Below, in pieces: positions 1 through 64,000 of a stretch of DNA of 64,000 nucleotides. A program made the position numbers and the translations under genes. Numbering within the stretch: the stretch's first letter is position 1; every line of letters starts with the position of its first letter. Origin of the DNA: Syntrophomonas sp. UBA5432 (GTDB taxonomy: Bacteria; Bacillota; Syntrophomonadia; Syntrophomonadales; Syntrophomonadaceae); the NCBI GenBank assembly GCA_002424365.1, contig DIRQ01000032.1, forward strand, positions 80,245 through 144,244. Reading direction: 5' to 3'. The notes under the pieces are model-generated. The model made no database searches, was not told the DNA's origin, and saw only the letters and a program-made list of their open reading frames with translations.

Positions 1-116
1 TACCCGGTATTTTTGCTGCTGGAGACATTAGAGTAAAAACAGCACGGCAGGTAGCTACTGCTGTAGGTGATGGTGCTTTGGCAGGAATAGCCGTTACTGA
101 GTATTTGAAGGAATAG
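1..116 (+). CDS. trxB: thioredoxin-disulfide reductase, C-terminal fragment (start lies upstream of window)
   Basis: Frame 3 reads PGIFAAGDIRVKTARQVATAVGDGALAGIAVTEYLKE-stop (TAG 114-116). This is the typical C-terminal FAD-binding segment of TrxB. It is absent from the ORF track because the window edge truncates it. Confidence 0.75.
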   Translation, partial: PGIFAAGDIRVKTARQVATAVGDGALAGIAVTEYLKE

Positions 117-185
117 CGCCACTATTTGCTTTCCCCCCCGCAAACTAGCCCATAGTATAATGGGGTGCAGAGGGGAGAGAGAAAA

Positions 186-1028
186 ATGTTGGGGATTAAA
201 ACGCCCGTTTCACCTAAAGGCATTGTTCTGGTTCTGGTATTTATTTTGCTAATAACTTTACTGATAAGTAAAAATAGCCAGTCCCTGATGCGTTTCATGG
301 TTGGACAGGAAGTAAATCTTAAAACTGCAGACTTTGCCCAGTACCAGAGTGAACATTATGACATTAAATATACTCCGATAGATGAGCCTTATGTAAAGCT
401 GATTGCAGGGGTAGGCGAAGAAGCTTATGATTCAGTTAGTTCTATGTTTGGCCTTAAACCAGGTGGCCGGACTATTATAGTAGTATATCCAGATAGCAGC
501 AGTCTTTCTCAAAGCTTTGGTTGGGATAAGGATGCCAATGCTATGGGAGTTTATTGGGCAGGATCTATCCGAATTTTATCACCCCGAGAATGGTTAGGGG
601 AAAAGGATATGCAGCTATACTTTGCCCGGGAAGGACCTATGGTTCACGAATTTGCTCACCTAATGGTTGACGAAATCAGTCGAGGGAATTATAATCGCTG
701 GTGGACCGAAGGCATTGCCCAGTATGTTGAAAAGAAAATTACCGGATTTGAGTTTTCCAGTCCTTTTGCCGGAGACAAAAAGGTTGAGTATTACCAGTTA
801 AAACAACTGGCAAAAAGGTTTGATAAACTTGATCAATCCATAGCTTACTGGGAATCCTTGCAGGCTACGGAGTATATAGCTGAACGTTATGGAGAGGAAA
901 GCCTGTTTAGTATAACCTGGGAACTAGGTCAGGGTAAAAGTTTGGAACACGCTATCGAAAAAGTTTTATCAATACCGTATACTGAATGGGAAGAAGATTT
1001 TTACCGATATATTACGAAAGACAGTTAA
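186..1028 (+). CDS. membrane-anchored zinc metallopeptidase, peptidase-MA-like
   Basis: ORF 165-1028. Intact HExxH (VHEFAHL) followed by WWTEG. N-terminal hydrophobic anchor. ATG at 186 follows a purine-rich SD-like stretch. Confidence 0.55.
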   Translation: MLGIKTPVSPKGIVLVLVFILLITLLISKNSQSLMRFMVGQEVNLKTADFAQYQSEHYDIKYTPIDEPYVKLIAGVGEEAYDSVSSMFGLKPGGRTIIVVYPDSSSLSQSFGWDKDANAMGVYWAGSIRILSPREWLGEKDMQLYFAREGPMVHEFAHLMVDEISRGNYNRWWTEGIAQYVEKKITGFEFSSPFAGDKKVEYYQLKQLAKRFDKLDQSIAYWESLQATEYIAERYGEESLFSITWELGQGKSLEHAIEKVLSIPYTEWEEDFYRYITKDS

Positions 1029-1043
1029 CAAGAGGTGTAAATC

Positions 1044-2297
1044 TTGAAAGATACATTGATAATTAGAGGGGGTAACCCTCTTTACGGGACGGTACGGGCC
1101 AGTGGGGCGAAAAACGCCGGCCTGGTTATAATGGCTGCCAGTATTATGGCAGATGGTGAAACTATATTAGATAATGTACCCCGGATACGCGATGTTGAAG
1201 TAATGATAAAAATACTAAATGATATAGATGTGGACACACGTTGGAACGAGGATGGTAGCCTATCCATTTGCTCACCAGCAGGTGGAATTAAGAGCCACAC
1301 CTCCTATGAGCTGGCCAAATTACTACGTGCGTCCAATCTTTTTCTGGGAGCCATGTTGGGGCGGCAGCAAGAAGCTACTGTTTCCCTACCGGGAGGATGT
1401 GACATAGGTTCACGTCCGATGGATTTGCATATTAAGGGTATTCAGGCTTTAGGGGCTCAGGTTAATATTGAGCATGGTTATATATTTGCCCGGGTCCAGA
1501 AACCGGGAGGTTCACGCATCTATCTGGATTTTCCCAGTGTGGGAGCCACTGAAAACATAATAATGATGGCCTCTAAAACTCCGGGCTTAAGTATAATTGA
1601 AAATGCCGCCAAGGAGCCGGAGATAGTGGATTTGGCTAATTTTCTAAACTCCATGGGAGCCAGAATCAGGGGTGCTGGTACGGATGTTATTAAGATTGAG
1701 GGAGTAAAGCAGCTTAAGGCCTGCCGTTATGCCATCATCCCAGATCGGATTGAAGCTGGTACCTATATGGTAGCCGCAGCTATTTCCGGGGGTGAAGTGA
1801 TGGTGGAAAATGTTATTCCCACTCATCTGCATCCGATTATAGCCAAACTCCAGGAGACTGGAGCTGAGGTTAGAGAGACCAACGGTGGCATTCTGGTAAG
1901 AGCTGCCGATAAAATACTGCCGGTTGATATTAAAACCTTACCTTACCCGGGATTTCCAACCGACATGCAATCACAGATGATGGCTCTATTATCCCTGGGG
2001 GAGGGGTCCAGTGTAATCGTAGAGAATGTCTTTGAAAACCGTTTTCAGATAGTTGATGAACTGAAACGTATGGGAGCTAATATTAAGGTGGAAGGGCATA
2101 CCGCGGTGGTAGATGGAGTTAGTACCCTTTATGGAGCCAGGGTAAAAGCAACTGACCTGCGGGCTGGTGCGGCTCTGGTGCTGGCAGCTTTGGTAGCCCG
2201 GGGCCAAACTGTAATCGACAATGCCATCTATATTTTCCGGGGATATGAAGATATTTACACTAAATTACGGGCTTTGGGTGCTAATGTTATAGAGTAG
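1044..2297 (+). CDS. murA: UDP-N-acetylglucosamine 1-carboxyvinyltransferase
   Basis: 417-aa ORF with full-length MurA pattern, including the catalytic Cys loop PGGCDIGSRPMDLH. TTG start follows AGAGGTG. Confidence 0.93.
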   Translation: MKDTLIIRGGNPLYGTVRASGAKNAGLVIMAASIMADGETILDNVPRIRDVEVMIKILNDIDVDTRWNEDGSLSICSPAGGIKSHTSYELAKLLRASNLFLGAMLGRQQEATVSLPGGCDIGSRPMDLHIKGIQALGAQVNIEHGYIFARVQKPGGSRIYLDFPSVGATENIIMMASKTPGLSIIENAAKEPEIVDLANFLNSMGARIRGAGTDVIKIEGVKQLKACRYAIIPDRIEAGTYMVAAAISGGEVMVENVIPTHLHPIIAKLQETGAEVRETNGGILVRAADKILPVDIKTLPYPGFPTDMQSQMMALLSLGEGSSVIVENVFENRFQIVDELKRMGANIKVEGHTAVVDGVSTLYGARVKATDLRAGAALVLAALVARGQTVIDNAIYIFRGYEDIYTKLRALGANVIE

Positions 2298-2310
2298 TTA
2301 AAAAAGCTAG

Positions 2311-2364
2311 AGGACGGACATTTTACCTTGCTATAGGCAAAGGCAAAATATCCGTCCTTTTTTA
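2311..2364 (+). terminator. rho-independent terminator after murA
   Basis: Long imperfect hairpin AGGACGGACATTTTACCTTG...CAAAGGCAAAATATCCGTCCT followed by a T6 run. Confidence 0.75.
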
Positions 2365-2461
2365 TATGGAAGATATTGAACAGTATAATAACAGACCAGG
2401 CGTTAGAAAATATTACTGCTTCTTACCGTAAAGGTAAACAGATGGTTCAAGGAGGAATGTT

Positions 2462-3535
2462 GTGAACAGGCAAGCAGTCAGGGGAATATTATACTTTCTT
2501 ATTTTCTTTTGCGTTGGTCTTAGTGCGGTAGCTGTTTATAACCATAAGCCTTCATCCAGTAAGCCTATTGCTGGACAGGAGCAAATCGTCGTTAGCGGTA
2601 CTATAAGTAAAGTAGCTGCCCAGGTTAGCCCATCAGTGGTGGGTATAACTAACCTGAGTAGTGATGGTGATGTATTTAACCAGCGCAAGGTAGAAACAAC
2701 TGGTTCGGGAGTCATTATCGACAACCAGGGGCATATTGTCAGTAATAATCATGTAGTAAAAAATGCCCAGCGCCTAATAGTAACTCTGGCGGACGGGACC
2801 GAAAAAGAGGCGAAAATAATTGGTACCGACCCCCGTACTGACCTGGCCTTAATTAAAATAAAGGTTGAACGGAAGGTAACTCCAGTACAATTTGGTGACT
2901 CTGATAAACTGATAGTAGGAGAGGAAGTAGTGGCTATCGGTAATCCCCTGGGACTAAGGTTTGCCCGCTCAGTTACCGCTGGTATAATAAGTGGATTAAA
3001 CCGTCTGCTGACCACAGAAGAAGGATTTACCTTCCGCCTTATACAGACAGATGCTGCCATTAATCCGGGTAACAGCGGGGGTGCTCTGGTTAATCTGCAG
3101 GGTCAACTGGTAGGAATAAATACGGTTAAGATAGCCGCCGAGGGATTTGAGGGTATGGGTTTTTCCATCCCTTCCAACCAGGTAAAAATTGTGATAGAGG
3201 ATATAAAAAAACACGGGCGGGTTTTACGCCCCTTAATGGGAATCAAAATAATCGGGGAAATAAGCGGAGATGAGGCCAGGTACTTTAACCTACCGGTTTC
3301 CAGCGGTGTAGTGATTGAACCGGCAGCAGGTGGTCCGGCTGCTAAGGCTGGTATTAAACGTTATGATATTGTATCTTCTCTAGATGGGGTAAAAATAGAA
3401 ACCGCCTCCCAGCTGCAGGATTTAATATTTAATAAAAAAATTGGTCAGGTAGTTAAGCTGCAATTGGTAAGACTACCCCATACTCAGGTAGGACAAATAG
3501 AGGTTAAAACCATCAAAGTTAAGCTGAATAAGTAA
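2462..3535 (+). CDS. HtrA/DegP-family serine protease with PDZ domain
   Basis: 357 aa. N-terminal TM anchor, trypsin-like core with GNSGGAL active-site serine, C-terminal PDZ. GTG start after GGAGGAATG. Confidence 0.88.
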   Translation: MNRQAVRGILYFLIFFCVGLSAVAVYNHKPSSSKPIAGQEQIVVSGTISKVAAQVSPSVVGITNLSSDGDVFNQRKVETTGSGVIIDNQGHIVSNNHVVKNAQRLIVTLADGTEKEAKIIGTDPRTDLALIKIKVERKVTPVQFGDSDKLIVGEEVVAIGNPLGLRFARSVTAGIISGLNRLLTTEEGFTFRLIQTDAAINPGNSGGALVNLQGQLVGINTVKIAAEGFEGMGFSIPSNQVKIVIEDIKKHGRVLRPLMGIKIIGEISGDEARYFNLPVSSGVVIEPAAGGPAAKAGIKRYDIVSSLDGVKIETASQLQDLIFNKKIGQVVKLQLVRLPHTQVGQIEVKTIKVKLNK

Positions 3536-3572
3536 ACAGTCCAGATAGGACTAAACCTTCTGGACTGTTTTG
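3536..3572. terminator. hairpin terminator between convergent htrA-like gene and Ig-like gene
   Basis: ACAGTCCAGA (3536-3545) pairs with TCTGGACTGT (3559-3568), followed by TTT. Confidence 0.65.
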
Positions 3573-3605
3573 ACTTGCTATAATACTTTAATGAAACCGG
3601 GAACC

Positions 3606-4004
3606 TTATTCTTCAACTGGTATGGGAACTACCCTTCTTCTTCCTGTGGTAAATGTAATGATAACACTTTTACCCAGGCTTTCGCCTGCTTTTGATGTTA
3701 GATTGGGACCGATGCGGATAGTATATTTGGTATTGGGCTTCAGTAATCCTATAGGTTTGATATAAATATTACGGCGTTTTTCAACGGCCGTGGATCGGAC
3801 TACATTGTAGTCTATTCTCTTCTGCAGACGCTGGCTGTCAGCCCAAAAATCTATTTGTGTCTTGTTATCTTCCCAGACTGAATCATCTACCACGTTCTTA
3901 TCAAAAACCAGGGTGATGGTGCCGATATTACGAGCAACGTTGGTAGCACCATTGGCAGGAATGGAGCTGACAAAACTCAGGGGCTTTTCTCCGGGTTGCG
4001 CCAT
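3606..4004 (-). CDS. small single-domain SbsA-Ig-like (Big_5) protein, no signal peptide
   Basis: Part of ORF 3606-4070. ATG at 4004 sits 7 nt after AAGGAGG. Hallmark Big_5 N-terminal motif P-A-N-G-A-T-N-V then ITLVFDKNV. Paralogous to 4288-4671. Confidence 0.7.
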   Translation of the reverse strand: MAQPGEKPLSFVSSIPANGATNVARNIGTITLVFDKNVVDDSVWEDNKTQIDFWADSQRLQKRIDYNVVRSTAVEKRRNIYIKPIGLLKPNTKYTIRIGPNLTSKAGESLGKSVIITFTTGRRRVVPIPVEE

Positions 4005-4055
4005 TTCTATACCTCCTTTTCTTAACTTGGTGTATACTATGCAGGCAAATATAAC
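4005..4055 (-). promoter_or_regulatory. duplicated promoter/5' UTR block upstream of the Ig-like gene (copy 1)
   Basis: Minus strand reads TTATATTTGCCTGCATAGTATACACCAAGTTAAGAAAAGGAGGTATAGAAATG. It is nearly collinear with the block at 4672-4722. CATAGTATA resembles the CATA...TA -10 box of mother-cell sigma factors. Confidence 0.35.
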
Positions 4056-4287
4056 CCGGTTACCCCACAAAAAAGGTAAGTTATGGTATATAAGTCACTA
4101 CTATTATGAGAAAGGTATGGTTAAAAGTCCGTAATGTAAATATGTTATTAACTACAGTCACATATTTAAGCGTTTTGTATATGGGATACACTGGAATATA
4201 AACACTGTATCCTGTTTAATGTTGGCATGAATTTTGCGAGTTAAACATAATTTACCAAAAAACACAACCCCGGAGATTAGTTAGCCC

Positions 4288-4671
4288 TTATTCAGTTGGA
4301 ATGATGCCAGTAGGACCGGTGGTAAAGGATACCCGCACGGTTTGGCCCAGAGTTTCCCCTGCCTTGGATCTCAGATTTCGGCCAATGACAATAGTATATC
4401 TGGTGTTGGCACGAAGCCGGTTTACCGGGTGGACAAATATTTTACGGCGCTGGGAGAAATCAACGGTATCGCGGATTCTGGTGACCCGGATAGCTACCCG
4501 GGTGGAACCTCTAAACATACGAATTTGATTACGATTATTGATCCAGACTGCATCATTAACAACGTTTTTGTCAAAAAACAGGGTGATAGTTCTGATAGCC
4601 GGGGATACATTACGTGACCCACGGGCAGGTACAGAGCGTACAAAATTTAAAGGTCTGCCGCCATTTGGCAT
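4288..4671 (-). CDS. small single-domain SbsA-Ig-like (Big_5) protein, Arg-rich paralogue
   Basis: ORF 4288-4677. The second ATG (4671) has the same 7-nt spacing from GGAGG as its paralogue. About 45 percent identity by eye to 3606-4004 (…TITLFFDKNVVNDAVW…NTRYTIVIG…SKAGETLG…). Confidence 0.7.
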   Translation of the reverse strand: MPNGGRPLNFVRSVPARGSRNVSPAIRTITLFFDKNVVNDAVWINNRNQIRMFRGSTRVAIRVTRIRDTVDFSQRRKIFVHPVNRLRANTRYTIVIGRNLRSKAGETLGQTVRVSFTTGPTGIIPTE

Positions 4672-4722
4672 TTTCATACCTCCTTCTTTAGATTTGCTGT
4701 ATAATATGCAAATAAATAAGTA
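4672..4722 (-). promoter_or_regulatory. duplicated promoter/5' UTR block upstream of the Ig-like gene (copy 2)
   Basis: Minus strand reads TTATTTATTTGCATATTATACAGCAAATCTAAAGAAGGAGGTATGAAAATG. Shares TTTG..CATAnTATACA..CAA..AAGGAGGTAT with copy 1. Confidence 0.35.
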
Positions 4723-4897
4723 GGGGCTACTATATAATCAGGTAAATAATGGTGAGTACTATCTGATACGGATACAAGGGATAGCCATTTTAGTCAGAAA
4801 TAGAGGCAAGAGATTTCTTTTATTAATGGAATAGGTTGGGACAATAATACTTTTGTCCAGAGAGGATGGTATACATTTTGCATATAGTGGAGGGACT

Positions 4898-5377
4898 ATG
4901 CGATATCGGATAATATCGGCAGGCAAAATTAAAGAGGCTTTTTATTTAAATGGGATTAAAGAATACCTAAAAAGACTACAGCCTTATGCCGGAATTGAAC
5001 TGGTGGATGGTCTGGAGGAAAAAACTAACCCCCGGGCGGGGGAGAGTGAAATTAATCGGGTGCTAGACCGGGAGGGTGAGCGGATTTTAAAGTTGGTTGG
5101 TGATAATGATATCCTGGTGGCTTTGGATATCCAGGGTAGTAGTATCAGCTCAGAAGCGTTTGCCCAGCTGGTAGACCGGTGGAACCTTTCCGGTAAATCC
5201 CGGGTTAATCTGGTTATAGGAGGATCTCACGGCTTGTCCGAAGAGGTGAAGAGAAGAGCTAATTACCGTCTCTCCTTTTCCCCCATGACCTTCCCCCATC
5301 AGATGGCTGTCCTTATGCTCACCGAACAGCTTTACCGGGGATTTAAAATATTAAAGAATGAACCGTATCATAAGTAA
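4898..5377 (+). CDS. rlmH: 23S rRNA (pseudouridine1915-N3)-methyltransferase
   Basis: 159 aa from the ATG after GGAGGG. SPOUT RlmH pattern MRYRIISAGKIKE...VIGGSHGLS...EPYHK. Confidence 0.9.
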   Translation: MRYRIISAGKIKEAFYLNGIKEYLKRLQPYAGIELVDGLEEKTNPRAGESEINRVLDREGERILKLVGDNDILVALDIQGSSISSEAFAQLVDRWNLSGKSRVNLVIGGSHGLSEEVKRRANYRLSFSPMTFPHQMAVLMLTEQLYRGFKILKNEPYHK

Positions 5378-5428
5378 GTGAAGGGTGAGATAATAATACA
5401 TAGATACCTCATTAAAAGGGGGATTAAC

Positions 5429-6823
5429 ATGGAGAAAACAACAGTTAGGCAGCTGGTACGGGATACCGGCAGATATGCCAATCAGGAAGTGGAAATCAGT
5501 GGATGGATTAGGAGCAATCGCGACCAGAAATCCTTCGGGTTTATAGCGCTAAATGATGGCACTCATTTTAATACGGTGCAAGTGGTCTATGAAAAGGAGT
5601 CCCTGGTCAACTTTGAGGAAGTAACGCGGTTTAGAACGGGTGCAGCGGTTACGGTTAGAGGGATACTGGTAGAGACCCCACAGGCCAAACAGGCTTTTGA
5701 AATAAAAGCCCGGGAGGTCATTTTAGCTGGGGATTCCCCGGAAGATTATCCTATACAGCCCAAGCGTCATACCCGGGAGTTTTTACGTGAAGTAGCTCAT
5801 TTTCGCCCCCGCACCAATTTATTCTCGGCTGTTTTCCGGATACGCTCACTGGCATCCTACGCTATTCACCAGTTTTTCCAGGAACGAGGATTTCTTTATG
5901 TTCATTCTCCAATCATCACTGCCAGTGATGCCGAAGGTGCCGGGGAAATGTTTCGGGTTACCACTCTAGATGCGAAAAAGCCACCACTTACTGAGGCCGG
6001 AGAAGTTGATTTTTTAGAAGACTTTTTTGGCCGCAGAACCAACCTTACTGTAAGCGGCCAGCTGGAAGCGGAAGCATTTGCGCTCGCTTTTAAGGACGTA
6101 TATACTTTTGGACCTACATTTCGCGCGGAAAACTCCAATACCGCCCGCCATGCGGCCGAATTCTGGATGATTGAACCGGAGATTGCCTTTGCCGATTTGA
6201 ATGATGATATGCAACTGGCTGAAGACATGGTAAAATTCGTGATTAGTTACGTACTGGAAAATGCCTCTGAAGAAATAAAATTCTGTAACAATTTTGTGGA
6301 TAAGGGTCTGTTGGCAAGACTACAAAGTATCGTAAACCAGGAATTTGCCGTAATAACTTATACCCGGGCAGTGGAAATCTTGCAAACATCGGGGGAGAAC
6401 TTCGATTACCCGGTGGAATGGGGTAGTGACTTGCAGACGGAGCATGAGCGTTATCTAACTGAGAAAGTCTTTAAGAGGCCGATCTTTGTAACCGACTATC
6501 CCCGAGATATTAAGGCTTTCTATATGCGCCAAAATGATGATGGTAAAACCGTAGCTGCTATGGATTTATTAGTTCCGGGAGTAGGGGAACTGATTGGAGG
6601 TAGTCAAAGGGAAGAAAGGTTGGAGGTTCTGGAAAAAAGGATGGCTGACCTGGGTATGCATAAGGAAGAGTTGTGGTGGTATTTGGAGCTGCGAAAATAT
6701 GGTGGAGTTAAGCATGCCGGATTTGGGCTGGGTTTTGAACGCTTGATTATGTATCTTACCGGAGTAAGTAATATCCGCGATGTAATCCCCTTCCCCCGAA
6801 CCGTTAAATCGTGTGAGTTTTAG
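5429..6823 (+). CDS. asnS: asparagine--tRNA ligase
   Basis: Class II aaRS with an N-terminal OB fold. AsnRS signature regions [19 protein letters not shown] and [12 protein letters not shown] at 5429 follows AAGGGGG. Confidence 0.93.
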
Positions 6824-6826
6824 TAA

Positions 6827-7065
6827 GAAAATAGAATTTTAATAGACACAGATAACACAGATTTTTATTAAAATCTTAAGGAAAGCGAAAGCTAACGCTT
6901 CCGCTACAAATTAAGAGATAAAATAACTAGACAACCACCCTATTACTGTAGAGGAAACTTTAGTTTCCGATGGGAAACGAAGTTTCCCTCATCCATAAGA
7001 TTAAATGCAACCATAGGATATTGAAAAAATAGGAATTTAGAGTAAGGCATGAGGGGGAGGGACAG
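6827..7065 (+). repeat. degenerate or mosaic copy of intergenic repeat module 1
   Basis: The left end AATAGACACAGATAACACAGATT resembles the family left end AAATAGnnGCTGATAACgAAGTT. The G-rich end TTTAGAGTAAGGCATGAGGGGGAGGGACAG (7036-7065) resembles TCTAGAGTGAGGGGTGAGGGGACAG of the copy at 30946-30970. Confidence 0.45.
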
Positions 7066-7199
7066 ACCCGTGTGTCTGCCCGGTCAACCAGGGAACCCTG
7101 GGGGCTTTAATCCTATCCGATATGAAACTGCCTACTAGCGAGCGAACACATGGGTTCGCCCCTACAGGTAAATTGCCCTGGCTGGCGAGGAAAGTCCGC

Positions 7200-7916
7200 T
7201 TACTCTAATTCAGGCTCATAAACGGAATAGTCATCTTTGTCGCTGTCTATAAAGTGCCACCATTCATAATGAATACTATTAAAACCATGTTTAACCATGA
7301 TTTCTTCCAGAAAGCGGGCACTGGCTTCGGTTTCCGAGTCTAAATCGCTGTAATCCCGGTCAGCCCGGGCGGTAAAATTATCGAAGCCAGTGGGCATAAC
7401 AACTTCCTGGCCGTTTTTATCTACCAGGGTAATATCTACAGCAATACCCCGAGAATGATAAGAAAAGCCTTTATGAGGGTTGATAACAAAGCGGGCATCG
7501 GGTACCTTTTCCCAGAGTTTGAACTGGGCAGCAGGGGGCCGGTAAGCATCCCAGACCTTAACGGTATAACCATGAGTGGTAAATTCCGCTTGAGCAGCCT
7601 TTAGTTTTTCTGCGGTTCCCCTTCTTAAATAAGCTGCTTTATCATCATAAATTATAGCACCGGTAAAATTATCAGGAGTAGCATATTTTAAATCTACTTC
7701 TATTCCAGGGATAAACTCGGCCAGGTTTACCATATCCTGCTCAGAAACCTTCGGGGTAATACCCTTCGTTTCTTCCTGCACAGATTGCTCGGGCAAGGCA
7801 TTCTCCTGTCTAAGCAGAGATTTATACTGCAGGTAAAGAAACGGGGTTAGTAAAATTATAAGTACTATAGCTGCTATTAAACGCCATGTTCTCTGTCCCT
7901 GGTTGCTTGATTGCAT
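7200..7916 (-). CDS. D-alanyl-D-alanine dipeptidase (VanX/DdpX-like, peptidase M15D), membrane-anchored
   Basis: 238 aa. N-terminal TM segment. Motifs YATPDNFTG, SYHSRGIAVDITL and EWWHF are typical of the VanX family. Confidence 0.85.
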   Translation of the reverse strand: MQSSNQGQRTWRLIAAIVLIILLTPFLYLQYKSLLRQENALPEQSVQEETKGITPKVSEQDMVNLAEFIPGIEVDLKYATPDNFTGAIIYDDKAAYLRRGTAEKLKAAQAEFTTHGYTVKVWDAYRPPAAQFKLWEKVPDARFVINPHKGFSYHSRGIAVDITLVDKNGQEVVMPTGFDNFTARADRDYSDLDSETEASARFLEEIMVKHGFNSIHYEWWHFIDSDKDDYSVYEPELE

Positions 7917-8137
7917 TAATATAACTCCTCCCCGATTAGTATTTTACAGTAATATGTGTTAATCTACATAATTATACTACCTGGTTTTTTAACCCTTTAT
8001 GGTTTCACTATTCCAGTCCATGTTATAATTACAAGCAAAATCAAGACTACTAATCGACAGCCTGGTGCTTAAACCTTATTATATAAGGGAGATAATATAA
8101 TGAGACCAGCCCGTTCTGGCTCGAGGAGGATAGATTA

Positions 8138-9862
8138 ATGACTGAAGTGGAAGTATCAAATAATACGGAAACAGGAGATAGTAGCAAAACTCCGGTAAAT
8201 TTTATTCAGACTATTATTAACGAAGATTTGCGTACTGGTAAAAACGGTGGGAGAGTTCATACCCGTTTTCCTCCTGAACCCAACGGTTACTTGCATATAG
8301 GACATGCCAAGTCGATTTGTCTTAATTTCGGACTGGCTGCAGCTAATAACGGTATAACCAATTTGCGTTTTGATGATACCAATCCCAGCAAGGAAGAAGT
8401 GGAATACGTAGAATCTATTAAAACTGACGTACGCTGGCTAGGGTTTGATTGGGAAGACCGTTTATATTATGCTTCTGATTATTTTGAACTACTATATAGT
8501 TTCGCGGTGCAGCTAATCAAGGCTGGTAAAGCATTTGTCTGTGACTTGAGTGCCCAGGAAATTAAGGACTACCGGGGAACCCTAACTGAACCAGGTAAAG
8601 AGAGTCCTTATCGCAACCGCTCGGCGGAGGAAAATCTGGATATTTTCGAACGGATGCGGGCAGGAGAATTTGAAGATGGCTCCCGGGTACTAAGGGCAAA
8701 AATAGATATGGCCTCGCCCAACCTGAATATGCGGGACCCGGTTATTTATCGTATCTTAAGGGCTACTCACCACCGTACCGGGGATAAATGGTGTATTTAT
8801 CCCATGTATGACTATGCCCATCCCTTGTCTGATGCCTTGGAGGCTATTACCCATTCGGTTTGCACCCTGGAATTTGCCGACCACCGGCCTTTATATGAAT
8901 GGTTTATTGATAATGTGGACTATGATGCTGCCAAATATGGGCGACCCCAGCAGATTGAATTTGCCCGCTTAAATTTAACCCATACCGTCATGAGCAAACG
9001 TAAGCTTAGGCAGCTAGTGGAAGAGGGATATGTTAATGGTTGGGATGACCCTCGTATGCCTACTATATCAGGGTTGCGCCGACGTGGGTATACTCCGGCC
9101 TCCATCCGGGATTTCTGTGACCGTATTGGAGTAGCCAAGCGGGATAGTATGGTGGATATAGCTTTGTTGGAACATTGTATCCGGGAAGAATTAAACCTTA
9201 AGGCACCCAGAGTTATGGCGGTTTTGCAGCCGCTTAAAGTGATAATTGATAATTATTCGGAAGGCCAGGTGGAATGGCTGGATGCCGAAAATAACCCGGA
9301 AGACCCGGCAGCTGGGAATAGAAAGATTCCATTTTCCCGGGAAATATATATTGAGCAGGAAGATTTTAAAGAAAATCCCCCTAAGAAATTCTTCCGCCTG
9401 ATTCCGGGTGGAGAAATCCGTCTTAAGAGCGCCTATATTATCAAGTGTGAACGAGTAGTTAAGGATCAACAGGGTAACATTATCGAATTACACTGCACTT
9501 ATGACCCTGATTCCAAAAGTGGTGGACCTACTGCTGGTCGTAAGGTTAAGGGTACTTCCCATTGGGTTTCGGCTCTTCATGCCATCCCGGCAGAAGTGCG
9601 CCTCTATGACCATCTCTTTCTCCAGGAAGATCCGGAAGAGGATGAAGCCGGAGATTTTACCAGTAATATAAACCCGAAGTCTTTGGAAACCCTTACCTCG
9701 TGTATGTTGGAACCAAGTTTAGCTGACGCCGTGGTAGGCAACCGCTACCAGTTCATGCGCCAAGGTTATTTCTGCGTTGATCCCGATTCCATACCTGATA
9801 AACTGGTATTTAACCGCATCGTATCCTTAAGAGACACCTGGGCTAAAATGCAGAAGAAGTAA
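8138..9862 (+). CDS. glnS: glutamine--tRNA ligase
   Basis: 574 aa. Class I motifs HIGH (YLHIGHAKS) and KMSKS-type VMSKR. GlnRS-type N-terminus and C-terminal anticodon-binding barrels. Confidence 0.92.
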
Positions 9863-9888
9863 GGATACAACTACAAAAAATTAAAAAA

Positions 9889-9917
9889 GGACGGGGTTTA
9901 CATACCCTGTCTTTTTA
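9889..9917 (+). terminator. rho-independent terminator after glnS (overlaps the 3' end of the convergent MBL gene)
   Basis: GGACGGGGT-TTACAT-ACCCTGTCT hairpin (two G-T wobbles) followed by T5. Confidence 0.6.
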
Positions 9918-10686
9918 TTTCCGGGGTAAAAACGGACAAGCGATAAACCCTGCGCATCAACGAGTTAGGCGGTTGATTAAGCTGCTCTTTCATATTCAAA
10001 AAAAGAGAAGAAACATTTTCAGGCTGTTTTACCCCGCCGTGAGCCATGAGTATGGTGGAAGAGTTGAGGGTCGCCAGTTTATCGTATGAATTCTCCATGT
10101 GAGTGGGAAACAGTACCGGTAAGGGAAGCAGCATTTTCCCTTTTACATCACAGATTATATCGCCGATATACAGCAACGCTTCCTGCTGGTGATAAAGGAC
10201 GATGTCATGCAAGGTATGTCCTGGTGTGTGCAATACGGCCCAATCTTCAAAGAAAGGAAGGACCTGCAAGTCATTAAGGAGAATGTCGGGGTGGATAATG
10301 GGGTTAAAACGCAACCGCTCCCGGTTGCGTTTATTAGTCCTGGCTACGCCCAAGGCCATATAGCAGTCCAATTTATGTTGTAGTAAACCTCCCAACCCCG
10401 AGTACCAGCGATCTACATCCTTATGGGCAGCGATGGTTGTACCGTATTTGCTTCGTAAAGTAGCGGCACCCCCGGCATGATCAGGATGCATATGGGATAC
10501 AACTGCCAGCTTGATATCACTCACAGGGCGGTTAACAACGTGTCTACAATAGTCTTCAATGCGTTTAACGTCATTAAAACAGCCACTGTCGAGGAGTAGT
10601 ATACGGTTATCATATTCAACTAAATATATACTTGATATGTACCCTTCAATTATATGAATGGTAAATGATGAAAAATTCATCTTCAT
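9898..10686 (-). CDS. MBL-fold metallo-hydrolase
   Basis: 262 aa. HxHxDH motif (SHMHPDHAGG). Confidence 0.8.
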   Translation of the reverse strand: MKMNFSSFTIHIIEGYISSIYLVEYDNRILLLDSGCFNDVKRIEDYCRHVVNRPVSDIKLAVVSHMHPDHAGGAATLRSKYGTTIAAHKDVDRWYSGLGGLLQHKLDCYMALGVARTNKRNRERLRFNPIIHPDILLNDLQVLPFFEDWAVLHTPGHTLHDIVLYHQQEALLYIGDIICDVKGKMLLPLPVLFPTHMENSYDKLATLNSSTILMAHGGVKQPENVSSLFLNMKEQLNQPPNSLMRRVYRLSVFTPEIKRQGM

Positions 10687-10802
10687 AGATGAATTAACCC
10701 CCTATCCGGTTTCAGCACTTTAAGTTAAAGGGGAACTGCTTACCGGACTACTTTATATTTATATAGTATATGTTTAAATAATACCTGGCGAATAGCAGGG
10801 AA

Positions 10803-10888
10803 TTATCCTAACCCCTTACTCTAACCATTAACCAAGGTCTGAATTCGAAGTTATTTGCAAGACAACTTCGTTATCAGTGCCTATTGTC
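10803..10888 (-). repeat. intergenic repeat module 1 (reverse orientation)
   Basis: Plus strand reads TATCCTAACCCCTTACTCTAACC...GAATTCGAAGTTATTTGCAAGACAACTTCGTTATCAGTGCCTATTGTC. The reverse complement matches the family consensus. Confidence 0.8.
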
Positions 10889-10891
10889 TAA

Positions 10892-11860
10892 TTAAACTTC
10901 GGCTACAATTTTCCCAGTTTCACTTAAATCATAATCGCCTAATCCCTCTAATTCGGCCTTAAAAGCTGGCGAGGTAAGGACTTCCAGTACCAGCTGAAAG
11001 GGAGGCCGATTAATATCTTCCTTTTTAATTACTAGTTCATATCTTTCCCGACGTAAAGGGATAAAATCAACATCTCGTACCTGCATGGAGGCTTTTTCAC
11101 TGCCTACACCAACATCTACGATTCTGCGGGAGACAGCACTGGCAACTGCAAGGGAGGAAAACTCCAGGTTTTCATAGCCCGTAACCAACTGGTGGTTAAT
11201 TCCCAGGACACGAAACTGCTCATCGATAAGCACCCTGGTTCCGGATCCGGCTTCACGGTTAACGAAACGAATATCAGGCCGTATTAAGTCTTCCCACTTT
11301 TGTATGTTTTTCGGGTTTCCCCGGGCTACATAAAACCCCTGCATACGATAGCCTAAGTGGATAACGATAGCTGGAATACCAGGTAACAGGCGGCGAACAT
11401 AGGGTATATTATAGGAATCACTGTCACTGTCCCAAAGATGAATAGCTACCAGGTCCGCTCTATCCTGATAAAGTGCTAGCAGTCCGGCAAAGCTACCCAG
11501 GTTTTGTCGATAGGCCCGCACCCCTGTAGGGTGATGTTCCAGGTGACGACCAAGTATATCCAGGGAAAGATCTTGTCCGCAGATAATTAATCCGGGAGCT
11601 CGATTGGTAGTTTCAACAGCTAATAACGGTGATTCCATTAGAGAAACCGGGGTAGTGGCCAAATGTTCATTGGGAGCAGGCTCATTCCCTTTACCTTTGT
11701 TGATATAATCTTGCAAATCCTGGCGGTCAATTCTAATTTTTTTACCAACCCGGTAAGCTGGAAGCTCGTCCCGTTTTACCATTTCGTAGACGGTATACTT
11801 GCTTATTTTAAGTATTTCAGCGACTTCTGCTGGGGTAAGTGGATTACTTTCTTTAGGCAT
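10892..11860 (-). CDS. transcriptional regulator: excisionase-type HTH fused to a periplasmic-binding-protein-like (molybdate-binding-like) domain
   Basis: 322 aa. The N-terminus LTPAEVAEILKISKYTVYEMVKRDELPAYRVGKKIRI is an excisionase/MerR-type HTH. The rest has a PBP-like fold pattern. Divergent from modABC. Confidence 0.65.
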   Translation of the reverse strand: MPKESNPLTPAEVAEILKISKYTVYEMVKRDELPAYRVGKKIRIDRQDLQDYINKGKGNEPAPNEHLATTPVSLMESPLLAVETTNRAPGLIICGQDLSLDILGRHLEHHPTGVRAYRQNLGSFAGLLALYQDRADLVAIHLWDSDSDSYNIPYVRRLLPGIPAIVIHLGYRMQGFYVARGNPKNIQKWEDLIRPDIRFVNREAGSGTRVLIDEQFRVLGINHQLVTGYENLEFSSLAVASAVSRRIVDVGVGSEKASMQVRDVDFIPLRRERYELVIKKEDINRPPFQLVLEVLTSPAFKAELEGLGDYDLSETGKIVAEV

Positions 11861-11929
11861 GAGCGACCTCCTTTTCTTTACTTAAAAAACAGACATTAAA
11901 CTAAATATATTCTAGGGATAAACTTGGTC

Positions 11930-11948
11930 TATATATACGTTTATATAT
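11930..11948. promoter_or_regulatory. candidate operator palindrome in the regulator-modA divergent region
   Basis: TATATATA-CGTT-TATATAT, a 7-bp inverted repeat ATATATA/TATATAT with a 4-nt spacer, located 70 nt upstream of the regulator start codon. Confidence 0.3.
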
Positions 11949-12305
11949 GATTTAGGTTTTGCTAACATAATTGAACGAATACTTACTAAGTTACATTTTA
12001 AAAGCATTTTATTTATGTAATCGTTTTGATGTTATGTTATATTATGTTTAGTTATATTTAATTGAAAGCTGTTTATATCGGTCGAATAATTTAGTTTAGT
12101 CGAGTTTATTTTATATAAATGAAGTTACTATTGTTAATTATCCTTAATTGTAAATCAGATGGCAATAAAATGCTATTCCTACCCTAAAGTTTAGACCGTT
12201 TAAGGGCTATTAAAGATTATAAGAAGTTGATGAAAGGAGGGTTTATAAAGAACCGGATTTTACAAGGAAAGTAAGATTTTAAACTATATTGAGGAGGAAG
12301 AGGAG

Positions 12306-13124
12306 ATGCGTAATTTTACATCCAGGAAATGGTTGATTGCTGGCCTTATTATGGTATTTCTGGCCGTTGCTCTAGTAGGCTGTGGTAACCAGGACGCTGA
12401 TACATCTAAGGAACCTGAACAACAGCAAAGCACTGAGCCGGTAAATCTATTAGTATCAGCTGCTGCCAGCTTGACTGATGCGATGGCTGATATTGAGAAG
12501 GCGTATCAGGAAGAACACTCGAATGTAAGCTTTGATTTTAACCTGAGCTCTTCTGGTTCTTTGCAGGAGCAGATTGCAAACGGAGCTCCGGCTGATGTAT
12601 TTATCTCTGCTGCCAAGGGTAAAATGGATGCTTTAGACGAAAAAGATTTAATTGTAAAAGAGACTCGTAAAGACATAGTTAAAAACACTCTAGTTTTGGT
12701 CGTAGCCAAGGATAATGATTTTATTAAAAACTTTGAGGATTTGGAAAAAGCCAAAACCATTGCTATGGGTGAACCAGAATCAGTCCCGGCAGGTAAATAT
12801 GCTTCTGAGACCTTGACCAGTCTTAATTTATTGGACAAAGTACAAAGTAAACTGGTTTATGCCAAGGATGTGCGCCAGGTATTGGCTTACGTGGAAAGTG
12901 GCGATGCCGAAGCTGGTTTAGTGTATCAGACTGATGCTAACATATCGGACAAGGTTAAAGTGGCGGCAGTAGCCGATGCCAGTCTGCATTCCTCCCTGGT
13001 TTATCCGGTAGCAGTAGTCAAGGATAGTAAAAACCAGGAAGAAGCCAAAGCTTTTGTAGATTTCTTAAGTAGTGATAAAGCAGCAGCTGTCTTCGAGAAA
13101 TATGGCTTTACTATGGTAAAATAG
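12306..13124 (+). CDS. modA: molybdate ABC transporter substrate-binding lipoprotein
   Basis: 272 aa. Lipobox LVGC. ModA pattern (SAAASL...SGSL..QI..GAP.DVF.SA...P.GKYA). Confidence 0.9.
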   Translation: MRNFTSRKWLIAGLIMVFLAVALVGCGNQDADTSKEPEQQQSTEPVNLLVSAAASLTDAMADIEKAYQEEHSNVSFDFNLSSSGSLQEQIANGAPADVFISAAKGKMDALDEKDLIVKETRKDIVKNTLVLVVAKDNDFIKNFEDLEKAKTIAMGEPESVPAGKYASETLTSLNLLDKVQSKLVYAKDVRQVLAYVESGDAEAGLVYQTDANISDKVKVAAVADASLHSSLVYPVAVVKDSKNQEEAKAFVDFLSSDKAAAVFEKYGFTMVK

Positions 13125-13228
13125 GCAAACCTACACCCGGTATCCAGTCAAGATGCGACTGAGTACCGGGTAATTGTTGTTAGCCCTCTGGATAGAGGGA
13201 GGAGAATTTAAGGAAACAGGTAAAAATA

Positions 13229-13933
13229 ATGGCAGTTATGGATCTTAATCCACTTTGGATATCATTAAAAACAGCATTGGTAGCAACCGCCATCACTTTT
13301 ATCCTGGGTATTATAGTAGCCCGCTGGATGGCGGGGCGTGAATTCAAGGGCAAAAGCCTATTAGATGGAATATTTATTCTACCTCTAGTTCTACCACCTA
13401 CGGTAGTAGGTTTTATCTTGTTGTGGATTCTGGGAAGAAACGGCTGGTTGGGGTCATTCTTCTTTGAAATAGGGCGACCGGTAGTTTTCTCCTGGTCGGC
13501 AACAGTTATTGCTGCTGCCGTAGTATCGTTTCCCTTAATGTACCAGACCGCCCGCGGAGCTTTTGAACAGATTGATGCTAATATCGAGGATGCTGCCCGT
13601 ACTCTGGGGGCTTCAGAGGGGACTGTTTTCTGGCGGATTACTATACCTATGGCCTGGCCGGGGATAGCAGCGGGTACTATTTTGGCCTTTGCCCGTTCCC
13701 TGGGGGAATTCGGAGCTACCCTGATGCTGGCTGGAAATATTCCGGGCCGAACCCAGACTATACCAGTAGCTATATATTTTCTGGTAGAGGGCGGAAAGCA
13801 GCAGCAAGCCTTAATTTGGGTAATGGTGATTTTATTAATTTCTTTTGCCAGCATAGTAGCTTTAAACTACTGGAAAAAATATCAACGCCGCTTTAGCAGT
13901 CGCTTGGTCAGGGAGGTGACTGCTGATTCTTAG
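13229..13933 (+). CDS. modB: molybdate ABC transporter permease
   Basis: 234 aa polytopic membrane protein with an EAA-loop region (EDAARTLGASEG..F..I). Confidence 0.9.
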   Translation: MAVMDLNPLWISLKTALVATAITFILGIIVARWMAGREFKGKSLLDGIFILPLVLPPTVVGFILLWILGRNGWLGSFFFEIGRPVVFSWSATVIAAAVVSFPLMYQTARGAFEQIDANIEDAARTLGASEGTVFWRITIPMAWPGIAAGTILAFARSLGEFGATLMLAGNIPGRTQTIPVAIYFLVEGGKQQQALIWVMVILLISFASIVALNYWKKYQRRFSSRLVREVTADS

Positions 13934-14987
13934 CATAGATATTAAGAAATCCCTGCCCGAATTTAAATTGGAGGTGAACTTTACGGTTGGCCAGGAAATA
14001 ATGGCTATTTTAGGTCCCTCCGGTTGTGGCAAAACTATGACATTAAAGTGTATAGCTGGTCTAATGACTCCTAACCAGGGCAGCATTATTTTAGACAAAC
14101 AGGTTTTATATGATAGCCAGCAACGAATTAACTTGCCGGCTCGTGAACGTAAGATTGGCTTCCTTTTCCAAAATTATGCCCTGTTTCCCCACCTGACCGT
14201 TCATGAAAATATAGCCTTTGGGATAAGACAGTTACCGGTTGCCCAAAGAAATGAACGGGTACAGCAACTGTTAGGTAAGATGAGGTTGGACCGTTTCGGG
14301 CATCGATACCCGGTGGAGTTATCCGGGGGGCAGCAACAGAGGGTAGCTTTGGCCCGCGCCATGGCGCCGGAACCGGAAGTATTGCTACTGGACGAGCCTT
14401 TTTCCGCCCTCGATACCCAGGTAAAGGAACAGCTGGAAGCAGAGCTATTGGAAATACAGTCTGATTTCCAGGGACATGTGCTTTTTGTTACCCATAACTT
14501 GGCGGAAGCCTATCGTTTAAGTAGTAAAATGGCAGTTTATGAAACTGGTGGTTTGCTACAGTGGGGTGAGCGCCAAACTATTATCGAGCGCCCGGTCAAT
14601 GAAAAAGTAGCCCGTCTAACCGGAATGGAAAACATATTTGATGGTATAGTAAGCGGAATTGAAGGCTCCAGGGTGGATATCCGCTTGGGGACAGGTTATT
14701 TAAGTTTGTACCCCGATAATCTTAATCGATTGGTGGTTAACCAGGAAATATCTATAGCTATACGCCCGGAATACGTCAAATTGGCTGATAGCCAAGATAA
14801 GAACTGCCTTACCGCAGAGCTCATTGATGGCAAGGAGGAACTTTCATTTTATAGCTATACCTTCCAATTCCAGGAGGGAACAAATATTAAAGTACACATT
14901 TCTAAAAGTGCAGGACCAGGACTGGAAAATGGTAATACCTATCGTCTTTATTTGCCGTCGGAAAACCTGGTTATACTCGGAGAGTAG
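13923..14987 (+). CDS. modC: molybdate ABC transporter ATP-binding protein with C-terminal TOBE domain (start codon non-canonical, position uncertain)
   Basis: Walker A GPSGCGKT, signature LSGGQQQR, Walker B LLLDEP. The ORF-track TTG (13968) would delete the first beta strand. The frame is open back to TGA 13917-13919 and offers only CTG (13920, 13923) or ATT (13926), after GGAGG at 13912-13916. Confidence 0.85.
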   Translation: MILSIDIKKSLPEFKLEVNFTVGQEIMAILGPSGCGKTMTLKCIAGLMTPNQGSIILDKQVLYDSQQRINLPARERKIGFLFQNYALFPHLTVHENIAFGIRQLPVAQRNERVQQLLGKMRLDRFGHRYPVELSGGQQQRVALARAMAPEPEVLLLDEPFSALDTQVKEQLEAELLEIQSDFQGHVLFVTHNLAEAYRLSSKMAVYETGGLLQWGERQTIIERPVNEKVARLTGMENIFDGIVSGIEGSRVDIRLGTGYLSLYPDNLNRLVVNQEISIAIRPEYVKLADSQDKNCLTAELIDGKEELSFYSYTFQFQEGTNIKVHISKSAGPGLENGNTYRLYLPSENLVILGE

Positions 14988-15035
14988 GTGTGTAAGCAGG
15001 GTGTAACTAACCGACCATTCTTTTATATACTCTGC

Positions 15036-15860
15036 TTACTCCCTACTTTTTCTAAAGAAGGAGAGGGTGGCATTAATTTCTCCACCAATTAGAATTACCA
15101 TACTGCTTAAATAGAGCCAGAGAAGCAGAATTATAATGCCGCCAATACTGCCATAGGTTCGGGTGAAGTTAGCAAACTGGTTAATATAGAATGAAAAGGC
15201 CCAGGAGGTTACTACCCAACCTAGACTCGAGAAAACTGCTCCCGGTATAGTTTCCCGAAAACGGATTTTTTTATTGGGAGCATAACGATAAAAAAACATA
15301 AACACCACCAGCATTACCGCTAGCGGCAGCAGGAAACGATAAAGCTGCCAGCTCTTCATAAAAAGCTCACTATACCCCAGGTAGGTAACCAGGGTCTGCC
15401 CCAGCAACTTGCCCAAGACCAGGAGTACAAAAGCCAGGATTATTACCAGGGCCAGGCCGATGGTGAAAATAATGGACATACCCCGTACCTTCCAGAACGG
15501 CCGGGTTTCGCTCTCATCATAAGCCTTATTAATACCGCGGATAACAGCATTGATGCCGTTGGAAGAGGCCCAGATGGTAAAAAGTGCGCCCAGCGATAAA
15601 AGGGTCTGGCGACTGGAGCTTAGCGTTTGGCGTAGCACCTCTATAACCACCTTATATGCATCAGCAGGTAGAAAACGGGATAGATTATTTAAGGCCTCTT
15701 CGCTGGTAATAGGAGTATAACTTAAAAGGGTCAAGAGGAAGATAAGGAAAGGGAAAAAAGCCAGGATCAGGTAATAGGTTAGCTGAGCTCCCAGGGCTGG
15801 AACCTCGTGCTCCTGGAACCTTTGGTAGAAGTCTTTTAGCATTTCATAGCCTTTTATCAT
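15036..15860 (-). CDS. YihY/BrkB-family membrane protein
   Basis: 274 aa polytopic protein with the typical YihY pattern (AQLTYY..LA.FP....L). Confidence 0.8.
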   Translation of the reverse strand: MIKGYEMLKDFYQRFQEHEVPALGAQLTYYLILAFFPFLIFLLTLLSYTPITSEEALNNLSRFLPADAYKVVIEVLRQTLSSSRQTLLSLGALFTIWASSNGINAVIRGINKAYDESETRPFWKVRGMSIIFTIGLALVIILAFVLLVLGKLLGQTLVTYLGYSELFMKSWQLYRFLLPLAVMLVVFMFFYRYAPNKKIRFRETIPGAVFSSLGWVVTSWAFSFYINQFANFTRTYGSIGGIIILLLWLYLSSMVILIGGEINATLSFFRKSRE

Positions 15861-15988
15861 CTATACCTCCACTACGCTGGTCCTAAATAAGCCTTTCTAA
15901 AGGGAGTAATCACCTACCTCCCCCGTTATTCGCTAATTACCTCAATATTTCCCTTTTTTACCGCAACACATGAGTCTGCCCCTGCAAT

Positions 15989-16040
15989 CCTTACGCCTAA
16001 CCCTAAACTCCTTACCCCTCACTCTAAACAACTATCAAGC
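15989..16040 (-). repeat. partial intergenic repeat module 1 (reverse orientation, C-rich end only)
   Basis: CCTTACGCCTAACCCTAAACTCCTTACCCCTCACTCTAAACAACTATCAAGC. Confidence 0.6.
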
Positions 16041-16216
16041 TTAGGAAATAACACCATTTGCTATCTTGATGCTATTTTCCATATTAGTCTTGTATTAGAT
16101 TTACTACAATTTCAAATACTTATGTATATAACAATTTTTCCAAGTTCAGCCTGTATTAAATATTAAAAAATATAGTATATAATCTATATATATGCCGAAA
16201 GGAGTTGAGGAAAAAG

Positions 16217-16435
16217 ATGGGGAATGCCAAAATATTTATTAGAGAGAGACGCAAAGTCTCCGAAGGTGAGAAAAAGCCACGTTACTCTGTAGTTGGTGTA
16301 GCAGGAACTGATTTAAAAATTCACGTCAAACATATTAGAAAGGCAGAGATTGATCAAATCGCCGCTGCCTTGGGAGCAGAAATTGTCTTCCTGACTGCCG
16401 GCAAGGATGAAGCTGAAGTCGAGGTTGATGACTAG
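16217..16435 (+). CDS. small hypothetical protein (basic N-terminus, acidic C-terminus), first gene of a two-gene operon
   Basis: 72 aa from the ATG at 16217. Stop lies 16 nt before the next gene. No family recognised. Confidence 0.5.
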   Translation: MGNAKIFIRERRKVSEGEKKPRYSVVGVAGTDLKIHVKHIRKAEIDQIAAALGAEIVFLTAGKDEAEVEVDD

Positions 16436-16451
16436 AAAGGCAGGTTCGTAA

Positions 16452-17288
16452 GTGATGGCTCTTATTCGCGAGAGAGACAGCAAGCGCCTGCACATAAAAA
16501 GCAAACTTATGGGCGAATCCCTGGTAGGCAAAAGCTTTATCCAAAGCCTGGAATATGGAGAGCAGTTTCGGGCCTTGCCAGATGTTAACGTACTTAAAAT
16601 TGGAGGCCAGAGTATTACTGATTTGGGTGCCACTGCTGTACTGCCGGTACTGCAAGAAATCGTTGATAACGCTGACCAGCATAAAACGATTATTTCTACC
16701 GGCGGAGGAACCCGTTCCCGCCACGTATATGCTATAGCTATGGAATTAGGTATGCCCACCGGAGTGATATCCAAACTTGGCCAGAGTGTATCCGAACAAA
16801 ACGCCCTTATGATATCAACTCTACTTATGCCCCATGGAGGTATCAAAGTAGGACACGATGATATACCCAAACTGGCAGCCTATTTTAACCAGGGTTGTAT
16901 CCCGGTCATTCATGGTATGCCACCGTATGGTTATTGGGAGCACTTGCCTCGGGAAGGGCGACTGCCTCCCAATCGTACCGATATGGGAGCTTATCTCCTG
17001 GCTGAAGTAATCGGGGCTAAACATTGTATATTTGTTAAAGATGAAGATGGCCTGTACACGGATAATCCCAAGGTTAACCCAGAGGCTGAATTCATTCCCC
17101 GTATAGGTGCCGGCGAACTTATCGAAAAAGACCTGGATGACCTGATAATAGAGCGTACGGTGCTGGATATGATTATCCGTTCTCATAATGTGAATGAGGT
17201 ACAGATAATAAACGGTCTTAAACCAGGTAATATTACTCGTGCTCTGAATGGAGAACACGTGGGAACCATAATATTTAAGGATGCTTAA
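16452..17288 (+). CDS. amino-acid-kinase-fold protein, molybdenum storage protein (MosA/MosB)-like
   Basis: 278 aa. KIGGQSI nucleotide-binding start, GGGTRSRH, PPNRTDMGAYLLAE, FVKDEDGLYTDNP, GEHVGTII. The pattern is as I recall for Azotobacter Mos subunits (from memory, not searched). Uridylate-kinase superfamily. Confidence 0.55.
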   Translation: MMALIRERDSKRLHIKSKLMGESLVGKSFIQSLEYGEQFRALPDVNVLKIGGQSITDLGATAVLPVLQEIVDNADQHKTIISTGGGTRSRHVYAIAMELGMPTGVISKLGQSVSEQNALMISTLLMPHGGIKVGHDDIPKLAAYFNQGCIPVIHGMPPYGYWEHLPREGRLPPNRTDMGAYLLAEVIGAKHCIFVKDEDGLYTDNPKVNPEAEFIPRIGAGELIEKDLDDLIIERTVLDMIIRSHNVNEVQIINGLKPGNITRALNGEHVGTIIFKDA

Positions 17289-17293
17289 TTGTG

Positions 17294-17465
17294 GAAATAG
17301 CGTTGATAACAAAGTTGTTTTGCAAATAACTTAGCAATGTAGAACTTGATGGAATTGTCTAGAGTGAGGAGTTACGGGTGAGGATACTTTTTTACTCTGC
17401 TGTCCTTGCTCCTCCTCGTCTATGACAATTGTAGATAGGTTGTTATTTGCGTTTGACTTGGCAGA
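17294..17465. repeat. palindromic composite of intergenic repeat module 1 (full forward arm plus partial inverted arm)
   Basis: Forward arm is GAAATAGCGTTGATAACAAAGTTGTTTTGCAAATAACTT...TCTAGAGTGAGGAGTTACGGGTGAGGATAC. Inverted arm is ...GCTCCTCCTCGTCTATGACAATTGTAGATAGGTTGTTATTTGCGTTTGACTTGGC. Confidence 0.8.
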
Positions 17466-17484
17466 TATAGGTGATTAATTCTTG

Positions 17485-17516
17485 AAAAAAGAGTCCTGTA
17501 GTAGGGCTCTTTTTTG
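17485..17516 (+). terminator. rho-independent terminator of the 16217-17288 operon
   Basis: AAAAAAGAGTCCT-GTAGT-AGGGCTCTTTTTT. Located downstream of the repeat. Confidence 0.75.
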
Positions 17517-17594
17517 TTTAGCATAGACAGGAATAGCCAATTTGTGGGACAATTAAACTAGTCATAATAATATATTATAGGAGGAGCGAGGCTA

Positions 17595-18593
17595 ATGGTA
17601 GACAAATTTAAGGCTTTAATAGTAACAGAGCAGGCTGATGGGAAGTTTTCCCGGGAAATTGCCAGCAAACAGATTGATGATTTACCTGCAGGAGATGTTT
17701 TGATTAATGTCAAGTATTCCTCCTTGAATTACAAGGATGCGCTCTCCGCTACTGGTAATCGGGGGGTAACTAAAAAGTATCCTCATACCCCGGGAATAGA
17801 TGCTGCCGGGATTGTAGCCGAAAGTTCGGTGGCTGAGTTTGCAGTAGGAGATGAAGTATTTGTAACTGGGTTTGATTTAGGAATGAATACCTCAGGGGGG
17901 TACCAGGAGCACATACGGGTACCTGCTGCCTGGGTAATTAAAAGACTACCTAATTTGAACCTAAAGGAAACTATGGTCTATGGTACCGCTGGACTTACAG
18001 CCATGCTTTCGGTAGCCAGTCTGGTAGATGCCGGGGTGAAAGCAAAGGATGGAGAAGTTTTAGTTACCGGAACTACAGGTGGGGTGGGAAGTTTTGCTGC
18101 CCGCACTCTGGTAAAGCTGGGTTATGAAGTGGTTGGAGTACAGCGTGGACCGGAAGAGGAAACCTTTTTAGACAGCCTGGGTCTAAAACGTATTGTGCCA
18201 GTTGAAGAAGTTGACGATCAGTCCGGAAGACCTCTGGGCAAAGGGCTCTGGGCTGGAGTTATCGATACGGTTGGGGGTAATATCCTGTATACTGCCATTA
18301 AGACTACCCGCTATGGGGGTAGTATAACCTGCTGCGGAAATGCTGCGTCTAATAGTTTACCTGCGACTGTCCTGCCCTTTATTTTACGCGGGATCACCCT
18401 CTATGGCATAGATTCAGTAGAATGCCCCATGGATTATCGTTTGCGGGTCTGGAATAAAATTGCTGGTGACTGGAAACTAGATAATGTAGAAGCACTGGCT
18501 GAGGAATGTTCCCTGGAGGAATTGAATGAGAAAATCGATATGATTCTACAGGGGCAGATACAGGGACGGGTAGTAGTTAACTTATCCCGGTAG
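17595..18593 (+). CDS. YhdH/YhfP-family quinone oxidoreductase (acrylyl-CoA reductase-like MDR)
   Basis: 332 aa. Begins FKALIV.E...GKF. MDR Rossmann motif VTGTTGGVGS. Confidence 0.8.
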   Translation: MVDKFKALIVTEQADGKFSREIASKQIDDLPAGDVLINVKYSSLNYKDALSATGNRGVTKKYPHTPGIDAAGIVAESSVAEFAVGDEVFVTGFDLGMNTSGGYQEHIRVPAAWVIKRLPNLNLKETMVYGTAGLTAMLSVASLVDAGVKAKDGEVLVTGTTGGVGSFAARTLVKLGYEVVGVQRGPEEETFLDSLGLKRIVPVEEVDDQSGRPLGKGLWAGVIDTVGGNILYTAIKTTRYGGSITCCGNAASNSLPATVLPFILRGITLYGIDSVECPMDYRLRVWNKIAGDWKLDNVEALAEECSLEELNEKIDMILQGQIQGRVVVNLSR

Positions 18594-18671
18594 TTTGTAT
18601 TTTAGGGAACAATATTAGGGGCGGTAGGGCCAGACGTTAGTGGTTAATTATCGTCTGGCTCCCAAGTCCTT

Positions 18672-18740
18672 AAACCCAACTTCAATTTTCATCCGTGGTT
18701 GCTTGTGCCCTTCAGGGTATGTCCTATAGCTATGTGGGGT
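18672..18740 (+). repeat. intergenic repeat module 2 (orphan copy)
   Basis: AAACCCAACTTCAATTTTCATCCGTGGTTGCTTGTGCCCTTCAGGGTATGTCCTATAGCTATGTGGGG. Matches 26776-26852 and 31126-31196. Confidence 0.7.
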
Positions 18741-18830
18741 TAATGAGAAATAAAAAAATGCCCCGTTATTTTTGAAAAGCCTATAGTTTTTTGCTGATCT
18801 TATTTTTGCCTCGGGGAAAGAAAGGATATT

Positions 18831-20201
18831 ATGGGCAGGCCAACTGATCAGCACAATCTTATAATGCTGAAAATGTTGTGGTTTATTACTATCATTACCT
18901 GCTTGCTCGACCTGGTACAGGGTAAGCATTATACTTTGTTCCAGTATATAATTATGCTTACCATTCTGCTTCTGCCCACCTTATTGCTATTGGGAGATAT
19001 ATTCTTAATCCGGGGGAGCTATCTTCTGGTTACGGTTCTTATTCTATATTTCTCCCTGCGCCTTTTTTGGCAGCCTTCGCTTATTAATCTACTATTACTT
19101 TACTTGGTCATGTTTCTTACTGTTATTTACCGACAAACCGCTCTGATTCTGACGGCATCTATAGCTGCAATCGTGGTTAGTATTATTGTCTTCCAACTAC
19201 ATTCAGGTAGCCTGGTAGATGCGGTGGAACGGATGCATCCAGTATGGTTTATAATTCCTGGTTTAATTCTTATTATTCTAATGCTGGTGCTTAATCGTTT
19301 TATCCTGGTTTCACACCGATCTACTAAAAAGGAGCAGCAGCAGTGGCATAATATCCAAGCAGGGTTTGCCATACTAACCTGGTCTTACGAACTTAAGAGA
19401 GGACAGTTATTTATGTCCAAGGGCATAGAAGAGCTGACCGGGTTGCCGGCAGATTTTTTCATAAAACGACCGGAAAGAATGCAAAAACTAGTTCATCCCT
19501 ATGATTCGTTACGCCTATTTGAGGCTTACAAAGATTTGCTGGCAGGTAAAAAAAGGGTTCTCGAACATCGCTTGCTACTAACTGACGGCAGTATACGATG
19601 GGTTCAGCATCTGGCCCTACCCTTTCAGGATAAGGCTGGAAATATAACAAGGTTAGATGGCTTAATTATAGATATGAGTAAACAAAGAGTGAGAGAAGAA
19701 AAAATAAAACACATGGCTTTTTACGACCAATTAACGGGTTTACCTAACCGGATTATGTTTGAAAATTATTTTGCCCTTACTTTAGCCGGGCAGATACATC
19801 AAGAGCAGAAATTAGCGTTAATTTTTATTGACTTGGATCATTTTAAACAGGTAAATGATGAATTGGGGCATGATGTCGGTGATCTGCTTTTAAAAGAGGT
19901 GGGGATAAGAATTAAAGGGGTTATGCGGGAAAATGACCTGCTGGCACGTCTGGGAGGAGATGAATTTATTGCATTATTATCTTCTGTTTCACATGAAACA
20001 ATTACACTGGTGGCTGAGCGTATAGTTGATGCCTTCAGCCGTAATTTTGCGGTTAAAGGGCATGAATTACGTGTAGGCGCAAGTATAGGTATTAGTATGT
20101 ATCCAAAAGACGGCAGGGATTTGGAGACCCTTATTAAAAGTGCGGATAAGGCCATGTATACAGCCAAAAAAAAGGGAAAGAACCAATATTATTTTGGTTA
20201 A
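18831..20201 (+). CDS. membrane-bound diguanylate cyclase (multi-TM N-terminus, PAS, GGDEF)
   Basis: 456 aa. GGDEF active site in RLGGDEFIAL with an RxxD I-site (REND) 5 residues upstream. The exact start is uncertain (ATG 18831 or 18864). Confidence 0.85.
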   Translation: MGRPTDQHNLIMLKMLWFITIITCLLDLVQGKHYTLFQYIIMLTILLLPTLLLLGDIFLIRGSYLLVTVLILYFSLRLFWQPSLINLLLLYLVMFLTVIYRQTALILTASIAAIVVSIIVFQLHSGSLVDAVERMHPVWFIIPGLILIILMLVLNRFILVSHRSTKKEQQQWHNIQAGFAILTWSYELKRGQLFMSKGIEELTGLPADFFIKRPERMQKLVHPYDSLRLFEAYKDLLAGKKRVLEHRLLLTDGSIRWVQHLALPFQDKAGNITRLDGLIIDMSKQRVREEKIKHMAFYDQLTGLPNRIMFENYFALTLAGQIHQEQKLALIFIDLDHFKQVNDELGHDVGDLLLKEVGIRIKGVMRENDLLARLGGDEFIALLSSVSHETITLVAERIVDAFSRNFAVKGHELRVGASIGISMYPKDGRDLETLIKSADKAMYTAKKKGKNQYYFG

Positions 20202-20280
20202 ATTGAAAGCTACGAAAGGCGGGGTATTGAAACTTCTATTTTATACTACTTAATTCGCGATCAGCATGAAATTTAAATTA

Positions 20281-20325
20281 AGGCAACAGGGAACCGAAGC
20301 TTATAAAACAGTTCTCCTGTTGCCT
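20281..20325. terminator. hairpin between the convergent cyclase gene and the Gln-rich ORF
   Basis: AGGCAACAGGGAAC ... GTTCTCCTGTTGCCT, a 14-15 bp stem with one mismatch. Confidence 0.5.
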
Positions 20326-20330
20326 GATCT

Positions 20331-20636
20331 TTATTGCAGACCCGGATAAGATTCAGAACCGTTAACCTGGCGCTGGAAATTTATTAACATCTGTTCCGTC
20401 TGCTGTAAATCCATCTGTTGCTGAGCTGATACACTAGGAGCAGCATACTGCCGGGCCTCTTGTATCTGCTGCATGGCTTCATCTAGTTTTTGCTGGGCAA
20501 ACTGGATCTCCTGGGGATTTAGGCTGGCCTCAGCCTGTTGTACTGCTCTACGAGCTTGCTGAGCTGATAGAATAGCCTGCTGTACTGACTGTTGGGCTTG
20601 CTCTAAATTCTTTTCCTGCCGGTTTGATGGTGCCAG
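20331..20636 (-). CDS. putative Gln-rich coiled-coil protein, no canonical start codon (candidate CTG start)
   Basis: 102-codon open frame on the minus strand (LAPSNRQEKNLEQAQQSVQQAILSAQQARRAVQQAE...SYPGLQ-stop). A perfect GGAGGTGA lies immediately after the upstream TOBE stop. The first in-frame ATG leaves only 45 codons, so the ORF track omits it. Confidence 0.4.
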   Translation of the reverse strand: MAPSNRQEKNLEQAQQSVQQAILSAQQARRAVQQAEASLNPQEIQFAQQKLDEAMQQIQEARQYAAPSVSAQQQMDLQQTEQMLINFQRQVNGSESYPGLQ

Positions 20637-20650
20637 AACTAATCACCTCC

Positions 20651-20938
20651 TTATCTAATATAGTTTTCCTCCATTACTGTTTCCATCCATCGAGGGGCCC
20701 AAGGTAAGGTTTCATCGGAGTCCTCATTCTTGGTATCTTTAATTATGGTAATCATGGTTGAATTAAACATGGCAAATACCTGGTCACCTTTTTGCAACTT
20801 CATATCGTTAACTGCAGCACTAGTTATGGTTGCAGTTACTGCCTGGTCGCCCACGTCCATTATGACTTCACTCATGATAGGCCCACTTTTAATCTCCATT
20901 ACACTTGCCACCAGTTTATTGGGGTCACTGATTCGCAA
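20651..20938 (-). CDS. TOBE-domain (Mop-like molybdate-binding) protein with C-terminal extension
   Basis: ORF 20651-20971. TTG at 20938 lies 8 nt after AAGGAGG and yields MRISDPNKLVASVMEIKSG...ITSAAVNDMKLQKGDQVFAMFNS, a typical TOBE start and fold pattern. Confidence 0.7.
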   Translation of the reverse strand: MRISDPNKLVASVMEIKSGPIMSEVIMDVGDQAVTATITSAAVNDMKLQKGDQVFAMFNSTMITIIKDTKNEDSDETLPWAPRWMETVMEENYIR

Positions 20939-21038
20939 AATAAATCCCTCCTTTTTATCTATAGCTTGCACCTTAGCCAGCTAAATATAAGTGGATGGAA
21001 AATATTTTTAGTCAATCTGTCAGGGACAGTCAGTGGAC

Positions 21039-21593
21039 TTATTGAAACAAGGCGGTAAGTATAAGGCTTAATTGCTGAGCAGTTTCTTCAAAGGTGAGGT
21101 TGTTTTCGAGAATAAAGGTAGGATTAAGTACGTTCTGAATGGCGGCAACAATTACCGTACTTAATATAAGGGGATCAATATTTTGCAGGCGAGTCGGATA
21201 GGGGGTCATAAGGTGGTTCAATACCTTACGTATTTGTTTAATACGAAAAGAATCTATTTTGTCCCAGAGCTGGGGGTAATAAAAGCGCAGGTCGCCCAAG
21301 GTAGATGGGTTAATTATAAACTGCCCTTGGGAGGAAAGATAATTAAGTAGGCTTTTGAAAAAAACGGAAGGGTGTTCACTTCGGGATAGCAAATCCTCTA
21401 CCCGAGCTGTTGCACCTAACATAAATTGATCCAGGGAGGCTTCGATTATACTCTCTTTGCTGTCAAAATAGCGGTAAACCGTTCTCTTACTTACCCCAGC
21501 CCGTTGAGCCAGTTCATCCATAGTAAAACCCCGTAATCCTTGCTTAACTGCCAGGTCGCGGCAAGCTTTTAATATACGATCCCTGATATCCAT
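21039..21593 (-). CDS. TetR/AcrR-family transcriptional regulator
   Basis: 184 aa. N-terminal HTH FTMDELAQRAGVSKRTVYRYFDSKE. Confidence 0.88.
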   Translation of the reverse strand: MDIRDRILKACRDLAVKQGLRGFTMDELAQRAGVSKRTVYRYFDSKESIIEASLDQFMLGATARVEDLLSRSEHPSVFFKSLLNYLSSQGQFIINPSTLGDLRFYYPQLWDKIDSFRIKQIRKVLNHLMTPYPTRLQNIDPLILSTVIVAAIQNVLNPTFILENNLTFEETAQQLSLILTALFQ

Positions 21594-21607
21594 TTTAATC
21601 CCTCCAA

Positions 21608-22717
21608 CTAACTTACCGTTTTGCGAAACTTCAGCACACTAATGCTAAGAACCACAACGGAAAACACCAGCAATGATATTACCTGTCCCAGCAAATAATT
21701 AAATCCAATCCCCTTGAGCACAATACCTCGAATTATATCCAGGTAATAAGTGAGGGGAATTAAATAGCTGATAAAATAGATAATTTTAGGCATAGCGGCT
21801 CGGGGAAATAGAAATCCCGATAACATAATACTGGGCAGCATCACGAAAAAGGACATCTGAAAAGCCTGCATCTGAGTTTGAGCCAGATTGGAAATCATTA
21901 AGCCCAGACCCAGGGAGGCAGTTATAAAGAACAGGGTAAGAAGATAAAGCTGCAACAGGCTACCTCGTATAGGAACCTGGAAGACCAGAACCGCCACCAG
22001 CAGAGCCACGGTTATCTGCAGGTAGCCCAGTACAATATAGGGTACTATTTTACCTATCATCAATTCCAGAGGTTTAACCGGGGTGACCATCAATTGTTCC
22101 AGGGTACCCTGCTCTCTTTCCCGTACTATGGCTACTGAAGTGATTATAACCATGGTCATAGTTACGATTATTCCCAGGATGGCCGGTACCATGTAGTAAG
22201 CGGTGATACCATCCGGGTTATACCAGGGTCGAACCCGTATGTCATAAGGAGGCGAAGTTAACTGGGTTTTCTGGAACAGTACCTGCTGAGATTTGAGCAG
22301 GCCTATGGAGTTAGCAATAGCAATAGCCTGGTTAGCCACCATGCTATCACTGGCATCGACAATTACTTGTACTGCTGCCGGGGCTCCTCGATGCAACTGG
22401 CGAGCAAAATCCGGTGGGAAAATAATCCCCACCTGAGCTTGACCACTATCAATGTAGCGGTTTACGTCTTCATAGCTATCAACACCATGGGTAATATCAA
22501 AATAGCCGGAAGCACTGAAGGCTTCTAGCATATCACGGCTGGAAGGGGATAAGGATTGGTCAAATACTACGGTAGGTATATGTTTTACCTCGGTTTGAAT
22601 AGCGTAACCAAAGAGCAGTAATTGCACCAGTGGGATCATGAAAATCAAGGCCAGAGTGAGGCGGTCCCTTTTCATCTGTAAAAATTCTTTTTTTATTACG
22701 GACAAAGTTCTGTTCAC
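21608..22717 (-). CDS. ABC-2 type transporter permease
   Basis: 369 aa. N-terminal TM, large extracytoplasmic loop, then 5 TM segments. YbhS/YbhR-like organisation. Confidence 0.85.
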   Translation of the reverse strand: MNRTLSVIKKEFLQMKRDRLTLALIFMIPLVQLLLFGYAIQTEVKHIPTVVFDQSLSPSSRDMLEAFSASGYFDITHGVDSYEDVNRYIDSGQAQVGIIFPPDFARQLHRGAPAAVQVIVDASDSMVANQAIAIANSIGLLKSQQVLFQKTQLTSPPYDIRVRPWYNPDGITAYYMVPAILGIIVTMTMVIITSVAIVREREQGTLEQLMVTPVKPLELMIGKIVPYIVLGYLQITVALLVAVLVFQVPIRGSLLQLYLLTLFFITASLGLGLMISNLAQTQMQAFQMSFFVMLPSIMLSGFLFPRAAMPKIIYFISYLIPLTYYLDIIRGIVLKGIGFNYLLGQVISLLVFSVVVLSISVLKFRKTVS

Positions 22718-23640
22718 TATAGCTCCCGCCTTTCCTCCTTATCCTGTTGACGCAGCAGGTTAATAAAAACATCTTCCAGATTGGGAGTTAGCCTGATTGG
22801 TTTAAAACCAGTAATATCTTCTAACCCTGCTATATCGTTGCTATCGTTAAGCAGCAGGTGCAGAGAAAGCCCATGGAAACTACATTCCTTTACAAAGGAA
22901 AGAGATTCTAGAGTCTTTATTTGCTTGAATGGTTCAGGTAGGTCCAGCTTTACTAAACAACCAGCCAGGCTTTTCTTGAGCTGGTCAGGACTATCCAGGG
23001 CCAGCAATCGACCTTGATCGAAAAAGGCAATTTTATCACAGCGCTCAGCCTCGTCCATAAAATGAGTGGAGACAATAACCGTTGCTCCCCCTGCGGCCAG
23101 TTCCTGAATAATGTTAAAAAACTGTCGCCTGGCGGTGGGGCTTACCCCACTGGTAGGCTCATCCAGAAAAACCAGAGCCGGACGAGCCATTATGGCACAA
23201 CCCAGGGCCAGGCGCTGTTTAATTCCCGGGCTTAAGGAGGCTACCAGAGCATTTTCCTCACCCTTTATACCTGCCAGTAAAATCATTTTCTCAATGCGCC
23301 TTTTCCTCTCCCGAACCGGGATACTATAGATACCGGCATAGAAGTCCAGGTTTTCTCTTACACTTAAGTCATTATAGAGGCTGAACTTCTGGGACATATA
23401 CCCAATTAAAGGCTTTATTTTTTCACTGTCCTGTTCCACATCAAAGCCCAGCACTTCTGCTTTGCCCGAGCTGGGTTTAAGAATCCCGCAGAGCATACGT
23501 ATGGCAGTTGATTTTCCTGCTCCATTGGGGCCTAAAAAACCACATACTTCTCCACTACTAATCTTAAGGTTGATCTTATCGACGGCAATAAAGCTACCAA
23601 ATTTTCGACTGAGATCAGAAGTATTTACGGTATAAGTCAT
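22717..23640 (-). CDS. ABC transporter ATP-binding protein
   Basis: Walker A GPNGAGKST, signature LSPGIKQR, Walker B FLDEPT. Start and stop overlap the neighbouring genes. Confidence 0.9.
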   Translation of the reverse strand: MTYTVNTSDLSRKFGSFIAVDKINLKISSGEVCGFLGPNGAGKSTAIRMLCGILKPSSGKAEVLGFDVEQDSEKIKPLIGYMSQKFSLYNDLSVRENLDFYAGIYSIPVRERKRRIEKMILLAGIKGEENALVASLSPGIKQRLALGCAIMARPALVFLDEPTSGVSPTARRQFFNIIQELAAGGATVIVSTHFMDEAERCDKIAFFDQGRLLALDSPDQLKKSLAGCLVKLDLPEPFKQIKTLESLSFVKECSFHGLSLHLLLNDSNDIAGLEDITGFKPIRLTPNLEDVFINLLRQQDKEERREL

Positions 23641-24566
23641 GCTTGACCTCCTTGCCTGGTAAACGCTAATTCGGTTAGATAAACAAAAAGGTCTTCCATG
23701 GAAGGTTCGACCTCTTCCAGCGAGAAGCTCTTGCCATCCTGTAGTCTAGCCAGTTGGGTTATCGAGCTTTTAGTAGATTCTATATTCTCTACAATAAGGC
23801 GGTGCTTATAACCGTAAAATGAACTGTAAAGTACTCCGGAAATGTTATCAAAAAGATAAGGGTCTTTAACTCCGGTTCTAACCTCTAACACTTGATGTAA
23901 AAGTCTTTCTTTTAAATGCGCGGGAGTATCTACAACCAGCAACTGCCCCTGGTTGATAAAAGCCAGTTGGTGGCAGAGCTCAGCTTCATCCATATAAGGA
24001 GTAGAGACTAGTACCGTCATACCTTCATGGTTAAGCTGGTAAAGGATCTTCCAGAATTCCTTACGGGAATCCGGGTCCACCCCATAAGTGGGCTCGTCCA
24101 GGATTAGAATTGCCGGGCGGGTAAGTAGGGCACAGCTTAAAGACAGCTTTTGTTTCATACCTCCGGAAAGCTGGTGAGCAAGCCTCTTCTTAAAAGGGCC
24201 AAGTCCGGTTATGTCCAGGATTTCATGGGCTCTTTCTATAATAAGGTTACGGCTTAGTCCGTACAAAGAACCAAAAAAATTAATATTCTCCATGACCGTA
24301 AGGTCACCATAGAGGCTAAAACGCTGGGGCATGTAGCCTAGTTCTCCGCTAGTTAATCTATGGGCTGCTCCTCCATCCAGTAACACCTTTCCACTATCAG
24401 CTATAAGAAGGCCACAGATTACCCGGAACAAGGTAGTCTTACCGGCACCGTCAGGGCCAATCAATCCGAATATGCTCTGCCGCTTAACCGAGAGGCTTAC
24501 CTTATCCAGAGCTGCCTTGTCGGCAAAATATTTTGTAATATCGATAACCTCAATCACCATAATCAA
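23637..24566 (-). CDS. ABC transporter ATP-binding protein
   Basis: Walker A GPDGAGKTT, signature LSGGMKQK, Walker B ILDEPT. Confidence 0.9.
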   Translation of the reverse strand: MIMVIEVIDITKYFADKAALDKVSLSVKRQSIFGLIGPDGAGKTTLFRVICGLLIADSGKVLLDGGAAHRLTSGELGYMPQRFSLYGDLTVMENINFFGSLYGLSRNLIIERAHEILDITGLGPFKKRLAHQLSGGMKQKLSLSCALLTRPAILILDEPTYGVDPDSRKEFWKILYQLNHEGMTVLVSTPYMDEAELCHQLAFINQGQLLVVDTPAHLKERLLHQVLEVRTGVKDPYLFDNISGVLYSSFYGYKHRLIVENIESTKSSITQLARLQDGKSFSLEEVEPSMEDLFVYLTELAFTRQGGQA

Positions 24567-25546
24567 CTCCCGGTAAAGATAACATCAGCAGGCATACCCG
24601 GTTTAAGTATACCGTTCTGGTTTTTTACTGTGACTTTAACCGCGAAAACAACGTTAGCCCGTTCTTTTTTGGTTTGGATAGTTTTAGGGGTAAATTCCCC
24701 CCGGGAGGCAATATAGGTGACTTTACCGGCAAAAACCTGAGGGCTGCCGCTTACCCTAACCTTCACGGTTTGGTTAAGCTTAACCCGGGGCAGGTCATCG
24801 GTAGGAATATAAACCTTAATCCAGAGATGGTTCAAGTCAACTACACTGAGTAGTGAGGCTCCGGCAGGGACATATTCGCCGTTCTCATAGTTTTTACTGC
24901 TGATAGTACCATTAAGGGGAGAGAATATCTTAAGATCGGCCACCATAGCTTCGGTAGTTTTCAAAATGGCCTTGCTGCGCTCCAACTCCGCTGCTGCGCC
25001 GGAAACCATCTCAGGACGATTACCTGATTCCAGTAGCTGCAGGCGGGATTGGGCAACCTCTACCTGCTTTTCCCGGGTGGTCTTGTTTAATTGTGAAGCA
25101 TCCAGCTTTTCCTGGGAAAGGGCTCCGGCATTAAATAATTGTTCTGCCCGCTTCAGGTCAACCAGCGCCTGTTCCAAATTGGCCTGAGCCAGACCGAGAT
25201 TAGAAGTGGCTTCCTTAATTTCTTCGGCTCTAAATCCTGATACCAGGTCGTTATAGCGGGCCTGGGCTACCTGTACCCCGAGGGCGTCTCTTTCCCGCTG
25301 GGTTACCAGGTCACTGCGGGACAATTCCGCCAGCAACTGGCCTTTTTCTATCTTCATGCCCTCATTTACCGACAGGTTTTGCAAAGTTCCATTTAAACGG
25401 GCACATATTTCCACCGTTGTAGCCTCAATAGTGCCGCTGGCCTGCAGTAGTTTATCATTATCCTGATAATAATGGAGGTAATAATATGATGCTGTTCCCA
25501 GCAGTACAAGCGCCATAACGATACCGATTGCCTTTTTTCGATTCAT
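24563..25546 (-). CDS. HlyD-family periplasmic adaptor (efflux membrane fusion protein)
   Basis: ATG at 25546 follows GAAGGAG. N-terminal anchor, coiled-coil hairpin, beta-barrel C-terminus. Confidence 0.85.
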   Translation of the reverse strand: MNRKKAIGIVMALVLLGTASYYYLHYYQDNDKLLQASGTIEATTVEICARLNGTLQNLSVNEGMKIEKGQLLAELSRSDLVTQRERDALGVQVAQARYNDLVSGFRAEEIKEATSNLGLAQANLEQALVDLKRAEQLFNAGALSQEKLDASQLNKTTREKQVEVAQSRLQLLESGNRPEMVSGAAAELERSKAILKTTEAMVADLKIFSPLNGTISSKNYENGEYVPAGASLLSVVDLNHLWIKVYIPTDDLPRVKLNQTVKVRVSGSPQVFAGKVTYIASRGEFTPKTIQTKKERANVVFAVKVTVKNQNGILKPGMPADVIFTGS

Positions 25547-25739
25547 ACCCAAGCACTCCTTCATAACCCCTGTAAGTAAACTAATAATACTAATATAGTT
25601 TACCTAGTGTCAATTTCATGATAGCACAGGTATTTATTATTGCCAATAACATTTTCTAAAAGAGCACAGACTGTTATCCGGTTTGCGCATTTATTTGAGG
25701 GTTGTACATAATTCATTTAAAATTAAGTTATTTTAGGAG

Positions 25740-25801
25740 TGTCATCCTGAGGCAAAGCCGAAGGATCTTAAAGATTCTTCGCTGACGCTTAATAATGACA
25801 T
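25740..25801. repeat. imperfect palindromic element TGTCATCCTGAGG...GAAGGATCTT / AAGATTCTTCGC...AATGACA
   Basis: About 30-nt arms read directly. The rc of the right arm, TGTCATTATTAAGCGTCAGCGAAGAATCTT, aligns with the left arm, TGTCATCCTGAGGCAAAGCCGAAGGATCTT. Confidence 0.6.
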
Positions 25802-25900
25802 TTTAGATTTTTTCATTATGCAAAACCCTCATTTTCATAATTTGATTGCCGGAAGTTCGCTATAATAGTAAATGTGAAACATCGGGGAGGAGAGGCAGTA

Positions 25901-26677
25901 ATGCAGGTACATATATTGGCCAGTGGCAGTACTGGCAATGTGGCTTTGTTTAAATTTGGTAATACCCGGATTCTGGTTGATGTGGGTATTAGTACTCGTA
26001 GGATAGAGAATAAACTGGCCCTGTTGGGAGTAAAAGCAGGGGATCTGGATGGGGTTATAATTACGCATGAGCATACTGATCATATTAAGGGACTGGATGT
26101 ATTTATCCGCCGCTATCGTTTACCGGTATTTGCCCGGGGTGCTACCTGGGAGGCTATACCCTGCCGGGGTAAATTGCCAGCGGAATGCTGTAATATCATA
26201 GATAAAGAATTTTGTATCGGGAAAGTCGGGGTAGAGGCTTTTAGTATTCCTCACGATGCGGCTGATCCGGTAGGTTTTGCTTTTCATTACCGGCAAAAGA
26301 AATGGGTTATGGCTACTGATATAGGTATGATAACGGAGAATATTTTAAAGGCCCTGACTGGTGCCGACCTGGCTGTTTTGGAATCTAACCATGACCGGGA
26401 AATGTTAATAAACGGACCGTATCCCCGTTTTCTTAAACAGCGCATTATGGGCAGGTATGGGCATCTCTCCAATCATGATGCAGCCAGCATATTGGAGCGC
26501 ATTGCTCCCCAACAGCAGATGCAGGTTTTTCTAGCCCATCTTAGCCAACAAAATAATAATCCTAACCTGGCTTATAACACCGTAAGCCAATTTTTAGCTC
26601 ATAAAGGCTGCAATCCCGGTGAGGACATTAAGCTGCATCTTACCTACCCGGATGCTATTACCAGTTATCGGGGATAA
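25901..26677 (+). CDS. MBL-fold metallo-hydrolase, YycJ/WalJ-like
   Basis: ATG at 25901 follows GGGGAGGAG. MQVHILASGSTGN...ITHEHTDHIKGL. Confidence 0.85.
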   Translation: MQVHILASGSTGNVALFKFGNTRILVDVGISTRRIENKLALLGVKAGDLDGVIITHEHTDHIKGLDVFIRRYRLPVFARGATWEAIPCRGKLPAECCNIIDKEFCIGKVGVEAFSIPHDAADPVGFAFHYRQKKWVMATDIGMITENILKALTGADLAVLESNHDREMLINGPYPRFLKQRIMGRYGHLSNHDAASILERIAPQQQMQVFLAHLSQQNNNPNLAYNTVSQFLAHKGCNPGEDIKLHLTYPDAITSYRG

Positions 26678-26682
26678 TTCGG

Positions 26683-26765
26683 GAATAGTTGGTAATAACG
26701 AAGCTGTCTTGTAATAAATTTGAATGGAGAACTTGCCAATTGTCTAGAGTGAGGGGTGAGGAGAC
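26683..26765 (+). repeat. intergenic repeat module 1 (forward)
   Basis: GAATAGTTGGTAATAACGAAGCTGTCTTGTAATAAATTTGAATGGAGAACTTGCCAATTGTCTAGAGTGAGGGGTGAGGAGAC. Confidence 0.8.
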
Positions 26766-26775
26766 TTCTTACTAT

Positions 26776-26852
26776 ACCAACCTTATAAATTTAGTTTCAC
26801 TCATGGTTGCGTGTACCCTTTAGGGTATTGGCCTTGTAGTCATGGTGGGTTC
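26776..26852 (+). repeat. intergenic repeat module 2 (forward)
   Basis: ACCAACCTTATAAATTTAGTTTCACTCATGGTTGCGTGTACCCTTTAGGGTATTGGCC... CCAACC can pair with GGTTG. Confidence 0.65.
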
Positions 26853-26951
26853 ATTTCTGTTATTACATTGCTCGCTGTTGGTTAACATACTATAATAGTT
26901 AAAAAACAGCCGCATCTGTATAAAGATGTTGGTGGTAAAGAGGTGAAACTA

Positions 26952-27548
26952 ATGGCGCATGAATTACCCTCATTAGCTTACCCCTATGATGCTCTGGAAC
27001 CCTATTATGACGAAGAAACCTTGCGACTCCATCATGGCAAACATCACCAATCCTACGTAGATGGGCTGAATAAGGCTGAAACTCAGTTAAAGGAAGCCCG
27101 CAGCCGCAGTGACTATGGTCTGGTTAAACACTGGCTTAAAGAAATAGCCTTTCATGGATCAGGTCATATACTGCACACTCTGTTCTTTGAAAATTTGGCC
27201 CCAGCGGGCCAATGCTCCCCTGGTCAGAAAACCATTAACCAGGTAGAACGGGATTTTGGCAGCTTTGATGAGTTTAAAAAGATGTTTACTGCAGCTGCTG
27301 CTGCGGTAGAAGGGTCAGGCTGGGCACTACTATGCTATAATCCCTCTTTTAAGAAATTAGAAATCCTCCAGGCAGAAAAGCATCAGAATCTTACTCAATG
27401 GGGAGTAATCCCCTTGCTGGTAATTGATGTTTGGGAACATGCCTATTATCTGAAATATCAGAACCGCCGTCCCGAATACATTGCAGCCTGGTGGAATATT
27501 GTTAACTGGGATAAAGTCGAAGAAAGATTAGTAAAGGCCAGCAGCTAA
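26952..27548 (+). CDS. sodA: Fe/Mn superoxide dismutase
   Basis: LPYPYDALEP, HHGKHH and DVWEHAYYL motifs. ATG at 26952 follows AAGAGGTG. Confidence 0.92.
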   Translation: MAHELPSLAYPYDALEPYYDEETLRLHHGKHHQSYVDGLNKAETQLKEARSRSDYGLVKHWLKEIAFHGSGHILHTLFFENLAPAGQCSPGQKTINQVERDFGSFDEFKKMFTAAAAAVEGSGWALLCYNPSFKKLEILQAEKHQNLTQWGVIPLLVIDVWEHAYYLKYQNRRPEYIAAWWNIVNWDKVEERLVKASS

Positions 27549-27570
27549 AGCTGCCGGCCTTTTACTTTTC
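27534..27570 (+). terminator. rho-independent terminator of sodA (stop codon in the loop)
   Basis: AAGGCCAGCAGC-TAAA-GCTGCCGGCCTT followed by a T-rich tail. Confidence 0.7.
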
Positions 27571-27590
27571 AACAAGTATATTTTTTCGAG

Positions 27591-28076
27591 CTAATCATCA
27601 TAGACCTTGAAGTAGGCCTTTTCTTCTTGCCAGCCATGGGATTCCAGGAAATGGGTCGGTGGTTTAAGGACGGTCGCTTTACACTCTGCAGTAACAGTTC
27701 CATCAGCCAGGCGCAATTCCCCTGCTACCCGGGCCCGTTTAGTGCCACCTTTTTCTATCCAGCCTACGGCTATAAGGGGCTGGTCGGTGGGAGTAGGGCG
27801 GCGATATTTTAATTCCAGATGGGTAGTAAGCATTAGCGCATCGTTATCTCCGTTTATTAACAGAGCTCTACCTGAAGTTTCATCCAGGATGGCAGCAATT
27901 ATACCCCCGTGAACTACTCCGGGATATCCGTTGAAATGGGATGGTACCATCAGCTCCGACCATACTATTTGCTTTTCCATATCATTATACCAGCTCATTT
28001 TTAAGCTAACCTCATTCTCCCGTCCGCATACAAAGCAGCTACGGGAGTTGGGCTGCTTGCTGCTTTTATTAAACAT
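27591..28076 (-). CDS. PaaI/hotdog-fold thioesterase
   Basis: 161 aa. CFVCG near the N-terminus. GVVHGGIIAAILDE core motif. Confidence 0.78.
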   Translation of the reverse strand: MFNKSSKQPNSRSCFVCGRENEVSLKMSWYNDMEKQIVWSELMVPSHFNGYPGVVHGGIIAAILDETSGRALLINGDNDALMLTTHLELKYRRPTPTDQPLIAVGWIEKGGTKRARVAGELRLADGTVTAECKATVLKPPTHFLESHGWQEEKAYFKVYDD

Positions 28077-28114
28077 ATTGCCCTCCCTCTTAAAACTATG
28101 CCAAAGACTTTCTT

Positions 28115-28642
28115 CTAGATCTTTTCTACTTCGGGATAATCTACCCCGAAGGTTTCTACACTAACTTTTTTCATCTTTTGCTCTTTTTTGGGCTTATCAC
28201 TAAAACTTCTAGGAGTATTAACTATAGCATCAACAACCTCCATGCCTTCTGTAACTTTACCGAAGGCGGCATATTCTCCATCTAGATGAGGGGTTTTGTC
28301 TACCATAATGAAAAATTGGGAGCCGGCTGAGTCAGGCTGAGCTGTCCTGGCCATAGATAGTACTCCCGCTTCATGTTTAAGTGGGTTAGGGTGACCATTA
28401 TTGGTAAACTCGCCTTTTATGCTATAGCCCGGTCCTCCAGCACCGGTCCCATTGGGACAACCGCCCTGGATAACGAATCTAGGTATTACCCGGTGAAATA
28501 TGAGTCCATCATAGAAACCCTGCTTGATAAGGGAAATAAAGTTGTTAACAGTGTTAGGAGCTACATCAGGATAGAGTTCAGCTTTAATAATATTTCCATT
28601 TTCCATTTCTATAGTTACTTCTGGATTTTTATTGCTACTCAT
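28115..28642 (-). CDS. ppiB: peptidyl-prolyl cis-trans isomerase, cyclophilin type
   Basis: FHRVIP.FVIQGG, SMAR and GSQFFI motifs. Confidence 0.92.
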
Positions 28643-28792
28643 GGTATCATCTTCTTTCTTTTTTGATTATGGCTATTATAGCAGAAAACATGGAGAAATA
28701 TACCTGGTAGTGGCAGGCGCTGTTTGCAGGGTGGTGATATGAGGCTACAGTACTGGAGTATGTCCTCCGGACATATCGAGTTAATTAGCATC

Positions 28793-28827
28793 ATAAAAAA
28801 GTAGAGGCCATGGGAAATGGCCTCTAC
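28793..28827 (-). terminator. rho-independent terminator of the ArsR-radical SAM operon
   Basis: GTAGAGGCCAT-TTCCC-ATGGCCTCTAC followed by T7 on the minus strand. Confidence 0.8.
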
Positions 28828-28862
28828 CGGGTGGGGAGGATTATATATAATATCTGAGATTG

Positions 28863-30272
28863 TTAAGAGTTAACCGGACTGCTGGCCACGTGGGCAGCTT
28901 GAAGTACCTCTTTCGGTATACTTACCCCGGAGGGGAAGTGGTCCTCTTGCCAGAGCTGGTCGGCCACTTTACCCCATTTCTGCGCTACTTGCATGGTACG
29001 GCCAGTAAGTTCATCCACATCTTCCCGGTCAATGGGTTGGGTAGAATGAGCGCCTGATAAATGCACCATTTCCCTTAGTTTATGGGGGTTATCAAGTAGC
29101 GGGCAGGGGCGCAGGAGATTATCATTAAAAGGCTGATTGCGACGGTACTGCATAAAAAGCGGAGATTGCAGGGCTTCCAGCAAACTAACCTCTTTTATAT
29201 TAACATTGGAATAATGAATAAAGGCACAGGGTTCAACATCACCGTTGGCGTTAATATGCAGGTACTTACGCCCACCGGCAATACATCCCCCGGAAAATTC
29301 CCCGTCATTCCAAAAATCCATTAGAAAGATAGGTTTGTTATTACGGAATTCCCTTACCCGATGATACATGTATTTTCGCTGCTCAGGAGTAGCAATTAAA
29401 TCTAACTGGGCGTCTTTACCCAGGGGCATATAAGTAAAATACCAGCCAAATATACAGCCTTTTTCAATCATATAATCAATATATTGGTCAGAGCCCACAC
29501 TATCAACGTTTTTACTATGGTAACAGGTAGAGAATCCAAAAGGCACCCCGTATTTATGCAATATATCCATAGCTTCAATAACCTGCTGGTAAGTACCATT
29601 ACCCCGGCGCATATCAGTTTCACTCTCAAAGCCTTCCACACTCAATGCCAGGGCAAAATTACCAGCTTCAGCCATTTGTGCGGCCAAATCATCATCTACC
29701 AGGGTACCATTAGTAAAAGCCAGGAACATACAGTCATTATGTTTACGGGCCAGTTTCATAAGGTCTTTTTTACGAATCAGGGGTTCTCCCCCGGAATAAA
29801 TATACATATAAATCCCCAGTTCTTTACCCTCTTGGATAATACGGTTAAGGGTTTTTATATCCAATGAATCCGACTTTTTATATTCAGCTGCCCAGCAACC
29901 GGTACATTTCAGGTTACAGGCGGCAGTGGGGTCCATCAAGATAGCCCAGGGAATGTTGCAATCATACTTTTCGGACATTTTTCCATTGGTAGGAATCCCC
30001 AGGATAGAAGCATTAACCAGGAAATTAACCAGGACTTTTTTTCTAACATTGACATCATACTCGGTAAACAGGCGTCGGACATATTCATTCCAGTTATTGT
30101 CGGGGTCATCCAATATGTCATGGAATGAACGAGCATAATTTTTGTGATTATCCGTAACTAGAATTTTCTCACCCCAATTTAACAACTTTCCTATATTCTC
30201 CACGGGATTTTTTTCCACATATTTAATTCCTTCGTTGAGTACGGCAGTGCTTAGCATTTGTTTTACTTTCAT
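28863..30272 (-). CDS. radical SAM protein with C-terminal SPASM/twitch-like Cys cluster
   Basis: ATG at 30272 lies 8 nt after AAGGAGGG. CxxxCxxC = CNLKCTGC. C-terminal GGCIAGG...NANGDVEPCAF...RPCP. About 100-aa N-terminal extension. Confidence 0.8.
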   Translation of the reverse strand: MKVKQMLSTAVLNEGIKYVEKNPVENIGKLLNWGEKILVTDNHKNYARSFHDILDDPDNNWNEYVRRLFTEYDVNVRKKVLVNFLVNASILGIPTNGKMSEKYDCNIPWAILMDPTAACNLKCTGCWAAEYKKSDSLDIKTLNRIIQEGKELGIYMYIYSGGEPLIRKKDLMKLARKHNDCMFLAFTNGTLVDDDLAAQMAEAGNFALALSVEGFESETDMRRGNGTYQQVIEAMDILHKYGVPFGFSTCYHSKNVDSVGSDQYIDYMIEKGCIFGWYFTYMPLGKDAQLDLIATPEQRKYMYHRVREFRNNKPIFLMDFWNDGEFSGGCIAGGRKYLHINANGDVEPCAFIHYSNVNIKEVSLLEALQSPLFMQYRRNQPFNDNLLRPCPLLDNPHKLREMVHLSGAHSTQPIDREDVDELTGRTMQVAQKWGKVADQLWQEDHFPSGVSIPKEVLQAAHVASSPVNS

Positions 30273-30374
30273 GCTATTTTCCCTCCTTGGCACTGTAACA
30301 GCTATAAAAGTGCTTAAAGTAAGAGAACGATAGTGGAGAAATGAGTCAGGGTATATAAAACATCAGGTGCGTTC

Positions 30375-30716
30375 TTAGTCTGGAATAGCCCTTAATTTAT
30401 AGCGATATTGTTTAAGTGCTTCCAAATCTCTGATACACTGTTCTATTTTGTCCAATTCCTTATTGAGGATTTCGTTTAACAAGGGGTATCTATGCAACAT
30501 ACTATAATTAATACGGTAATAAACCCATTGAGCCTCCTTTTCGTTAATGATTAAGTCGGTTTGTCTTAAGCGGTTAAGGTGTCTGGATACATTGGATTGA
30601 TTTATGCCCAATATTTGCTCCAGTTCTCCTACGTTCAAATTTCCTTTTCGTAAAAGATTAAGAATTCTTAGCCGATTCTCATCTCCCAACGCTCTCATTA
30701 CTTGTACTAATTCCAA
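30375..30716 (-). CDS. ArsR/SmtB-family transcriptional regulator
   Basis: 113 aa. ALGDENRLRILNLL....LNVGEL...LGINQSNVSRHL winged HTH. Confidence 0.88.
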   Translation of the reverse strand: MELVQVMRALGDENRLRILNLLRKGNLNVGELEQILGINQSNVSRHLNRLRQTDLIINEKEAQWVYYRINYSMLHRYPLLNEILNKELDKIEQCIRDLEALKQYRYKLRAIPD

Positions 30717-30877
30717 CGAGACACCTCCTTATATGAATATATCCGTTTATACTCATATACTATAACTGGTAATTGCGGCTGTCAAGGGTAATAAAATTTA
30801 ATTCCGGTAGGAAAAAGGTTAAGAGTATAGAAAACAACATGTAAAGAACCTATGTTAAAGTAGAGATATCTTAATAA

Positions 30878-30968
30878 GAAAATTGGCTACGTTAATAATG
30901 AAGTTGTCGAGCAAATAACTTCGAATCTATGAATTTGACTAACTGTTTAGAGTGAGGGGTGAGGGGAC
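30878..30968 (+). repeat. intergenic repeat module 1 (forward)
   Basis: GAAAATTGGCTACGTTAATAATGAAGTTGTCGAGCAAATAACTTCGAATCTATGAATTTGACTAACTGTTTAGAGTGAGGGGTGAGGGGAC. Confidence 0.8.
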
Positions 30969-31125
30969 AGTAAAGTATGTGCTCCCCGTTATTCAATTGC
31001 CGAAACAGCTAAACAACCGACCAACTGTCGGTAGCGGAGGCTTCACCTTAGACGGGTACACGGCAGCCTCCGATGGGAAGTGCAGGGAACGGCCCCTGTG
31101 CCGTTCCGTCATGTTGTCGTAATAC
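30969..31125 (+). other. GC-rich structured insert between module 1 and module 2 (candidate cis-regulatory or non-coding RNA)
   Basis: Hairpins CCGAC-CAACT-GTCGG (31017-31031), GGAGGCT...AGCCTCC (31036-31071) and GGGAACGGC-CCCTGT-GCCGTTCC (31085-31107). No ORF. Much more GC-rich than neighbouring intergenic DNA. Confidence 0.5.
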
Positions 31126-31196
31126 CAGTGCAACTATTTTCATAGGTGGTTGCCGTGTGCCCGTAGGGTATGTGTGCTTGGCGCTCATGACGACTT
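31126..31196 (+). repeat. intergenic repeat module 2 (forward), enclosed by stem CGTCATG (31107-31113) / CATGACG (31186-31192)
   Basis: CAGTGCAACTATTTTCATAGGTGGTTGCCGTGTGCCCGTAGGGTATGTGTGCTTGG. GCAAC (31130-31134) pairs with GTTGC (31149-31153). Confidence 0.7.
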
Positions 31197-31217
31197 AATT
31201 AGAAAAAAGGAGTAGAT

Positions 31218-32411
31218 ATGGAGTCGAAACAAATAGTATTAACCGGGTTAGTTGCTACTGCTTTGATAACTGCCCTGGTTTTAAGTGGTTGGGTAGTAGA
31301 TATGGTGGTAGCCTTTCTGATACTGATAGCAGGGATATTACTAACATATTATTTTGCCCTTAACCAGAAGAGAATTGAACAATATAGTACATTAAGAAGC
31401 GCAATCAAAGCTAGCGAAGAGATTAGGAAGCAAACTGATTTAACGGCAGTACTAAACTGCTTAACTATTTGTGCTCAATCACTGCTGGGAATTAAATATG
31501 TCCTTTTATGGCTTCCAGATGATAATATTATGTGGCCGGAGGATGAGGAGTACCATGATTTATTAGAGGATATAGGAAGAAGGGTTAAACTGGGCCCAGA
31601 ACCCCTTCAACTAACTAGACAGGGAGAGAATAGCTTTACCTGGCCTGAAAACACAACCTGGCTAGCAGCTTATCCACTAGTAATGGGAGACGAGTTCCGG
31701 GGAATCATACTTCTATTAAATTCCCGGTCGGATAAGCTGCAGGGGCATACCAAAGAAGTTCTTAATATTTTGTGTCGTCAAAGTGCTGATGCTATATATC
31801 GTGTGCTGGCAGAGCAGAACAGAGAAGGAGATGAGCGGCTACTAATTAATTCACTCTTAGCCGGAATGGAGGCGGGTGACCCCATTTTCAAGGGACATAG
31901 TGAAAGAGTTAACGCTATTGCCGGTTTAATTGGCAGTAAGCTGGGTTTGGATAACGAGGAAATGAAAACCCTGCATTATGCTGCTTTGCTACACGATATT
32001 GGCAAATATGCTGAGACTATGGTCGATGATGAGACAGAATCATTTAGTGACCATGCCAGCCTGGGCGCTGAACTCATCCCGGCGACTGGTATTTTCGCGC
32101 AGGTTCGGGAAACGGTCAGGTATCATCATGAGCGTTATGATGGCAGTGGCTATCCTCTGGGTTTGAGCCGGACGGATATACCGTTTTTAGCCCGAATAAT
32201 TGCTGTAGCTGACGTTTATGATGCTGTAACCCGGCTGTGCAGTGAAGAAGAAAGACTAGATCACCAAACAGCTATAGGTGTTATAAAGAAAGCCACCGGC
32301 ACAATTTTTGACCCGTTAGTGGTAGTAGCTCTGGAGGAAGTGGCCGATGAGGTAGCAAATATCGGGCAAACATCTAAGGATGTTGTCGGGGATATGGATG
32401 AAGTAGAATGA
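31218..32411 (+). CDS. HD-GYP domain c-di-GMP phosphodiesterase with N-terminal TM and GAF-like sensor region
   Basis: 397 aa. HD (AALLHDIGK) and HHERYDGSGYP motifs. Confidence 0.85.
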   Translation: MESKQIVLTGLVATALITALVLSGWVVDMVVAFLILIAGILLTYYFALNQKRIEQYSTLRSAIKASEEIRKQTDLTAVLNCLTICAQSLLGIKYVLLWLPDDNIMWPEDEEYHDLLEDIGRRVKLGPEPLQLTRQGENSFTWPENTTWLAAYPLVMGDEFRGIILLLNSRSDKLQGHTKEVLNILCRQSADAIYRVLAEQNREGDERLLINSLLAGMEAGDPIFKGHSERVNAIAGLIGSKLGLDNEEMKTLHYAALLHDIGKYAETMVDDETESFSDHASLGAELIPATGIFAQVRETVRYHHERYDGSGYPLGLSRTDIPFLARIIAVADVYDAVTRLCSEEERLDHQTAIGVIKKATGTIFDPLVVVALEEVADEVANIGQTSKDVVGDMDEVE

Positions 32412-32468
32412 CAGGGGACATAAGAGCAAAAATAAAGTATAATGCGATAAGATATTTAAAACAGGTGA

Positions 32469-33914
32469 GTGCCGGTGAACAAGCATAGATTTTACATACT
32501 TGCAATAATAGTAGGCGTCTTTTGTGCTGCCTATTTTATTTATGTTGGACAACTTGATGACTGCTCGGTGGCATCTACTAATCAGGTTTCCTATCAATTT
32601 CCCAATCCTGAGCTTACTACTTACAACATGGGGCTTTATCTGGATATTAATACTCGCACTTTATATGGTACCACCATAATAGACACTATTAATACATGTG
32701 GTAAAGCTATGGATGAACTCTACTTTACAGCTTATCCTAATGCTTTTCGCAATAAGTCCGAGACACCTGCACCAGATAATGCCTACTACTGTGGTTTTAA
32801 CGAAGGGTGGCTGCGAATTGACAGCATAAAAGTTAATGGTAGCAAGGTAGAATACCAGGAGGAAGGGGTCTTAATAAAAACGCAATTACCATCAGCCCTT
32901 TTACCGGATAAGAGTATTAAGGTGGAAATGGCCTGGAAGGCTAAAATCCCAAAACTGGCTTATCGTTATGGCAGTAAAGCGGGGGTCTACATTTTAGGTA
33001 ATTTTTATCCTACACTAAATGTATTATCTAACGGGCACTGGCAAAACTCTTATAATTTCAGTTTTGCTAATCCCTTTTGTTTTCATGTGGCAAATTATAT
33101 AGTTAACATTAACCTACCTGAAACCTACAATATGGTATCAACCGGCACTACCATTTCGATACTAGCGGAAGACAAGGGGAGAACCATATATTGGGTTAAA
33201 GCTGATAAAGTTCGAGATTTTTGCCTGGTGGTAATGCATGATTATCAGGAATCAAGTCGGCAAATTGAGGGTTGGAATATAAAATGCTATGTTCCGAGCA
33301 ATAATATAGACATATCCTCCAGGGTAGTTGAGCAGAGCGGTCAGATAGTAGATTATTATTCTACTACTTTAGGACCTTATCCGTATCCTGATTTTAAGGT
33401 AACCTTTGTACCCATAAAGGGTTTTCATGGGATGAGATATTCGGGCTTGATTTTATTGGGAGAAGAGTTTCTAAATTTGGGTTATGATAAGCAGAAGAAA
33501 GAATTTATAATGGCTCGTGAAATAGCCTATCAGTGGTGTTATACCATGGTAGGGACTGACCAGTTACGTGAGTCCTGGCTGGGTGAAGGCTTGGCTAACT
33601 GGTTGGCATATAAATATATGCAGAATAACCTGGGGTATAGTGCGCCTGATATTAATAACCAGCAGGGAGTTACGCTATCCAAACAACTGCAGGAGAGCCA
33701 CTTGAGTTGGGAGTATTATAGTACTGCTAACGACGGAGGGGAGGCCTTCTGGTTTGGCCTGGAGCAAGAATTGGGTGAGGAAATGGTAATTAAGGTTTTG
33801 CGCAGTTACCTGGCCGATTATAAGTTTAAGATTGCCAGCACCCGAGATTTGTTAGCCATTATTGAAAAAGAAGCTCATAAAGATATGGATTATTATTTTG
33901 ATAAATGGTTTTAA
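32469..33914 (+). CDS. membrane-anchored M1-peptidase (aminopeptidase N-like) homologue with degenerate zinc site
   Basis: 481 aa. The position of HExxH-x18-E reads AREIAYQW...WLGEGLANW (H to R and H to Y). The GAMEN position reads GMRYS. Confidence 0.65.
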   Translation: MPVNKHRFYILAIIVGVFCAAYFIYVGQLDDCSVASTNQVSYQFPNPELTTYNMGLYLDINTRTLYGTTIIDTINTCGKAMDELYFTAYPNAFRNKSETPAPDNAYYCGFNEGWLRIDSIKVNGSKVEYQEEGVLIKTQLPSALLPDKSIKVEMAWKAKIPKLAYRYGSKAGVYILGNFYPTLNVLSNGHWQNSYNFSFANPFCFHVANYIVNINLPETYNMVSTGTTISILAEDKGRTIYWVKADKVRDFCLVVMHDYQESSRQIEGWNIKCYVPSNNIDISSRVVEQSGQIVDYYSTTLGPYPYPDFKVTFVPIKGFHGMRYSGLILLGEEFLNLGYDKQKKEFIMAREIAYQWCYTMVGTDQLRESWLGEGLANWLAYKYMQNNLGYSAPDINNQQGVTLSKQLQESHLSWEYYSTANDGGEAFWFGLEQELGEEMVIKVLRSYLADYKFKIASTRDLLAIIEKEAHKDMDYYFDKWF

Positions 33915-34276
33915 ACTGAAGCACCGTATTGTTTAAGTAGTTCGACAGCTTGAGGACTTAAGCTCTGATCACAAACCAGGGTAAGTATAATAGAGGAACT
34001 GCCGGGCAGGTCATAGGAGGATGATGACATACCACTGGCGGCAGGGTCAGCAGCAAATAGAGGTCCGTAAGCCAGGTTTGATCCGCTATTATCCATGGTT
34101 AGAGAAGAAAGATTAGTTTTGGTATGCCGGTTCCTCCGAGGCGAGGAATAAGGGGAAATGCGGTCAACCTGGATTTCATTGTATCCGGCTTGTTTCAGTA
34201 CATCTGCGGCTATCTGGGCATCGCTATAATCGGAGAAATAGGCAAAAATCGCCTGTTCGCCTGGTTGAAGTTGCAT
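33911..34276 (-). CDS. hypothetical protein
   Basis: 121-aa ORF with a Ser-rich middle region. Its stop overlaps the stop of the convergent 32469-33914 gene. No family recognised. Confidence 0.45.
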   Translation of the reverse strand: MQLQPGEQAIFAYFSDYSDAQIAADVLKQAGYNEIQVDRISPYSSPRRNRHTKTNLSSLTMDNSGSNLAYGPLFAADPAASGMSSSSYDLPGSSSIILTLVCDQSLSPQAVELLKQYGASV

Positions 34277-34384
34277 TTAATTTACCTCCTTGTAATAATA
34301 AGTACGGGGATATAAAGTGCCCCGTTTTTATCAGTTTGACCATTTCGGTAAAAAATATTAGAAAATAACTTGAGGAGGGCATTC

Positions 34385-36067
34385 ATGAATCCGGTTCAGG
34401 AACTTCACAACCTTTTGGAAGAATTAATAATTGAGGCTATAGAAGCGTGTAGGGAGGAGGGACAGCTGGATTATCAGCAACTTCCTGACTTTGTCATAGA
34501 GGTTCCCCGGGAAAAAGGGCATGGTGATTTTGCCTGTAATATTGCCATGTTATTAGCTCGGGAGGCTCGTATGGTACCACGTAAAATTGCAGAAACTATT
34601 GTAACTATGATAAACAGTAAAAGCCATCTTCAGATTGAGAAAATTGAAGTGGCGGGACCGGGTTTTATTAATATTTTTCTGAATAACAGCTGGTTATACG
34701 ATATCCCTGTACTAGTTACTGAGTTGGAAGACCGCTATGGCTATAACCCCAGGATAGGCCAGCGGGTACAGGTGGAGTTTGTCAGCGCTAATCCTACCGG
34801 TAACCTGCACATGGGTAATGCTCGCGGGGGAGCTATTGGAGATACGTTGGCTAATATTCTTGACCGTGCCGGCTACGATGTGCAAAGGGAGTTTTACATA
34901 AATGATGCCGGTAACCAGATTGAAATCTTCACTGATTCTCTGGAAACTCGTTATCTGCAGCTAAACGGTTATGACTTACCTTTTCCTGAAGATGGTTATG
35001 CCGGGCAGGATGTAGTGGAAACGGTTAAACGTATAATCAGCCATTATGGTAAGCAACTGTTAGATATGTCATCAGATGAAAGGCGTAAGATTCTATTGGA
35101 TTATGCCCTGGAGGAAAAGGTAAAATATATTCGTAAGACTCTAGAAAACTTTGGGGTTAACTATGATGTTTGGTTTAGTGAGAAGACTTTGCATAAAACA
35201 GGTAAGATAGACGAGGTTGTAAATTATCTGCAAGAAAAGGGCTATGTTTATGAAGGGGAAGATGCGCTCTGGTTTAAATCTACCCTTTTTGGGGATGAAA
35301 AAGATGAAGTAATAATGAGAGCCAATGGTATACCTACTTATTTTGCAGCAGATATTGCTTATCATAAAGATAAATTTGAACGAGGCTTTGATTGGGTGAT
35401 AAATGTCTGGGGAGCAGATCATCACGGTCATGTAGCCCGCATGAAAGGAGCTATGGAGGCCTTAGGTTATGACCCTGATAAATTGGATATCCTTTTAATG
35501 CAGTTGGTGAGGTTGTATCGGGGGGGTAATATTGTCCGTATGTCTAAACGTACCGGCACCACGGTTTCGCTGGATGAACTAATAGAAGAAGTTGGTCGTG
35601 ATGCTGCTCGTTACTTTTTCGTTATGCGCAGTCCGGATAGTCATCTTGATTTTGACCTGGAGTTGGCCAAGCAACAAAACCAGGAAAATCCGGTGTATTA
35701 TGTTCAATATGCTCATGCCCGGATATGCAGCATTTTTCGCCAGGCAGAAGCAGCCGGGGTTAGGATGTCTGGAATAGCAGAGATTGACCCTTCTCTGTTG
35801 CAGGAAAAGGAGGAACTGGCTCTATTAAGGAAAATTGCTGATTTCCCGGAAGAGATTTGTGTTGCCGCCAGGGCGATGGCACCACAACGTATAGCCCGCT
35901 ATGTATTGGAGTTGGCTGGATTATTTCATAGCTTCTATAATCATCACCGGGTTTTACACCAGGATCAGGCATTGCAGAACGCTCGCCTGCTGCTGATGTA
36001 TATTACCCGCATAACCATTAAGAACTCACTTGATATATTAGGAGTAAATTCACCAGAACGAATGTAG
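34385..36067 (+). CDS. argS: arginine--tRNA ligase
   Basis: ATG at 34385 follows [23 protein letters not shown] (HIGH region), RMSKRTG (KMSKS-like), C-terminal DALR anticodon-binding domain. Confidence 0.93.
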
Positions 36068-36079
36068 GAGGGATATATT

Positions 36080-36313
36080 TTGGTACCACGAAAGAAAAGT
36101 GAAGCGGACTGGGCAGTGGAAATACTGGCAGAAAAACAAGAAGCCATATACTATTTTGATTTGATAAAGACTATTGCCAAGCAGATGGGTAAAAAAACTG
36201 ATCCTACCAGCCTAACTTCTATTTACACCCGCTTAAATATGGATAATCGCCTGGTTTACCAGGGAGATGGATACTGGTATTATGATGCTAGCAGGCTAAA
36301 AAAGGAGAAATAG
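36080..36313 (+). CDS. rpoE: RNA polymerase delta-subunit-like HARE-HTH protein lacking the acidic C-terminal tail
   Basis: 77 aa. A.EIL.....A..F.DLIK.IA...G....T....IYTRLN.D.R....GDG.W matches the RpoE N-terminal domain. Sits in the Bacillus-like position upstream of pyrG. Confidence 0.6.
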   Translation: MVPRKKSEADWAVEILAEKQEAIYYFDLIKTIAKQMGKKTDPTSLTSIYTRLNMDNRLVYQGDGYWYYDASRLKKEK

Positions 36314-36316
36314 CAA

Positions 36317-36952
36317 GTGATAATTAAATGGCTGGGGCATGCTTCTTTTTTACTAGAAAGCTCCGGAATTAAATTAGTAATGGACCCATTTAATGCTGAG
36401 ATTGGTTACCAGCCCTGTAAAGAGAAAGTTGATATTGTAACCGTAAGTCATGAACACTGGGATCATAATGCGGTGGATACCCTCTCTGGCAATCCAAAAG
36501 TGGTACGCGAACCCGGTATAACTACAATTGACGGTATTAATATACTGGGAATCAGCAGTTATCATGATAAGAAACAAGGACGGGAACGGGGTAATAATAC
36601 CATATTTAAAATAAGCAGTGAAGACCTGGATATTCTTCATCTGGGGGACCTGGGACATATTCTTACTGACCAGCAACTAAAGGAAATAGGTAATGTGGAC
36701 ATCCTACTGGTACCAGTAGGGGGCACGTACACTGTAGATGCTGAAGCAGCTTATGAAATAGTGGAACAACTGCAGCCCAAAATAATTATTCCCATGCATT
36801 TCTTAACTCCAGATGTAGTTCTTAAGGAATTAGCTCCAGTGGAAGCATTTACCGCAAAGTTTCCCCGGGTAATAAAAAAGCCCTTTCTGGAAATAAGCAA
36901 AGAAGCTTTGATATCGGAAACTCGGATAATAGTTCTGGACTATCCCCGATAG
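36317..36952 (+). CDS. MBL-fold metal-dependent hydrolase (UPF0173-like)
   Basis: 211 aa. MIIKWLGHASFLLE... and VSHEHWDH. Confidence 0.8.
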   Translation: MIIKWLGHASFLLESSGIKLVMDPFNAEIGYQPCKEKVDIVTVSHEHWDHNAVDTLSGNPKVVREPGITTIDGINILGISSYHDKKQGRERGNNTIFKISSEDLDILHLGDLGHILTDQQLKEIGNVDILLVPVGGTYTVDAEAAYEIVEQLQPKIIIPMHFLTPDVVLKELAPVEAFTAKFPRVIKKPFLEISKEALISETRIIVLDYPR

Positions 36953-36999
36953 TTGATTTTGCTGACCAAAATGGGTAAAATTCATAGAGATTTATTTAG

Positions 37000-38637
<1,638 letters not shown>

Positions 38638-38641
38638 AAAT

Positions 38642-38681
38642 AAAAAATCCCCTGGCCTATCAATAGACCAGGGGATTTTTA
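38642..38681. terminator. bidirectional rho-independent terminator (pyrG / CoA-transferase)
   Basis: AAAAATCCCCTGG-12 nt-CCAGGGGATTTTT. Confidence 0.85.
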
Positions 38682-38686
38682 GTATT

Positions 38687-40060
38687 TTAGAACGGAATAC
38701 GGTTAGTTTTGGACCAGATCTTCATTTCTTTGGCCTCTTTAATCAGTTCATCACGGAAATCAGGGTGAGCAATATTAATAACAGCTTCCGCTTTACCCCA
38801 GATAGACAGGGCTTTCATATTGACTGCCCCATATTCGGTTACCAGGTACTGAACTACAGTACGGGGTACGGTTACTGCTGCACCTGGAGTTAACAGAGGA
38901 CGAATACGGGAATGGACTTTGCCTTCTTTATCTTTATAGGTAGAGGAAAAGGCCAGGAAGGCCTTACCGCCCTTGGAATGGAAGGCACCGATAACAAAGT
39001 CTAACTGTCCGCCGGTTCCAGAGATCTGGCGTAATCCGGAGGATTCTGAGCAAACCTGGGTTAAGAGGTCTACTTCCAGAATATTGTTAATAGCAATCAT
39101 GTTATCATGCATGGCAATACGATTAGGGTTATTAGTGTAGTTTACCGTACAGGAAGCACAGAGCGGGTTATCATCCAGGAAGTCATAGGTTTCCTGGGTA
39201 CCCAGGCAGAAGGAATAGGTACTCTTGTTAATATCATAGGCCTTACGGGCGTTGGTAATTTTACCTTTTTCATACATTTTTACATAGGCATCACAAAACA
39301 TCTCACTCTGTACACCCAGATCTTTAAGGTCAGAGTCGGCCAGCATAGTACCCAGCAAATTGGGCATAGCCCCTATTCCTAGCTGGATGCAAGCACCGTC
39401 AGGAATGTATTCCATTATGTAGCCGGCAATTTTGGTTTCTTCGGGAGTGGGAGCAGCGGAAGGCGGAGTGGCAAAAATGGGAGAATTACTCCCTTCAATG
39501 ATATAGTCAATTTCACTGATATGAACATATTCATCATTACCACCGAGACAACGGGGCATATTTTCATTTACTTCAACTATAGCTACACGCTTACTTGCCA
39601 GGGCTACTCCTCGGTTATGAGAATTTCCCAGGCCGAAGTTAAAACAACCATTTTTATCCATGGGTGTTACTTGAGATACCCAAACATCAGGCCAGAGTTC
39701 ATAAAAATCGCGGTTATAGGCCAGAATAGTTGCTTCATGATAGTTAAATGGATTATGGCAGGCTAGCCCAAAATCACAAGCCTTGCGGTCTATGGCGGTG
39801 AAAAACCAGTTAAACCACTGGAAGCTTTTTTGCTCCGGGTCACCCTGAATAACCTGAGGCACTGGTAATACCGAACCGGTACCGCGAATAGCTACATTCT
39901 TTAAGTCTGGTTCTCCTGCTCTCTTGGCGAGAGCCACATCAAAATCAACTGGTTTAGTGGCAAACATGCCGTATTCAATAATATCGTTGGATTGGACGAG
40001 TCTTGCTGCTTCTTCAGCGGTAATTAATTTACGTTTATACTCTTCTAAAAAAGTACTCAA
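38687..40060 (-). CDS. acetyl-CoA hydrolase/transferase family protein (butyryl-CoA:acetate or 4-hydroxybutyrate CoA-transferase-like)
   Basis: 457 aa. The N-terminus ...EEYKRKLITAEEAARLVQSNDIIEYG and the GTGGQLDF region are typical of family I CoA-transferases of this type. TTG start. Confidence 0.82.
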   Translation of the reverse strand: MSTFLEEYKRKLITAEEAARLVQSNDIIEYGMFATKPVDFDVALAKRAGEPDLKNVAIRGTGSVLPVPQVIQGDPEQKSFQWFNWFFTAIDRKACDFGLACHNPFNYHEATILAYNRDFYELWPDVWVSQVTPMDKNGCFNFGLGNSHNRGVALASKRVAIVEVNENMPRCLGGNDEYVHISEIDYIIEGSNSPIFATPPSAAPTPEETKIAGYIMEYIPDGACIQLGIGAMPNLLGTMLADSDLKDLGVQSEMFCDAYVKMYEKGKITNARKAYDINKSTYSFCLGTQETYDFLDDNPLCASCTVNYTNNPNRIAMHDNMIAINNILEVDLLTQVCSESSGLRQISGTGGQLDFVIGAFHSKGGKAFLAFSSTYKDKEGKVHSRIRPLLTPGAAVTVPRTVVQYLVTEYGAVNMKALSIWGKAEAVINIAHPDFRDELIKEAKEMKIWSKTNRIPF

Positions 40061-40261
40061 GACATAAACCCCCCTCTAAGTTTTTTTTTCTACGACAACA
40101 ACCTAACAATTGCCCCCCCACCCTAGGCATATTTTACATTCCTAGTATATATTAGAATATTCGCACAAAAATGTAGATATCCTCTTAGAAAACAAAGTCT
40201 AAATATTCTGAATATTTGACCAAGTAGGTTTCCGGTCGTTTCCAATTAGCCCTCCACATAT

Positions 40262-40312
40262 CCAGAGGCCATACGTAAATAGTATAGGTAACCACCCATG
40301 AAAATGGCCCCA
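40262..40312 (-). repeat. intergenic repeat module 2 (reverse)
   Basis: The rc reads GGGGCCATTTTCATGGGTGGTTACCTATACTATTTACGTATGGCC. Confidence 0.55.
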
Positions 40313-40330
40313 AAGTCAGAAGCGAGGACG

Positions 40331-40446
40331 ATAGAGTAAGGGAAGTATTTTCATTCCAAACCCTTTACCCCTATTTCTAAACCAATAATCAAGTTATAAA
40401 TCTTAGTGCTTTTCATAAGACAAATTTGTTATCAGCGCCTTTTTTC
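40331..40446 (-). repeat. intergenic repeat module 1 (reverse) with short inverted G-rich partner
   Basis: ATAGAGTAAGGGAAG...CAAACCCTTTACCCCTATTTCTAAACCAATAATCAAGTTATAAATCTTAGTGCTTTTCATAAGACAAATTTGTTATCAGCGCCTTTTTTC. Confidence 0.75.
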
Positions 40447-40574
40447 TTATTAGCCAGGTCTTATTTTATTACCACATTTGGGAAAACTAATAAATAAAGA
40501 ATTCACCCGTTTTCACCAGATAGAGAAAAATTTTAAATTTAAATTTTTAGAATTGCATATCAAAGGAGTGACTT

Positions 40575-41630
40575 ATGTTTACCACCCGGATAATCGATAT
40601 AAAAGAAAAAGATAGTTTTAATAAATTTATTGCCTTTCACCGTAAAGGCCATTTTTTGCAGTTATGGGAATGGGGTGAGGTGAAAAAAGGTATGGGTTGG
40701 GAACCTCTACCCCTGGTATTGGAGCATGATGGAGAAATACGGGCATCTCTGCTTATATTAAAACGCAAACTACCACTACCGATATTAAAAAGGTGCATTT
40801 TTTATTCACCCCGGGGACCGGTAATAGACACAGATAGTGAGGAATTGGCCCAGGCCTTGTTTGCAGGGGCAAGTCGGGTAGCTAAAGAGCATGGAGCCAT
40901 ATTTTTAAAGATTGACCCTGACGTCGAAGTCGACAATGAAAGATTTAAAAATATTTTGCACGAATGTTCTTTTCGCCAGAATGAAACTGGATTAGACTTT
41001 GAAGGAGTCCAGCCTAACTTTGTCTTCCGATTAGATATTACACCTTCCGAAATAAGTTTACTTCAGAATATGCACTCCAAATGGCGATATAATATTCGAT
41101 TGGCAGGAAGAAAAGGGGTCAAGATTAGAACAGCAGAAGATAAAAATGATTTACAAGTTTTCTACCGTATTTTAGAAGAGACTGCCATCCGGGATAAGTT
41201 TCTTATCCGCGGATATGAGTATTTTGAATGGATATGGGATTATATGGTGGAGGGGGGTTATTCCCAGGTTTTCTTAGCGGAATACCAAGGACAGGTTATA
41301 TCTGCTGCTTTGGCTATGATACTAGGTAAAAAAGCCTGGTATCTATATGGTGCTTCCAGCAATGAACATCGTAATGTAATGCCTAACTACCTCATTCAGT
41401 GGGAAATGATTCGTTGGGCACGCCAGCAGGGATGTACTCTTTATGATTTTCGGGGAGTATCAGGAGACCTGGATGAAAGCAATCCTCTGTATGGATTGTA
41501 CCGCTTTAAAAAAGGATTTAATGGAGAATTTACTGAGTTTGTGGGGGAATGGGACCGGGTGTACTCATCAATTTTTTACTGGCTTTGGAACAGGGTTTTA
41601 CCACTGTATTTTAAGCTGACCAGGTCCTAA
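40575..41630 (+). CDS. FemAB-family peptidoglycan interpeptide-bridge aminoacyltransferase
   Basis: 351 aa. HFLQ...WGE.K...GWE and Y.YGAS....R...PNYL.QWE.I pattern of FemX/FemAB. Confidence 0.85.
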   Translation: MFTTRIIDIKEKDSFNKFIAFHRKGHFLQLWEWGEVKKGMGWEPLPLVLEHDGEIRASLLILKRKLPLPILKRCIFYSPRGPVIDTDSEELAQALFAGASRVAKEHGAIFLKIDPDVEVDNERFKNILHECSFRQNETGLDFEGVQPNFVFRLDITPSEISLLQNMHSKWRYNIRLAGRKGVKIRTAEDKNDLQVFYRILEETAIRDKFLIRGYEYFEWIWDYMVEGGYSQVFLAEYQGQVISAALAMILGKKAWYLYGASSNEHRNVMPNYLIQWEMIRWARQQGCTLYDFRGVSGDLDESNPLYGLYRFKKGFNGEFTEFVGEWDRVYSSIFYWLWNRVLPLYFKLTRS

Positions 41631-41651
41631 AGAACAACAGGAGGATAAGTT

Positions 41652-42848
41652 GTGCGAAAAATCCCCGCAGACCGGTGGCTGGAGATAGATATAGATGCTA
41701 TTATCCATAACCTGGAGCAGATAAAATCACGATTACCCGAACAGGCTCGGCTTATTGCGGTAGTTAAGGCTGATGCCTATGGTCATGGCGCAGTGGCAAC
41801 CGCCCGTATACTTTATCAGAATGGGGTAGACTTTTTCGGGGTTAGTTTTCTGGACGAAGCCTTAGCTTTACGTCGGGCTAGGATTCGAGCCAGTATCATG
41901 TTGTTTACTCCTCTAGTACATGAATATCAGGTAACCAAGGCTCTGGAAAACCACATAACAGTAACCGTTACCTCTCTCTATGACTGTCGTTTAGTGGATT
42001 TGATTAGCCGTCGCATGAATGTTAAGACTAATGTGCACCTGAAGGTTGATACAGGATTAGGGCGCTTTGGTCTAAATATAGATGAAGCAATTGAAGTTTG
42101 TCGAATACTACAATCTAACTCCTGCATATACATAGAGGGGATATATACTCATATGGCCGAAGCCGCTTCTAAAACCTATACTCAAAAACAGTTTGCCCGT
42201 TTCTTACACATTATTAATGAACTCGAGGGGGCTGGATTCAGGATACCAATGTGTCACTGTGCTAACAGTGCAATTTTTTTAAAATACCCGGAAATGCATT
42301 TAAATGCAGTAAGAATAGGAACTCTGATTTCTGGGGAATTACCGGCAGGTAAGTTTGTTAATAAATTAGATCTAATAGACCCTTATAAATATAAAAGTCG
42401 GATTATATCTTTACGTACTTTGGGTAAAGGAAGTTTTCTAGGATACAACCGAACCGCTCGCTTACATAAGCAGGCACAGGTTGCGGTTATTCCGGTAGGG
42501 TATAACCATGGATTGGCACTGCAGGTAGCTAATCGTCCTGCTAGCTGGCTGGATTTTTTGAAAGTTCTGATTAAGAGTATATTGGCTTATCTTAATTTAT
42601 CCCGGTTTATACTTAAGGTTAAAATTAATGGTTGTGAGTACCCTATAAGGGGCAAAGTGTTCATGCAGATGGCCCTGGTGGAGATTCCGCTTCAGGTGCA
42701 GATGAAAATTGGGGATGAAGTGGAGGTCCCGGTGCGAAAAACCCTGGCCATAAGGAATATTGACCGTATATATACAAAAAATAGAAAAGCCCCTAAAATA
42801 GATAATAGAAAGAGGAATATATATGCTTATAGGAGGATAGTTAAATGA
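41652..42848 (+). CDS. alr: alanine racemase
   Basis: AVVKADAYGHG (PLP lysine). C-terminal beta domain. GTG start. Confidence 0.9.
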   Translation: MRKIPADRWLEIDIDAIIHNLEQIKSRLPEQARLIAVVKADAYGHGAVATARILYQNGVDFFGVSFLDEALALRRARIRASIMLFTPLVHEYQVTKALENHITVTVTSLYDCRLVDLISRRMNVKTNVHLKVDTGLGRFGLNIDEAIEVCRILQSNSCIYIEGIYTHMAEAASKTYTQKQFARFLHIINELEGAGFRIPMCHCANSAIFLKYPEMHLNAVRIGTLISGELPAGKFVNKLDLIDPYKYKSRIISLRTLGKGSFLGYNRTARLHKQAQVAVIPVGYNHGLALQVANRPASWLDFLKVLIKSILAYLNLSRFILKVKINGCEYPIRGKVFMQMALVEIPLQVQMKIGDEVEVPVRKTLAIRNIDRIYTKNRKAPKIDNRKRNIYAYRRIVK

Positions 42849-43741
42849 ACAAAAAGCTGGCAGTAGGCCTCATAGTAGCATTTTTAGTTTTAATGGGAGT
42901 TTTATCAGTAAGGGTAGTCAATAAACCTGGTAATACCACTTCACTAAGGGGAAGTGCGGTAGTAGGGGTAATCGAAATTAATGGAGTTCTTGGCGGTGAG
43001 GCTACTTCGTTACTGACTGGAAGTTCTGCTGATAGCAACAGGATAATGAAAGCCATTAGGATAGCAGCCAAAAGACCGGATATTAAAGCAGTGATAGTGA
43101 GAATAAATAGCCCCGGAGGTACAGCGGTAGCTGCTCAAGAAATTGGCATTGAGCTGGATAAATTACGAAAAACCGGTAAACCCGTGGTAACTTCCATGGG
43201 AGATGTTTGTGCATCAGGTGGGTATTGGATTGCCTGTAGTAGTGATTATATTGTAGCCAATGGCACCACCCTGACCGGGAGTATTGGTGCTATTATGGAA
43301 ACAACTAACCTGGAAGGTCTCTATGATAAACTGGGTATAAGGCAGGAAGTATTTAAAAGTGGCGAGCATAAAGATATCGGTTCATCAGCCCGCGAAATTA
43401 CACCTCAGGAAAGAGAGATTCTTCAGTCAATAGTCAGTGATTCATATACTCAGTTTTTAAACCAGGTTAAACAAGGTCGCAAAGGCAAAATTGACCTGCT
43501 GGAACTTGAAAATATAGCTGATGGCCGAGTTTTTACTGGGGAAACGGCATTACAACTGGGATTGGTAGACAGTGTGGGAAATTACTATGACGCTGTTAAA
43601 CAGGCAGAAGACATGGCCGGAATCACTGAAGCAAGCCGAATAGAAGTTCTTAATTCGGAAAAACTGTGGGATAGTTTCCTATTAGGGACCAGGGCTAGTA
43701 AATTACTTCCTGCACAAAATATGTGGCAGCTTAAATATTAA
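42845..43741 (+). CDS. sppA: signal peptide peptidase SppA (36K type)
   Basis: N-terminal anchor. INSPGG, ASGGYWIA (Ser nucleophile region), GEHKD. Confidence 0.88.
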   Translation: MNKKLAVGLIVAFLVLMGVLSVRVVNKPGNTTSLRGSAVVGVIEINGVLGGEATSLLTGSSADSNRIMKAIRIAAKRPDIKAVIVRINSPGGTAVAAQEIGIELDKLRKTGKPVVTSMGDVCASGGYWIACSSDYIVANGTTLTGSIGAIMETTNLEGLYDKLGIRQEVFKSGEHKDIGSSAREITPQEREILQSIVSDSYTQFLNQVKQGRKGKIDLLELENIADGRVFTGETALQLGLVDSVGNYYDAVKQAEDMAGITEASRIEVLNSEKLWDSFLLGTRASKLLPAQNMWQLKY

Positions 43742-43760
43742 ACTGGGGAGGAGAGGAATA

Positions 43761-44345
43761 ATGTCTCTAATTGATATTATTTATGGTATCTTTTTTGACC
43801 CTGTTCCTACATTGAAGTATTTGGCACGAGAAAAACCTTTGGTACTAGGCTTATTAGTATATCTGGTTGCGTTTGTATTTAACTTAATAATTAATCATGG
43901 TCTGACCACATTAGATAGTGAGATTGCTGGCTTTATCCCTGATGGTAACCTCATCTGGGTTTTTGCTGGCATGGGGATAATATTATCTTTTTTTATACTA
44001 GCCTTAACAGCAGGATTATTTTCTCTATTAAGCGAAATATTTTACCAGCGGGGAAATGCCAGCGGGTTACTGGTATGTTTGAGTTTTTCAGTTATTCCAG
44101 GAGTTTTAGGTCCGCCCCTGCAGTATGGGGCTACTTTACTGGGAGTTAGCTGGCTAGGTGTCATATTTTCTTTACTTGCAGTAATATGGGTTGTGGTATT
44201 ACAAGTTCTTTCCCTACGTGAAGCTTTGGAGTTGCAAACCGGTCAGGCCATTTTATTATTTATATTGCCGGGTTTGTTCATTGTCCTTTTACTCTTAGGT
44301 TTTATTTTCATTATTGCTAAAACAATGCCATCATTTCCGGGATAA
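43761..44345 (+). CDS. Yip1-family membrane protein
   Basis: 194 aa, 5 predicted TM segments. The N-terminus IIYGIFFDPVPTLKYL is typical of bacterial YIP1-domain proteins. Confidence 0.65.
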   Translation: MSLIDIIYGIFFDPVPTLKYLAREKPLVLGLLVYLVAFVFNLIINHGLTTLDSEIAGFIPDGNLIWVFAGMGIILSFFILALTAGLFSLLSEIFYQRGNASGLLVCLSFSVIPGVLGPPLQYGATLLGVSWLGVIFSLLAVIWVVVLQVLSLREALELQTGQAILLFILPGLFIVLLLLGFIFIIAKTMPSFPG

Positions 44346-44410
44346 GAAGCAGGATATTTTATGCAGGTGTAGAAATAAATGGCATAAGCATATCCTGGGA
44401 GGTAAGGGCT

Positions 44411-44779
44411 ATGAAAAAAATTTTAATAGTAGACGACCAGAAAGGTGTCAGACGACTGCTGGAGGAGCTATTTAAAAAAGATGGGTGGAACGTCCAGTTA
44501 GCAGCCGATGGAAAGGAGGCAGTGGAGAGAACAGATGAGTTCTTACCTAACATAGTACTTATGGACATGAAAATGCCAAATATGAATGGTTTGGAAGCCT
44601 CGCGGATTATCTTAGAAAAATTCAATGATTTGGATATTATTATGATGACTGCGTATGGTGAGATGGACGTAGTTAAGGAAGCTCTGGATACTGGAGTAAG
44701 AAAATGTATAACAAAACCATTTGATATAATGAATTTACGTGATACGGTTAACCAAATGGCAGCCGAAAAAGTATCATAG
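44411..44779 (+). CDS. spo0F: single-domain response regulator, Spo0F-like
   Basis: 122 aa. KILIVDDQ.G.R.LL.E.F, MDMKMP, MTAYGE and KPFDI all align with B. subtilis Spo0F. Lies in the Bacillus spo0F position immediately upstream of fba-tal. Confidence 0.6.
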   Translation: MKKILIVDDQKGVRRLLEELFKKDGWNVQLAADGKEAVERTDEFLPNIVLMDMKMPNMNGLEASRIILEKFNDLDIIMMTAYGEMDVVKEALDTGVRKCITKPFDIMNLRDTVNQMAAEKVS

Positions 44780-44971
44780 TAATTTTTAATTAAGGTGCCT
44801 TTCAACTAATGGTGACCCTGTACTTAGTATGATCCTACTTGTTGTGCGGGTATAATGTAGCACTGAGTACCGGGGAACATAAGAGTTTGGGTATGTCTAT
44901 TTATTCGTATTAGTCCATAAATTATTATTTTTGCAGTAGAACCAGTTTTCAATAATTAAGAGGTGATATAA

Positions 44972-45826
44972 ATGGCATTGGTTACAGTAGATGAACTTTT
45001 ATTTAGGGCTGAGGAGGAAGGATATGCAGTAGGGGCTTTTAACGCCAATAATATGGAAATAGTACAGGCCATACTGGAGGCGGCCAAACAGGAGAATGCT
45101 CCAGTTATTATGCAAGCTAGCCAGGGTGCTATAAATTATGCGGGCCTGGATTTTATTACTGGAATGGTAAGGCTGGCTGCTACATCCTCAAAAGTTCCAG
45201 TAGCATTACACCTGGATCATGGAACAGATTTTGACCAGGTGGTAAGATGTATTCGTAGTGGTTTTACCTCGGTAATGTATGATGGCTCCAAATTATCGCT
45301 AGAGGAGAATATAGCCATTACTCGTAAGGTTCTAGATATGACCCGGCCTATTGGAGTATCGGTAGAGGCGGAACTAGGCAAAATTGGGGGAACAGAGGAT
45401 GATGTACATGTTAGCGAGAAAGATGCTATGTATACCGATCCTGAAGAGGCCCGCTATTTTGTGGAGCAAACTGGAGTTCACAGTCTGGCCATTGCTATAG
45501 GTACTGCCCATGGCCAGTATAAGGGAGAACCCAAACTGGACTTTGACCGCCTGGCAAAAATTAAATCGCTCGTTAAAATACCTATAGTTTTACATGGTTC
45601 TTCCGGTGTTCCCGATGAATCAATACGCCGGGCGATTGAACTGGGGGTTCGAAAAATAAATATTGATACTAACATTCGAGAGGCCTTTGTTGGAGAAATG
45701 CGCCGAGTAATGATGGATAAACCTGATGAAATAGATCCCCGTAAAATTCTGGGACCGGCCCGGGAAGCAGCAACAGCTATAATTTCTGAAAAAATTCGAC
45801 TTTTTGGCAGCTCCGGCAAGGCCTAA
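44972..45826 (+). CDS. fba: class II fructose-1,6-bisphosphate aldolase
   Basis: 284 aa. GAFN.NN.E, HLDHG and TAHG.YK motifs. Confidence 0.93.
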   Translation: MALVTVDELLFRAEEEGYAVGAFNANNMEIVQAILEAAKQENAPVIMQASQGAINYAGLDFITGMVRLAATSSKVPVALHLDHGTDFDQVVRCIRSGFTSVMYDGSKLSLEENIAITRKVLDMTRPIGVSVEAELGKIGGTEDDVHVSEKDAMYTDPEEARYFVEQTGVHSLAIAIGTAHGQYKGEPKLDFDRLAKIKSLVKIPIVLHGSSGVPDESIRRAIELGVRKINIDTNIREAFVGEMRRVMMDKPDEIDPRKILGPAREAATAIISEKIRLFGSSGKA

Positions 45827-45920
45827 TAATTAACCTACCGTCATATAATATAGATGTAAATACTGGAGGAGTGAGAATAAATTTCAAGGGTTACAGGGGT
45901 GTACTAAGGAGGAACACATA

Positions 45921-46562
45921 TTGCGTATTTTTATTGATTCAGCTAATATTAACGAGGTAAGGGAAATTCATGCTCTGGGGTTTCTTTCTGGAGTAACCAC
46001 TAATCCTAGTCTAGTTGCCAAGGAGAAGCGAGATTACAAACAGGTAATAAAAGAGATATGTGATATAGTTGATGGCCCCATAAGCGCTGAAGTCATAGGG
46101 CTGGACTATGACTCTATGATTCGTGAAGGACAAGAACTGGCGGCTATTCACCGTAATGTGGTAATAAAAGTACCACTTACTGAAGAAGGGTTAAAAGCCA
46201 TTCATACTTTTCGGGAAAACGGGATAGCTACCAATGCCACCCTGGTATTTTCTGCCAACCAGGCTTTACTGGCAGCGCGGGCTGGAGCCAATTATGTTAG
46301 TCCTTTTGTTGGCAGGGTTGATGATACCAGTAATGATGGATTGCTTATGCTAAATGACATAATTACTGTGTTTGACCAGTATATGCTGGATACCGAAATT
46401 ATTGCTGCCAGTATCCGGCATCCTATGCATGTCACCCAATCCGCTATGATGGGCTCCCATATAGCTACCATACCTTATAATGTTATTAAGCAAATGCTTA
46501 AACATCCTCTAACCGATGCCGGGATAGAAAAATTTCTACACGATTGGAAGCAGGCGTTTTAG
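45921..46562 (+). CDS. tal: transaldolase / fructose-6-phosphate aldolase (short type)
   Basis: 213 aa. FIDSAN..E......G...[13 protein letters not shown] (Schiff-base Lys). TTG start after AAGGAGG. Confidence 0.9.
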
Positions 46563-46585
46563 GCAACAAATAGGAGGGTTTGGTC

Positions 46586-47581
46586 GTGGAGAGAGAATTA
46601 GCTCTTGAATTTGCAAGAGTAACCGAAGCTGCGGCTCTTGCTGCTGCCCGCTGGGTTGGAAGAGGGGATAAAGAAGCCGCTGACGATGCAGCTGTAACTG
46701 CTATGAGGGTTATGTTTGACTCGGTTTCTGTAGATGGAGTAGTGGTTATTGGGGAAGGAGAAATGGACGAAGCACCGATGCTTTATATCGGGGAAAAAGT
46801 TGGTAACGGTGTTCCTCCGGAGGTAGATATTGCAGTTGACCCCCTGGAAGGTACTAATATAGTAGCGAAAGGACTTACTGGGGCTATTGCGGTGCTGGCT
46901 GCGGCTCCTAGGGCTAGTCTTTTACATGCTCCCGACATGTACATGGATAAGATTGCCGTAGGTCCTGAATGTAAGGGGAGGGTTTATCTAGAAGCAACTG
47001 TAAAGGAAAACCTGCGTGAAGTAGCCCGGGCCCTAGGTAAGCTGATGAGTGAAGTAACGGTGGTAATTCTAGACCGTCCTCGTCACCAGGAAATAATTGA
47101 ACAGGTTCGAAGTGCGGGGGCCCGTATTAAACTAATCACTGATGGAGATGTATCGCCTGCAGTTGCTGCAGCCTATGATAACTCAGGAGTTGATATTCTA
47201 ATGGGTATAGGCGGGGCTCCAGAAGGGGTTATAACAGCCGTTGCGCTTAAATGCCTGGGAGGGGATTTTCAAGCCCGACTTTACCCGGAAGGTGAGGAAG
47301 CTGAGGAGGAAATTCGTCGCTGTCATGAGATGGGTATAACTAATGTAAATAAAATATTTACTATTGATGAACTGGCCAGATCCGATGATGTTATTTTTGC
47401 TGCTACAGGTATAACTGATTCATTTTTGCTTAATGGCGTACGCTATAATAAAAGGCGTGCTATAACCCAAACCCTGGTTATGAGAAGCAAATCAGGAACC
47501 ATAAGACATATCGAAGCCACCCATCATCCGGATAAAAAACCATTGTTTAAAGATGAACGTATAAAATTAAAACTAGATTAA
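46586..47581 (+). CDS. glpX: class II fructose-1,6-bisphosphatase
   Basis: ERELALEFARVTEAAALAAARWVGRGDK, GEGEMDEAPML, DPLEGT. GTG at 46586 has better SD spacing than the ORF-track TTG at 46580. Confidence 0.92.
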   Translation: MERELALEFARVTEAAALAAARWVGRGDKEAADDAAVTAMRVMFDSVSVDGVVVIGEGEMDEAPMLYIGEKVGNGVPPEVDIAVDPLEGTNIVAKGLTGAIAVLAAAPRASLLHAPDMYMDKIAVGPECKGRVYLEATVKENLREVARALGKLMSEVTVVILDRPRHQEIIEQVRSAGARIKLITDGDVSPAVAAAYDNSGVDILMGIGGAPEGVITAVALKCLGGDFQARLYPEGEEAEEEIRRCHEMGITNVNKIFTIDELARSDDVIFAATGITDSFLLNGVRYNKRRAITQTLVMRSKSGTIRHIEATHHPDKKPLFKDERIKLKLD

Positions 47582-47617
47582 TTAGTATTCAGGGGATTAA
47601 AGTCTTTTATATACTGG

Positions 47618-47623
47618 TATAAT
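47618..47623 (+). promoter_or_regulatory. candidate extended -10 (TGgTATAAT) for rho
   Basis: TGGTATAAT read at 47615-47623, about 250 nt upstream of the rho start. Confidence 0.35.
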
Positions 47624-47659
47624 AGAACTAGAAGTTAAATAAATAGCAGGATAGTAGTT

Positions 47660-47813
47660 TGCGTTTTCCTGCCGCAAACCTTCGCGTGGCATCATTGCCT
47701 GCCTGGTCTGATTCATTTCGTATCCTACAAATCCAAAAGGTCGTTTTGTTTTTCGTTAATCTAATAGTTCTGTGATAAAACACTTGAGTAAGGTGTAGTC
47801 CTATTTATCACAG
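47660..47813 (+). promoter_or_regulatory. long rho 5' leader: C-rich/G-poor tract plus strong hairpin
   Basis: CCTTCGCGTGGCATCATTGCCTGCCTGGTCTGATTCATTTCGTATCCTACAAATCCAAAAGG is pyrimidine/C-rich. A perfect 10-bp stem pairs CTGTGATAAA (47770-47779) with TTTATCACAG (47804-47813). Confidence 0.45.
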
Positions 47814-47874
47814 GAATCTTTAGGAGTCGCTATGTTTGTGACCAAACATTCAATATATAGAAAGGAGGAAGTTC

Positions 47875-49152
47875 TTGAACATATCTGAATTAGACAATAA
47901 GACTATGTTAGAGCTTTATCAGATTGCAAGGGATCATAATCTTTCCGGTTATTCCCGGTTGCGTAAGAAGGAGCTTGTTTTTGAAATAACTAAGGCTATG
48001 ACTCAAGCAGATGAACTACTAGAGGCGCAGGGAGTACTGGATATTATGCAAGACGGATACGGTTTCTTAAGGCCTTTTACTTACCTTCCCAGCCAGGATG
48101 ATATTTATGTTTCCCCTTCCCAAATTAGAAAATTTGAATTACGTACCGGAGACCGAGTAGGAGGTCAGGTGAGGTCACCCAAAGATAATGAGCGCTTTTT
48201 TGCTCTATTAAGAGTACAAAACGTTAACGGCTTTCCGCCTGATGATTCCGTAAAAAGAATCCATTTTGATGCACTAACCCCTTTATATCCAAGACAACGT
48301 TTAGTTTTAGAAACCTCTTCCCAGGAGTTATCGACTCGTATAATTGATTTGGTAGCTCCTATAGGAAAAGGGCAACGTGGATTAATTGTTGCTCCTCCTA
48401 AAGCGGGGAAAACCATCTTATTACAAAAAATTGCTCAGGGAATTACCGCTAATCATCCGGAAATTGAGGTTATTATTCTATTGGTTGATGAAAGACCGGA
48501 AGAAGTAACTGACATGCAGCGCTCTACCAAGGCGGAAGTGGTAGCTTCAACCTTTGATGAACCACCGGAAAACCATGTTAAGGTTACTGATATGGTACTG
48601 GAGAGAGCTAAACGTTTAGTTGAGCACAAAAAAGATGTAGTAATACTCATGGATAGTGTTACCCGTATGGCTAGAGCTCACAATCTGGTGGTTCCCCCCA
48701 GTGGAAGAACTCTTTCTGGTGGTATAGACCCGGCCTCTTTGGATAAACCAAAACGGTTTTTTGGTGCTGCCCGCAACATAGAGGAGGGTGGTAGCCTGAC
48801 TATAATAGCTACAGCCCTGGTGGAAACTGGTTCCCGAATGGATGAGGTAATATTTGAAGAGTTTAAAGGGCGAGGTAATATGGAACTGGTTTTAGATAGG
48901 AAATTAGCAGAGAGACGGATTTTCCCAGCTATCGATTTAAAACGTTCAGGAACCCGTAAAGAGGAATTGCTCTTCAGTCCAGAGGAATTGGAATTAACCT
49001 GGAATTTGCGTAATACTTTCAGTGATTATAGCCCGGTGGAAACCATGCAGATGATGATTGATACTATGAGAAAAAGTAAGTCCAATAAAGACTTATTACG
49101 AGCCGCTCCTCTAGTTTTCGGTAAGAAGGAATATGCCCGTAATGCCTATTAG
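47875..49152 (+). CDS. rho: transcription termination factor Rho
   Basis: 425 aa. N-terminal RNA-binding domain (GYGFLR), Walker [11 protein letters not shown] start after AAGGAGG. Confidence 0.96.
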
Positions 49153-49244
49153 ACAATAAATGTGAATAAACACCTCTTTTCTGGTCAAGAATATAGGGCA
49201 GCGAGCCCTTTATTCAGTGGCGCTTGCAGAAAGAGGTGAAAAAG

Positions 49245-50096
49245 GTGAATAAGAGGTGGATAAGTTCACTGCTGTTATGCACCTTCCTATGGTGGGTATG
49301 TAGTAGCCCAGCGATAGCTGCTTTAAACCAGGCAAATTTTTTACCCTGCAATATCAGTAAAAAACAGATGGCAGGTAAGTCCATCCAAAGTTACTACGTA
49401 CGACCGGGTGATAACCTGTGGAACATATCCCGGACTTACCAGGTTAATCTTAAAACTCTAATGAGTGTTAATAAGCTGGACCATAAAAGCATTTTAAGAG
49501 TAGGCCAAAAGCTGGAAATACCTGGTGGACAGGCTCGAATGCACATAATATGCCGCGGTGAGACCCTCTGGGATATTGCCCGTCATTATAATGTGGATTT
49601 AGCCGAATTGCAGAGGATTAACAGCAATAAACAGGCCAACAACTTAAAAATAGGTGACCAGATTACTCTGCCCCGGGAAAATTCACGGATAGCCTTAGCT
49701 GAATCGCTTACACCTTCTCGTAGTATCGTTTCTCGTTTTACCTGGCCGATTCGGGGAACAATGACTTCTAAATACGGATGGCGAGATTCTGGCTTTCACC
49801 ATGGATTAGATATAGCTGGTAACCTGGGCGATCCGGTGCAAGCTGCTGCTGGTGGCGTAGTATCTTGTACTGGTTATATATCTCTTTATGGTAACACGGT
49901 TATAATTGATCACTCTGATGGGAAACAGACCCTATATGCACATCTTAATCAGATTAAGGTAAAGCCAGGTGATAGGGTAGCACGTGGTTCCATTATTGCC
50001 ACCGTAGGTAGTACTGGTCGTAGTACTGGTCCCCATTTGCATTTTGAAATAAAACAGGGTGATACCAGGGAAGACCCGCTTGCATATCTAAGATAG
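49245..50096 (+). CDS. LysM-domain M23 peptidoglycan endopeptidase
   Basis: Signal peptide, two LysM repeats (YYVRPGDNLWNISR..., IICRGETLWDIARHY...), M23 motifs HHGLDIA and GPHLHFEI. GTG at 49245 follows AAGAGGTG. Confidence 0.88.
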   Translation: MNKRWISSLLLCTFLWWVCSSPAIAALNQANFLPCNISKKQMAGKSIQSYYVRPGDNLWNISRTYQVNLKTLMSVNKLDHKSILRVGQKLEIPGGQARMHIICRGETLWDIARHYNVDLAELQRINSNKQANNLKIGDQITLPRENSRIALAESLTPSRSIVSRFTWPIRGTMTSKYGWRDSGFHHGLDIAGNLGDPVQAAAGGVVSCTGYISLYGNTVIIDHSDGKQTLYAHLNQIKVKPGDRVARGSIIATVGSTGRSTGPHLHFEIKQGDTREDPLAYLR

Positions 50097-50105
50097 AGTA
50101 TTTAC

Positions 50106-50141
50106 AAAAAGCCTTCTGGAAGTAATCAGGGGGCTTTTTTT
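50106..50141 (+). terminator. rho-independent terminator after the M23 peptidase gene
   Basis: AAAAAGCCTTCTG-GAAGTAAT-CAGGGGGCTTTTTTT. Confidence 0.7.
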
Positions 50142-50187
50142 ATGTCTGCAATTAGGATAGGCTATAATGAGAATTAAGAATTAATAC

Positions 50188-50289
50188 GAAAATGGTGCTG
50201 ATAACGAAGTTGTCTTGTGAATAACTTAAATTGACAACTTGACTAATTATCTAGAGTGGGGAGTAAGGGGTGAGGATATTTCCTAACCC
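50188..50289 (+). repeat. intergenic repeat module 1 (forward) with terminal hairpin
   Basis: GAAAATGGTGCTGATAACGAAGTTGTCTTGTGAATAACTTAAATTGACAACTTGACTAATTATCTAGAGTGGGGAGTAAGGGGTGAGGATATTTCCTAACCC. Confidence 0.85.
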
Positions 50290-50354
50290 TGCCAACCCGA
50301 CATAATCAGGTACAATTAGAATTCGCATCAATAATTGAAAGCTGAGGTTAGCAG

Positions 50355-51602
50355 ATGTTTTTAACGCTTTTTGCCAATGAGCGGGGAGAACTACTGGAGT
50401 ATCCTGATATTGGTATGTTAGGGCGCAGTGGCTCCGATTGGGTAGTGCCTGAAGAGGCCGAGATGATACCCCTGCCCCGGGGAGCTTCGCTAGTAAGCGT
50501 TCCTGGTTGTATACCAGTAGGCCTTGATAGTGAGGAAGAATTAACTTATTTTGAATGGGCACCTGATTGTGAAGGGAAAATTCAGGCAGTAGCTGCTCTC
50601 TTACCGCAGGGCTTTACCCGAACTCTTATGCCCGCCTGTGTGAAACGCAGATCTGATAAAGACCTTCCTCTGCTAGGCTATGCTGCGGTAGGGTTTAAGC
50701 AGGAAAAAATATATGTAGCTGCAGTCCAGACTGATGCTCACCGTAAATGGCATCCAACCTACTACAATACTGACGGTCTACCAGAGCGGATTGAAAAAAA
50801 GCTAAGGAAATACCCCGATAATAGGATTCTCAGGCAACTGGCTCGCTGCTCCCTGGAATATAGCTGTTTTACGGCCCAGAATATATTTTACCAACGCTGG
50901 GAGGGTGGTATACCTACTATGCCACGGTGTAACGCTGACTGTATGGGTTGCATATCAGAGAGCCATCTAAACATAACCTCTCCCCAACAGCGCCTAAGCT
51001 TTAATCCTTCGGTAAATGAAATAGTTGAAGTGGGTACTGACCACCTGATGAATGCCCGTGATGCTATAATAAGTTTTGGCCAGGGATGTGAGGGTGAACC
51101 TTCTCTAAATGCAAAAAACTTATCCCAGGCAGTCGAGATTATGCGTAAAGAAACTTCCCGGGGTACCATCAACCTCAATACTAATGCCGGCTATACTGCA
51201 GGTATAAAACAGATATGTAATGCTGGTCTAGATACTATACGGATAACCATATTTTCCTGCCAGCAGGATAATTATATGGCCTACCATCGTCCCCTAAATT
51301 ATAGTTTCAGTGATGTGGAGAAGTCTATTGCTTATGCCAAAGATAAGGGTGTAAAGGTATCCCTTAATCTTTTAACTTTTCCTGGATTTACTGATCGGGA
51401 GGACGAAATTGAAGAACTGCTTTATTTTATCGAAGGCAACCATATCGATATGGTTCAATTACGTAATTTAAATATTGACCCCGATTATCTAAACAATAAT
51501 TTCAGTGGTGAAAGTGGTATCGGTATACTTAATTTGATAAACCTGCTAAAAGAAGAATTACCAGGACTTAAGATTGGGTCTTACAGTCATCCGTTGGATT
51601 AA
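50355..51602 (+). CDS. radical SAM protein with about 190-aa N-terminal domain of unknown function
   Basis: 415 aa. CxxxCxxC = CNADCMGC at about residue 197. Confidence 0.75.
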   Translation: MFLTLFANERGELLEYPDIGMLGRSGSDWVVPEEAEMIPLPRGASLVSVPGCIPVGLDSEEELTYFEWAPDCEGKIQAVAALLPQGFTRTLMPACVKRRSDKDLPLLGYAAVGFKQEKIYVAAVQTDAHRKWHPTYYNTDGLPERIEKKLRKYPDNRILRQLARCSLEYSCFTAQNIFYQRWEGGIPTMPRCNADCMGCISESHLNITSPQQRLSFNPSVNEIVEVGTDHLMNARDAIISFGQGCEGEPSLNAKNLSQAVEIMRKETSRGTINLNTNAGYTAGIKQICNAGLDTIRITIFSCQQDNYMAYHRPLNYSFSDVEKSIAYAKDKGVKVSLNLLTFPGFTDREDEIEELLYFIEGNHIDMVQLRNLNIDPDYLNNNFSGESGIGILNLINLLKEELPGLKIGSYSHPLD

Positions 51603-51640
51603 GCTATGCTTATTTATCATTTAAAGGAGTCGAGGCGAAG

Positions 51641-52633
51641 TTGGAAAAGAAAGGACCATTTACCGTTAAAGAACTCAGGAGCCTTTCCCCGGGTACCCAA
51701 TTTTGGGGCAAATATTTAATACTGGATAAAAACCAGCGTAAAATCAAAGATGGTCGTGATATTATTAACCTTAAACTGGGGGATACTACCGGAGAGGTAG
51801 ATGCAGTAGTATGGGATAGTTGTAAGGTTACTGGTGAACTGGAAAATGGGGCGGTAATTGGATTGATGGCTGATGTGGGCTCGTACAACAACCGCTTGCA
51901 GGCGACCGCCAAGCGCATTAAGATTCTGGAAGAGGATCCCCTGGATTATTTGAAAAAGCCTGATGTAGATATAAATGACTTAATCGAACAGTTTGAGTAC
52001 ATTATAAATTCGGTGACCAACCCCTATCTGCAGGAATTACTAACTCGCATATTTACTCCCACGGTGCGAACTATTTTCTTTCGCGCCCCGGCAGCAAAAA
52101 AAATTCATCATAACTACAGCGGCGGACTCTTAGAACATACCCTGACTGTAGCTCAACTTTGCATCCAGGTAGCCGGGAATTATCCTGATATTAACCGCGA
52201 TTTGCTTATAAGTGGAGCCCTTTTACATGACATCGGCAAGTTGCAGGAGTACGAAATGAAGGTGGTACCGGAATATACGGTTGAAGGTAGACTGTTGGGG
52301 CACATCGTTATGGGTAGCGAATTAATAACAACCCAAATTGCTCAAATGCGGGTAGAAAACATAGATTTTCCCCCTAAGCTGGAATGGATGTTAAAACATA
52401 TGATTTTAAGTCACCATGGCAGTCTGGAATTTGGCTCACCAGTAATTCCATTATTCCCGGAAGCCTTTATGCTTTATATGATGGATAACCTTGATGCTAA
52501 GATGTTTGTTTATAAACAAAAGATTGATGAAAATAATGGAGCAGATGAACTCTTTACCAACTATGACAGTTTCTTTGGGCAGTATTTTTTCACCTACCGT
52601 TATCAGGAAAATAACAATGGAAAGGAAGAATAG
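51641..52633 (+). CDS. yhaM: 3'-5' exoribonuclease YhaM-like (OB-fold + HD domain)
   Basis: N-terminal OB fold. HD domain HHNY.GGLLEHT ... LLHDIGK. Confidence 0.82.
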   Translation: MEKKGPFTVKELRSLSPGTQFWGKYLILDKNQRKIKDGRDIINLKLGDTTGEVDAVVWDSCKVTGELENGAVIGLMADVGSYNNRLQATAKRIKILEEDPLDYLKKPDVDINDLIEQFEYIINSVTNPYLQELLTRIFTPTVRTIFFRAPAAKKIHHNYSGGLLEHTLTVAQLCIQVAGNYPDINRDLLISGALLHDIGKLQEYEMKVVPEYTVEGRLLGHIVMGSELITTQIAQMRVENIDFPPKLEWMLKHMILSHHGSLEFGSPVIPLFPEAFMLYMMDNLDAKMFVYKQKIDENNGADELFTNYDSFFGQYFFTYRYQENNNGKEE

Positions 52634-52635
52634 TC

Positions 52636-52857
52636 ATGCCAATTATTAACGTGCAAATGATTGCTGGGCGCAGCCAGGAAAAAAAACAAGAACTGGTGGC
52701 GGTTTTGACTCGAGAAACAGCACGAATACTGGATGTCGAGCCCGATTGGGTGACCGTGGTTATTAATGAATACACCCGGGATAACTGGGCTAGTGGCGGT
52801 GAACTTCATTCCATTAAATTAGGCGAAGGTTTCGGCCGCCAGGGAACGGGGAAATAA
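52636..52857 (+). CDS. 4-oxalocrotonate tautomerase-family protein
   Basis: MPIINVQM...GRS.E.K..L: catalytic Pro1 and the typical beta-alpha-beta start. Confidence 0.8.
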   Translation: MPIINVQMIAGRSQEKKQELVAVLTRETARILDVEPDWVTVVINEYTRDNWASGGELHSIKLGEGFGRQGTGK

Positions 52858-52863
52858 TTACTA

Positions 52864-53577
52864 ATGAAACGATCTTATAAACAATTGTTTTTAGCTTTAT
52901 TTATCCTGTTCTTACTGGTAGTTATCTGGCAAGAATACTATGGTACCCGTTTAGGCCCAACCATGATTACAGATAAACTAGACCTGGGACCTGCTTGCCA
53001 GGTACCCCTGCAAATAAGTTCAGAAGACCAAAATGGTAATGATATTCCCGATGCCCTGGATTTGGTTCAAGGTGCTCGCCAGGAGGTGGAGCGCGGAACC
53101 CTTTATGATGCATCATATTATTCCGGCGGTTATCCGCCTGAGGGCAAGGGTTGCTGTACCGATGTAATTTGGCGGGCCTTTGAAGCTGCCGGGTATAATT
53201 TTAAGACCATGGTGGATGAAGATATAAAGAATTATCCGGAAGCCTATGGTATTACCGGCACCCAGCCTGACCGGGATATTGATTTTCGCCGGGTAAAAAA
53301 TCTGCAGATATTTTTTAAGCGTCATGGGCAGGAGCTAACCACCGAAGTAAAACCAGGAGATGTGGAAAACCTAAAACAATGGCAGCCAGGCGACATTGTG
53401 GTTTTTGGTGATCCACTGGAACATATAGGAATTATTTCTGACCAACGTCTAAAGAGCGGAATACCACTGGTAATACATAATGGAGGTCCCCGGGCCAGTG
53501 AGGCTAACGCCCTGCAGCTCTGGCCCAGTAAAATCATCTATCACTTCCGCTACTTTACCGAAAAACCTGTGCTATAA
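52864..53577 (+). CDS. DUF1287-family protein with N-terminal anchor
   Basis: YDASYYSGGYPPEGKGCCTDVIWRAFEAAGYNF and DIVVFG...HIGI resemble the DUF1287 pattern (from memory). Confidence 0.6.
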   Translation: MKRSYKQLFLALFILFLLVVIWQEYYGTRLGPTMITDKLDLGPACQVPLQISSEDQNGNDIPDALDLVQGARQEVERGTLYDASYYSGGYPPEGKGCCTDVIWRAFEAAGYNFKTMVDEDIKNYPEAYGITGTQPDRDIDFRRVKNLQIFFKRHGQELTTEVKPGDVENLKQWQPGDIVVFGDPLEHIGIISDQRLKSGIPLVIHNGGPRASEANALQLWPSKIIYHFRYFTEKPVL

Positions 53578-53750
53578 CCCTGGAACTATCAAGGAGTAGG
53601 GATAAAAGGCGAGGGGAAACCGAAACCCCGACATGAAATTTCTTGTGTTTTAAGAGCTTTATTGATATAATTTTCTTTGCAGTTTTTAATGGAAATTCAT
53701 ATATCCATATAGAATAAGCAGCAACCTTTGAAGTGAGGTGAAAACAGAAA

Positions 53751-53954
53751 GTGAAAGAAAAAATACATCCCCAGTATCGTATGACCACAGCCAGATGCGC
53801 TTGTGGTAACGAGTTTGAAGTTGGGTCTACCAAGGAGAACATAAAAGTAGAAGTCTGCTCCAAGTGTCACCCCTTCTACACCGGTAACAAAGGCAGAGTA
53901 GTTGATACCACCGGGAGAGTTGACCGGTTTAAGAAAAAATATGGTTTACAGTAA
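53751..53954 (+). CDS. rpmE: 50S ribosomal protein L31 (zinc-binding type A)
   Basis: MKEKIHPQY...CACGNEF...[13 protein letters not shown] start. Confidence 0.95.
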
Positions 53955-53958
53955 AGTG

Positions 53959-53988
53959 ATAGCAGGGCGTAGACTCTGCTATTTTTTT
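53959..53988 (+). terminator. rho-independent terminator after rpmE
   Basis: ATAGCAG-10 nt-CTGCTAT followed by T6-7. Confidence 0.7.
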
Positions 53989-54038
53989 AACTATCGGTGA
54001 CTACTGCTGAGTTTGTGGATCGAGCATTAAAATAATGA

Positions 54039-54172
54039 TATAGTGAGGAGTTCGGGATGAGAAGCATGGAATACGAAAATATCCTCACCCCTTACCCCTC
54101 ACTCCAGACAACTAATCAAGTTCTAAATTCGAAGTTATCTATAAGACAACTTTGTTATCAGCGTCTATTTTC
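54039..54172 (-). repeat. intergenic repeat module 1 (reverse) preceded by a partial forward G-rich arm, forming a long hairpin
   Basis: ATAGTGAGGAGTTCGGGATGAGAAG...TATCCTCACCCCTTACCCCTCACTCCAGACAACTAATCAAGTTCTAAATTCGAAGTTATCTATAAGACAACTTTGTTATCAGCGTCTATTTTC. Confidence 0.85.
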
Positions 54173-54190
54173 TTACTAAGGTGGTATTTA

Positions 54191-55108
54191 ATGAATAAGA
54201 AGGTTCAATACGGCGGTATGGCTGTTATAGAAGGAGTAATGATGCGGGGACCTGAAAAAATAGCCCTAGCTGTCCGTAAAACTGATGGCAGAATCGAACT
54301 GGAAGAAGAACCTGTATCCGACCTGCCGGTACGCTACCCCTTTTTAAAATGGCCTTTCCTAAGAGGAACTTACGTTTTAATTGATTCAATGGTAGTGGGT
54401 ATGCGGATGCTTAATAAATCAGCTAACATGTCACTGGATGAAGAGGAAGAGGAACTCTCCACCGGGGAAATAGTGATTACTGGTTTACTAGCTTTTGCCC
54501 TGGCTATACTGCTTTTTGTAATACTACCTACTGCTATTGTACATTACACCAGTCGGTTTCTGGGTGGTGTTTTGACTCAGAATATAGTGGAAGGCATTAT
54601 ACGCATATTCTTTTTCCTGGCTTATGTTTGGGCTATTGGTAAGATGCAGGAAATAGACCGAGTTTTTATGTATCATGGGGCTGAACACAAATCCATATTT
54701 GCCTACGAAGCAGGGGAAGAACTTACCATAGAGAACACCAGCAAACACACTACCCTCCATCCCCGTTGCGGTACCAGTTTTATTCTTATCGTTTTAATTA
54801 TTTCTATTCTGGTGTTTGCTTTGCTAGGTGACGGAAGCCTATTTTACCGCATATGGTCTAGAATAGCAGTTCTGCCAATAGTAGCAGGCCTGGGTTATGA
54901 ATTTCTTAAGTTTAGCGGAAAATATTATAATAATCGCTGGGCTCGCATATTAATTGCACCGGGTCTTTACCTTCAGAAGCTTACCACTCAAGAACCTGAT
55001 GATGATCAATTAGAAGTTGCTATTGCTGCCTTAAAGGCAGTTATCCCGGGGGAAAAGTCTCAAGATTCCAGTATAGAGAGTTTAGTGGGAGTAAATTGCG
55101 AAATTTGA
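54191..55108 (+). CDS. DUF1385-family membrane protein (commonly linked to prfA/prmC)
   Basis: ATG at 54191 follows AAGGTGG. MNKKVQYGGMAVIEGVMMRG... and YHGAEHK motifs. The ORF-track start at 54152 lies inside the repeat. Confidence 0.8.
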   Translation: MNKKVQYGGMAVIEGVMMRGPEKIALAVRKTDGRIELEEEPVSDLPVRYPFLKWPFLRGTYVLIDSMVVGMRMLNKSANMSLDEEEEELSTGEIVITGLLAFALAILLFVILPTAIVHYTSRFLGGVLTQNIVEGIIRIFFFLAYVWAIGKMQEIDRVFMYHGAEHKSIFAYEAGEELTIENTSKHTTLHPRCGTSFILIVLIISILVFALLGDGSLFYRIWSRIAVLPIVAGLGYEFLKFSGKYYNNRWARILIAPGLYLQKLTTQEPDDDQLEVAIAALKAVIPGEKSQDSSIESLVGVNCEI

Positions 55109-55142
55109 CTTTTAGAATAATGAAAGATAAGGAGGGTTTCGA

Positions 55143-56210
55143 ATGCTGCATAAACTGGATAGTATCGAAGAAAAATATGATGAACTAAATGAACAAATGA
55201 GCAGACCGGAAGTGATATCCGACCAGAGTAAATTCCAAAAGTATGCCAAGGCTCATTCGGACCTCAGTGATATAGTTTCTCGGTACCGAGAGTATAAATC
55301 ATTAATCCAGCAGATTAATGATGCCCAGGAAATGCTTACAGAAGAACCGGATGAAGAGTTTAAAGTGATGCTACTGGAGGAATTGGAAACCCTGAAGGAA
55401 AAACAAGGTCTGGCAGAGCATGATTTACGAATATTACTTCTACCCCGTGATCCTAATGATGAGAAGAGTGTTATTATGGAAATCCGCGCTGGAACCGGAG
55501 GCGAAGAGGCAGCTCTTTTTGCCAGCGACCTATTTCGTATGTATACTCGCTATGCTGAGTTGCAGGGTTGGAAGATAGATATAATGGATTCTCACTATAC
55601 TGATATTGGTGGTATCAAGGAAATTATCTTTGTGGTTGATGGTCAAGGAGCTTATAGCCGACTTAAATACGAATCCGGTGTCCACCGGGTGCAACGTGTT
55701 CCGAGCACTGAATCAGGTGGTCGCATACACACTTCTGCAGCTACGGTAGCTGTACTACCGGAAGCGGAAGAGGTAGAAGTGGAAATAGATCCAAATGAGA
55801 TCAGGGTGGATGTATATTGTTCCAGCGGACCTGGAGGACAATCGGTTAATACGACTCAGTCGGCTGTACGTCTTACCCATATTCCTACCGGCCTGGTGGT
55901 AACCTGCCAAGACGAAAAATCTCAGCATAAGAACAAAGCCAAGGCCTTAAGGGTTTTAAGGGCCCGGCTCAAAGAGATTATGGAGGCTGAAGTGAATGCG
56001 GAAATGGCCGGTACTCGCAAAAGCCAGGTGGGTAGCGGTGACCGCAGTGAGCGCATCCGTACCTATAATTTCCCCCAGGGTAGAGTAAGCGATCATAGAA
56101 TTAACCTTACCTTGCATAAATTGGATTTGGTACTGGAAGGGCAACTAAATGAAATTATTGACGCTCTTATCGCCAATGACCAGGCTGAGCGTTTAAAACA
56201 GGTGGATTAG
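55143..56210 (+). CDS. prfA: peptide chain release factor 1
   Basis: 355 aa. PST/PxT-type recognition region (RVPSTES) and GGQ motif (SGPGGQSVN). Confidence 0.96.
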
Positions 56211-56211
56211 C

Positions 56212-57066
56212 TTGCAGAGTTGGACGGTCAAAGAATTACTGGAGTGGACCAGCAATTATTTTAGAGAAAAAAAGATTAAGGAAGCCCGTCTAGAGGCGGA
56301 AATCCTGTTGGCCCGGGTACTGGGGAAAGACCGGGTCTATTTATATGCTAATTATGATGCCCCGGTAAATCAGGATGAAAGAAGTATCTTCAGGGAATTC
56401 ATAAAAAGAAGGGTTAAGAAAGAGCCGTTGTCTTATATTACCGGGACCAAAGAGTTTATGTCACTGGAGTTTAGAGTTAATCCGGCGGTTTTAATTCCCC
56501 GTCCGGAAAGTGAAATTATAGTGGAACGGGCTATTGATTTGTTTAGAGACCGACCCTGCTCCATCTGCGATATAGGTACCGGTTCGGGTGCGCTGGCTGT
56601 TAGTCTGGCTCACTACCTGCCTTTGGCCCAGGTTTTTGCCACCGATATATCACGGCCAGCACTGGAAACGGCCCGGGAGAATGCTTCTCGGCTTCAGGTT
56701 AAGGTTGAATTTTTGGAGGGGGATTTGCTCTCTCCTTTTTTAGATAAAGAAGACCACTTTGACTTAATAGTTGCTAACCTTCCCTATATTCCATTAGAGG
56801 AATACTATACTCTGGACTCTGGGGTAAAAAGTTACGAACCGCAATTAGCTTTACTTGCTCCCGGAGATGGATTTGATATTTATCGGCGTCTTATACCCCA
56901 GGCTTTTACCCTGCTTAAAGAAGGGGCTTATCTTTTTATTGAAATAGGATGGAAGCAGGGGGAAAAGGCTTTACAGATGATGAATAACTTTGAAGATGTA
57001 CAATTAATCAAAGACCTGGCCGGCTATGACCGGGTAGTAACGGCTAGAAAGGGGTCAGTTAGGTGA
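56212..57066 (+). CDS. prmC: release factor glutamine methyltransferase
   Basis: SAM motif DIGTGSGA and the NLPY (NPPY-type) motif. Confidence 0.92.
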   Translation: MQSWTVKELLEWTSNYFREKKIKEARLEAEILLARVLGKDRVYLYANYDAPVNQDERSIFREFIKRRVKKEPLSYITGTKEFMSLEFRVNPAVLIPRPESEIIVERAIDLFRDRPCSICDIGTGSGALAVSLAHYLPLAQVFATDISRPALETARENASRLQVKVEFLEGDLLSPFLDKEDHFDLIVANLPYIPLEEYYTLDSGVKSYEPQLALLAPGDGFDIYRRLIPQAFTLLKEGAYLFIEIGWKQGEKALQMMNNFEDVQLIKDLAGYDRVVTARKGSVR

Positions 57067-58034
57067 TAACCCAATACTGGAAAGTAAATCCGGTAAAGCC
57101 GGAAACAGATATTATAACCCGGGCTGCAGCTTTAATAGAGGATATACAGCTGGTGGCATTTCCCACTGAAACTGTTTATGGACTAGGTGCCTTGGCCAGC
57201 TCCAGTGAGGCAGTGACAAAAATCTTTGCAGCTAAAGGCAGACCGGCAGAAAATCCCTTGCTGGTACATGTAAGTAAGATAGAACAGGTAAAGGAACTGG
57301 TTCTGGAGATACCTGAAACCGCCAGTTTATTGATGGAAAAGTTCTGGCCCGGGCCGCTGTCAATTATATTACCTTCCCGGAAAGAAGTTCCAGCAATTGT
57401 TCGCGGAGGAAAAAGCAGTGTAGGTTTGCGGATGCCATCTCATCCGGTAGCCCGGGCTCTTATTGACCAGACTGGACCTATTGCTGCTCCCAGTGCCAAC
57501 CTTTCCGGGCGCCCCAGTCCTCTGACCGCTGAGCATGTCAAAGCTGATCTTGATGGTAGAATAGCAGCAGTCCTGGATGCTGGTGCGACTGGAATCGGAT
57601 TGGAATCAACTATAGTTGATTTAAGCCAGGACAAATATCAGGTATTACGCCTGGGAGGGCTTCCCCTGGAGGAACTGCAACAAGTACTGGGGGAGGTAAA
57701 AGTCAATTATCATGAAAATGATAAACTACCCCATTTCCAAACTAGTTCCCAGGTCATTATTTGCCAAAATGGAAAAGATTTTATTGACCAGCAGAAATAT
57801 TGGCTTGGGCAGAAAAGAAAACTGGCAATTGTTTCAAGTAAACTAGGACAACCGCATATTATTAATAAATCAGTTCAAGTATATGATTTAGACCTGGGCG
57901 AGGATAGTAGTAATCTTTATACAATATTACGTGATGCTGAACAGGTCGGTATCGAAATACTGCTCTTCTCCCCCTTACCCCAAAATTTAACCGGCATTAA
58001 CCGGGCTCTGCTGGAACGCATTAACAAATTATGA
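57063..58034 (+). CDS. tsaC: L-threonylcarbamoyladenylate synthase (Sua5/YwlC long form)
   Basis: FPTETVYGLGA, KGRP..NPL..HV, SAN.SGRPSP, plus the C-terminal Sua5 domain. Confidence 0.9.
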   Translation: MITQYWKVNPVKPETDIITRAAALIEDIQLVAFPTETVYGLGALASSSEAVTKIFAAKGRPAENPLLVHVSKIEQVKELVLEIPETASLLMEKFWPGPLSIILPSRKEVPAIVRGGKSSVGLRMPSHPVARALIDQTGPIAAPSANLSGRPSPLTAEHVKADLDGRIAAVLDAGATGIGLESTIVDLSQDKYQVLRLGGLPLEELQQVLGEVKVNYHENDKLPHFQTSSQVIICQNGKDFIDQQKYWLGQKRKLAIVSSKLGQPHIINKSVQVYDLDLGEDSSNLYTILRDAEQVGIEILLFSPLPQNLTGINRALLERINKL

Positions 58035-58047
58035 ATTAATGTTGAGA

Positions 58048-58095
58048 TACGGCCCATGAGCACACTCATATAACCATGATGAAAATGGCCATGAG
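58048..58095 (-). repeat. intergenic repeat module 2 (reverse, shortened)
   Basis: The rc reads CTCATGGCCATTTTCATCATGGTTATATGAGTGTGCTCATGGGCCGTAT. Confidence 0.5.
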
Positions 58096-58106
58096 TTAAG
58101 GTAGCA

Positions 58107-58207
58107 AGGAGGGTAGAGGTAGGGAAGTATCCTCACCCCTTACCCCTCACTCTAAACAATTTAGCAAGTTATATATTGGTTGGCTATTAACAAGATAATT
58201 TTGTAGC
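58107..58207 (-). repeat. intergenic repeat module 1 (reverse) with partial inverted G-rich partner
   Basis: AAGGAGGGTAGAGGTAGGGAAGTATCCTCACCCCTTACCCCTCACTCTAAACAATTTAGCAAGTTATATATTGG... Confidence 0.75.
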
Positions 58208-58238
58208 CTGTGGTTAACTATCTGATAGAGGATTAATT

Positions 58239-58823
58239 ATGGAACAGCTTTTAACTATTATACTGGTAGCAGTGGTGCTAGGCCTGGATGCCTTTTCACT
58301 TTCCCTGGGTTTGGGCCTGCAGGGAAGATCCCGGGGTTATGGATTTAAATTTTCAGCTATGGTAGGAGTCTTCCATATTATAATGCCGCTAATTGGTCTT
58401 AACCTGGGTCTGACAGCAGGTAAATTTCTGGGTGTTTGGGCTTCTCGATTGGGAGCTGCTATTTTGGCATATATAGCTATTGATTTTATAATTACAGGTT
58501 ATCGTCAAACTCGACCCCATAGTTATTCCTTCACAGAAGGCAAAGCTATAATTGAAAAACAAAAGGATTCTAACCGACAAAATTGGGCAAATACGTTGTT
58601 GATGGGAATATCCGTAAGCATTGATGCCTTGACAGTAGGATTTAGTTTGGGTACCTTTAAAATGCCTGTTTTTATAACTGTTATTATCATGGGTATGGTA
58701 GCCGCTATCATGACCCTGCTAGGATTCTTAGGAGGGCGGATGTTCAGCCGCCTAGTGGGAAGCTATGCCCAGATGGCTGGAGGGCTGGTGTTGGCAGCAC
58801 TGGCTGTAAAACTACTGTTTTAA
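58239..58823 (+). CDS. mntP: manganese efflux pump MntP
   Basis: 194 aa, 6 TM. LGLDAFS and SIDALTVG repeats typical of MntP/YebN. Confidence 0.85.
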   Translation: MEQLLTIILVAVVLGLDAFSLSLGLGLQGRSRGYGFKFSAMVGVFHIIMPLIGLNLGLTAGKFLGVWASRLGAAILAYIAIDFIITGYRQTRPHSYSFTEGKAIIEKQKDSNRQNWANTLLMGISVSIDALTVGFSLGTFKMPVFITVIIMGMVAAIMTLLGFLGGRMFSRLVGSYAQMAGGLVLAALAVKLLF

Positions 58824-58837
58824 AGGAGGATAAAGGC

Positions 58838-59788
58838 TTGAAGAGGATACTGTTGGTTTGCACCGGTAATACCTGCCGCAGTCCCATGGCACAGGCTATT
58901 TTAACCAGACTCCTGCAAAGCAGTGGAACAGGAGTAGAAGAATACGAGGTATTAAGTGCCGGATTAAATACTGTCGACGGATTATCTACTAGTCCTGAGG
59001 CAGTGAAAACCATGGCTGATGAAGGTATAGATATCACCCACCATAAATCCCGCCAACTTGACGCTGGTCTAATTCTTAATGCTGATTATATTCTTACTAT
59101 GACTTGTACCCAGCGTAACTATCTGCAGGAGAAGTTTTTGGATAAAGCTCCGTTAATCTACACTATTCATGAATTTGCCGGGGAAGACGATAAAGATATA
59201 ATTGACCCTTTGGGCAGGGGCTTGGAAGCTTATCAGGAATGTGCCAGGCAGTTTAAAGATTTACTACCCCGGGTTCTTAATAAAATACAAGGTTTGGAAA
59301 AGTCCGACCAGGAAAAACGTAAGCTGGTTATAGGTGGTGACCATGCTGGTTTGGAACTCAAAAACATATTGATAAAGACTCTGGAATCCGAGAATTATGA
59401 GATTTTAGACTGTGGTACCTTTTCTACTGAATCAGTGGATTACCCGGATTTTGCTGAGAAAGTAGCAGCAGTAGTTCTGAAACAAAAAATTACGGGCATT
59501 ATAATTTGTGGGACCGGTATAGGTATTTCCATTGCTGCTAATAAAATTCCGGGGATACGGGCTGCCCTCTGCTATAACCTGGAGACAGCCAGGTTAGCCC
59601 GGGAGCACAACGATGCTAATATTATTGCACTGGGAGCCCGGATGTTGGATACCCAACTGGCTATAGATGTAGTTAAGACTTTTCTGGTTACCGAATTTGC
59701 TGCCGGAAGGCACCGGCGCCGGGTAGAAAAGATAATACAAATGGAGAAAAATTGTTTGGAAGGAGCTAAACCGGGTGGATTATATTGA
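58838..59788 (+). CDS. rpiB: fusion protein: low-molecular-weight protein (arginine/tyrosine) phosphatase YwlE-like + ribose-5-phosphate isomerase B
   Basis: One continuous 316-aa ORF. N-terminal [12 protein letters not shown]-loop with a DP motif. From about residue 165, [10 protein letters not shown]...[14 protein letters not shown] (RpiB catalytic Cys). Confidence 0.85.
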
Positions 59789-61025
59789 GAAATATGTAAA
59801 GCCTGTAGACCCAGATGTTGCTGCAGCTATTCAACAAGAAGAACTGCGCCAGAATTACAAACTGGAGCTGATTGCATCGGAGAACTTTGTTTCACGGGCA
59901 GTAATGGCAGCCCAGGGTTGTGTAATGACCAATAAGTATGCCGAAGGTTATCCGGGTAAAAGGTATTACGGAGGCTGTGAAAACGTAGATGTGGTAGAGG
60001 AGTTGGCTCGGGAAAGGGCAAAAAAGATTTTTGGCTGTGAACACGTTAATGTCCAATCCCACTCAGGAGCTCAGGCTAACACAGCAGTATACTTTGCTGC
60101 GGTAAAGCCAGGAGATAGTATATTAGGAATGAACCTCAGCCATGGGGGGCATTTGACTCATGGAAGCAAAGTTAATATATCAGGTAAATATTTTAACTTT
60201 GCCGAATATGGGGTAAGCTCTGAGACTGAAACCATTGATTATAATCAGGTTGAAGAAATTGCCCGGCAGGTAAAACCAAAGCTCATTGTGGCCGGGGCCA
60301 GCGCTTATCCTCGAATTATCGATTTTGCAAAATTCAAAGAAATTGCTGATGAAGTAGGTGCATTACTGTTTGTAGATATGGCTCACATAGCCGGCTTGGT
60401 AGCAGCGGGACTCCATCCCAGTCCAGTACCGTATGCTGATTTTGTTACTACGACTACCCATAAGACCTTACGGGGACCACGAGGCGGTATGATTATGTGT
60501 AAAAATGAGTGGGCGAGAAAGATTGACAGTGCTGTATTTCCAGGCATCCAGGGAGGACCACTAATGCATGTTATTGCTGCTAAAGCAATTTGCTTTAAGG
60601 AAGCTTTGAGCAGTGATTTTGTTGATTACCAGCGTAGTATTATAGAAAATGCTAAAGCCCTTGCTTTCAGCCTGGTAGAAAACGGTTTGCGTTTAGTTTC
60701 CGGGGGAACTGATAACCACCTTATGCTGGTAGACGTAAGGCCAAAAAAACTTAACGGTAGTGAGGCTGAGGCTATACTAGAATCCGTTAATATTACTGTT
60801 AACAAAAACGGTATTCCCTTTGATCCGGAAAAACCAACTGTAACCAGTGGTATAAGAATAGGTACTCCGGCGTTAACCAGCAGGGGAATGAAAAGTGAAG
60901 ATATGCGAGAAATAGGTAATATCATAGCCATGGCGTTAAACGATCCGGCAGATGATAAAGTACTCGCAGAGGCCAGGAACAAAGTAGCAAAACTTTGTGA
61001 TAGATTTCCGTTGTATGAAGTATAA
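59775..61025 (+). CDS. glyA: serine hydroxymethyltransferase
   Basis: [32 protein letters not shown] (PLP lysine). GTG start overlaps the rpiB fusion by 14 nt. Confidence 0.96.
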
Positions 61026-61052
61026 TTAGAATGAATCGTTGGGGAGAGCGAG

Positions 61053-61367
61053 ATGGAGACTAAAACATTATCATTGCCCAGGCTTAACCAATTAAATCCA
61101 ACCTTGGAGTCAACTGCACTTAAACTCATGGAGGAGACTGGTGAACTGGCTCAGGCTATTGGCAAGTTTAGAGGTTTAAGTGGAGAAAAGATTAGTATGG
61201 ACGAAGGCGTAGTAGTTAAGGAAATAGCACGGGAACTGCTTGATGTAGCCCAAACTGCTGTAACCATGATGTTTGTTATGGAAGAGCAATTTGGGATAGA
61301 TATAGATAGTGTTCTCTGGGAACATCACCAAAAACTGGAACGCAAAGGATACTTGCTCCGAGGATAA
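61053..61367 (+). CDS. MazG-like nucleotide pyrophosphohydrolase domain protein
   Basis: 104 aa. EETGELAQAI ... ELLDVAQ (EExxE...ExxD pattern). Confidence 0.65.
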   Translation: METKTLSLPRLNQLNPTLESTALKLMEETGELAQAIGKFRGLSGEKISMDEGVVVKEIARELLDVAQTAVTMMFVMEEQFGIDIDSVLWEHHQKLERKGYLLRG

Positions 61368-61619
61368 AATACAATTCGACAAAATATAACATAAAAAGCT
61401 ACGATTCTCTAAAGGAGTTTGCTTGGTAGTGCTCGAAATAAACTTACTTATTGAGTATGTTAGAGTATTCACTAGAACAACTAGATCTCTACAGGGGCAA
61501 TTGATTAAAGCAAAAAACAGTTAAATTTTTAATGAAAATTAAAAAAGGATTTTGCCCGTTTATGACGAATAACGAAGAGGGGGGTTAAGCCTCGCTGCTA
61601 GTCGGGCAAGGTGCACATT

Positions 61620-61877
61620 ATGACACAACGTCAAAAAAAACACTGGGCGCGCGCTTTGAGCGATGCGATTAATATGGTCACTACCACTGCCGCTGCTGTA
61701 GCTATCTGTGGCTATGGCGGGTACTGGTTGGATGGTAAACTGGGTACAGACCGATGGTTAACGCTTCTTGGGGTCTTACTTGGAATAGCAACTGGTATTA
61801 AGGTTATGTGGGACAAAATGTCGACCAGTCAGACCACGTTTTCTCGGGAAGAAAGTCAGGACAAAGACAAGAGTTAA
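61620..61877 (+). CDS. AtpZ/AtpI-family small membrane protein preceding the ATP synthase operon
   Basis: About 85 aa, two TM helices with G-rich faces, directly upstream of atpB. Confidence 0.6.
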   Translation: MTQRQKKHWARALSDAINMVTTTAAAVAICGYGGYWLDGKLGTDRWLTLLGVLLGIATGIKVMWDKMSTSQTTFSREESQDKDKS

Positions 61878-61991
61878 CTAAGGAAATCACCCGGAGCCGG
61901 GTGGCCTGCTGGCTCAGGTTGAAGTTTTTGTGTCACTCCGGTAGGGGCTGACAAAAAACGAAAATTCAATTAGGAGGGGGGGAGAAAGATA

Positions 61992-62675
61992 ATGATCTTT
62001 GGTATGTTTGATGGCACCCTATTTTATGTGGGCCCAATTCCGGTCGACCATCTGGTTGTTACTGAATGGGTTCTTATTGCATTAATAGGCACTATCGGCT
62101 ATTTTGCCACGAGAAATATGCAGATGGTTCCCCGCGGATTACAAAATGCCTTTGAAGCAATCATCATTTGGACCTATGATTTTTTCACCCAATTGATGGA
62201 TAAAGAGCATGTGGCTAAAAAGTGGGCTCCCCTGCTAACTGCATTTTTCCTGTTTATTCTGTGCAGTAACTATAGCGGCCTGGTACCTGGTGCAGCAAAT
62301 ATTCCGGGTTATCAGCCTCCAACCAGTAACTGGAACGTGACTATGACATTGGCCTTAATCACGTTCTTTTCTGTTCACGTAGCAGGCATAAGTGAACATG
62401 GAGGTCACTACTTTAAGCACTTCGTGAGTCCAAGCCCGGCAATGTTACCATTAAATCTGATTGAAGAGGTGGCACATCCGTTGTCCCTCACCGTCCGTCT
62501 ATTCGGTAACATATTTGGTGAAGAAATGGTTATAGCGTTCTTGCTATTCCTGGCACCATTTATTATTCCATCAGCTATAATGGGTCTCAGTTTGCTGCTG
62601 GGTGCTATCCAGGCCATAGTGTTTACTATCCTGTCGGCTAGTTATATAGCTGCTGCTACAGGAGAGGGGCACTAA
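61992..62675 (+). CDS. atpB: F0F1 ATP synthase subunit a
   Basis: 227 aa. Conserved LSLTVRLFGNIFGEE (essential Arg). Confidence 0.94.
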   Translation: MIFGMFDGTLFYVGPIPVDHLVVTEWVLIALIGTIGYFATRNMQMVPRGLQNAFEAIIIWTYDFFTQLMDKEHVAKKWAPLLTAFFLFILCSNYSGLVPGAANIPGYQPPTSNWNVTMTLALITFFSVHVAGISEHGGHYFKHFVSPSPAMLPLNLIEEVAHPLSLTVRLFGNIFGEEMVIAFLLFLAPFIIPSAIMGLSLLLGAIQAIVFTILSASYIAAATGEGH

Positions 62676-62699
62676 GTATAAACTTATATATTATTTTAA

Positions 62700-62963
<264 letters not shown>

Positions 62964-62991
62964 ATTCTTAAAAGGTATACACATCACTAAG

Positions 62992-63049
62992 ATTTGGGCG
63001 ATAGAGCAAAGGCTAATTTACAATTTAATACGGCTCTATCGCCCCAAAT
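62992..63049 (+). other. strong intercistronic hairpin between atpE and atpF
   Basis: ATTTGGGCGATAGAGC (62992-63007) pairs with GCTCTATCGCCCCAAAT (63033-63049). 16 bp with one bulge, 25-nt loop, no T-run. Confidence 0.7.
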
Positions 63050-63082
63050 ACTATTTGCTCTTAGATTGGAGGTAGCACATCC

Positions 63083-63700
63083 GTGAGAAGGAACAAAAGA
63101 TATTATACAGCGGTGCTCCTTTTGACCATGGTAATGGTTCTGGGATTTGCAACCTTCTGCATGGCGTCGGGAGGCAATATGCCGATCAATCAACCTGGAA
63201 GCGAAACCCCCCGCTTTGGGAACTGGTTTGTGATTGGCTGGACGGCGATAAACTTCTTCGTTTTAGTCGCCCTTTTATACAAATTTGCCTACAACCCGAT
63301 CAATGCAATGTTAGACCAGCGTTCTAACACCATTGAGAGTTCTCTAAAGCATGCAGAAGAAGTCAAAATCGAAGTGGAACAGATGAGAAAAGAAACCCAG
63401 AGCAACCTGGCAGAATCTCGTAAAGAAGCGCAGGAAATTGTAGCACGGGCAACCAAGGCAGCTGATGATGCTAAAAATGAAATCATCAACAAGGCCAAGG
63501 AAGATGCTACAAACATTAAAAACAAAGCCACCGCTGAAATTCAGGCTGCTACTGAGCAGGCCAAGGTCGAGCTGAAAGATACGGCTGCAGCTCTCGCCTT
63601 GTTTGCAGCAGAAAAGGTCCTGAATAGAGCTATTACCGATGATGACCACAAGAACATGGTTAAACAATTTGTTAATGAGGCGGGCGATCTATTATGTTAA
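63083..63700 (+). CDS. atpF: F0F1 ATP synthase subunit b (start uncertain: GTG 63083 or ATG 63179)
   Basis: TM helix WFVIGWTAINFFVLVALLY followed by a long charged helix. The long form adds a second N-terminal hydrophobic segment. The internal ATG at 63179 follows GGGAGG and would give a canonical protein of about 173 aa. Confidence 0.88.
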   Translation: MRRNKRYYTAVLLLTMVMVLGFATFCMASGGNMPINQPGSETPRFGNWFVIGWTAINFFVLVALLYKFAYNPINAMLDQRSNTIESSLKHAEEVKIEVEQMRKETQSNLAESRKEAQEIVARATKAADDAKNEIINKAKEDATNIKNKATAEIQAATEQAKVELKDTAAALALFAAEKVLNRAITDDDHKNMVKQFVNEAGDLLC

Positions 63701-64000
63701 ATAAGAGCGTTGCCAGGCGCTATGCCGAAGCTTTTTTTACCATTGCCCGGGAGAATAACAAAATAGATGAGTATCAGCAGGAACTGGAAAAGATAGTCGC
63801 AACGTTTAAAGAAGTAGAGAATCTGGAAGCCTACTTCTCCCATCTTCTAATCCCTGCCAAAGATAAGAGGGATGTTGCGAGTAAGATATTTACCAGTCAT
63901 GTTTCTCAACTAACATTAAACTTCCTGTATATGATCATCGATAAACGCCGGGAATCATATTTGGAGTCTATTGTTGAAGAATATCAGGAAATGGCTGATG
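63694..64000 (+). CDS. atpH: F0F1 ATP synthase subunit delta (OSCP), N-terminal part; continues beyond the window
   Basis: ATG at 63694 overlaps the atpF stop (ATGTTAA). MLNKSVARRYAEAFFTIARE... is a typical delta-subunit start. Confidence 0.85.
   Translation, partial: MLNKSVARRYAEAFFTIARENNKIDEYQQELEKIVATFKEVENLEAYFSHLLIPAKDKRDVASKIFTSHVSQLTLNFLYMIIDKRRESYLESIVEEYQEMAD

Follow-up and report, generated by a model that had tools for sequence, protein, structure and literature searches.

BOX elements of Streptococcus pneumoniae (boxA-boxB(n)-boxC) are small, non-coding, intergenic repeats that are found in both orientations, with modules in a fixed order, a central module in variable number and the ability to form stable hairpins. 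They number roughly a hundred or more per genome, carry no transposase of their own and have no known mobilising enzyme. The BIMEs and REP-REPIN elements of Escherichia coli and Pseudomonas are mosaics of short intergenic modules in alternating combinations, and their sites are hot spots where different repeats replace each other (PMC2817692, PMC3116915, PMC3733652). ERIC/IRU and the MITEs of the Correia/NEMIS type belong to the 100-200 nt class, lie in transcribed intergenic regions in either orientation, have occasional longer versions with internal insertions and are present or absent between related genomes. The STRR of cyanobacteria and Beggiatoaceae are arrays of 2-6 units of 7 nt (TAACTGA repeats), intergenic and near gene ends (PMC4679880).

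The element studied here, M1, and the family that it belongs to have general features in common with each of these. Compared with BOX there is however no sequence similarity, the variable unit is 7 nt and not the 45 nt of boxB, and the elements have a common head that often coincides with a stop codon and are interleaved with REPs of the GTAG type. GTAG palindromes and inverted doublets are physically linked to M1, both at 7056-7165 of the window (the whole stretch of 64 kb that was analysed) and at many loci in metagenome-assembled genomes (MAGs), but M1 itself is about 95 nt long, AT-rich and ends in a heptamer tail, it is neither a GTAG/CGTC palindrome nor a doublet, and no RAYT was seen in the related DNA examined. 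ERIC and Correia elements are palindromic, if imperfectly, and Correia also has a TA duplication; the terminal inverted repeats that both possess are lacking in M1 and its composites. The heptamer arrays differ from STRR in their unit, GGGGTRA, in being always attached to a unique module of about 75 nt and never free-standing, and in having no bias for the position just upstream of start codons.

Results

A repeat family restricted to non-coding DNA

A first-pass annotation, read from the sequence, had described a dense repeat of about 90 nt between the genes of the window. A profile built with nhmmer from the copies listed there finds 8 full copies and 1 degenerate copy of an element of 90-105 nt in the 64 kb, with E-values of 1e-15 to 1e-25 for the full copies and 2e-6 for the degenerate ninth one (about 15989-16080, minus strand). 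The hits agree with the earlier coordinates within a few bases, and a separate repeat search of the window, independent of the profile, gave the same repeat families. No chance matches (0) are expected for the 33-nt core pattern. Open reading frames leave 13% of the window free, and all nine copies are situated there (P ~1e-8), overlapping with stop codons only; they are found in both orientations, 4 on the plus and 5 on the minus strand. The description of a multi-copy intergenic repeat was right. The same can be said of the stop codons in all frames, which the consensus has in 6 of 6, and of the missing mobility genes: the genes called from position 1 to about 61 kb that have Pfam labels are housekeeping genes only, with no transposase, integrase or RAYT among them.

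Modular anatomy and the individual copies

The 90-nt unit is a true repeat, but it is only the 5' module of a larger mosaic element, which had been missed. From 5' to 3' the order begins with the head TAATAAGAAAATAGG and an AT-rich body, about 60 nt long, that contains a short hairpin. Then come the block with the highest conservation, TTGTYTAGAGTGAGG, a tandem array of 2-6 G-rich heptamers (GGGGTRA) in variable copy number, a short loop, and a C-rich arm that is partly complementary to the heptamers. The G-rich end noted earlier is present, although its nature as a variable heptamer array was overlooked. Often there is also a module X (about 46-69 nt) at the 3' end, with a hairpin of variable sequence within conserved flanks, which ends in TTAAT and then head-like bases; at 31196 in the window the tail of X scores as a head together with the bases after it. 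In some cases REP or REPIN hairpins of the GTAG type lie nested in the stretch from the heptamers to X, and the 3' modules alternate between copies while the central repeat number varies. The head also leads unrelated bodies, e.g. a CACTGAA-repeat family and others.

The stop codon of a gene is the first triplet in 7 of the approximately 36 unique copies (counting open reading frames of 120 codons or more; P ~2e-7 when compared with random placement in intergenic DNA). The copy at 10800..10894 (minus strand, E 1e-20), between two co-oriented genes, starts with the TAA (10892-10894) that ends a HTH_17/PBP_like gene. The composite at 26675..26855 (plus), with M1 at 26675-26764, a short C-rich spacer and X at 26792-26855, starts with the stop codon of a Lactamase_B gene, and the element at 17287..17430 (plus), with M1 at 17287-17390 and a C-rich inverted arm at 17391-17430, on the TAA stop of an AA_kinase gene. 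The latter gene appears by eye to have its own terminator-like hairpin and T-run further downstream, within 17289-17594.

Two other composites also carry X. At 30872..31202 (plus) M1 (30872-30972) is followed by a block of about 105 nt, which contains a second GTAG-type REP (31082-31107), and by X (31134-31202), which ends TTAATTAG immediately before the ribosome binding site (RBS) of a HD-domain gene; at 40243..40451 (minus) M1 (40355-40451) is joined to a C-rich arm (40308-40345) and X (40243-40307). The element at 50185..50313 (plus), with boundaries taken from filled and empty sites, consists of M1 (50186-50283) and a C-rich extension of 30 nt (50284-50313), and lies in the leader region of a radical-SAM gene after what looks by eye like a TATAAT box. 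The element at 54037..54177 (minus) combines M1 (54076-54177) with a C-rich inverted arm (54037-54075) into a hairpin of about 24 bp, the 20-nt arms of which are 80% complementary, and is antisense to the genes on either side, L31 and DUF1385. The composite at 58035..58213 (minus), which runs antisense to Sua5 and MntP, has a 5'-truncated M1 found by nhmmer (58124-58213, model positions 15-104), a C-rich arm (58094-58127) and, by eye, an X-like part (58035-58093). In the degenerate copy at 15989..16080 (minus; partial nhmmer hit 16006-16059), the head GGAAAATAGC and the heptamer array TTTAGGGTTAGGCGTAAGG are kept and about 15 nt are deleted internally; the copy is followed by one REP-like hairpin (15963-15988).

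The long hairpins of G-rich and C-rich arms that had been seen in several copies are real, when judged against shuffled sequences, at 17287 (z -3.4), 54177 (z -4.0) and 50186 (z -2.8); the fold test finds none at 26675, 30872 and 40451. What had been read as one degenerate copy at 6827-7065 is on the other hand not one copy and has no profile hit. It belongs to a mixed region of remnants (6824..7165, plus) directly after the AsnS stop codon, where the sequence reads as a head with a 5' M1-like fragment (6824-6869), unrelated DNA, a head with a 3' M1 fragment (7023-7060) and a REPIN-like inverted doublet of GTAG hairpins (7056-7081, plus; 7140-7165, minus).

Range and presence at orthologous sites

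About 30 further copies were found elsewhere. The named genomes are all Syntrophomonas or Syntrophomonadaceae MAGs, and the remaining copies come from metagenomes of fermentation or anaerobic digesters. In Rfam nothing passes the gathering threshold, and none of the hits at E<=5 overlaps a copy; plasmid and phage matches were not found, nor was any description in the literature searched, and the earlier remark that this was not recognised as a named family agrees with that. The family is an unnamed group of non-coding dispersed DNA repeats, confined to one Syntrophomonas group.

When orthologous intergenic sites are compared across five related species, whole blocks are either cleanly present or absent; the blocks are gained and lost between close species. 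Sites A and C (50185..50313; 58035..58213) are filled in the window and in L041, and empty in L046, L045, L042 (a S. curvata-like genome) and L043 (S. wolfei). Site B (54037..54177) holds M1 in the window, a REPIN doublet in L041 and L046, a second type of REP in L045 and nothing in L042. At sites E and F only the window has the element. The whole 30872..31202 block is missing from the orthologous site of L048, which reads ..attgcaata/gaaaaaggag.., and the 40243..40451 composite from that of L048 and L049. At the 26675 site L048 keeps only the idiosyncratic head TAATTCGGGAATGAG; at site G (10800..10894) there is no profile hit in L050 or L051, and L050 keeps only the head-like TAACAAGGAAATAGAC. 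The remnants of 6824..7165 are absent from the site in L050 and L051. When the same regions are sampled without bias there are 9 copies in the 64 kb of the window and 2 in 41 kb from the species of L041, while two other species, with about 42 kb each, have 0, so the expansion is lineage-specific. The tree of four-fold sites is ((L041,L046),window), and the empty sites A and C in L046 therefore mean loss or recombination and not simple absence. The head-only remnants could likewise mean that the body was deleted in the relatives and not inserted in the window.

Divergence, RNA structure and orientation

The paralogous copies have a mean identity of 69% in a star-like pattern, and the nearest relative of a copy belongs to another genome no less often than to its own; this fits decay from a common consensus. 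Orthologous copies in the window and L041 are 91.8% and 87.6% identical, compared to 68.9% for four-fold degenerate sites, and since they are conserved above these sites the copies are not drifting freely; adjacent intergenic DNA outside the element has a similar conservation of 84-87%. There is a mismatch in age, as paralogs differ by about 31% while relatives that lack most of the window copies have orthologous copies only 8-12% diverged, and this requires either frequent loss or source copies that were already diverged.

RNAalifold predicts 0 pairs in 26 copies. The internal hairpin, said to be kept in different versions between copies, pairs in 66.7% of the cells against 68.9% in shuffles, and covariation or compensatory changes were not found in the proposed stem. 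Neither does the statement that seven of nine copies are co-oriented with a neighbouring gene carry any weight, as in tandem-gene intervals of the window 4 are co-oriented and 2 antisense, and among all unique copies 14 are co-oriented and 8 antisense (22 informative, P = 0.29). The copies have no promoter or terminator consensus.

Discussion

We think that M1 is probably part of a family of non-autonomous mosaic repeats, acting at the level of DNA, that occupies intergenic regions in a single Syntrophomonas clade. Among the suggestions made earlier, a dispersed element like REP or MITE fits, because whole blocks are present or absent at orthologous sites, but the stricter versions do not. A MITE in the strict sense or a Correia-type element is not supported, given the lack of terminal inverted repeats, in M1 as well as in longer composites, and of any clean short target-site duplication at filled and empty sites, nor is a REP proper, given the lack of a GTAG/CGTC-tagged palindrome. 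A multi-copy small RNA is likewise not supported, given the lack of consensus structure, covariation, orientation bias and promoter or terminator consensus. The family is an ordinary kind of bacterial junk or selfish repeat, not a structured RNA gene, and it is best read as something comparable to BOX, BIME or ERIC that would be moved by an enzyme from elsewhere.

The element encodes nothing and is inserted and lost as a discrete block, presumably by a mobilising or copying enzyme encoded elsewhere in the genome. Against this reading stand the lack of terminal inverted repeats and of a clean target duplication, the search for a mobility enzyme that found none (see below), the conservation of orthologous copies above four-fold sites, the mismatch in age, the empty sites A and C of L046 and the head-only remnants. 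Insertion appears to favour sequences like TAAT/TTAAT-AGAAAA, which are found at stop codons and just upstream of RBSs, and such a preference would explain both the copies that start on stop codons and the head-like direct repeats at the two ends of composites. At site E similar sequences are seen in the left junction (CTTAATAAGAAAATTGG), in the right junction (CTTAATTAGAAAAAAGG) and in the empty site (GCAATAGAAAAAGG). Inserted copies would then ride in 3' or 5' UTRs, or antisense to them, and might, as a side effect, introduce hairpins there or G-rich runs that resemble a Shine-Dalgarno sequence.

Four other explanations have to be weighed against a DNA-level mosaic. M1 and its partner modules could be moved as single-stranded DNA by a Y1 (HUH) transposase, either an IS200/IS605 TnpA or a RAYT, in the manner of PATEs or REPINs, with the hairpin near the left end and that in X or the REPs as recognition structures, and with insertion 3' of a short conserved TTAA/TTAAT without inverted repeats or duplication. 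In favour are the lack of terminal inverted repeats and of a clear target duplication, the TTAAT/TAAT conserved at the left boundary, a consensus hairpin about 25 nt from it and the hairpin of X between its flanks, and M1 is close to GTAG-tagged REP doublets, which are known RAYT substrates (PMC3733652, PMC3116915). The left hairpin is however not maintained among copies, M1 itself has no GTAG tag, nothing like the heptamer array is known from IS200/IS605 ends and the strands show no replication bias in the window, all of which makes this explanation rather unlikely. The window also has no transposase or RAYT among its labelled genes, and none turned up when about 457 kb of related DNA were searched, the latter a weak test made with a motif regular expression and tblastn. 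Conservative site-specific recombination at the head (TTAAT-AGAAAA-AGG), acting as an att-like core that flanks a composite on either side and occurs a single time in the empty site, would make the bodies cassettes that share a core. The junctions of site E, and less clearly those of site A, the head-scoring tail of X, the heads of unrelated bodies, the head-only remnants and the clean loss at site A in L046 all point in that direction, but no recombinase was identified, the copy at site C has no head, and the similarity at the junctions is short, AT-rich, confounded by chance and a local (GAATTAA)n repeat, and not identical as in true att cores. We give it little credence.

The two remaining explanations assign M1 a function. 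As an RNA module, a UTR element or multi-copy small RNA, it would affect ribosome binding, mRNA stability or termination through the long hairpin or the heptamers, as GGGGUGA could pair with the anti-Shine-Dalgarno end of 16S rRNA; the heptamer resembles a Shine-Dalgarno sequence if, as we assume, the 16S 3' end is the usual one. Copies that start on stop codons are in 3' UTRs and others are in leaders, extended copies fold better than shuffles at 4 sites (z -2.5 to -4.0), and orthologous copies are about three times better conserved than four-fold sites. Against this stand the absent consensus structure, the stem that pairs no better than shuffles, the 8 of 22 informative copies that are antisense to both flanking genes, the three window copies that do not form the long hairpin, the lack of promoter or terminator consensus and of overlapping Rfam hits, and the same genes in close relatives without copies, and we regard a functional RNA as quite improbable. 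Alternatively M1 could be a host site at the DNA level, e.g. an array to which a nucleoid, topoisomerase or regulatory protein binds, spread by recombination and kept by selection. Its most conserved block, the junction TAGAGTGAGGGGT with the heptamers, resembles a reiterated binding motif, the orthologous conservation above the four-fold level is in line with selection, and E. coli REP/BIME elements do bind proteins (PMC2817692). Against it, close relatives have no copies at the corresponding loci, the sampled regions of S. wolfei and the S. curvata-like genome have none at all, paralogs have decayed to 69% identity and the flanking genes lack functional coherence; we consider it very improbable.

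A minor observation concerns the likeness to STRR: M1 contains CTGATAAC, a circular permutation of TAACTGA, which may be a coincidence.

Copies and coding context

An nhmmer profile built from the coordinates of the first-pass annotation and run against the window finds eight full copies of the intergenic repeat unit M1, each 90-105 nt long, of which four are on the forward strand (17287-17390, 26675-26764, 30872-30972 and 50186-50283) and four on the reverse strand (10800-10894, 40355-40451, 54076-54177 and 58124-58213). A ninth copy, at about 15989-16080 on the reverse strand, is degenerate, and the density is roughly one copy per 7 kb. The same repeat families were obtained by independent repeat detection in the window, where the number of chance matches expected for a 33-nt core pattern of M1 is zero. 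The window copies are on average 69% identical to one another, with a pairwise range of 56-78%. What had been read as a further, degenerate copy at 6827-7065 is not one copy, but two fragments led by the M1 head, one with 5' sequence (6824-6869) and one with 3' sequence (7023-7060), and an inverted doublet of GTAG hairpins (7056-7165) that follows the latter.

All nine copies lie within the 13% of the window that is free of open reading frames, and overlap with coding sequence only at stop codons (chance P about 1e-8); the M1 consensus itself has stops in all six frames. The mapped genes, which cover the window from position 1 to about 61 kb, are housekeeping genes only (MurA, HtrA, AsnS, GlnS, ModABC, SOD, ArgS, PyrG, Rho, L31, PrfA, SHMT and others). 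None of them encodes a transposase, an integrase or a RAYT, which agrees with the earlier remark that no mobility gene is in sight. Rfam gave no match at the gathering threshold over the whole window and four weak ones at E<=5, none of which overlaps a copy. Literature searches found no prior description of the M1 family, nor of any such element for this group (Syntrophomonas, Clostridia). The family is real, and the initial view of a dispersed repeat without a family name is borne out.

Anatomy of the mosaic element

Alignment of the copies with their flanks shows that M1 starts with a head, TAATAAGAAAATAGG, and continues in an AT-rich body that holds CTGATAAC and a 7-bp hairpin. The best conserved block is TTGTYTAGAGTGAGG, and the 3' end is made up of two to six tandem GGGGTRA heptamers. 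Outside genes, heptamer arrays occur in the window only together with M1; candidate arrays free of M1 were rejected as chance matches within genes. After the array many copies have a C-rich arm, with the sequence ATACTTCCCTTACTCTGCTGTCC or a related one, CCTGCCAACCYGAYATAA, that is partly complementary to the heptamers. Long hairpins of arm and heptamers are found for the copies at 17287 (z -3.4), 54177 (z -4.0), 50186 (z -2.8) and 10894 (z -2.5), and the same fold test gave no long hairpin at 26675, 30872 and 40451.

In many copies another repeat module, X, comes next, which consists of ATTTTCAT-N3-TGGTTGC, a hairpin of variable sequence and then CATG-N-GGGTTAAT, and has a short form of about 46 nt and a long form of about 62-69 nt. 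In the window it follows M1 at 26792-26855 (+), 31134-31202 (+) and 40243-40307 (-), an X-like sequence lies at 58035-58093, and there is a solo copy at 18683-18744 (+). Other loci have it as well (L020 at 7441 and 7613, L010 at 1902-1947, L009 at 7381, L016 at 3086, L044 at 2411, L032 at 2498 and L049 at 9938). It is often placed immediately upstream of a ribosome-binding site. The hairpin of X seems to retain its pairing despite different sequences, and X, for which Rfam has no match, might itself be a structured element.

At several loci from metagenome-assembled genomes (MAGs) a REPIN-like doublet, GTAGGGGCAGACCCRTGTGTCTGCCC ... GGGCGAACACAYGGGTTCGCCCCTAC, whose arms differ systematically (GCAGAC versus GCGAAC), lies between the heptamers and X. 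It is the doublet seen at 7056-7165 in the window and is also found in L002, L004, L005, L009, L011, L012, L016 and L017, and between the L31 and DUF1385 genes of L041 and L046; its architecture is that of a classic REP/REPIN, here in a Clostridial lineage. A second GTAG-type hairpin family, GTAGGGAACGGCCCCTGTGCCGTTCC, is contained in a longer conserved block, GGAGGCTTCACCTTAGACGGGTACACGGCAGCCTCCGATGGGAAGTG...GTCATGTTGTCGTAATACC. In the window this hairpin (31082-31107, within a block of about 105 nt at about 31020-31130) replaces the REPIN doublet between heptamers and X, and further members are present in L020 (about 7340), L049 (about 9690), L048 (about 7800) and between the L31 and DUF1385 genes of L045.

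Gain and loss at orthologous sites

With PrfA, an HD-domain protein and GlnS as anchors, the same regions were taken from five related species. The tree of four-fold degenerate sites pairs L041 with L046, joins the window to this pair, and places L045 and then L042, which is S. curvata-like, outside of them. Between the LysM-peptidase and radical SAM genes (site A) the window block 50185-50313 is shared with L041 and absent from L046, L045, L042 and L043 (S. wolfei). Its boundaries are exact to the base: the filled site reads GAATTAA/TACGAAAAT...CAGGTAC/AATTAGAATT and the empty site in L046 reads GAATTAAGAATTAAGAATTTG. The M1, arm and X between Sua5 and MntP (site C) have the same distribution, present in L041 and absent from the other four. 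That both sites are empty in L046 implies, given the four-fold tree, clean loss or recombination and not simple primary absence. Upstream of the radical-SAM gene, just after what by eye is a TATAAT box, there is also an AT-rich tandem heptamer, (GAATTAA)n, at about 50169-50184, with two units in the window and three to four in L046 and L045; the M1 block is inserted at the end of this array.

At other sites the content differs between species. Between L31 and DUF1385 (site B) the window has M1, L041 and L046 the REPIN doublet, L045 the second REP type and L042 nothing. After the Lactamase_B stop (site D) an M1 composite in the window corresponds to just a site-specific head variant, TAATTCGGGAATGAG, in L048, and after the stop of an HTH_17 gene (site G) the M1 of the window corresponds to just the head-like TAACAAGGAAATAGAC in L050. 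The window composite of 330 nt upstream of the HD gene (site E) is absent from L048, which reads ..attgcaata/gaaaaaggag.., and L049 has another head-to-X composite there; the M1 composite between AcCoA hydrolase and FemAB (site F) is absent from both L048 and L049. Over the same region there are nine copies in 64 kb of the window, two in 41 kb of the L041 species and none in about 42 kb of each of two other species. M1 has thus undergone a lineage-specific expansion in the window lineage, with intergenic sites acting as hot spots. Such block-wise presence and absence between close species provides markers for strain typing in anaerobic digesters.

In the species of L048 (CAZOIC) the superoxide dismutase gene is inverted (L048 7695-8521 against window 26677-27548), with a breakpoint directly after the head-only remnant behind the Lactamase_B stop and a REP hairpin nearby.

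The copies shared by the window and L041 are 91.8% (site A) and 87.6% (site C) identical, to be compared with 68.9% at four-fold degenerate sites and 84-87% in the non-element intergenic DNA beside them, so that the copies are no less constrained than ordinary intergenic DNA. For a selection test L020 and L010 were considered as orthologs and rejected, as they have only the element and X in common and differ in flanking genes. All copies are arranged star-like around the consensus. The nearest relative of a copy comes from a different genome as often as from the same one, and L020 7483, which is closest to the consensus, makes the best partner for many others. There is a mismatch in age: paralogs differ by about 31% and shared orthologs by only 8-12%, yet most window copies are missing from the same relatives (L041, L046 and L048-L051 compared). 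This needs frequent loss, diverged source copies or copying of low fidelity.

Nearly all M1 copies start with TAA or TAG. Of about 36 unique copies, 7 have as this first triplet the stop codon of an open reading frame of at least 120 codons (P about 2e-7 against random intergenic placement); in 13 copies such a stop is at most 11 nt away. The same head, TAATAAGAAAATAG, also leads other repeat bodies, most clearly CACTGAA-type reiterations, ACACTGAAGCCACTGAAAAATATGAATTACACTGAA (L049 9751, L013 111, L044 16030, L012 954, L010 2149 and the window fragment 6824-6869), and the tail of X with the bases after it scores as a head too. The form TTAAT/CAAT-AGAAAA-GG is common to both junctions of site E, left and right, and to its empty counterpart. 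Together, the head, its stop codons and these junctions suggest that insertion may have a strong preference for its target, or may use a recombination core, and that this sequence is by chance similar to stop codons and to the DNA before an RBS.

Classification and mobility

M1 has several traits of a MITE of the Correia/RUP/Nezha type, being small, non-coding, multi-copy and insertion-polymorphic, but when eight copies and their flanks were searched for inverted repeats, no terminal ones appeared in M1 or the composites, only internal heptamer arms and small palindromes, and it is therefore not a strict MITE. The comparison of filled and empty sites A, C, E, F and G showed no clean target duplication of 2-10 bp; direct repeats do occur at junctions, namely head-like ones on either side of site E, and AATTA(A/G) at site A, but the local (GAATTAA)n is a confounder for them. 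Neither is M1 a REP, since its consensus has no GTAG/CGTC-tagged palindrome of 20-40 nt and the hairpins that do bear a tag, GTAGGGGCAGACCCRTGTGTCTGCCC and GTAGGGAACGGCCCCTGTGCCGTTCC, are distinct modules adjoining it. What the window and the loci do show is the mosaic organisation of BOX and BIME elements, with a fixed order of modules (head, body, two to six heptamers, C-rich arm, then X or REP/REPIN), an internal repeat of variable number and alternative modules. Readings as integron attC site, CRISPR, retron or telomere-like repeat were rejected, from sequence alone, for want of a core-site match or regular spacing; the flanks are housekeeping genes, and RT and cas genes are absent from the window.

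M1 is not an RNA-type element either. RNAalifold predicts no pairs for 26 copies, single-sequence folds of the M1 core of about 100 nt are weak and inconsistent, and the 7-bp stem that the first-pass annotation had taken as conserved is paired in 66.7% of cells, compared with a mean of 68.9% in shuffles, with no surplus of compensatory changes. Of the unique copies located between tandem genes, 14 have the orientation of the genes and 8 are antisense (P = 0.29; 4 and 2 in the window alone). Promoter and terminator scans gave nothing systematic on the M1 copies, and strong terminators lie outside them, at 50106-50139 for the LysM-peptidase gene and 53958-53983 for L31; a stand-alone sRNA gene was rejected, as the copies have no promoter or terminator consensus on them. 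The first-pass reading was right in spirit, M1 being a dispersed repeat without a named family, and wrong in detail, as it is neither a strict MITE nor a small RNA. Functions at the RNA level or in protein binding are possible as secondary effects of the copies, but they leave the distribution of copies unexplained.

We consider it probable that the M1 family is a non-autonomous mosaic repeat that acts at the DNA level, is gained and lost block-wise and is moved by an enzyme encoded elsewhere; in its way of working it resembles BOX, BIME and ERIC elements. The leading candidate for the enzyme is a Y1 transposase or RAYT, because M1 is linked with GTAG hairpins, has neither inverted repeats nor a clean target duplication, has a conserved left boundary and has hairpins close to both ends. 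Motif regular expressions and tblastn, a weak test, detected no such gene in the fetched DNA, about 457 kb in all. M1 might conceivably be an IS200/IS605-derived element (PATE), a class marked by subterminal hairpins at both ends, by the lack of inverted repeats and of a duplication, and by insertion 3' of a fixed tetra- or pentanucleotide. M1 showed no inverted repeats and no clean duplication, and its left TTAAT boundary is conserved; its consensus has a left hairpin that the single copies do not maintain, and its right end is variable. In a rather improbable alternative, TTAAT-AGAAAA-AGG of the head would serve as an attachment-like core, and M1 with heptamers and X, and the other head-led bodies, would be miniature cassettes without inverted repeats, cleanly integrated and excised by a putative recombinase at stop codons and RBS leaders and then kept by purifying selection as parts of UTRs. 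If true, intergenic DNA of a Clostridial lineage would have a mobile system of the cassette type. Current understanding is not overturned by any of this, M1 being another repeat of the BOX/BIME/ERIC class. As it coincides with stop codons, has head-like repeats at its two junctions and is free of inverted repeats, it can be used to study how small repeats of this kind move.

Taxonomic range and assemblies

The window's PrfA shares 89% identity with that of Syntrophomonas curvata and 81% with that of S. wolfei. A 21-mer taken from the 3' part of M1 had exact matches in 20 stretches of the genome collection, all from Syntrophomonas or Syntrophomonadaceae MAGs, and by profile these stretches hold full M1, including the 5' part that the query did not contain. 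A gapped M1 pattern matched 12 contigs from fermentation and digester metagenomes. No M1 was found in plasmid and phage collections (blastn) or in viral contigs (pattern), and a REP hairpin is present on one viral contig. For Syntrophomonas this adds a well-delimited, lineage-specific repeat family with its partner modules and GTAG-type REP/REPIN hairpins.

In S. wolfei (L043) nhmmer found no M1 at E<=0.1. The hot spot between L31 and DUF1385 has a C-rich heptamer-like run there, CCTCACACTTTACGCCTTACTAATTACC, at about 8900-9010, and related heptamer repeats may thus predate M1.

At its density in the window M1 affects assembly and annotation, and one public assembly of the same species changes locus inside a copy. 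This stretch (L028 12185-12290; GCA_002424445.1, DIRX01000085.1) is 100% identical to window 54076-54215 until about position 22 of M1, after which it switches to a different locus on the argB side; either the assembly is chimeric at the repeat, or two copies of M1 have really recombined.

Follow-up and report, generated by a model that had tools for sequence, protein, structure and literature searches.

BOX elements of Streptococcus pneumoniae have the form boxA-boxB(n)-boxC, in which conserved end boxes enclose a variable middle. They carry no genes, lie between genes and often near gene starts, and are transcribed together with the neighbouring genes; to our knowledge no dedicated transposase is known. 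The BIMEs of E. coli, which are mosaics of REP sequences, and the NIME/dRS3 repeats of Neisseria are short non-coding modules (see also PMC3116915, PMC3337134) that follow one another in variable order in intergenic arrays and share a short joining motif, small hairpins, a high copy number and a content that varies between close relatives. Module 2, a repeat of Syntrophomonas sp. UBA5432, resembles BIMEs and NIMEs in all of these respects. It differs from them in that the sequences are unrelated, in that it consists of two invariant boxes around a hairpin and not of a simple palindrome, in its absence from the flanks of the resident RAYT-like genes, and in its hosts, which are Bacillota-type anaerobes and not Proteobacteria; the likeness is one of functional analogy and not of homology. 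With BOX elements it shares the conserved end boxes around a variable middle, the lack of genes and of a known dedicated transposase, an intergenic position that is often near a gene start and, probably, transcription along with the adjacent genes, but there is no sequence similarity, repeats of other families may make up the variable part, and a common tail motif links the units head to tail. Like MITEs and the IS200/IS605-derived PATEs, the unit is small, may have a short inverted repeat at or near its ends (GAAAATAG/CTATTTTC), has a subterminal hairpin, is polymorphic for presence and absence, and has a sequence-specific insertion site adjoining one end; unlike for those elements, no parent insertion sequence, IS200-size TnpA or TnpB-type domain (PF07282) was found. 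Module 2 is probably the conserved right-hand part of a family of small intergenic repeats that lack genes, are mobile or recombinogenic and form head-to-tail mosaic arrays, and it is best read as a non-autonomous mosaic repeat of the BIME, NIME, BOX or MITE kind rather than as a regulator of particular genes.

The sequence-only reading had listed five copies in the window, which is the whole 64,000-nt stretch of DNA that was analysed. An nhmmer profile for module 2 that was trained on copies from the genome recovered four of the five with E from 1e-12 to 6e-6. The fifth turned out to be a degenerate fragment that gives no profile match even at E<=100 and that comes after an inverted module 1, antisense to both flanking genes. 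The core that had been described as common to the copies was upheld and runs further, to ...CATGGnnGGGTTAATnAGAAAATAG. The features in the window are as follows.

18667..18754, plus strand: module 2 copy 1, without module 1 (nhmmer E=1.1e-12)
18685-18701, plus strand: box A of copy 1, ATTTTCATCCGTGGTTG
within 18667..18754, plus strand: optional hairpin of copy 1, GTGCCCTTCAGGGTAT
18730-18739, plus strand: box B of copy 1, CTATGTGGGG
18740-18751, plus strand: tail of copy 1, TTAATGAGAAAT
26768..26854, plus strand: module 2 copy 2, after module 1 (nhmmer E=4.1e-9)
26793-26809, plus strand: box A of copy 2, diverged, AGTTTCACTCATGGTTG
26841-26851, plus strand: box B of copy 2, CATGGTGGGTT
30871..30885, plus strand: tail/core motif TTAATAAGAAAATTG, the start of the composite insertion upstream of the HD-GYP gene
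31122..31210, plus strand: module 2 copy 3, right end of the composite 30871-31210 (nhmmer E=2.7e-11), used in the comparison of filled and empty sites
31136-31152, plus strand: box A of copy 3
within 31122..31210, plus strand: optional hairpin of copy 3, GTGCCCGTAGGGTAT
31172-31188, plus strand: constant hairpin of copy 3
within 31122..31210, plus strand: box B of copy 3, CATGACGAC
31195-31212, plus strand: tail of copy 3, TTAATTAGAAAAAAGGAG, which merges with the SD of the gene that begins at 31218
40236..40308, minus strand: module 2 copy 4, diverged (nhmmer E=6.3e-6)
40305-40289, minus strand: box A of copy 4, ATTTTCATGGGTGGTTA
within 40236..40308, minus strand: box B/tail of copy 4, TATGTGGAGGGCTAATTGGAAAC
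58048..58095, minus strand: copy 5, degenerate fragment seen by eye, with no box B
58086-58071, minus strand: box A-like sequence of copy 5, ATTTTCATCATGGTTA

The conserved part of module 2 is made up of two boxes, ATTTTCAT-NN-GTGGTTG(Y)G and CATGG-NN-GGTT, on either side of a small covarying hairpin. A full unit opens with the tail motif TTA(A/G)TnnGAAAATAG, continues with a variable body, which may be module 1 with its G-rich heptamers, an iteron module (ACACTGAT/ACGCTGAT) or nothing at all, and ends with (CT)ATTTTCAT-NN-GTGGTTG(Y)G, the small hairpin and CATGG-NN-GG(G). Units without a body occur in genome G091 as tandem units of about 65 nt, in which the series tail-CCC-box A-hairpin-box B is repeated head to tail. 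The tail motif has 121 matches compared with 33 for a reversed control, and most of them come after unique sequence and mark the start of an array of module 1 or of iterons. The general form of an array is tail-(module-tail)n, and as in BIMEs and NIMEs several repeat modules in variable order are joined by a recurring short motif and differ between close relatives. The start of the unit, GAAAATAG, is complementary to box A, CTATTTTC, over 6-8 nt (11 nt in one G158 subfamily); the right-hand repeat is subterminal, the two show no independent covariation, and within genomes no covariation between tail and box A extends beyond these 6-8 nt. Units contain neither genes nor ORFs, and mini-ORFs (sense ATG-NNN-GGT-TAA; antisense ATGAAAAT...) were rejected because they have no SD and their ATG is not always kept.

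Genome-wide, the profile finds 62 copies (E<1e-4) of which 60 are intergenic and each has the small hairpin, the pattern of a REP-type short extragenic palindrome at high copy number. The regular expression ATTTTCA[TC]..[GA]TGGTT has 33 matches in the genome, and the module 2 17-mer has 24 compared with none for the reversed pattern. The earlier view of module 2 as a real, non-coding element in many copies that accompanies module 1, nearly always on the same strand, is supported. The order of module 1 before module 2, described as invariable, applies inside the window but not in the genome, where module 1 lies upstream of 19 copies and downstream of 11, and is absent within 260 nt of the other 32. 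The 17-mer occurs in 25 of 81 genomes of the family with up to 106 copies; it is multi-copy in 15 of the 31 sampled Syntrophomonadaceae genera and also in two further families of the phylum, and relatives carry hundreds of repeat copies, with at least 16 in S. wolfei. The invariance of the boxes over hundreds of copies and several families exceeds what simple decay of dead copies would predict, which speaks against the mobile-repeat reading and would allow for individual copies being under selection, perhaps for an RNA- or protein-binding role. A literature search found no description of these repeats. Rfam gave no match at gathering score in the window and only chance-level matches at E<=5-10 for copies from the window and from S. 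wolfei, and a resemblance to pistol and hammerhead ribozymes was dropped as unsupported by the Rfam E-value searches.

Six loci were compared with same-genus genomes, in which the module or the whole array is present, absent, truncated or replaced. At the HD-GYP locus G074 and G051 are empty, with the uninterrupted site ...GATATTGCAATAGAAAAAGGAGCAGATATG, and G064 holds another array. The orthologous site of the GGDEF locus in G064 is without the module 2 core, and at the copy 5 locus G051 is empty and G064 has a different insert. Presence and absence also differ at the nusB and trpS loci, where G051 and G064 have truncated fragments, and the region upstream of sodA, compared with L001-L004, differs in insertion content between relatives. 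A conserved position before orthologous genes is not found: at sodA, HD-GYP, GGDEF, nusB and trpS some same-genus genomes have the insert, and others have none or a different one. The empty-site sequences AATAGAAAAAGGAG, TAGTAAGGAAGGAG and AATAAAGAAAGGATG are near the tail consensus, and a given native tail-like site carries an array that differs from genome to genome. Filled sites are edged by tail-like sequence on both sides, in a region where the divergence between the genomes (75-90% identity) prevents an exact call of a target-site duplication. Empty sites resemble TTAAT-AGAAAA, a motif that also opens the arrays and that is similar to the purine-rich stretch before start codons. The frequent position of module 2 directly 5' of a start codon was borne out, with about 13 copies ending <=30 nt before a co-oriented start, and this resemblance to the purine-rich stretch is probably the reason for it.

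A plausible explanation for these patterns is that units enter, or are exchanged at, native tail-like sequences, which are situated directly behind stop codons and also in the A/G-rich stretch that precedes Shine-Dalgarno sequences. Because target sequences occur at the latter position, copies would often end shortly before the RBS, and a copy that ends a few bases before it would join the 5' UTR of that gene as a by-product. Every inserted unit would add a new tail, which would allow arrays to grow and reshuffle. The invariant boxes around the hairpin most likely serve as the site recognised by an enzyme that moves or recombines units, for which a single-stranded-DNA-acting protein of the HUH/Y1 type would be the preferred candidate. 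No autonomous transposase partner with the same ends was found in G000, a MAG that is incomplete (87.7%), or at the loci in G003, G026, G091 and G158, and module 2 was not found to be the decayed end of a known insertion sequence. A bolder and rather doubtful form of this reading is that box A, hairpin and box B together are processed by an unrecognised DNA-moving or recombining enzyme, other than the resident RAYT-like proteins, IS200/TnpB or an integron integrase, which would build head-to-tail arrays at TTAAT-AGAAAA and would have spread or persisted in three or more families of Bacillota-type anaerobes with a syntrophic or sulfate-reducing way of life.

The genes downstream of module 2 are unrelated and include FliM, ScpA, a UbiX-like flavoprotein, GcpE (ispG), MoxR, GltX, TrpS, NusB, MnmA, MreB and others. 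They show no link to c-di-GMP genes, and the association seen in the window is coincidental. The placement upstream of a co-oriented gene is true of four copies in the window; across the genome both neighbours share the orientation of 31 copies and both oppose that of 13, a weak bias (p=0.0096) that is absent in the relatives G003 (13:18) and G026 (1:4; together 14 vs 22). The ratio of 31:13 in this genome is in itself an observation against a pure DNA parasite, and it could come about if selection removed antisense copies or if orientation were coupled to the direction of replication; a replication-strand bias is not evident in one complete genome (9 vs 7 copies). The idea that module 2 supplies a promoter was abandoned. 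No consensus promoter or sigma-70-like site recurs inside the module, the variable hairpin length excludes a fixed -35/-10 spacing, and copy 2 sits upstream of the conserved TATAAT promoter of sodA.

With respect to structure, covariation was seen only in the constant small hairpin, which is 87.5% paired and has nine double changes at one pair. Together with the lack of a strand bias in G003 and G026, this is largely what the sequence-only reading had itself named as refuting it. Twelve cells are changed on both sides, a number that is reached by seven of 500 shuffles. Its G:T pairs outnumber A:C pairs by 155 to 32. Three G:T pairs form the base of the hairpin, one pair covaries, and the structure is specific to one strand. 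The T(G/A)CCC-loop-GGGTA hairpin of the sequence-only reading is real, but it is an optional, extra hairpin that precedes the constant one. The covarying stem that was said to make ATTTTCAT a loop does no better than shuffled controls: the hairpin energy of -2.48 kcal/mol compares with -2.13 kcal/mol after shuffling of the 5' flank, 26 of 40 sequences lack a pair at the position that closes the loop, and pairing in the helix, at 67%, does not exceed that of shuffled sequences. No consensus structure came out of RNAalifold, whether the input was a MAFFT alignment of 31 copies or alignments of subfamilies, and a naive all-against-all scan for column covariation gave only noise. A three-way junction formed by an outer stem TTAACCC/GGGTTAA and the ATTTTCAT stem was rejected, as copies from S. 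wolfei and G003 do not keep the 5' strand and the ATTTTCAT stem is at shuffle level.

These results bear on the alternative that module 2 is a structured cis-acting RNA leader, in which the U-rich box UAUUUUC pairs with the purine-rich tail/SD (GAAAA/GGAGG) and modulates translation, or which binds a global RNA-binding protein. Its place directly before the RBS at some loci, including the 13 or so copies close to a co-oriented start codon, and its conserved sequence with a hairpin are reminiscent of riboswitches and leader RNAs. At trpS module 2 lies inside the leader, between the T-box terminator and the RBS, and judged from this context at least some loci must carry it within the 5' UTR. In 80% of cells the UUUUC of box A is complementary to the GAAAA of the tail, both alternative tails retain GAAAA, and the strand-specific G:U-rich pairing and the co-orientation bias of this genome are likewise consistent with RNA. 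The alternative is nevertheless improbable, since both neighbours run antisense to 13 strong copies here and to most copies of G003 and G026, many copies run into another repeat module rather than a gene, and the pairing of box A with the tail has no double changes. Unlike riboswitches and leader RNAs, module 2 has no gene-family specificity, no conservation at orthologous genes, no orientation rule across genomes, covariation seen at one pair only and no Rfam match.

It is no less improbable that module 2 is a REP/REPIN-type element moved by the resident RAYT-like Y1 transposases, which would act on the strand-specific, G:T-paired hairpin as single-stranded DNA. This genome has two intact Y1_Tnp genes and one broken one, and RAYT-like Y1 proteins (253-257 aa, with a C-terminal HTH) have homologues in 61 of 81 family genomes, but their presence does not track the motif: G028 and G069 have many such genes and no motif, and G010 and G034 have the motif and no such gene. 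All 14 RAYT-like loci that were inspected are flanked by a different repeat, GACAAGGGGACGG-type inverted hairpins, and the module 2 profile has no match at any of them. This hairpin repeat does share arrays with module 2 in S. wolfei, but module 2 itself is not organised as inverted doublets. Also improbable is a tyrosine/serine recombinase cassette system like integron attC or Neisseria dRS3, in which the tail would be the crossover core, module 2 the folded recombination site and the arrays the product of site-specific recombination of small circles: the tail-(module-tail)n form, the native site holding different arrays and the ACTTAAC...GTTAATA of B-type copies, reminiscent of RYYYAAC...GTTRRRY, would suit it, but an integron integrase (TIGR02249) is above cut-off in none of five motif-rich genomes, no recombinase gene was seen adjoining the arrays, the 3' box reads GTTAATA or GTTAGTA with the 5' AAC box missing from G003 and S. 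wolfei copies, and, unlike attC cassettes, the units have neither the RYYYAAC...GTTRRRY boxes nor genes.

The mosaic-repeat reading removes a false lead, the c-di-GMP-linked riboswitch-like leader, and points instead to a widespread undescribed mosaic repeat family that occurs in Syntrophomonadaceae as well as in two more families of the phylum. Such repeats break MAG assemblies and can mislead searches for non-coding RNA, and the sharply conserved boxes are a handle for finding the enzyme that moves them. If that enzyme is indeed an unrecognised one, selection by the enzyme would account for a 17-mer that stays invariant in hundreds of copies, and landing at RBS-proximal sites would mean that the element frequently rewrites 5' UTRs. 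The insertion sites mimic the sequence before the RBS and after stop codons, and for housekeeping genes such as trpS, nusB and gltX the repeat would therefore remodel operon junctions and 5' UTRs time and again.

Module 2 is real. It represents a widespread family of intergenic mosaic repeats that are non-autonomous. The core common to the five sites listed in the sequence-only reading is indeed present but extends further than that reading had it, running (CT)ATTTTCAT-NN-GTGGTTG(C/T)G, one or two small hairpins, and CATGG-NN-GGGTTAAT-n-AGAAAATAG. A regular expression for this core matches 33 sites in the whole genome (G000; 2.46 Mb, 144 contigs), and an iterated nhmmer profile retrieves 62 copies at E<1e-4, 60 of which lie outside genes, taken here as ORF proxies. 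By its sodA relatives, the genome is a Syntrophomonas/Syntrophomonadaceae MAG. Four of the five copies claimed for the window were found by the profile, but the fifth was missed.

Copies of module 2 in the window
18667-18754, copy 1, profile match
26768-26854, copy 2, profile match
31122-31210, copy 3, profile match
40308-40236, copy 4, profile match
58048-58095, copy 5, remnant with box A only, no profile match even at E<=100

Of 81 Syntrophomonadaceae genomes sampled, 25 contain the 17-mer ATTTTCATNNGTGGTTG, as do 15 of 31 genera, at 1 to 106 copies per genome, with essentially none for the reversed control. Among 400 genomes sampled from the phylum, members of two further families carry it in multiple copies (17 copies in G091, 24 in G158, 15 in G269 and 11 in G300). 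Module 2 has no match in Rfam, no description of the repeats was found in the searchable literature, and the family is apparently undescribed.

The covarying stem that had been proposed to present AUUUUCAU as its loop was not borne out. RNAalifold returned no consensus structure for the copies, and the 5' flanks of 80 distinct copies from three genomes, folded with the loop kept open, gain nothing over controls in pairing with GTGGTTG (-2.48 kcal/mol, compared with -2.13 for shuffled and -2.26 for reversed flanks); in a gap-free alignment of 40 sequences the position closing the putative loop is unpaired in 26. The structure that the tests do support in module 2 is a small hairpin with GTGGTTG(Y)G on one side and CATGG on the other. 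It is 87.5% paired, with nine double substitutions at one pair (G:C, U:A, A:U, C:G) and 12 cells changed on both sides; 7 of 500 shuffles gave at least as many. U:G, U:G and G:U pairs make up its base, and G:T outnumbers A:C by 155 to 32 over all stem positions; any folding would be confined to this strand, in RNA or in single-stranded DNA. The hairpin noticed earlier, T(G/A)CCC-loop-GGGTA, exists, but as an optional extra in the same slot, which can also contain 70-150 nt of other repeat modules. Box A UUUUC is complementary to the GAAAA of the tail in 80% of cells, with no compensatory changes and no covariation found within genomes. GAAAA is kept in both alternative tails, TTAATnAGAAAATAG and TTCCACTGCGAAAAG, and one subfamily in G158 has the complementarity lengthened to 11 nt.

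Module 2 is one component of a mosaic. Matches to the tail, TTA(A/G)TnnGAAAATAG, number 121 genome-wide against 33 for its reversed control; the motif mostly follows unique sequence and opens either module 1 or a ACACTGAT/ACGCTGAT iteron module.

Copies of the tail motif in the window, marking array starts
6820
10881, minus strand
30871
31195
50181
54165, minus strand

In a typical array the order is stop codon, tail, iterons, module 2, a second tail, module 1 with its G-rich heptamers, module 2 again and finally the RBS. Of the copies of module 2, 19 have module 1 upstream, 11 have it downstream and 32 have none nearby, and the two are nearly always on the same strand. The GC-rich spacer between them upstream of the HD-GYP gene (31000-31125) is repetitive too (…GGGAACGGCCCCTGTGCCGTTCC…): the same-genus genomes G051 and G064 contain dozens of copies of it, and G000:C59 has another. 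In G091, from another family of the phylum, bare units of about 65 nt (tail-CCC-box A-hairpin-box B) follow one another head to tail.

Judged by sequence comparison with relatives, module 2 is an insertion/deletion polymorphism and not a conserved leader. At the HD-GYP locus, G074 and G051 have an uninterrupted ...GATATTGCAATAGAAAAAGGAGCAGATATG, where the window carries an insert of about 330 nt, made up of tail, module 1, a further repeat and module 2; G064 has, at that point, another array that likewise ends in module 2. The GGDEF locus of G064 is without the module 2 core. Three genomes are empty at nusB (...TAGTAAGGAAGGAG...), one has a truncated fragment there and one another array. At sodA, the window and a 98%-identical relative both have modules 1 and 2; of other relatives, one has half a module, one none and one two copies elsewhere. 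The TATAAT promoter of sodA, downstream of the module, is kept in all relatives compared, and the promoter-like region (26860-26950; TTGCTC...TATAAT, then a hairpin) in four of four close relatives, whatever the upstream repeats. G051 has nothing inserted at the copy-5 locus, where G064 has an unrelated heptamer-armed insert (L165, G064:C143, about 3870-4110), which is gene-less, lies between inverted AATTTTN/GAATTTT heptamer runs and resembles the arms of the PF05635 cassette of G064 itself (L149).

A connection of PF05635 cassettes with heptamer arms holds for the heptamers of module 1, which may descend from such arms; module 2 is no part of these cassettes. The only PF05635 gene in G000 (23S rRNA IVS protein, four-helix-bundle; G000:C87, L144 about 1400-1930, minus strand) has a long GGAGTAA/GGGGTAA heptamer run ahead of it and, after it, C-rich heptamers and an inverted module 1. 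In G026, G003 and G064 the homologues each lie between their own inverted 7-11-nt tandem repeats, one in G026 inside 23S rRNA.

As candidate mobilising enzymes, G000 encodes two intact Y1_Tnp genes, with RAYT-like products of 253-257 aa and a C-terminal HTH, and one broken. Their genome distribution does not follow the module 2 motif. The two intact genes and 12 homologues in other genomes have on their flanks another inverted hairpin, GACAAGGGGACGG..., and never module 2. This hairpin, (T)GACAAGGGGACGG(GG)TT...TTGTCA, is present as inverted copies (L082 1400-1470 and 2229-2260; L081 2240-2275; L132-L143), and also in arrays adjoining module 2 in G026 (L098, L100, L102, L111). No TnpB-type domain (PF07282) was found, and no integron integrase above the cut-off; in G091 ordinary metabolic genes adjoin the arrays.

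A gene-specific regulatory RNA is rejected. The proposed association with c-di-GMP genes disappears in a Pfam scan of ten genes directly downstream, which encode FliM, ScpA, a UbiX-like flavoprotein, GcpE, MoxR, GltX, TrpS, NusB, MnmA and MreB. Where both neighbours point the same way, co-oriented copies outnumber anti-oriented ones by 31 to 13 in G000 (p=0.0096), and the figures are 13 and 18 in G003 and 1 and 4 in G026. All empty sites resemble the tail, which suggests tail-like sequence as the place where units enter or recombine; this would explain why 13 of 38 co-oriented copies end 30 nt or less ahead of a start codon and why arrays begin right after stop codons. The "leader" position is a by-product of where the repeat inserts, and the family works like BIME, NIME or BOX elements or MITEs. 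At trpS, where G035 is empty (...AATAAAGAAAGGATG), the terminator of relatives adjoins the RBS or is separated from it by other fragments. In G000 (C129, about 35500-35950, minus strand) the T-box terminator is parted from the RBS by inserted modules 1 and 2, about 190 nt long, which must therefore be transcribed as part of the leader. This T-box leader with its insertion would lend itself, as a natural experiment, to testing how the repeat affects a riboswitch-controlled gene.
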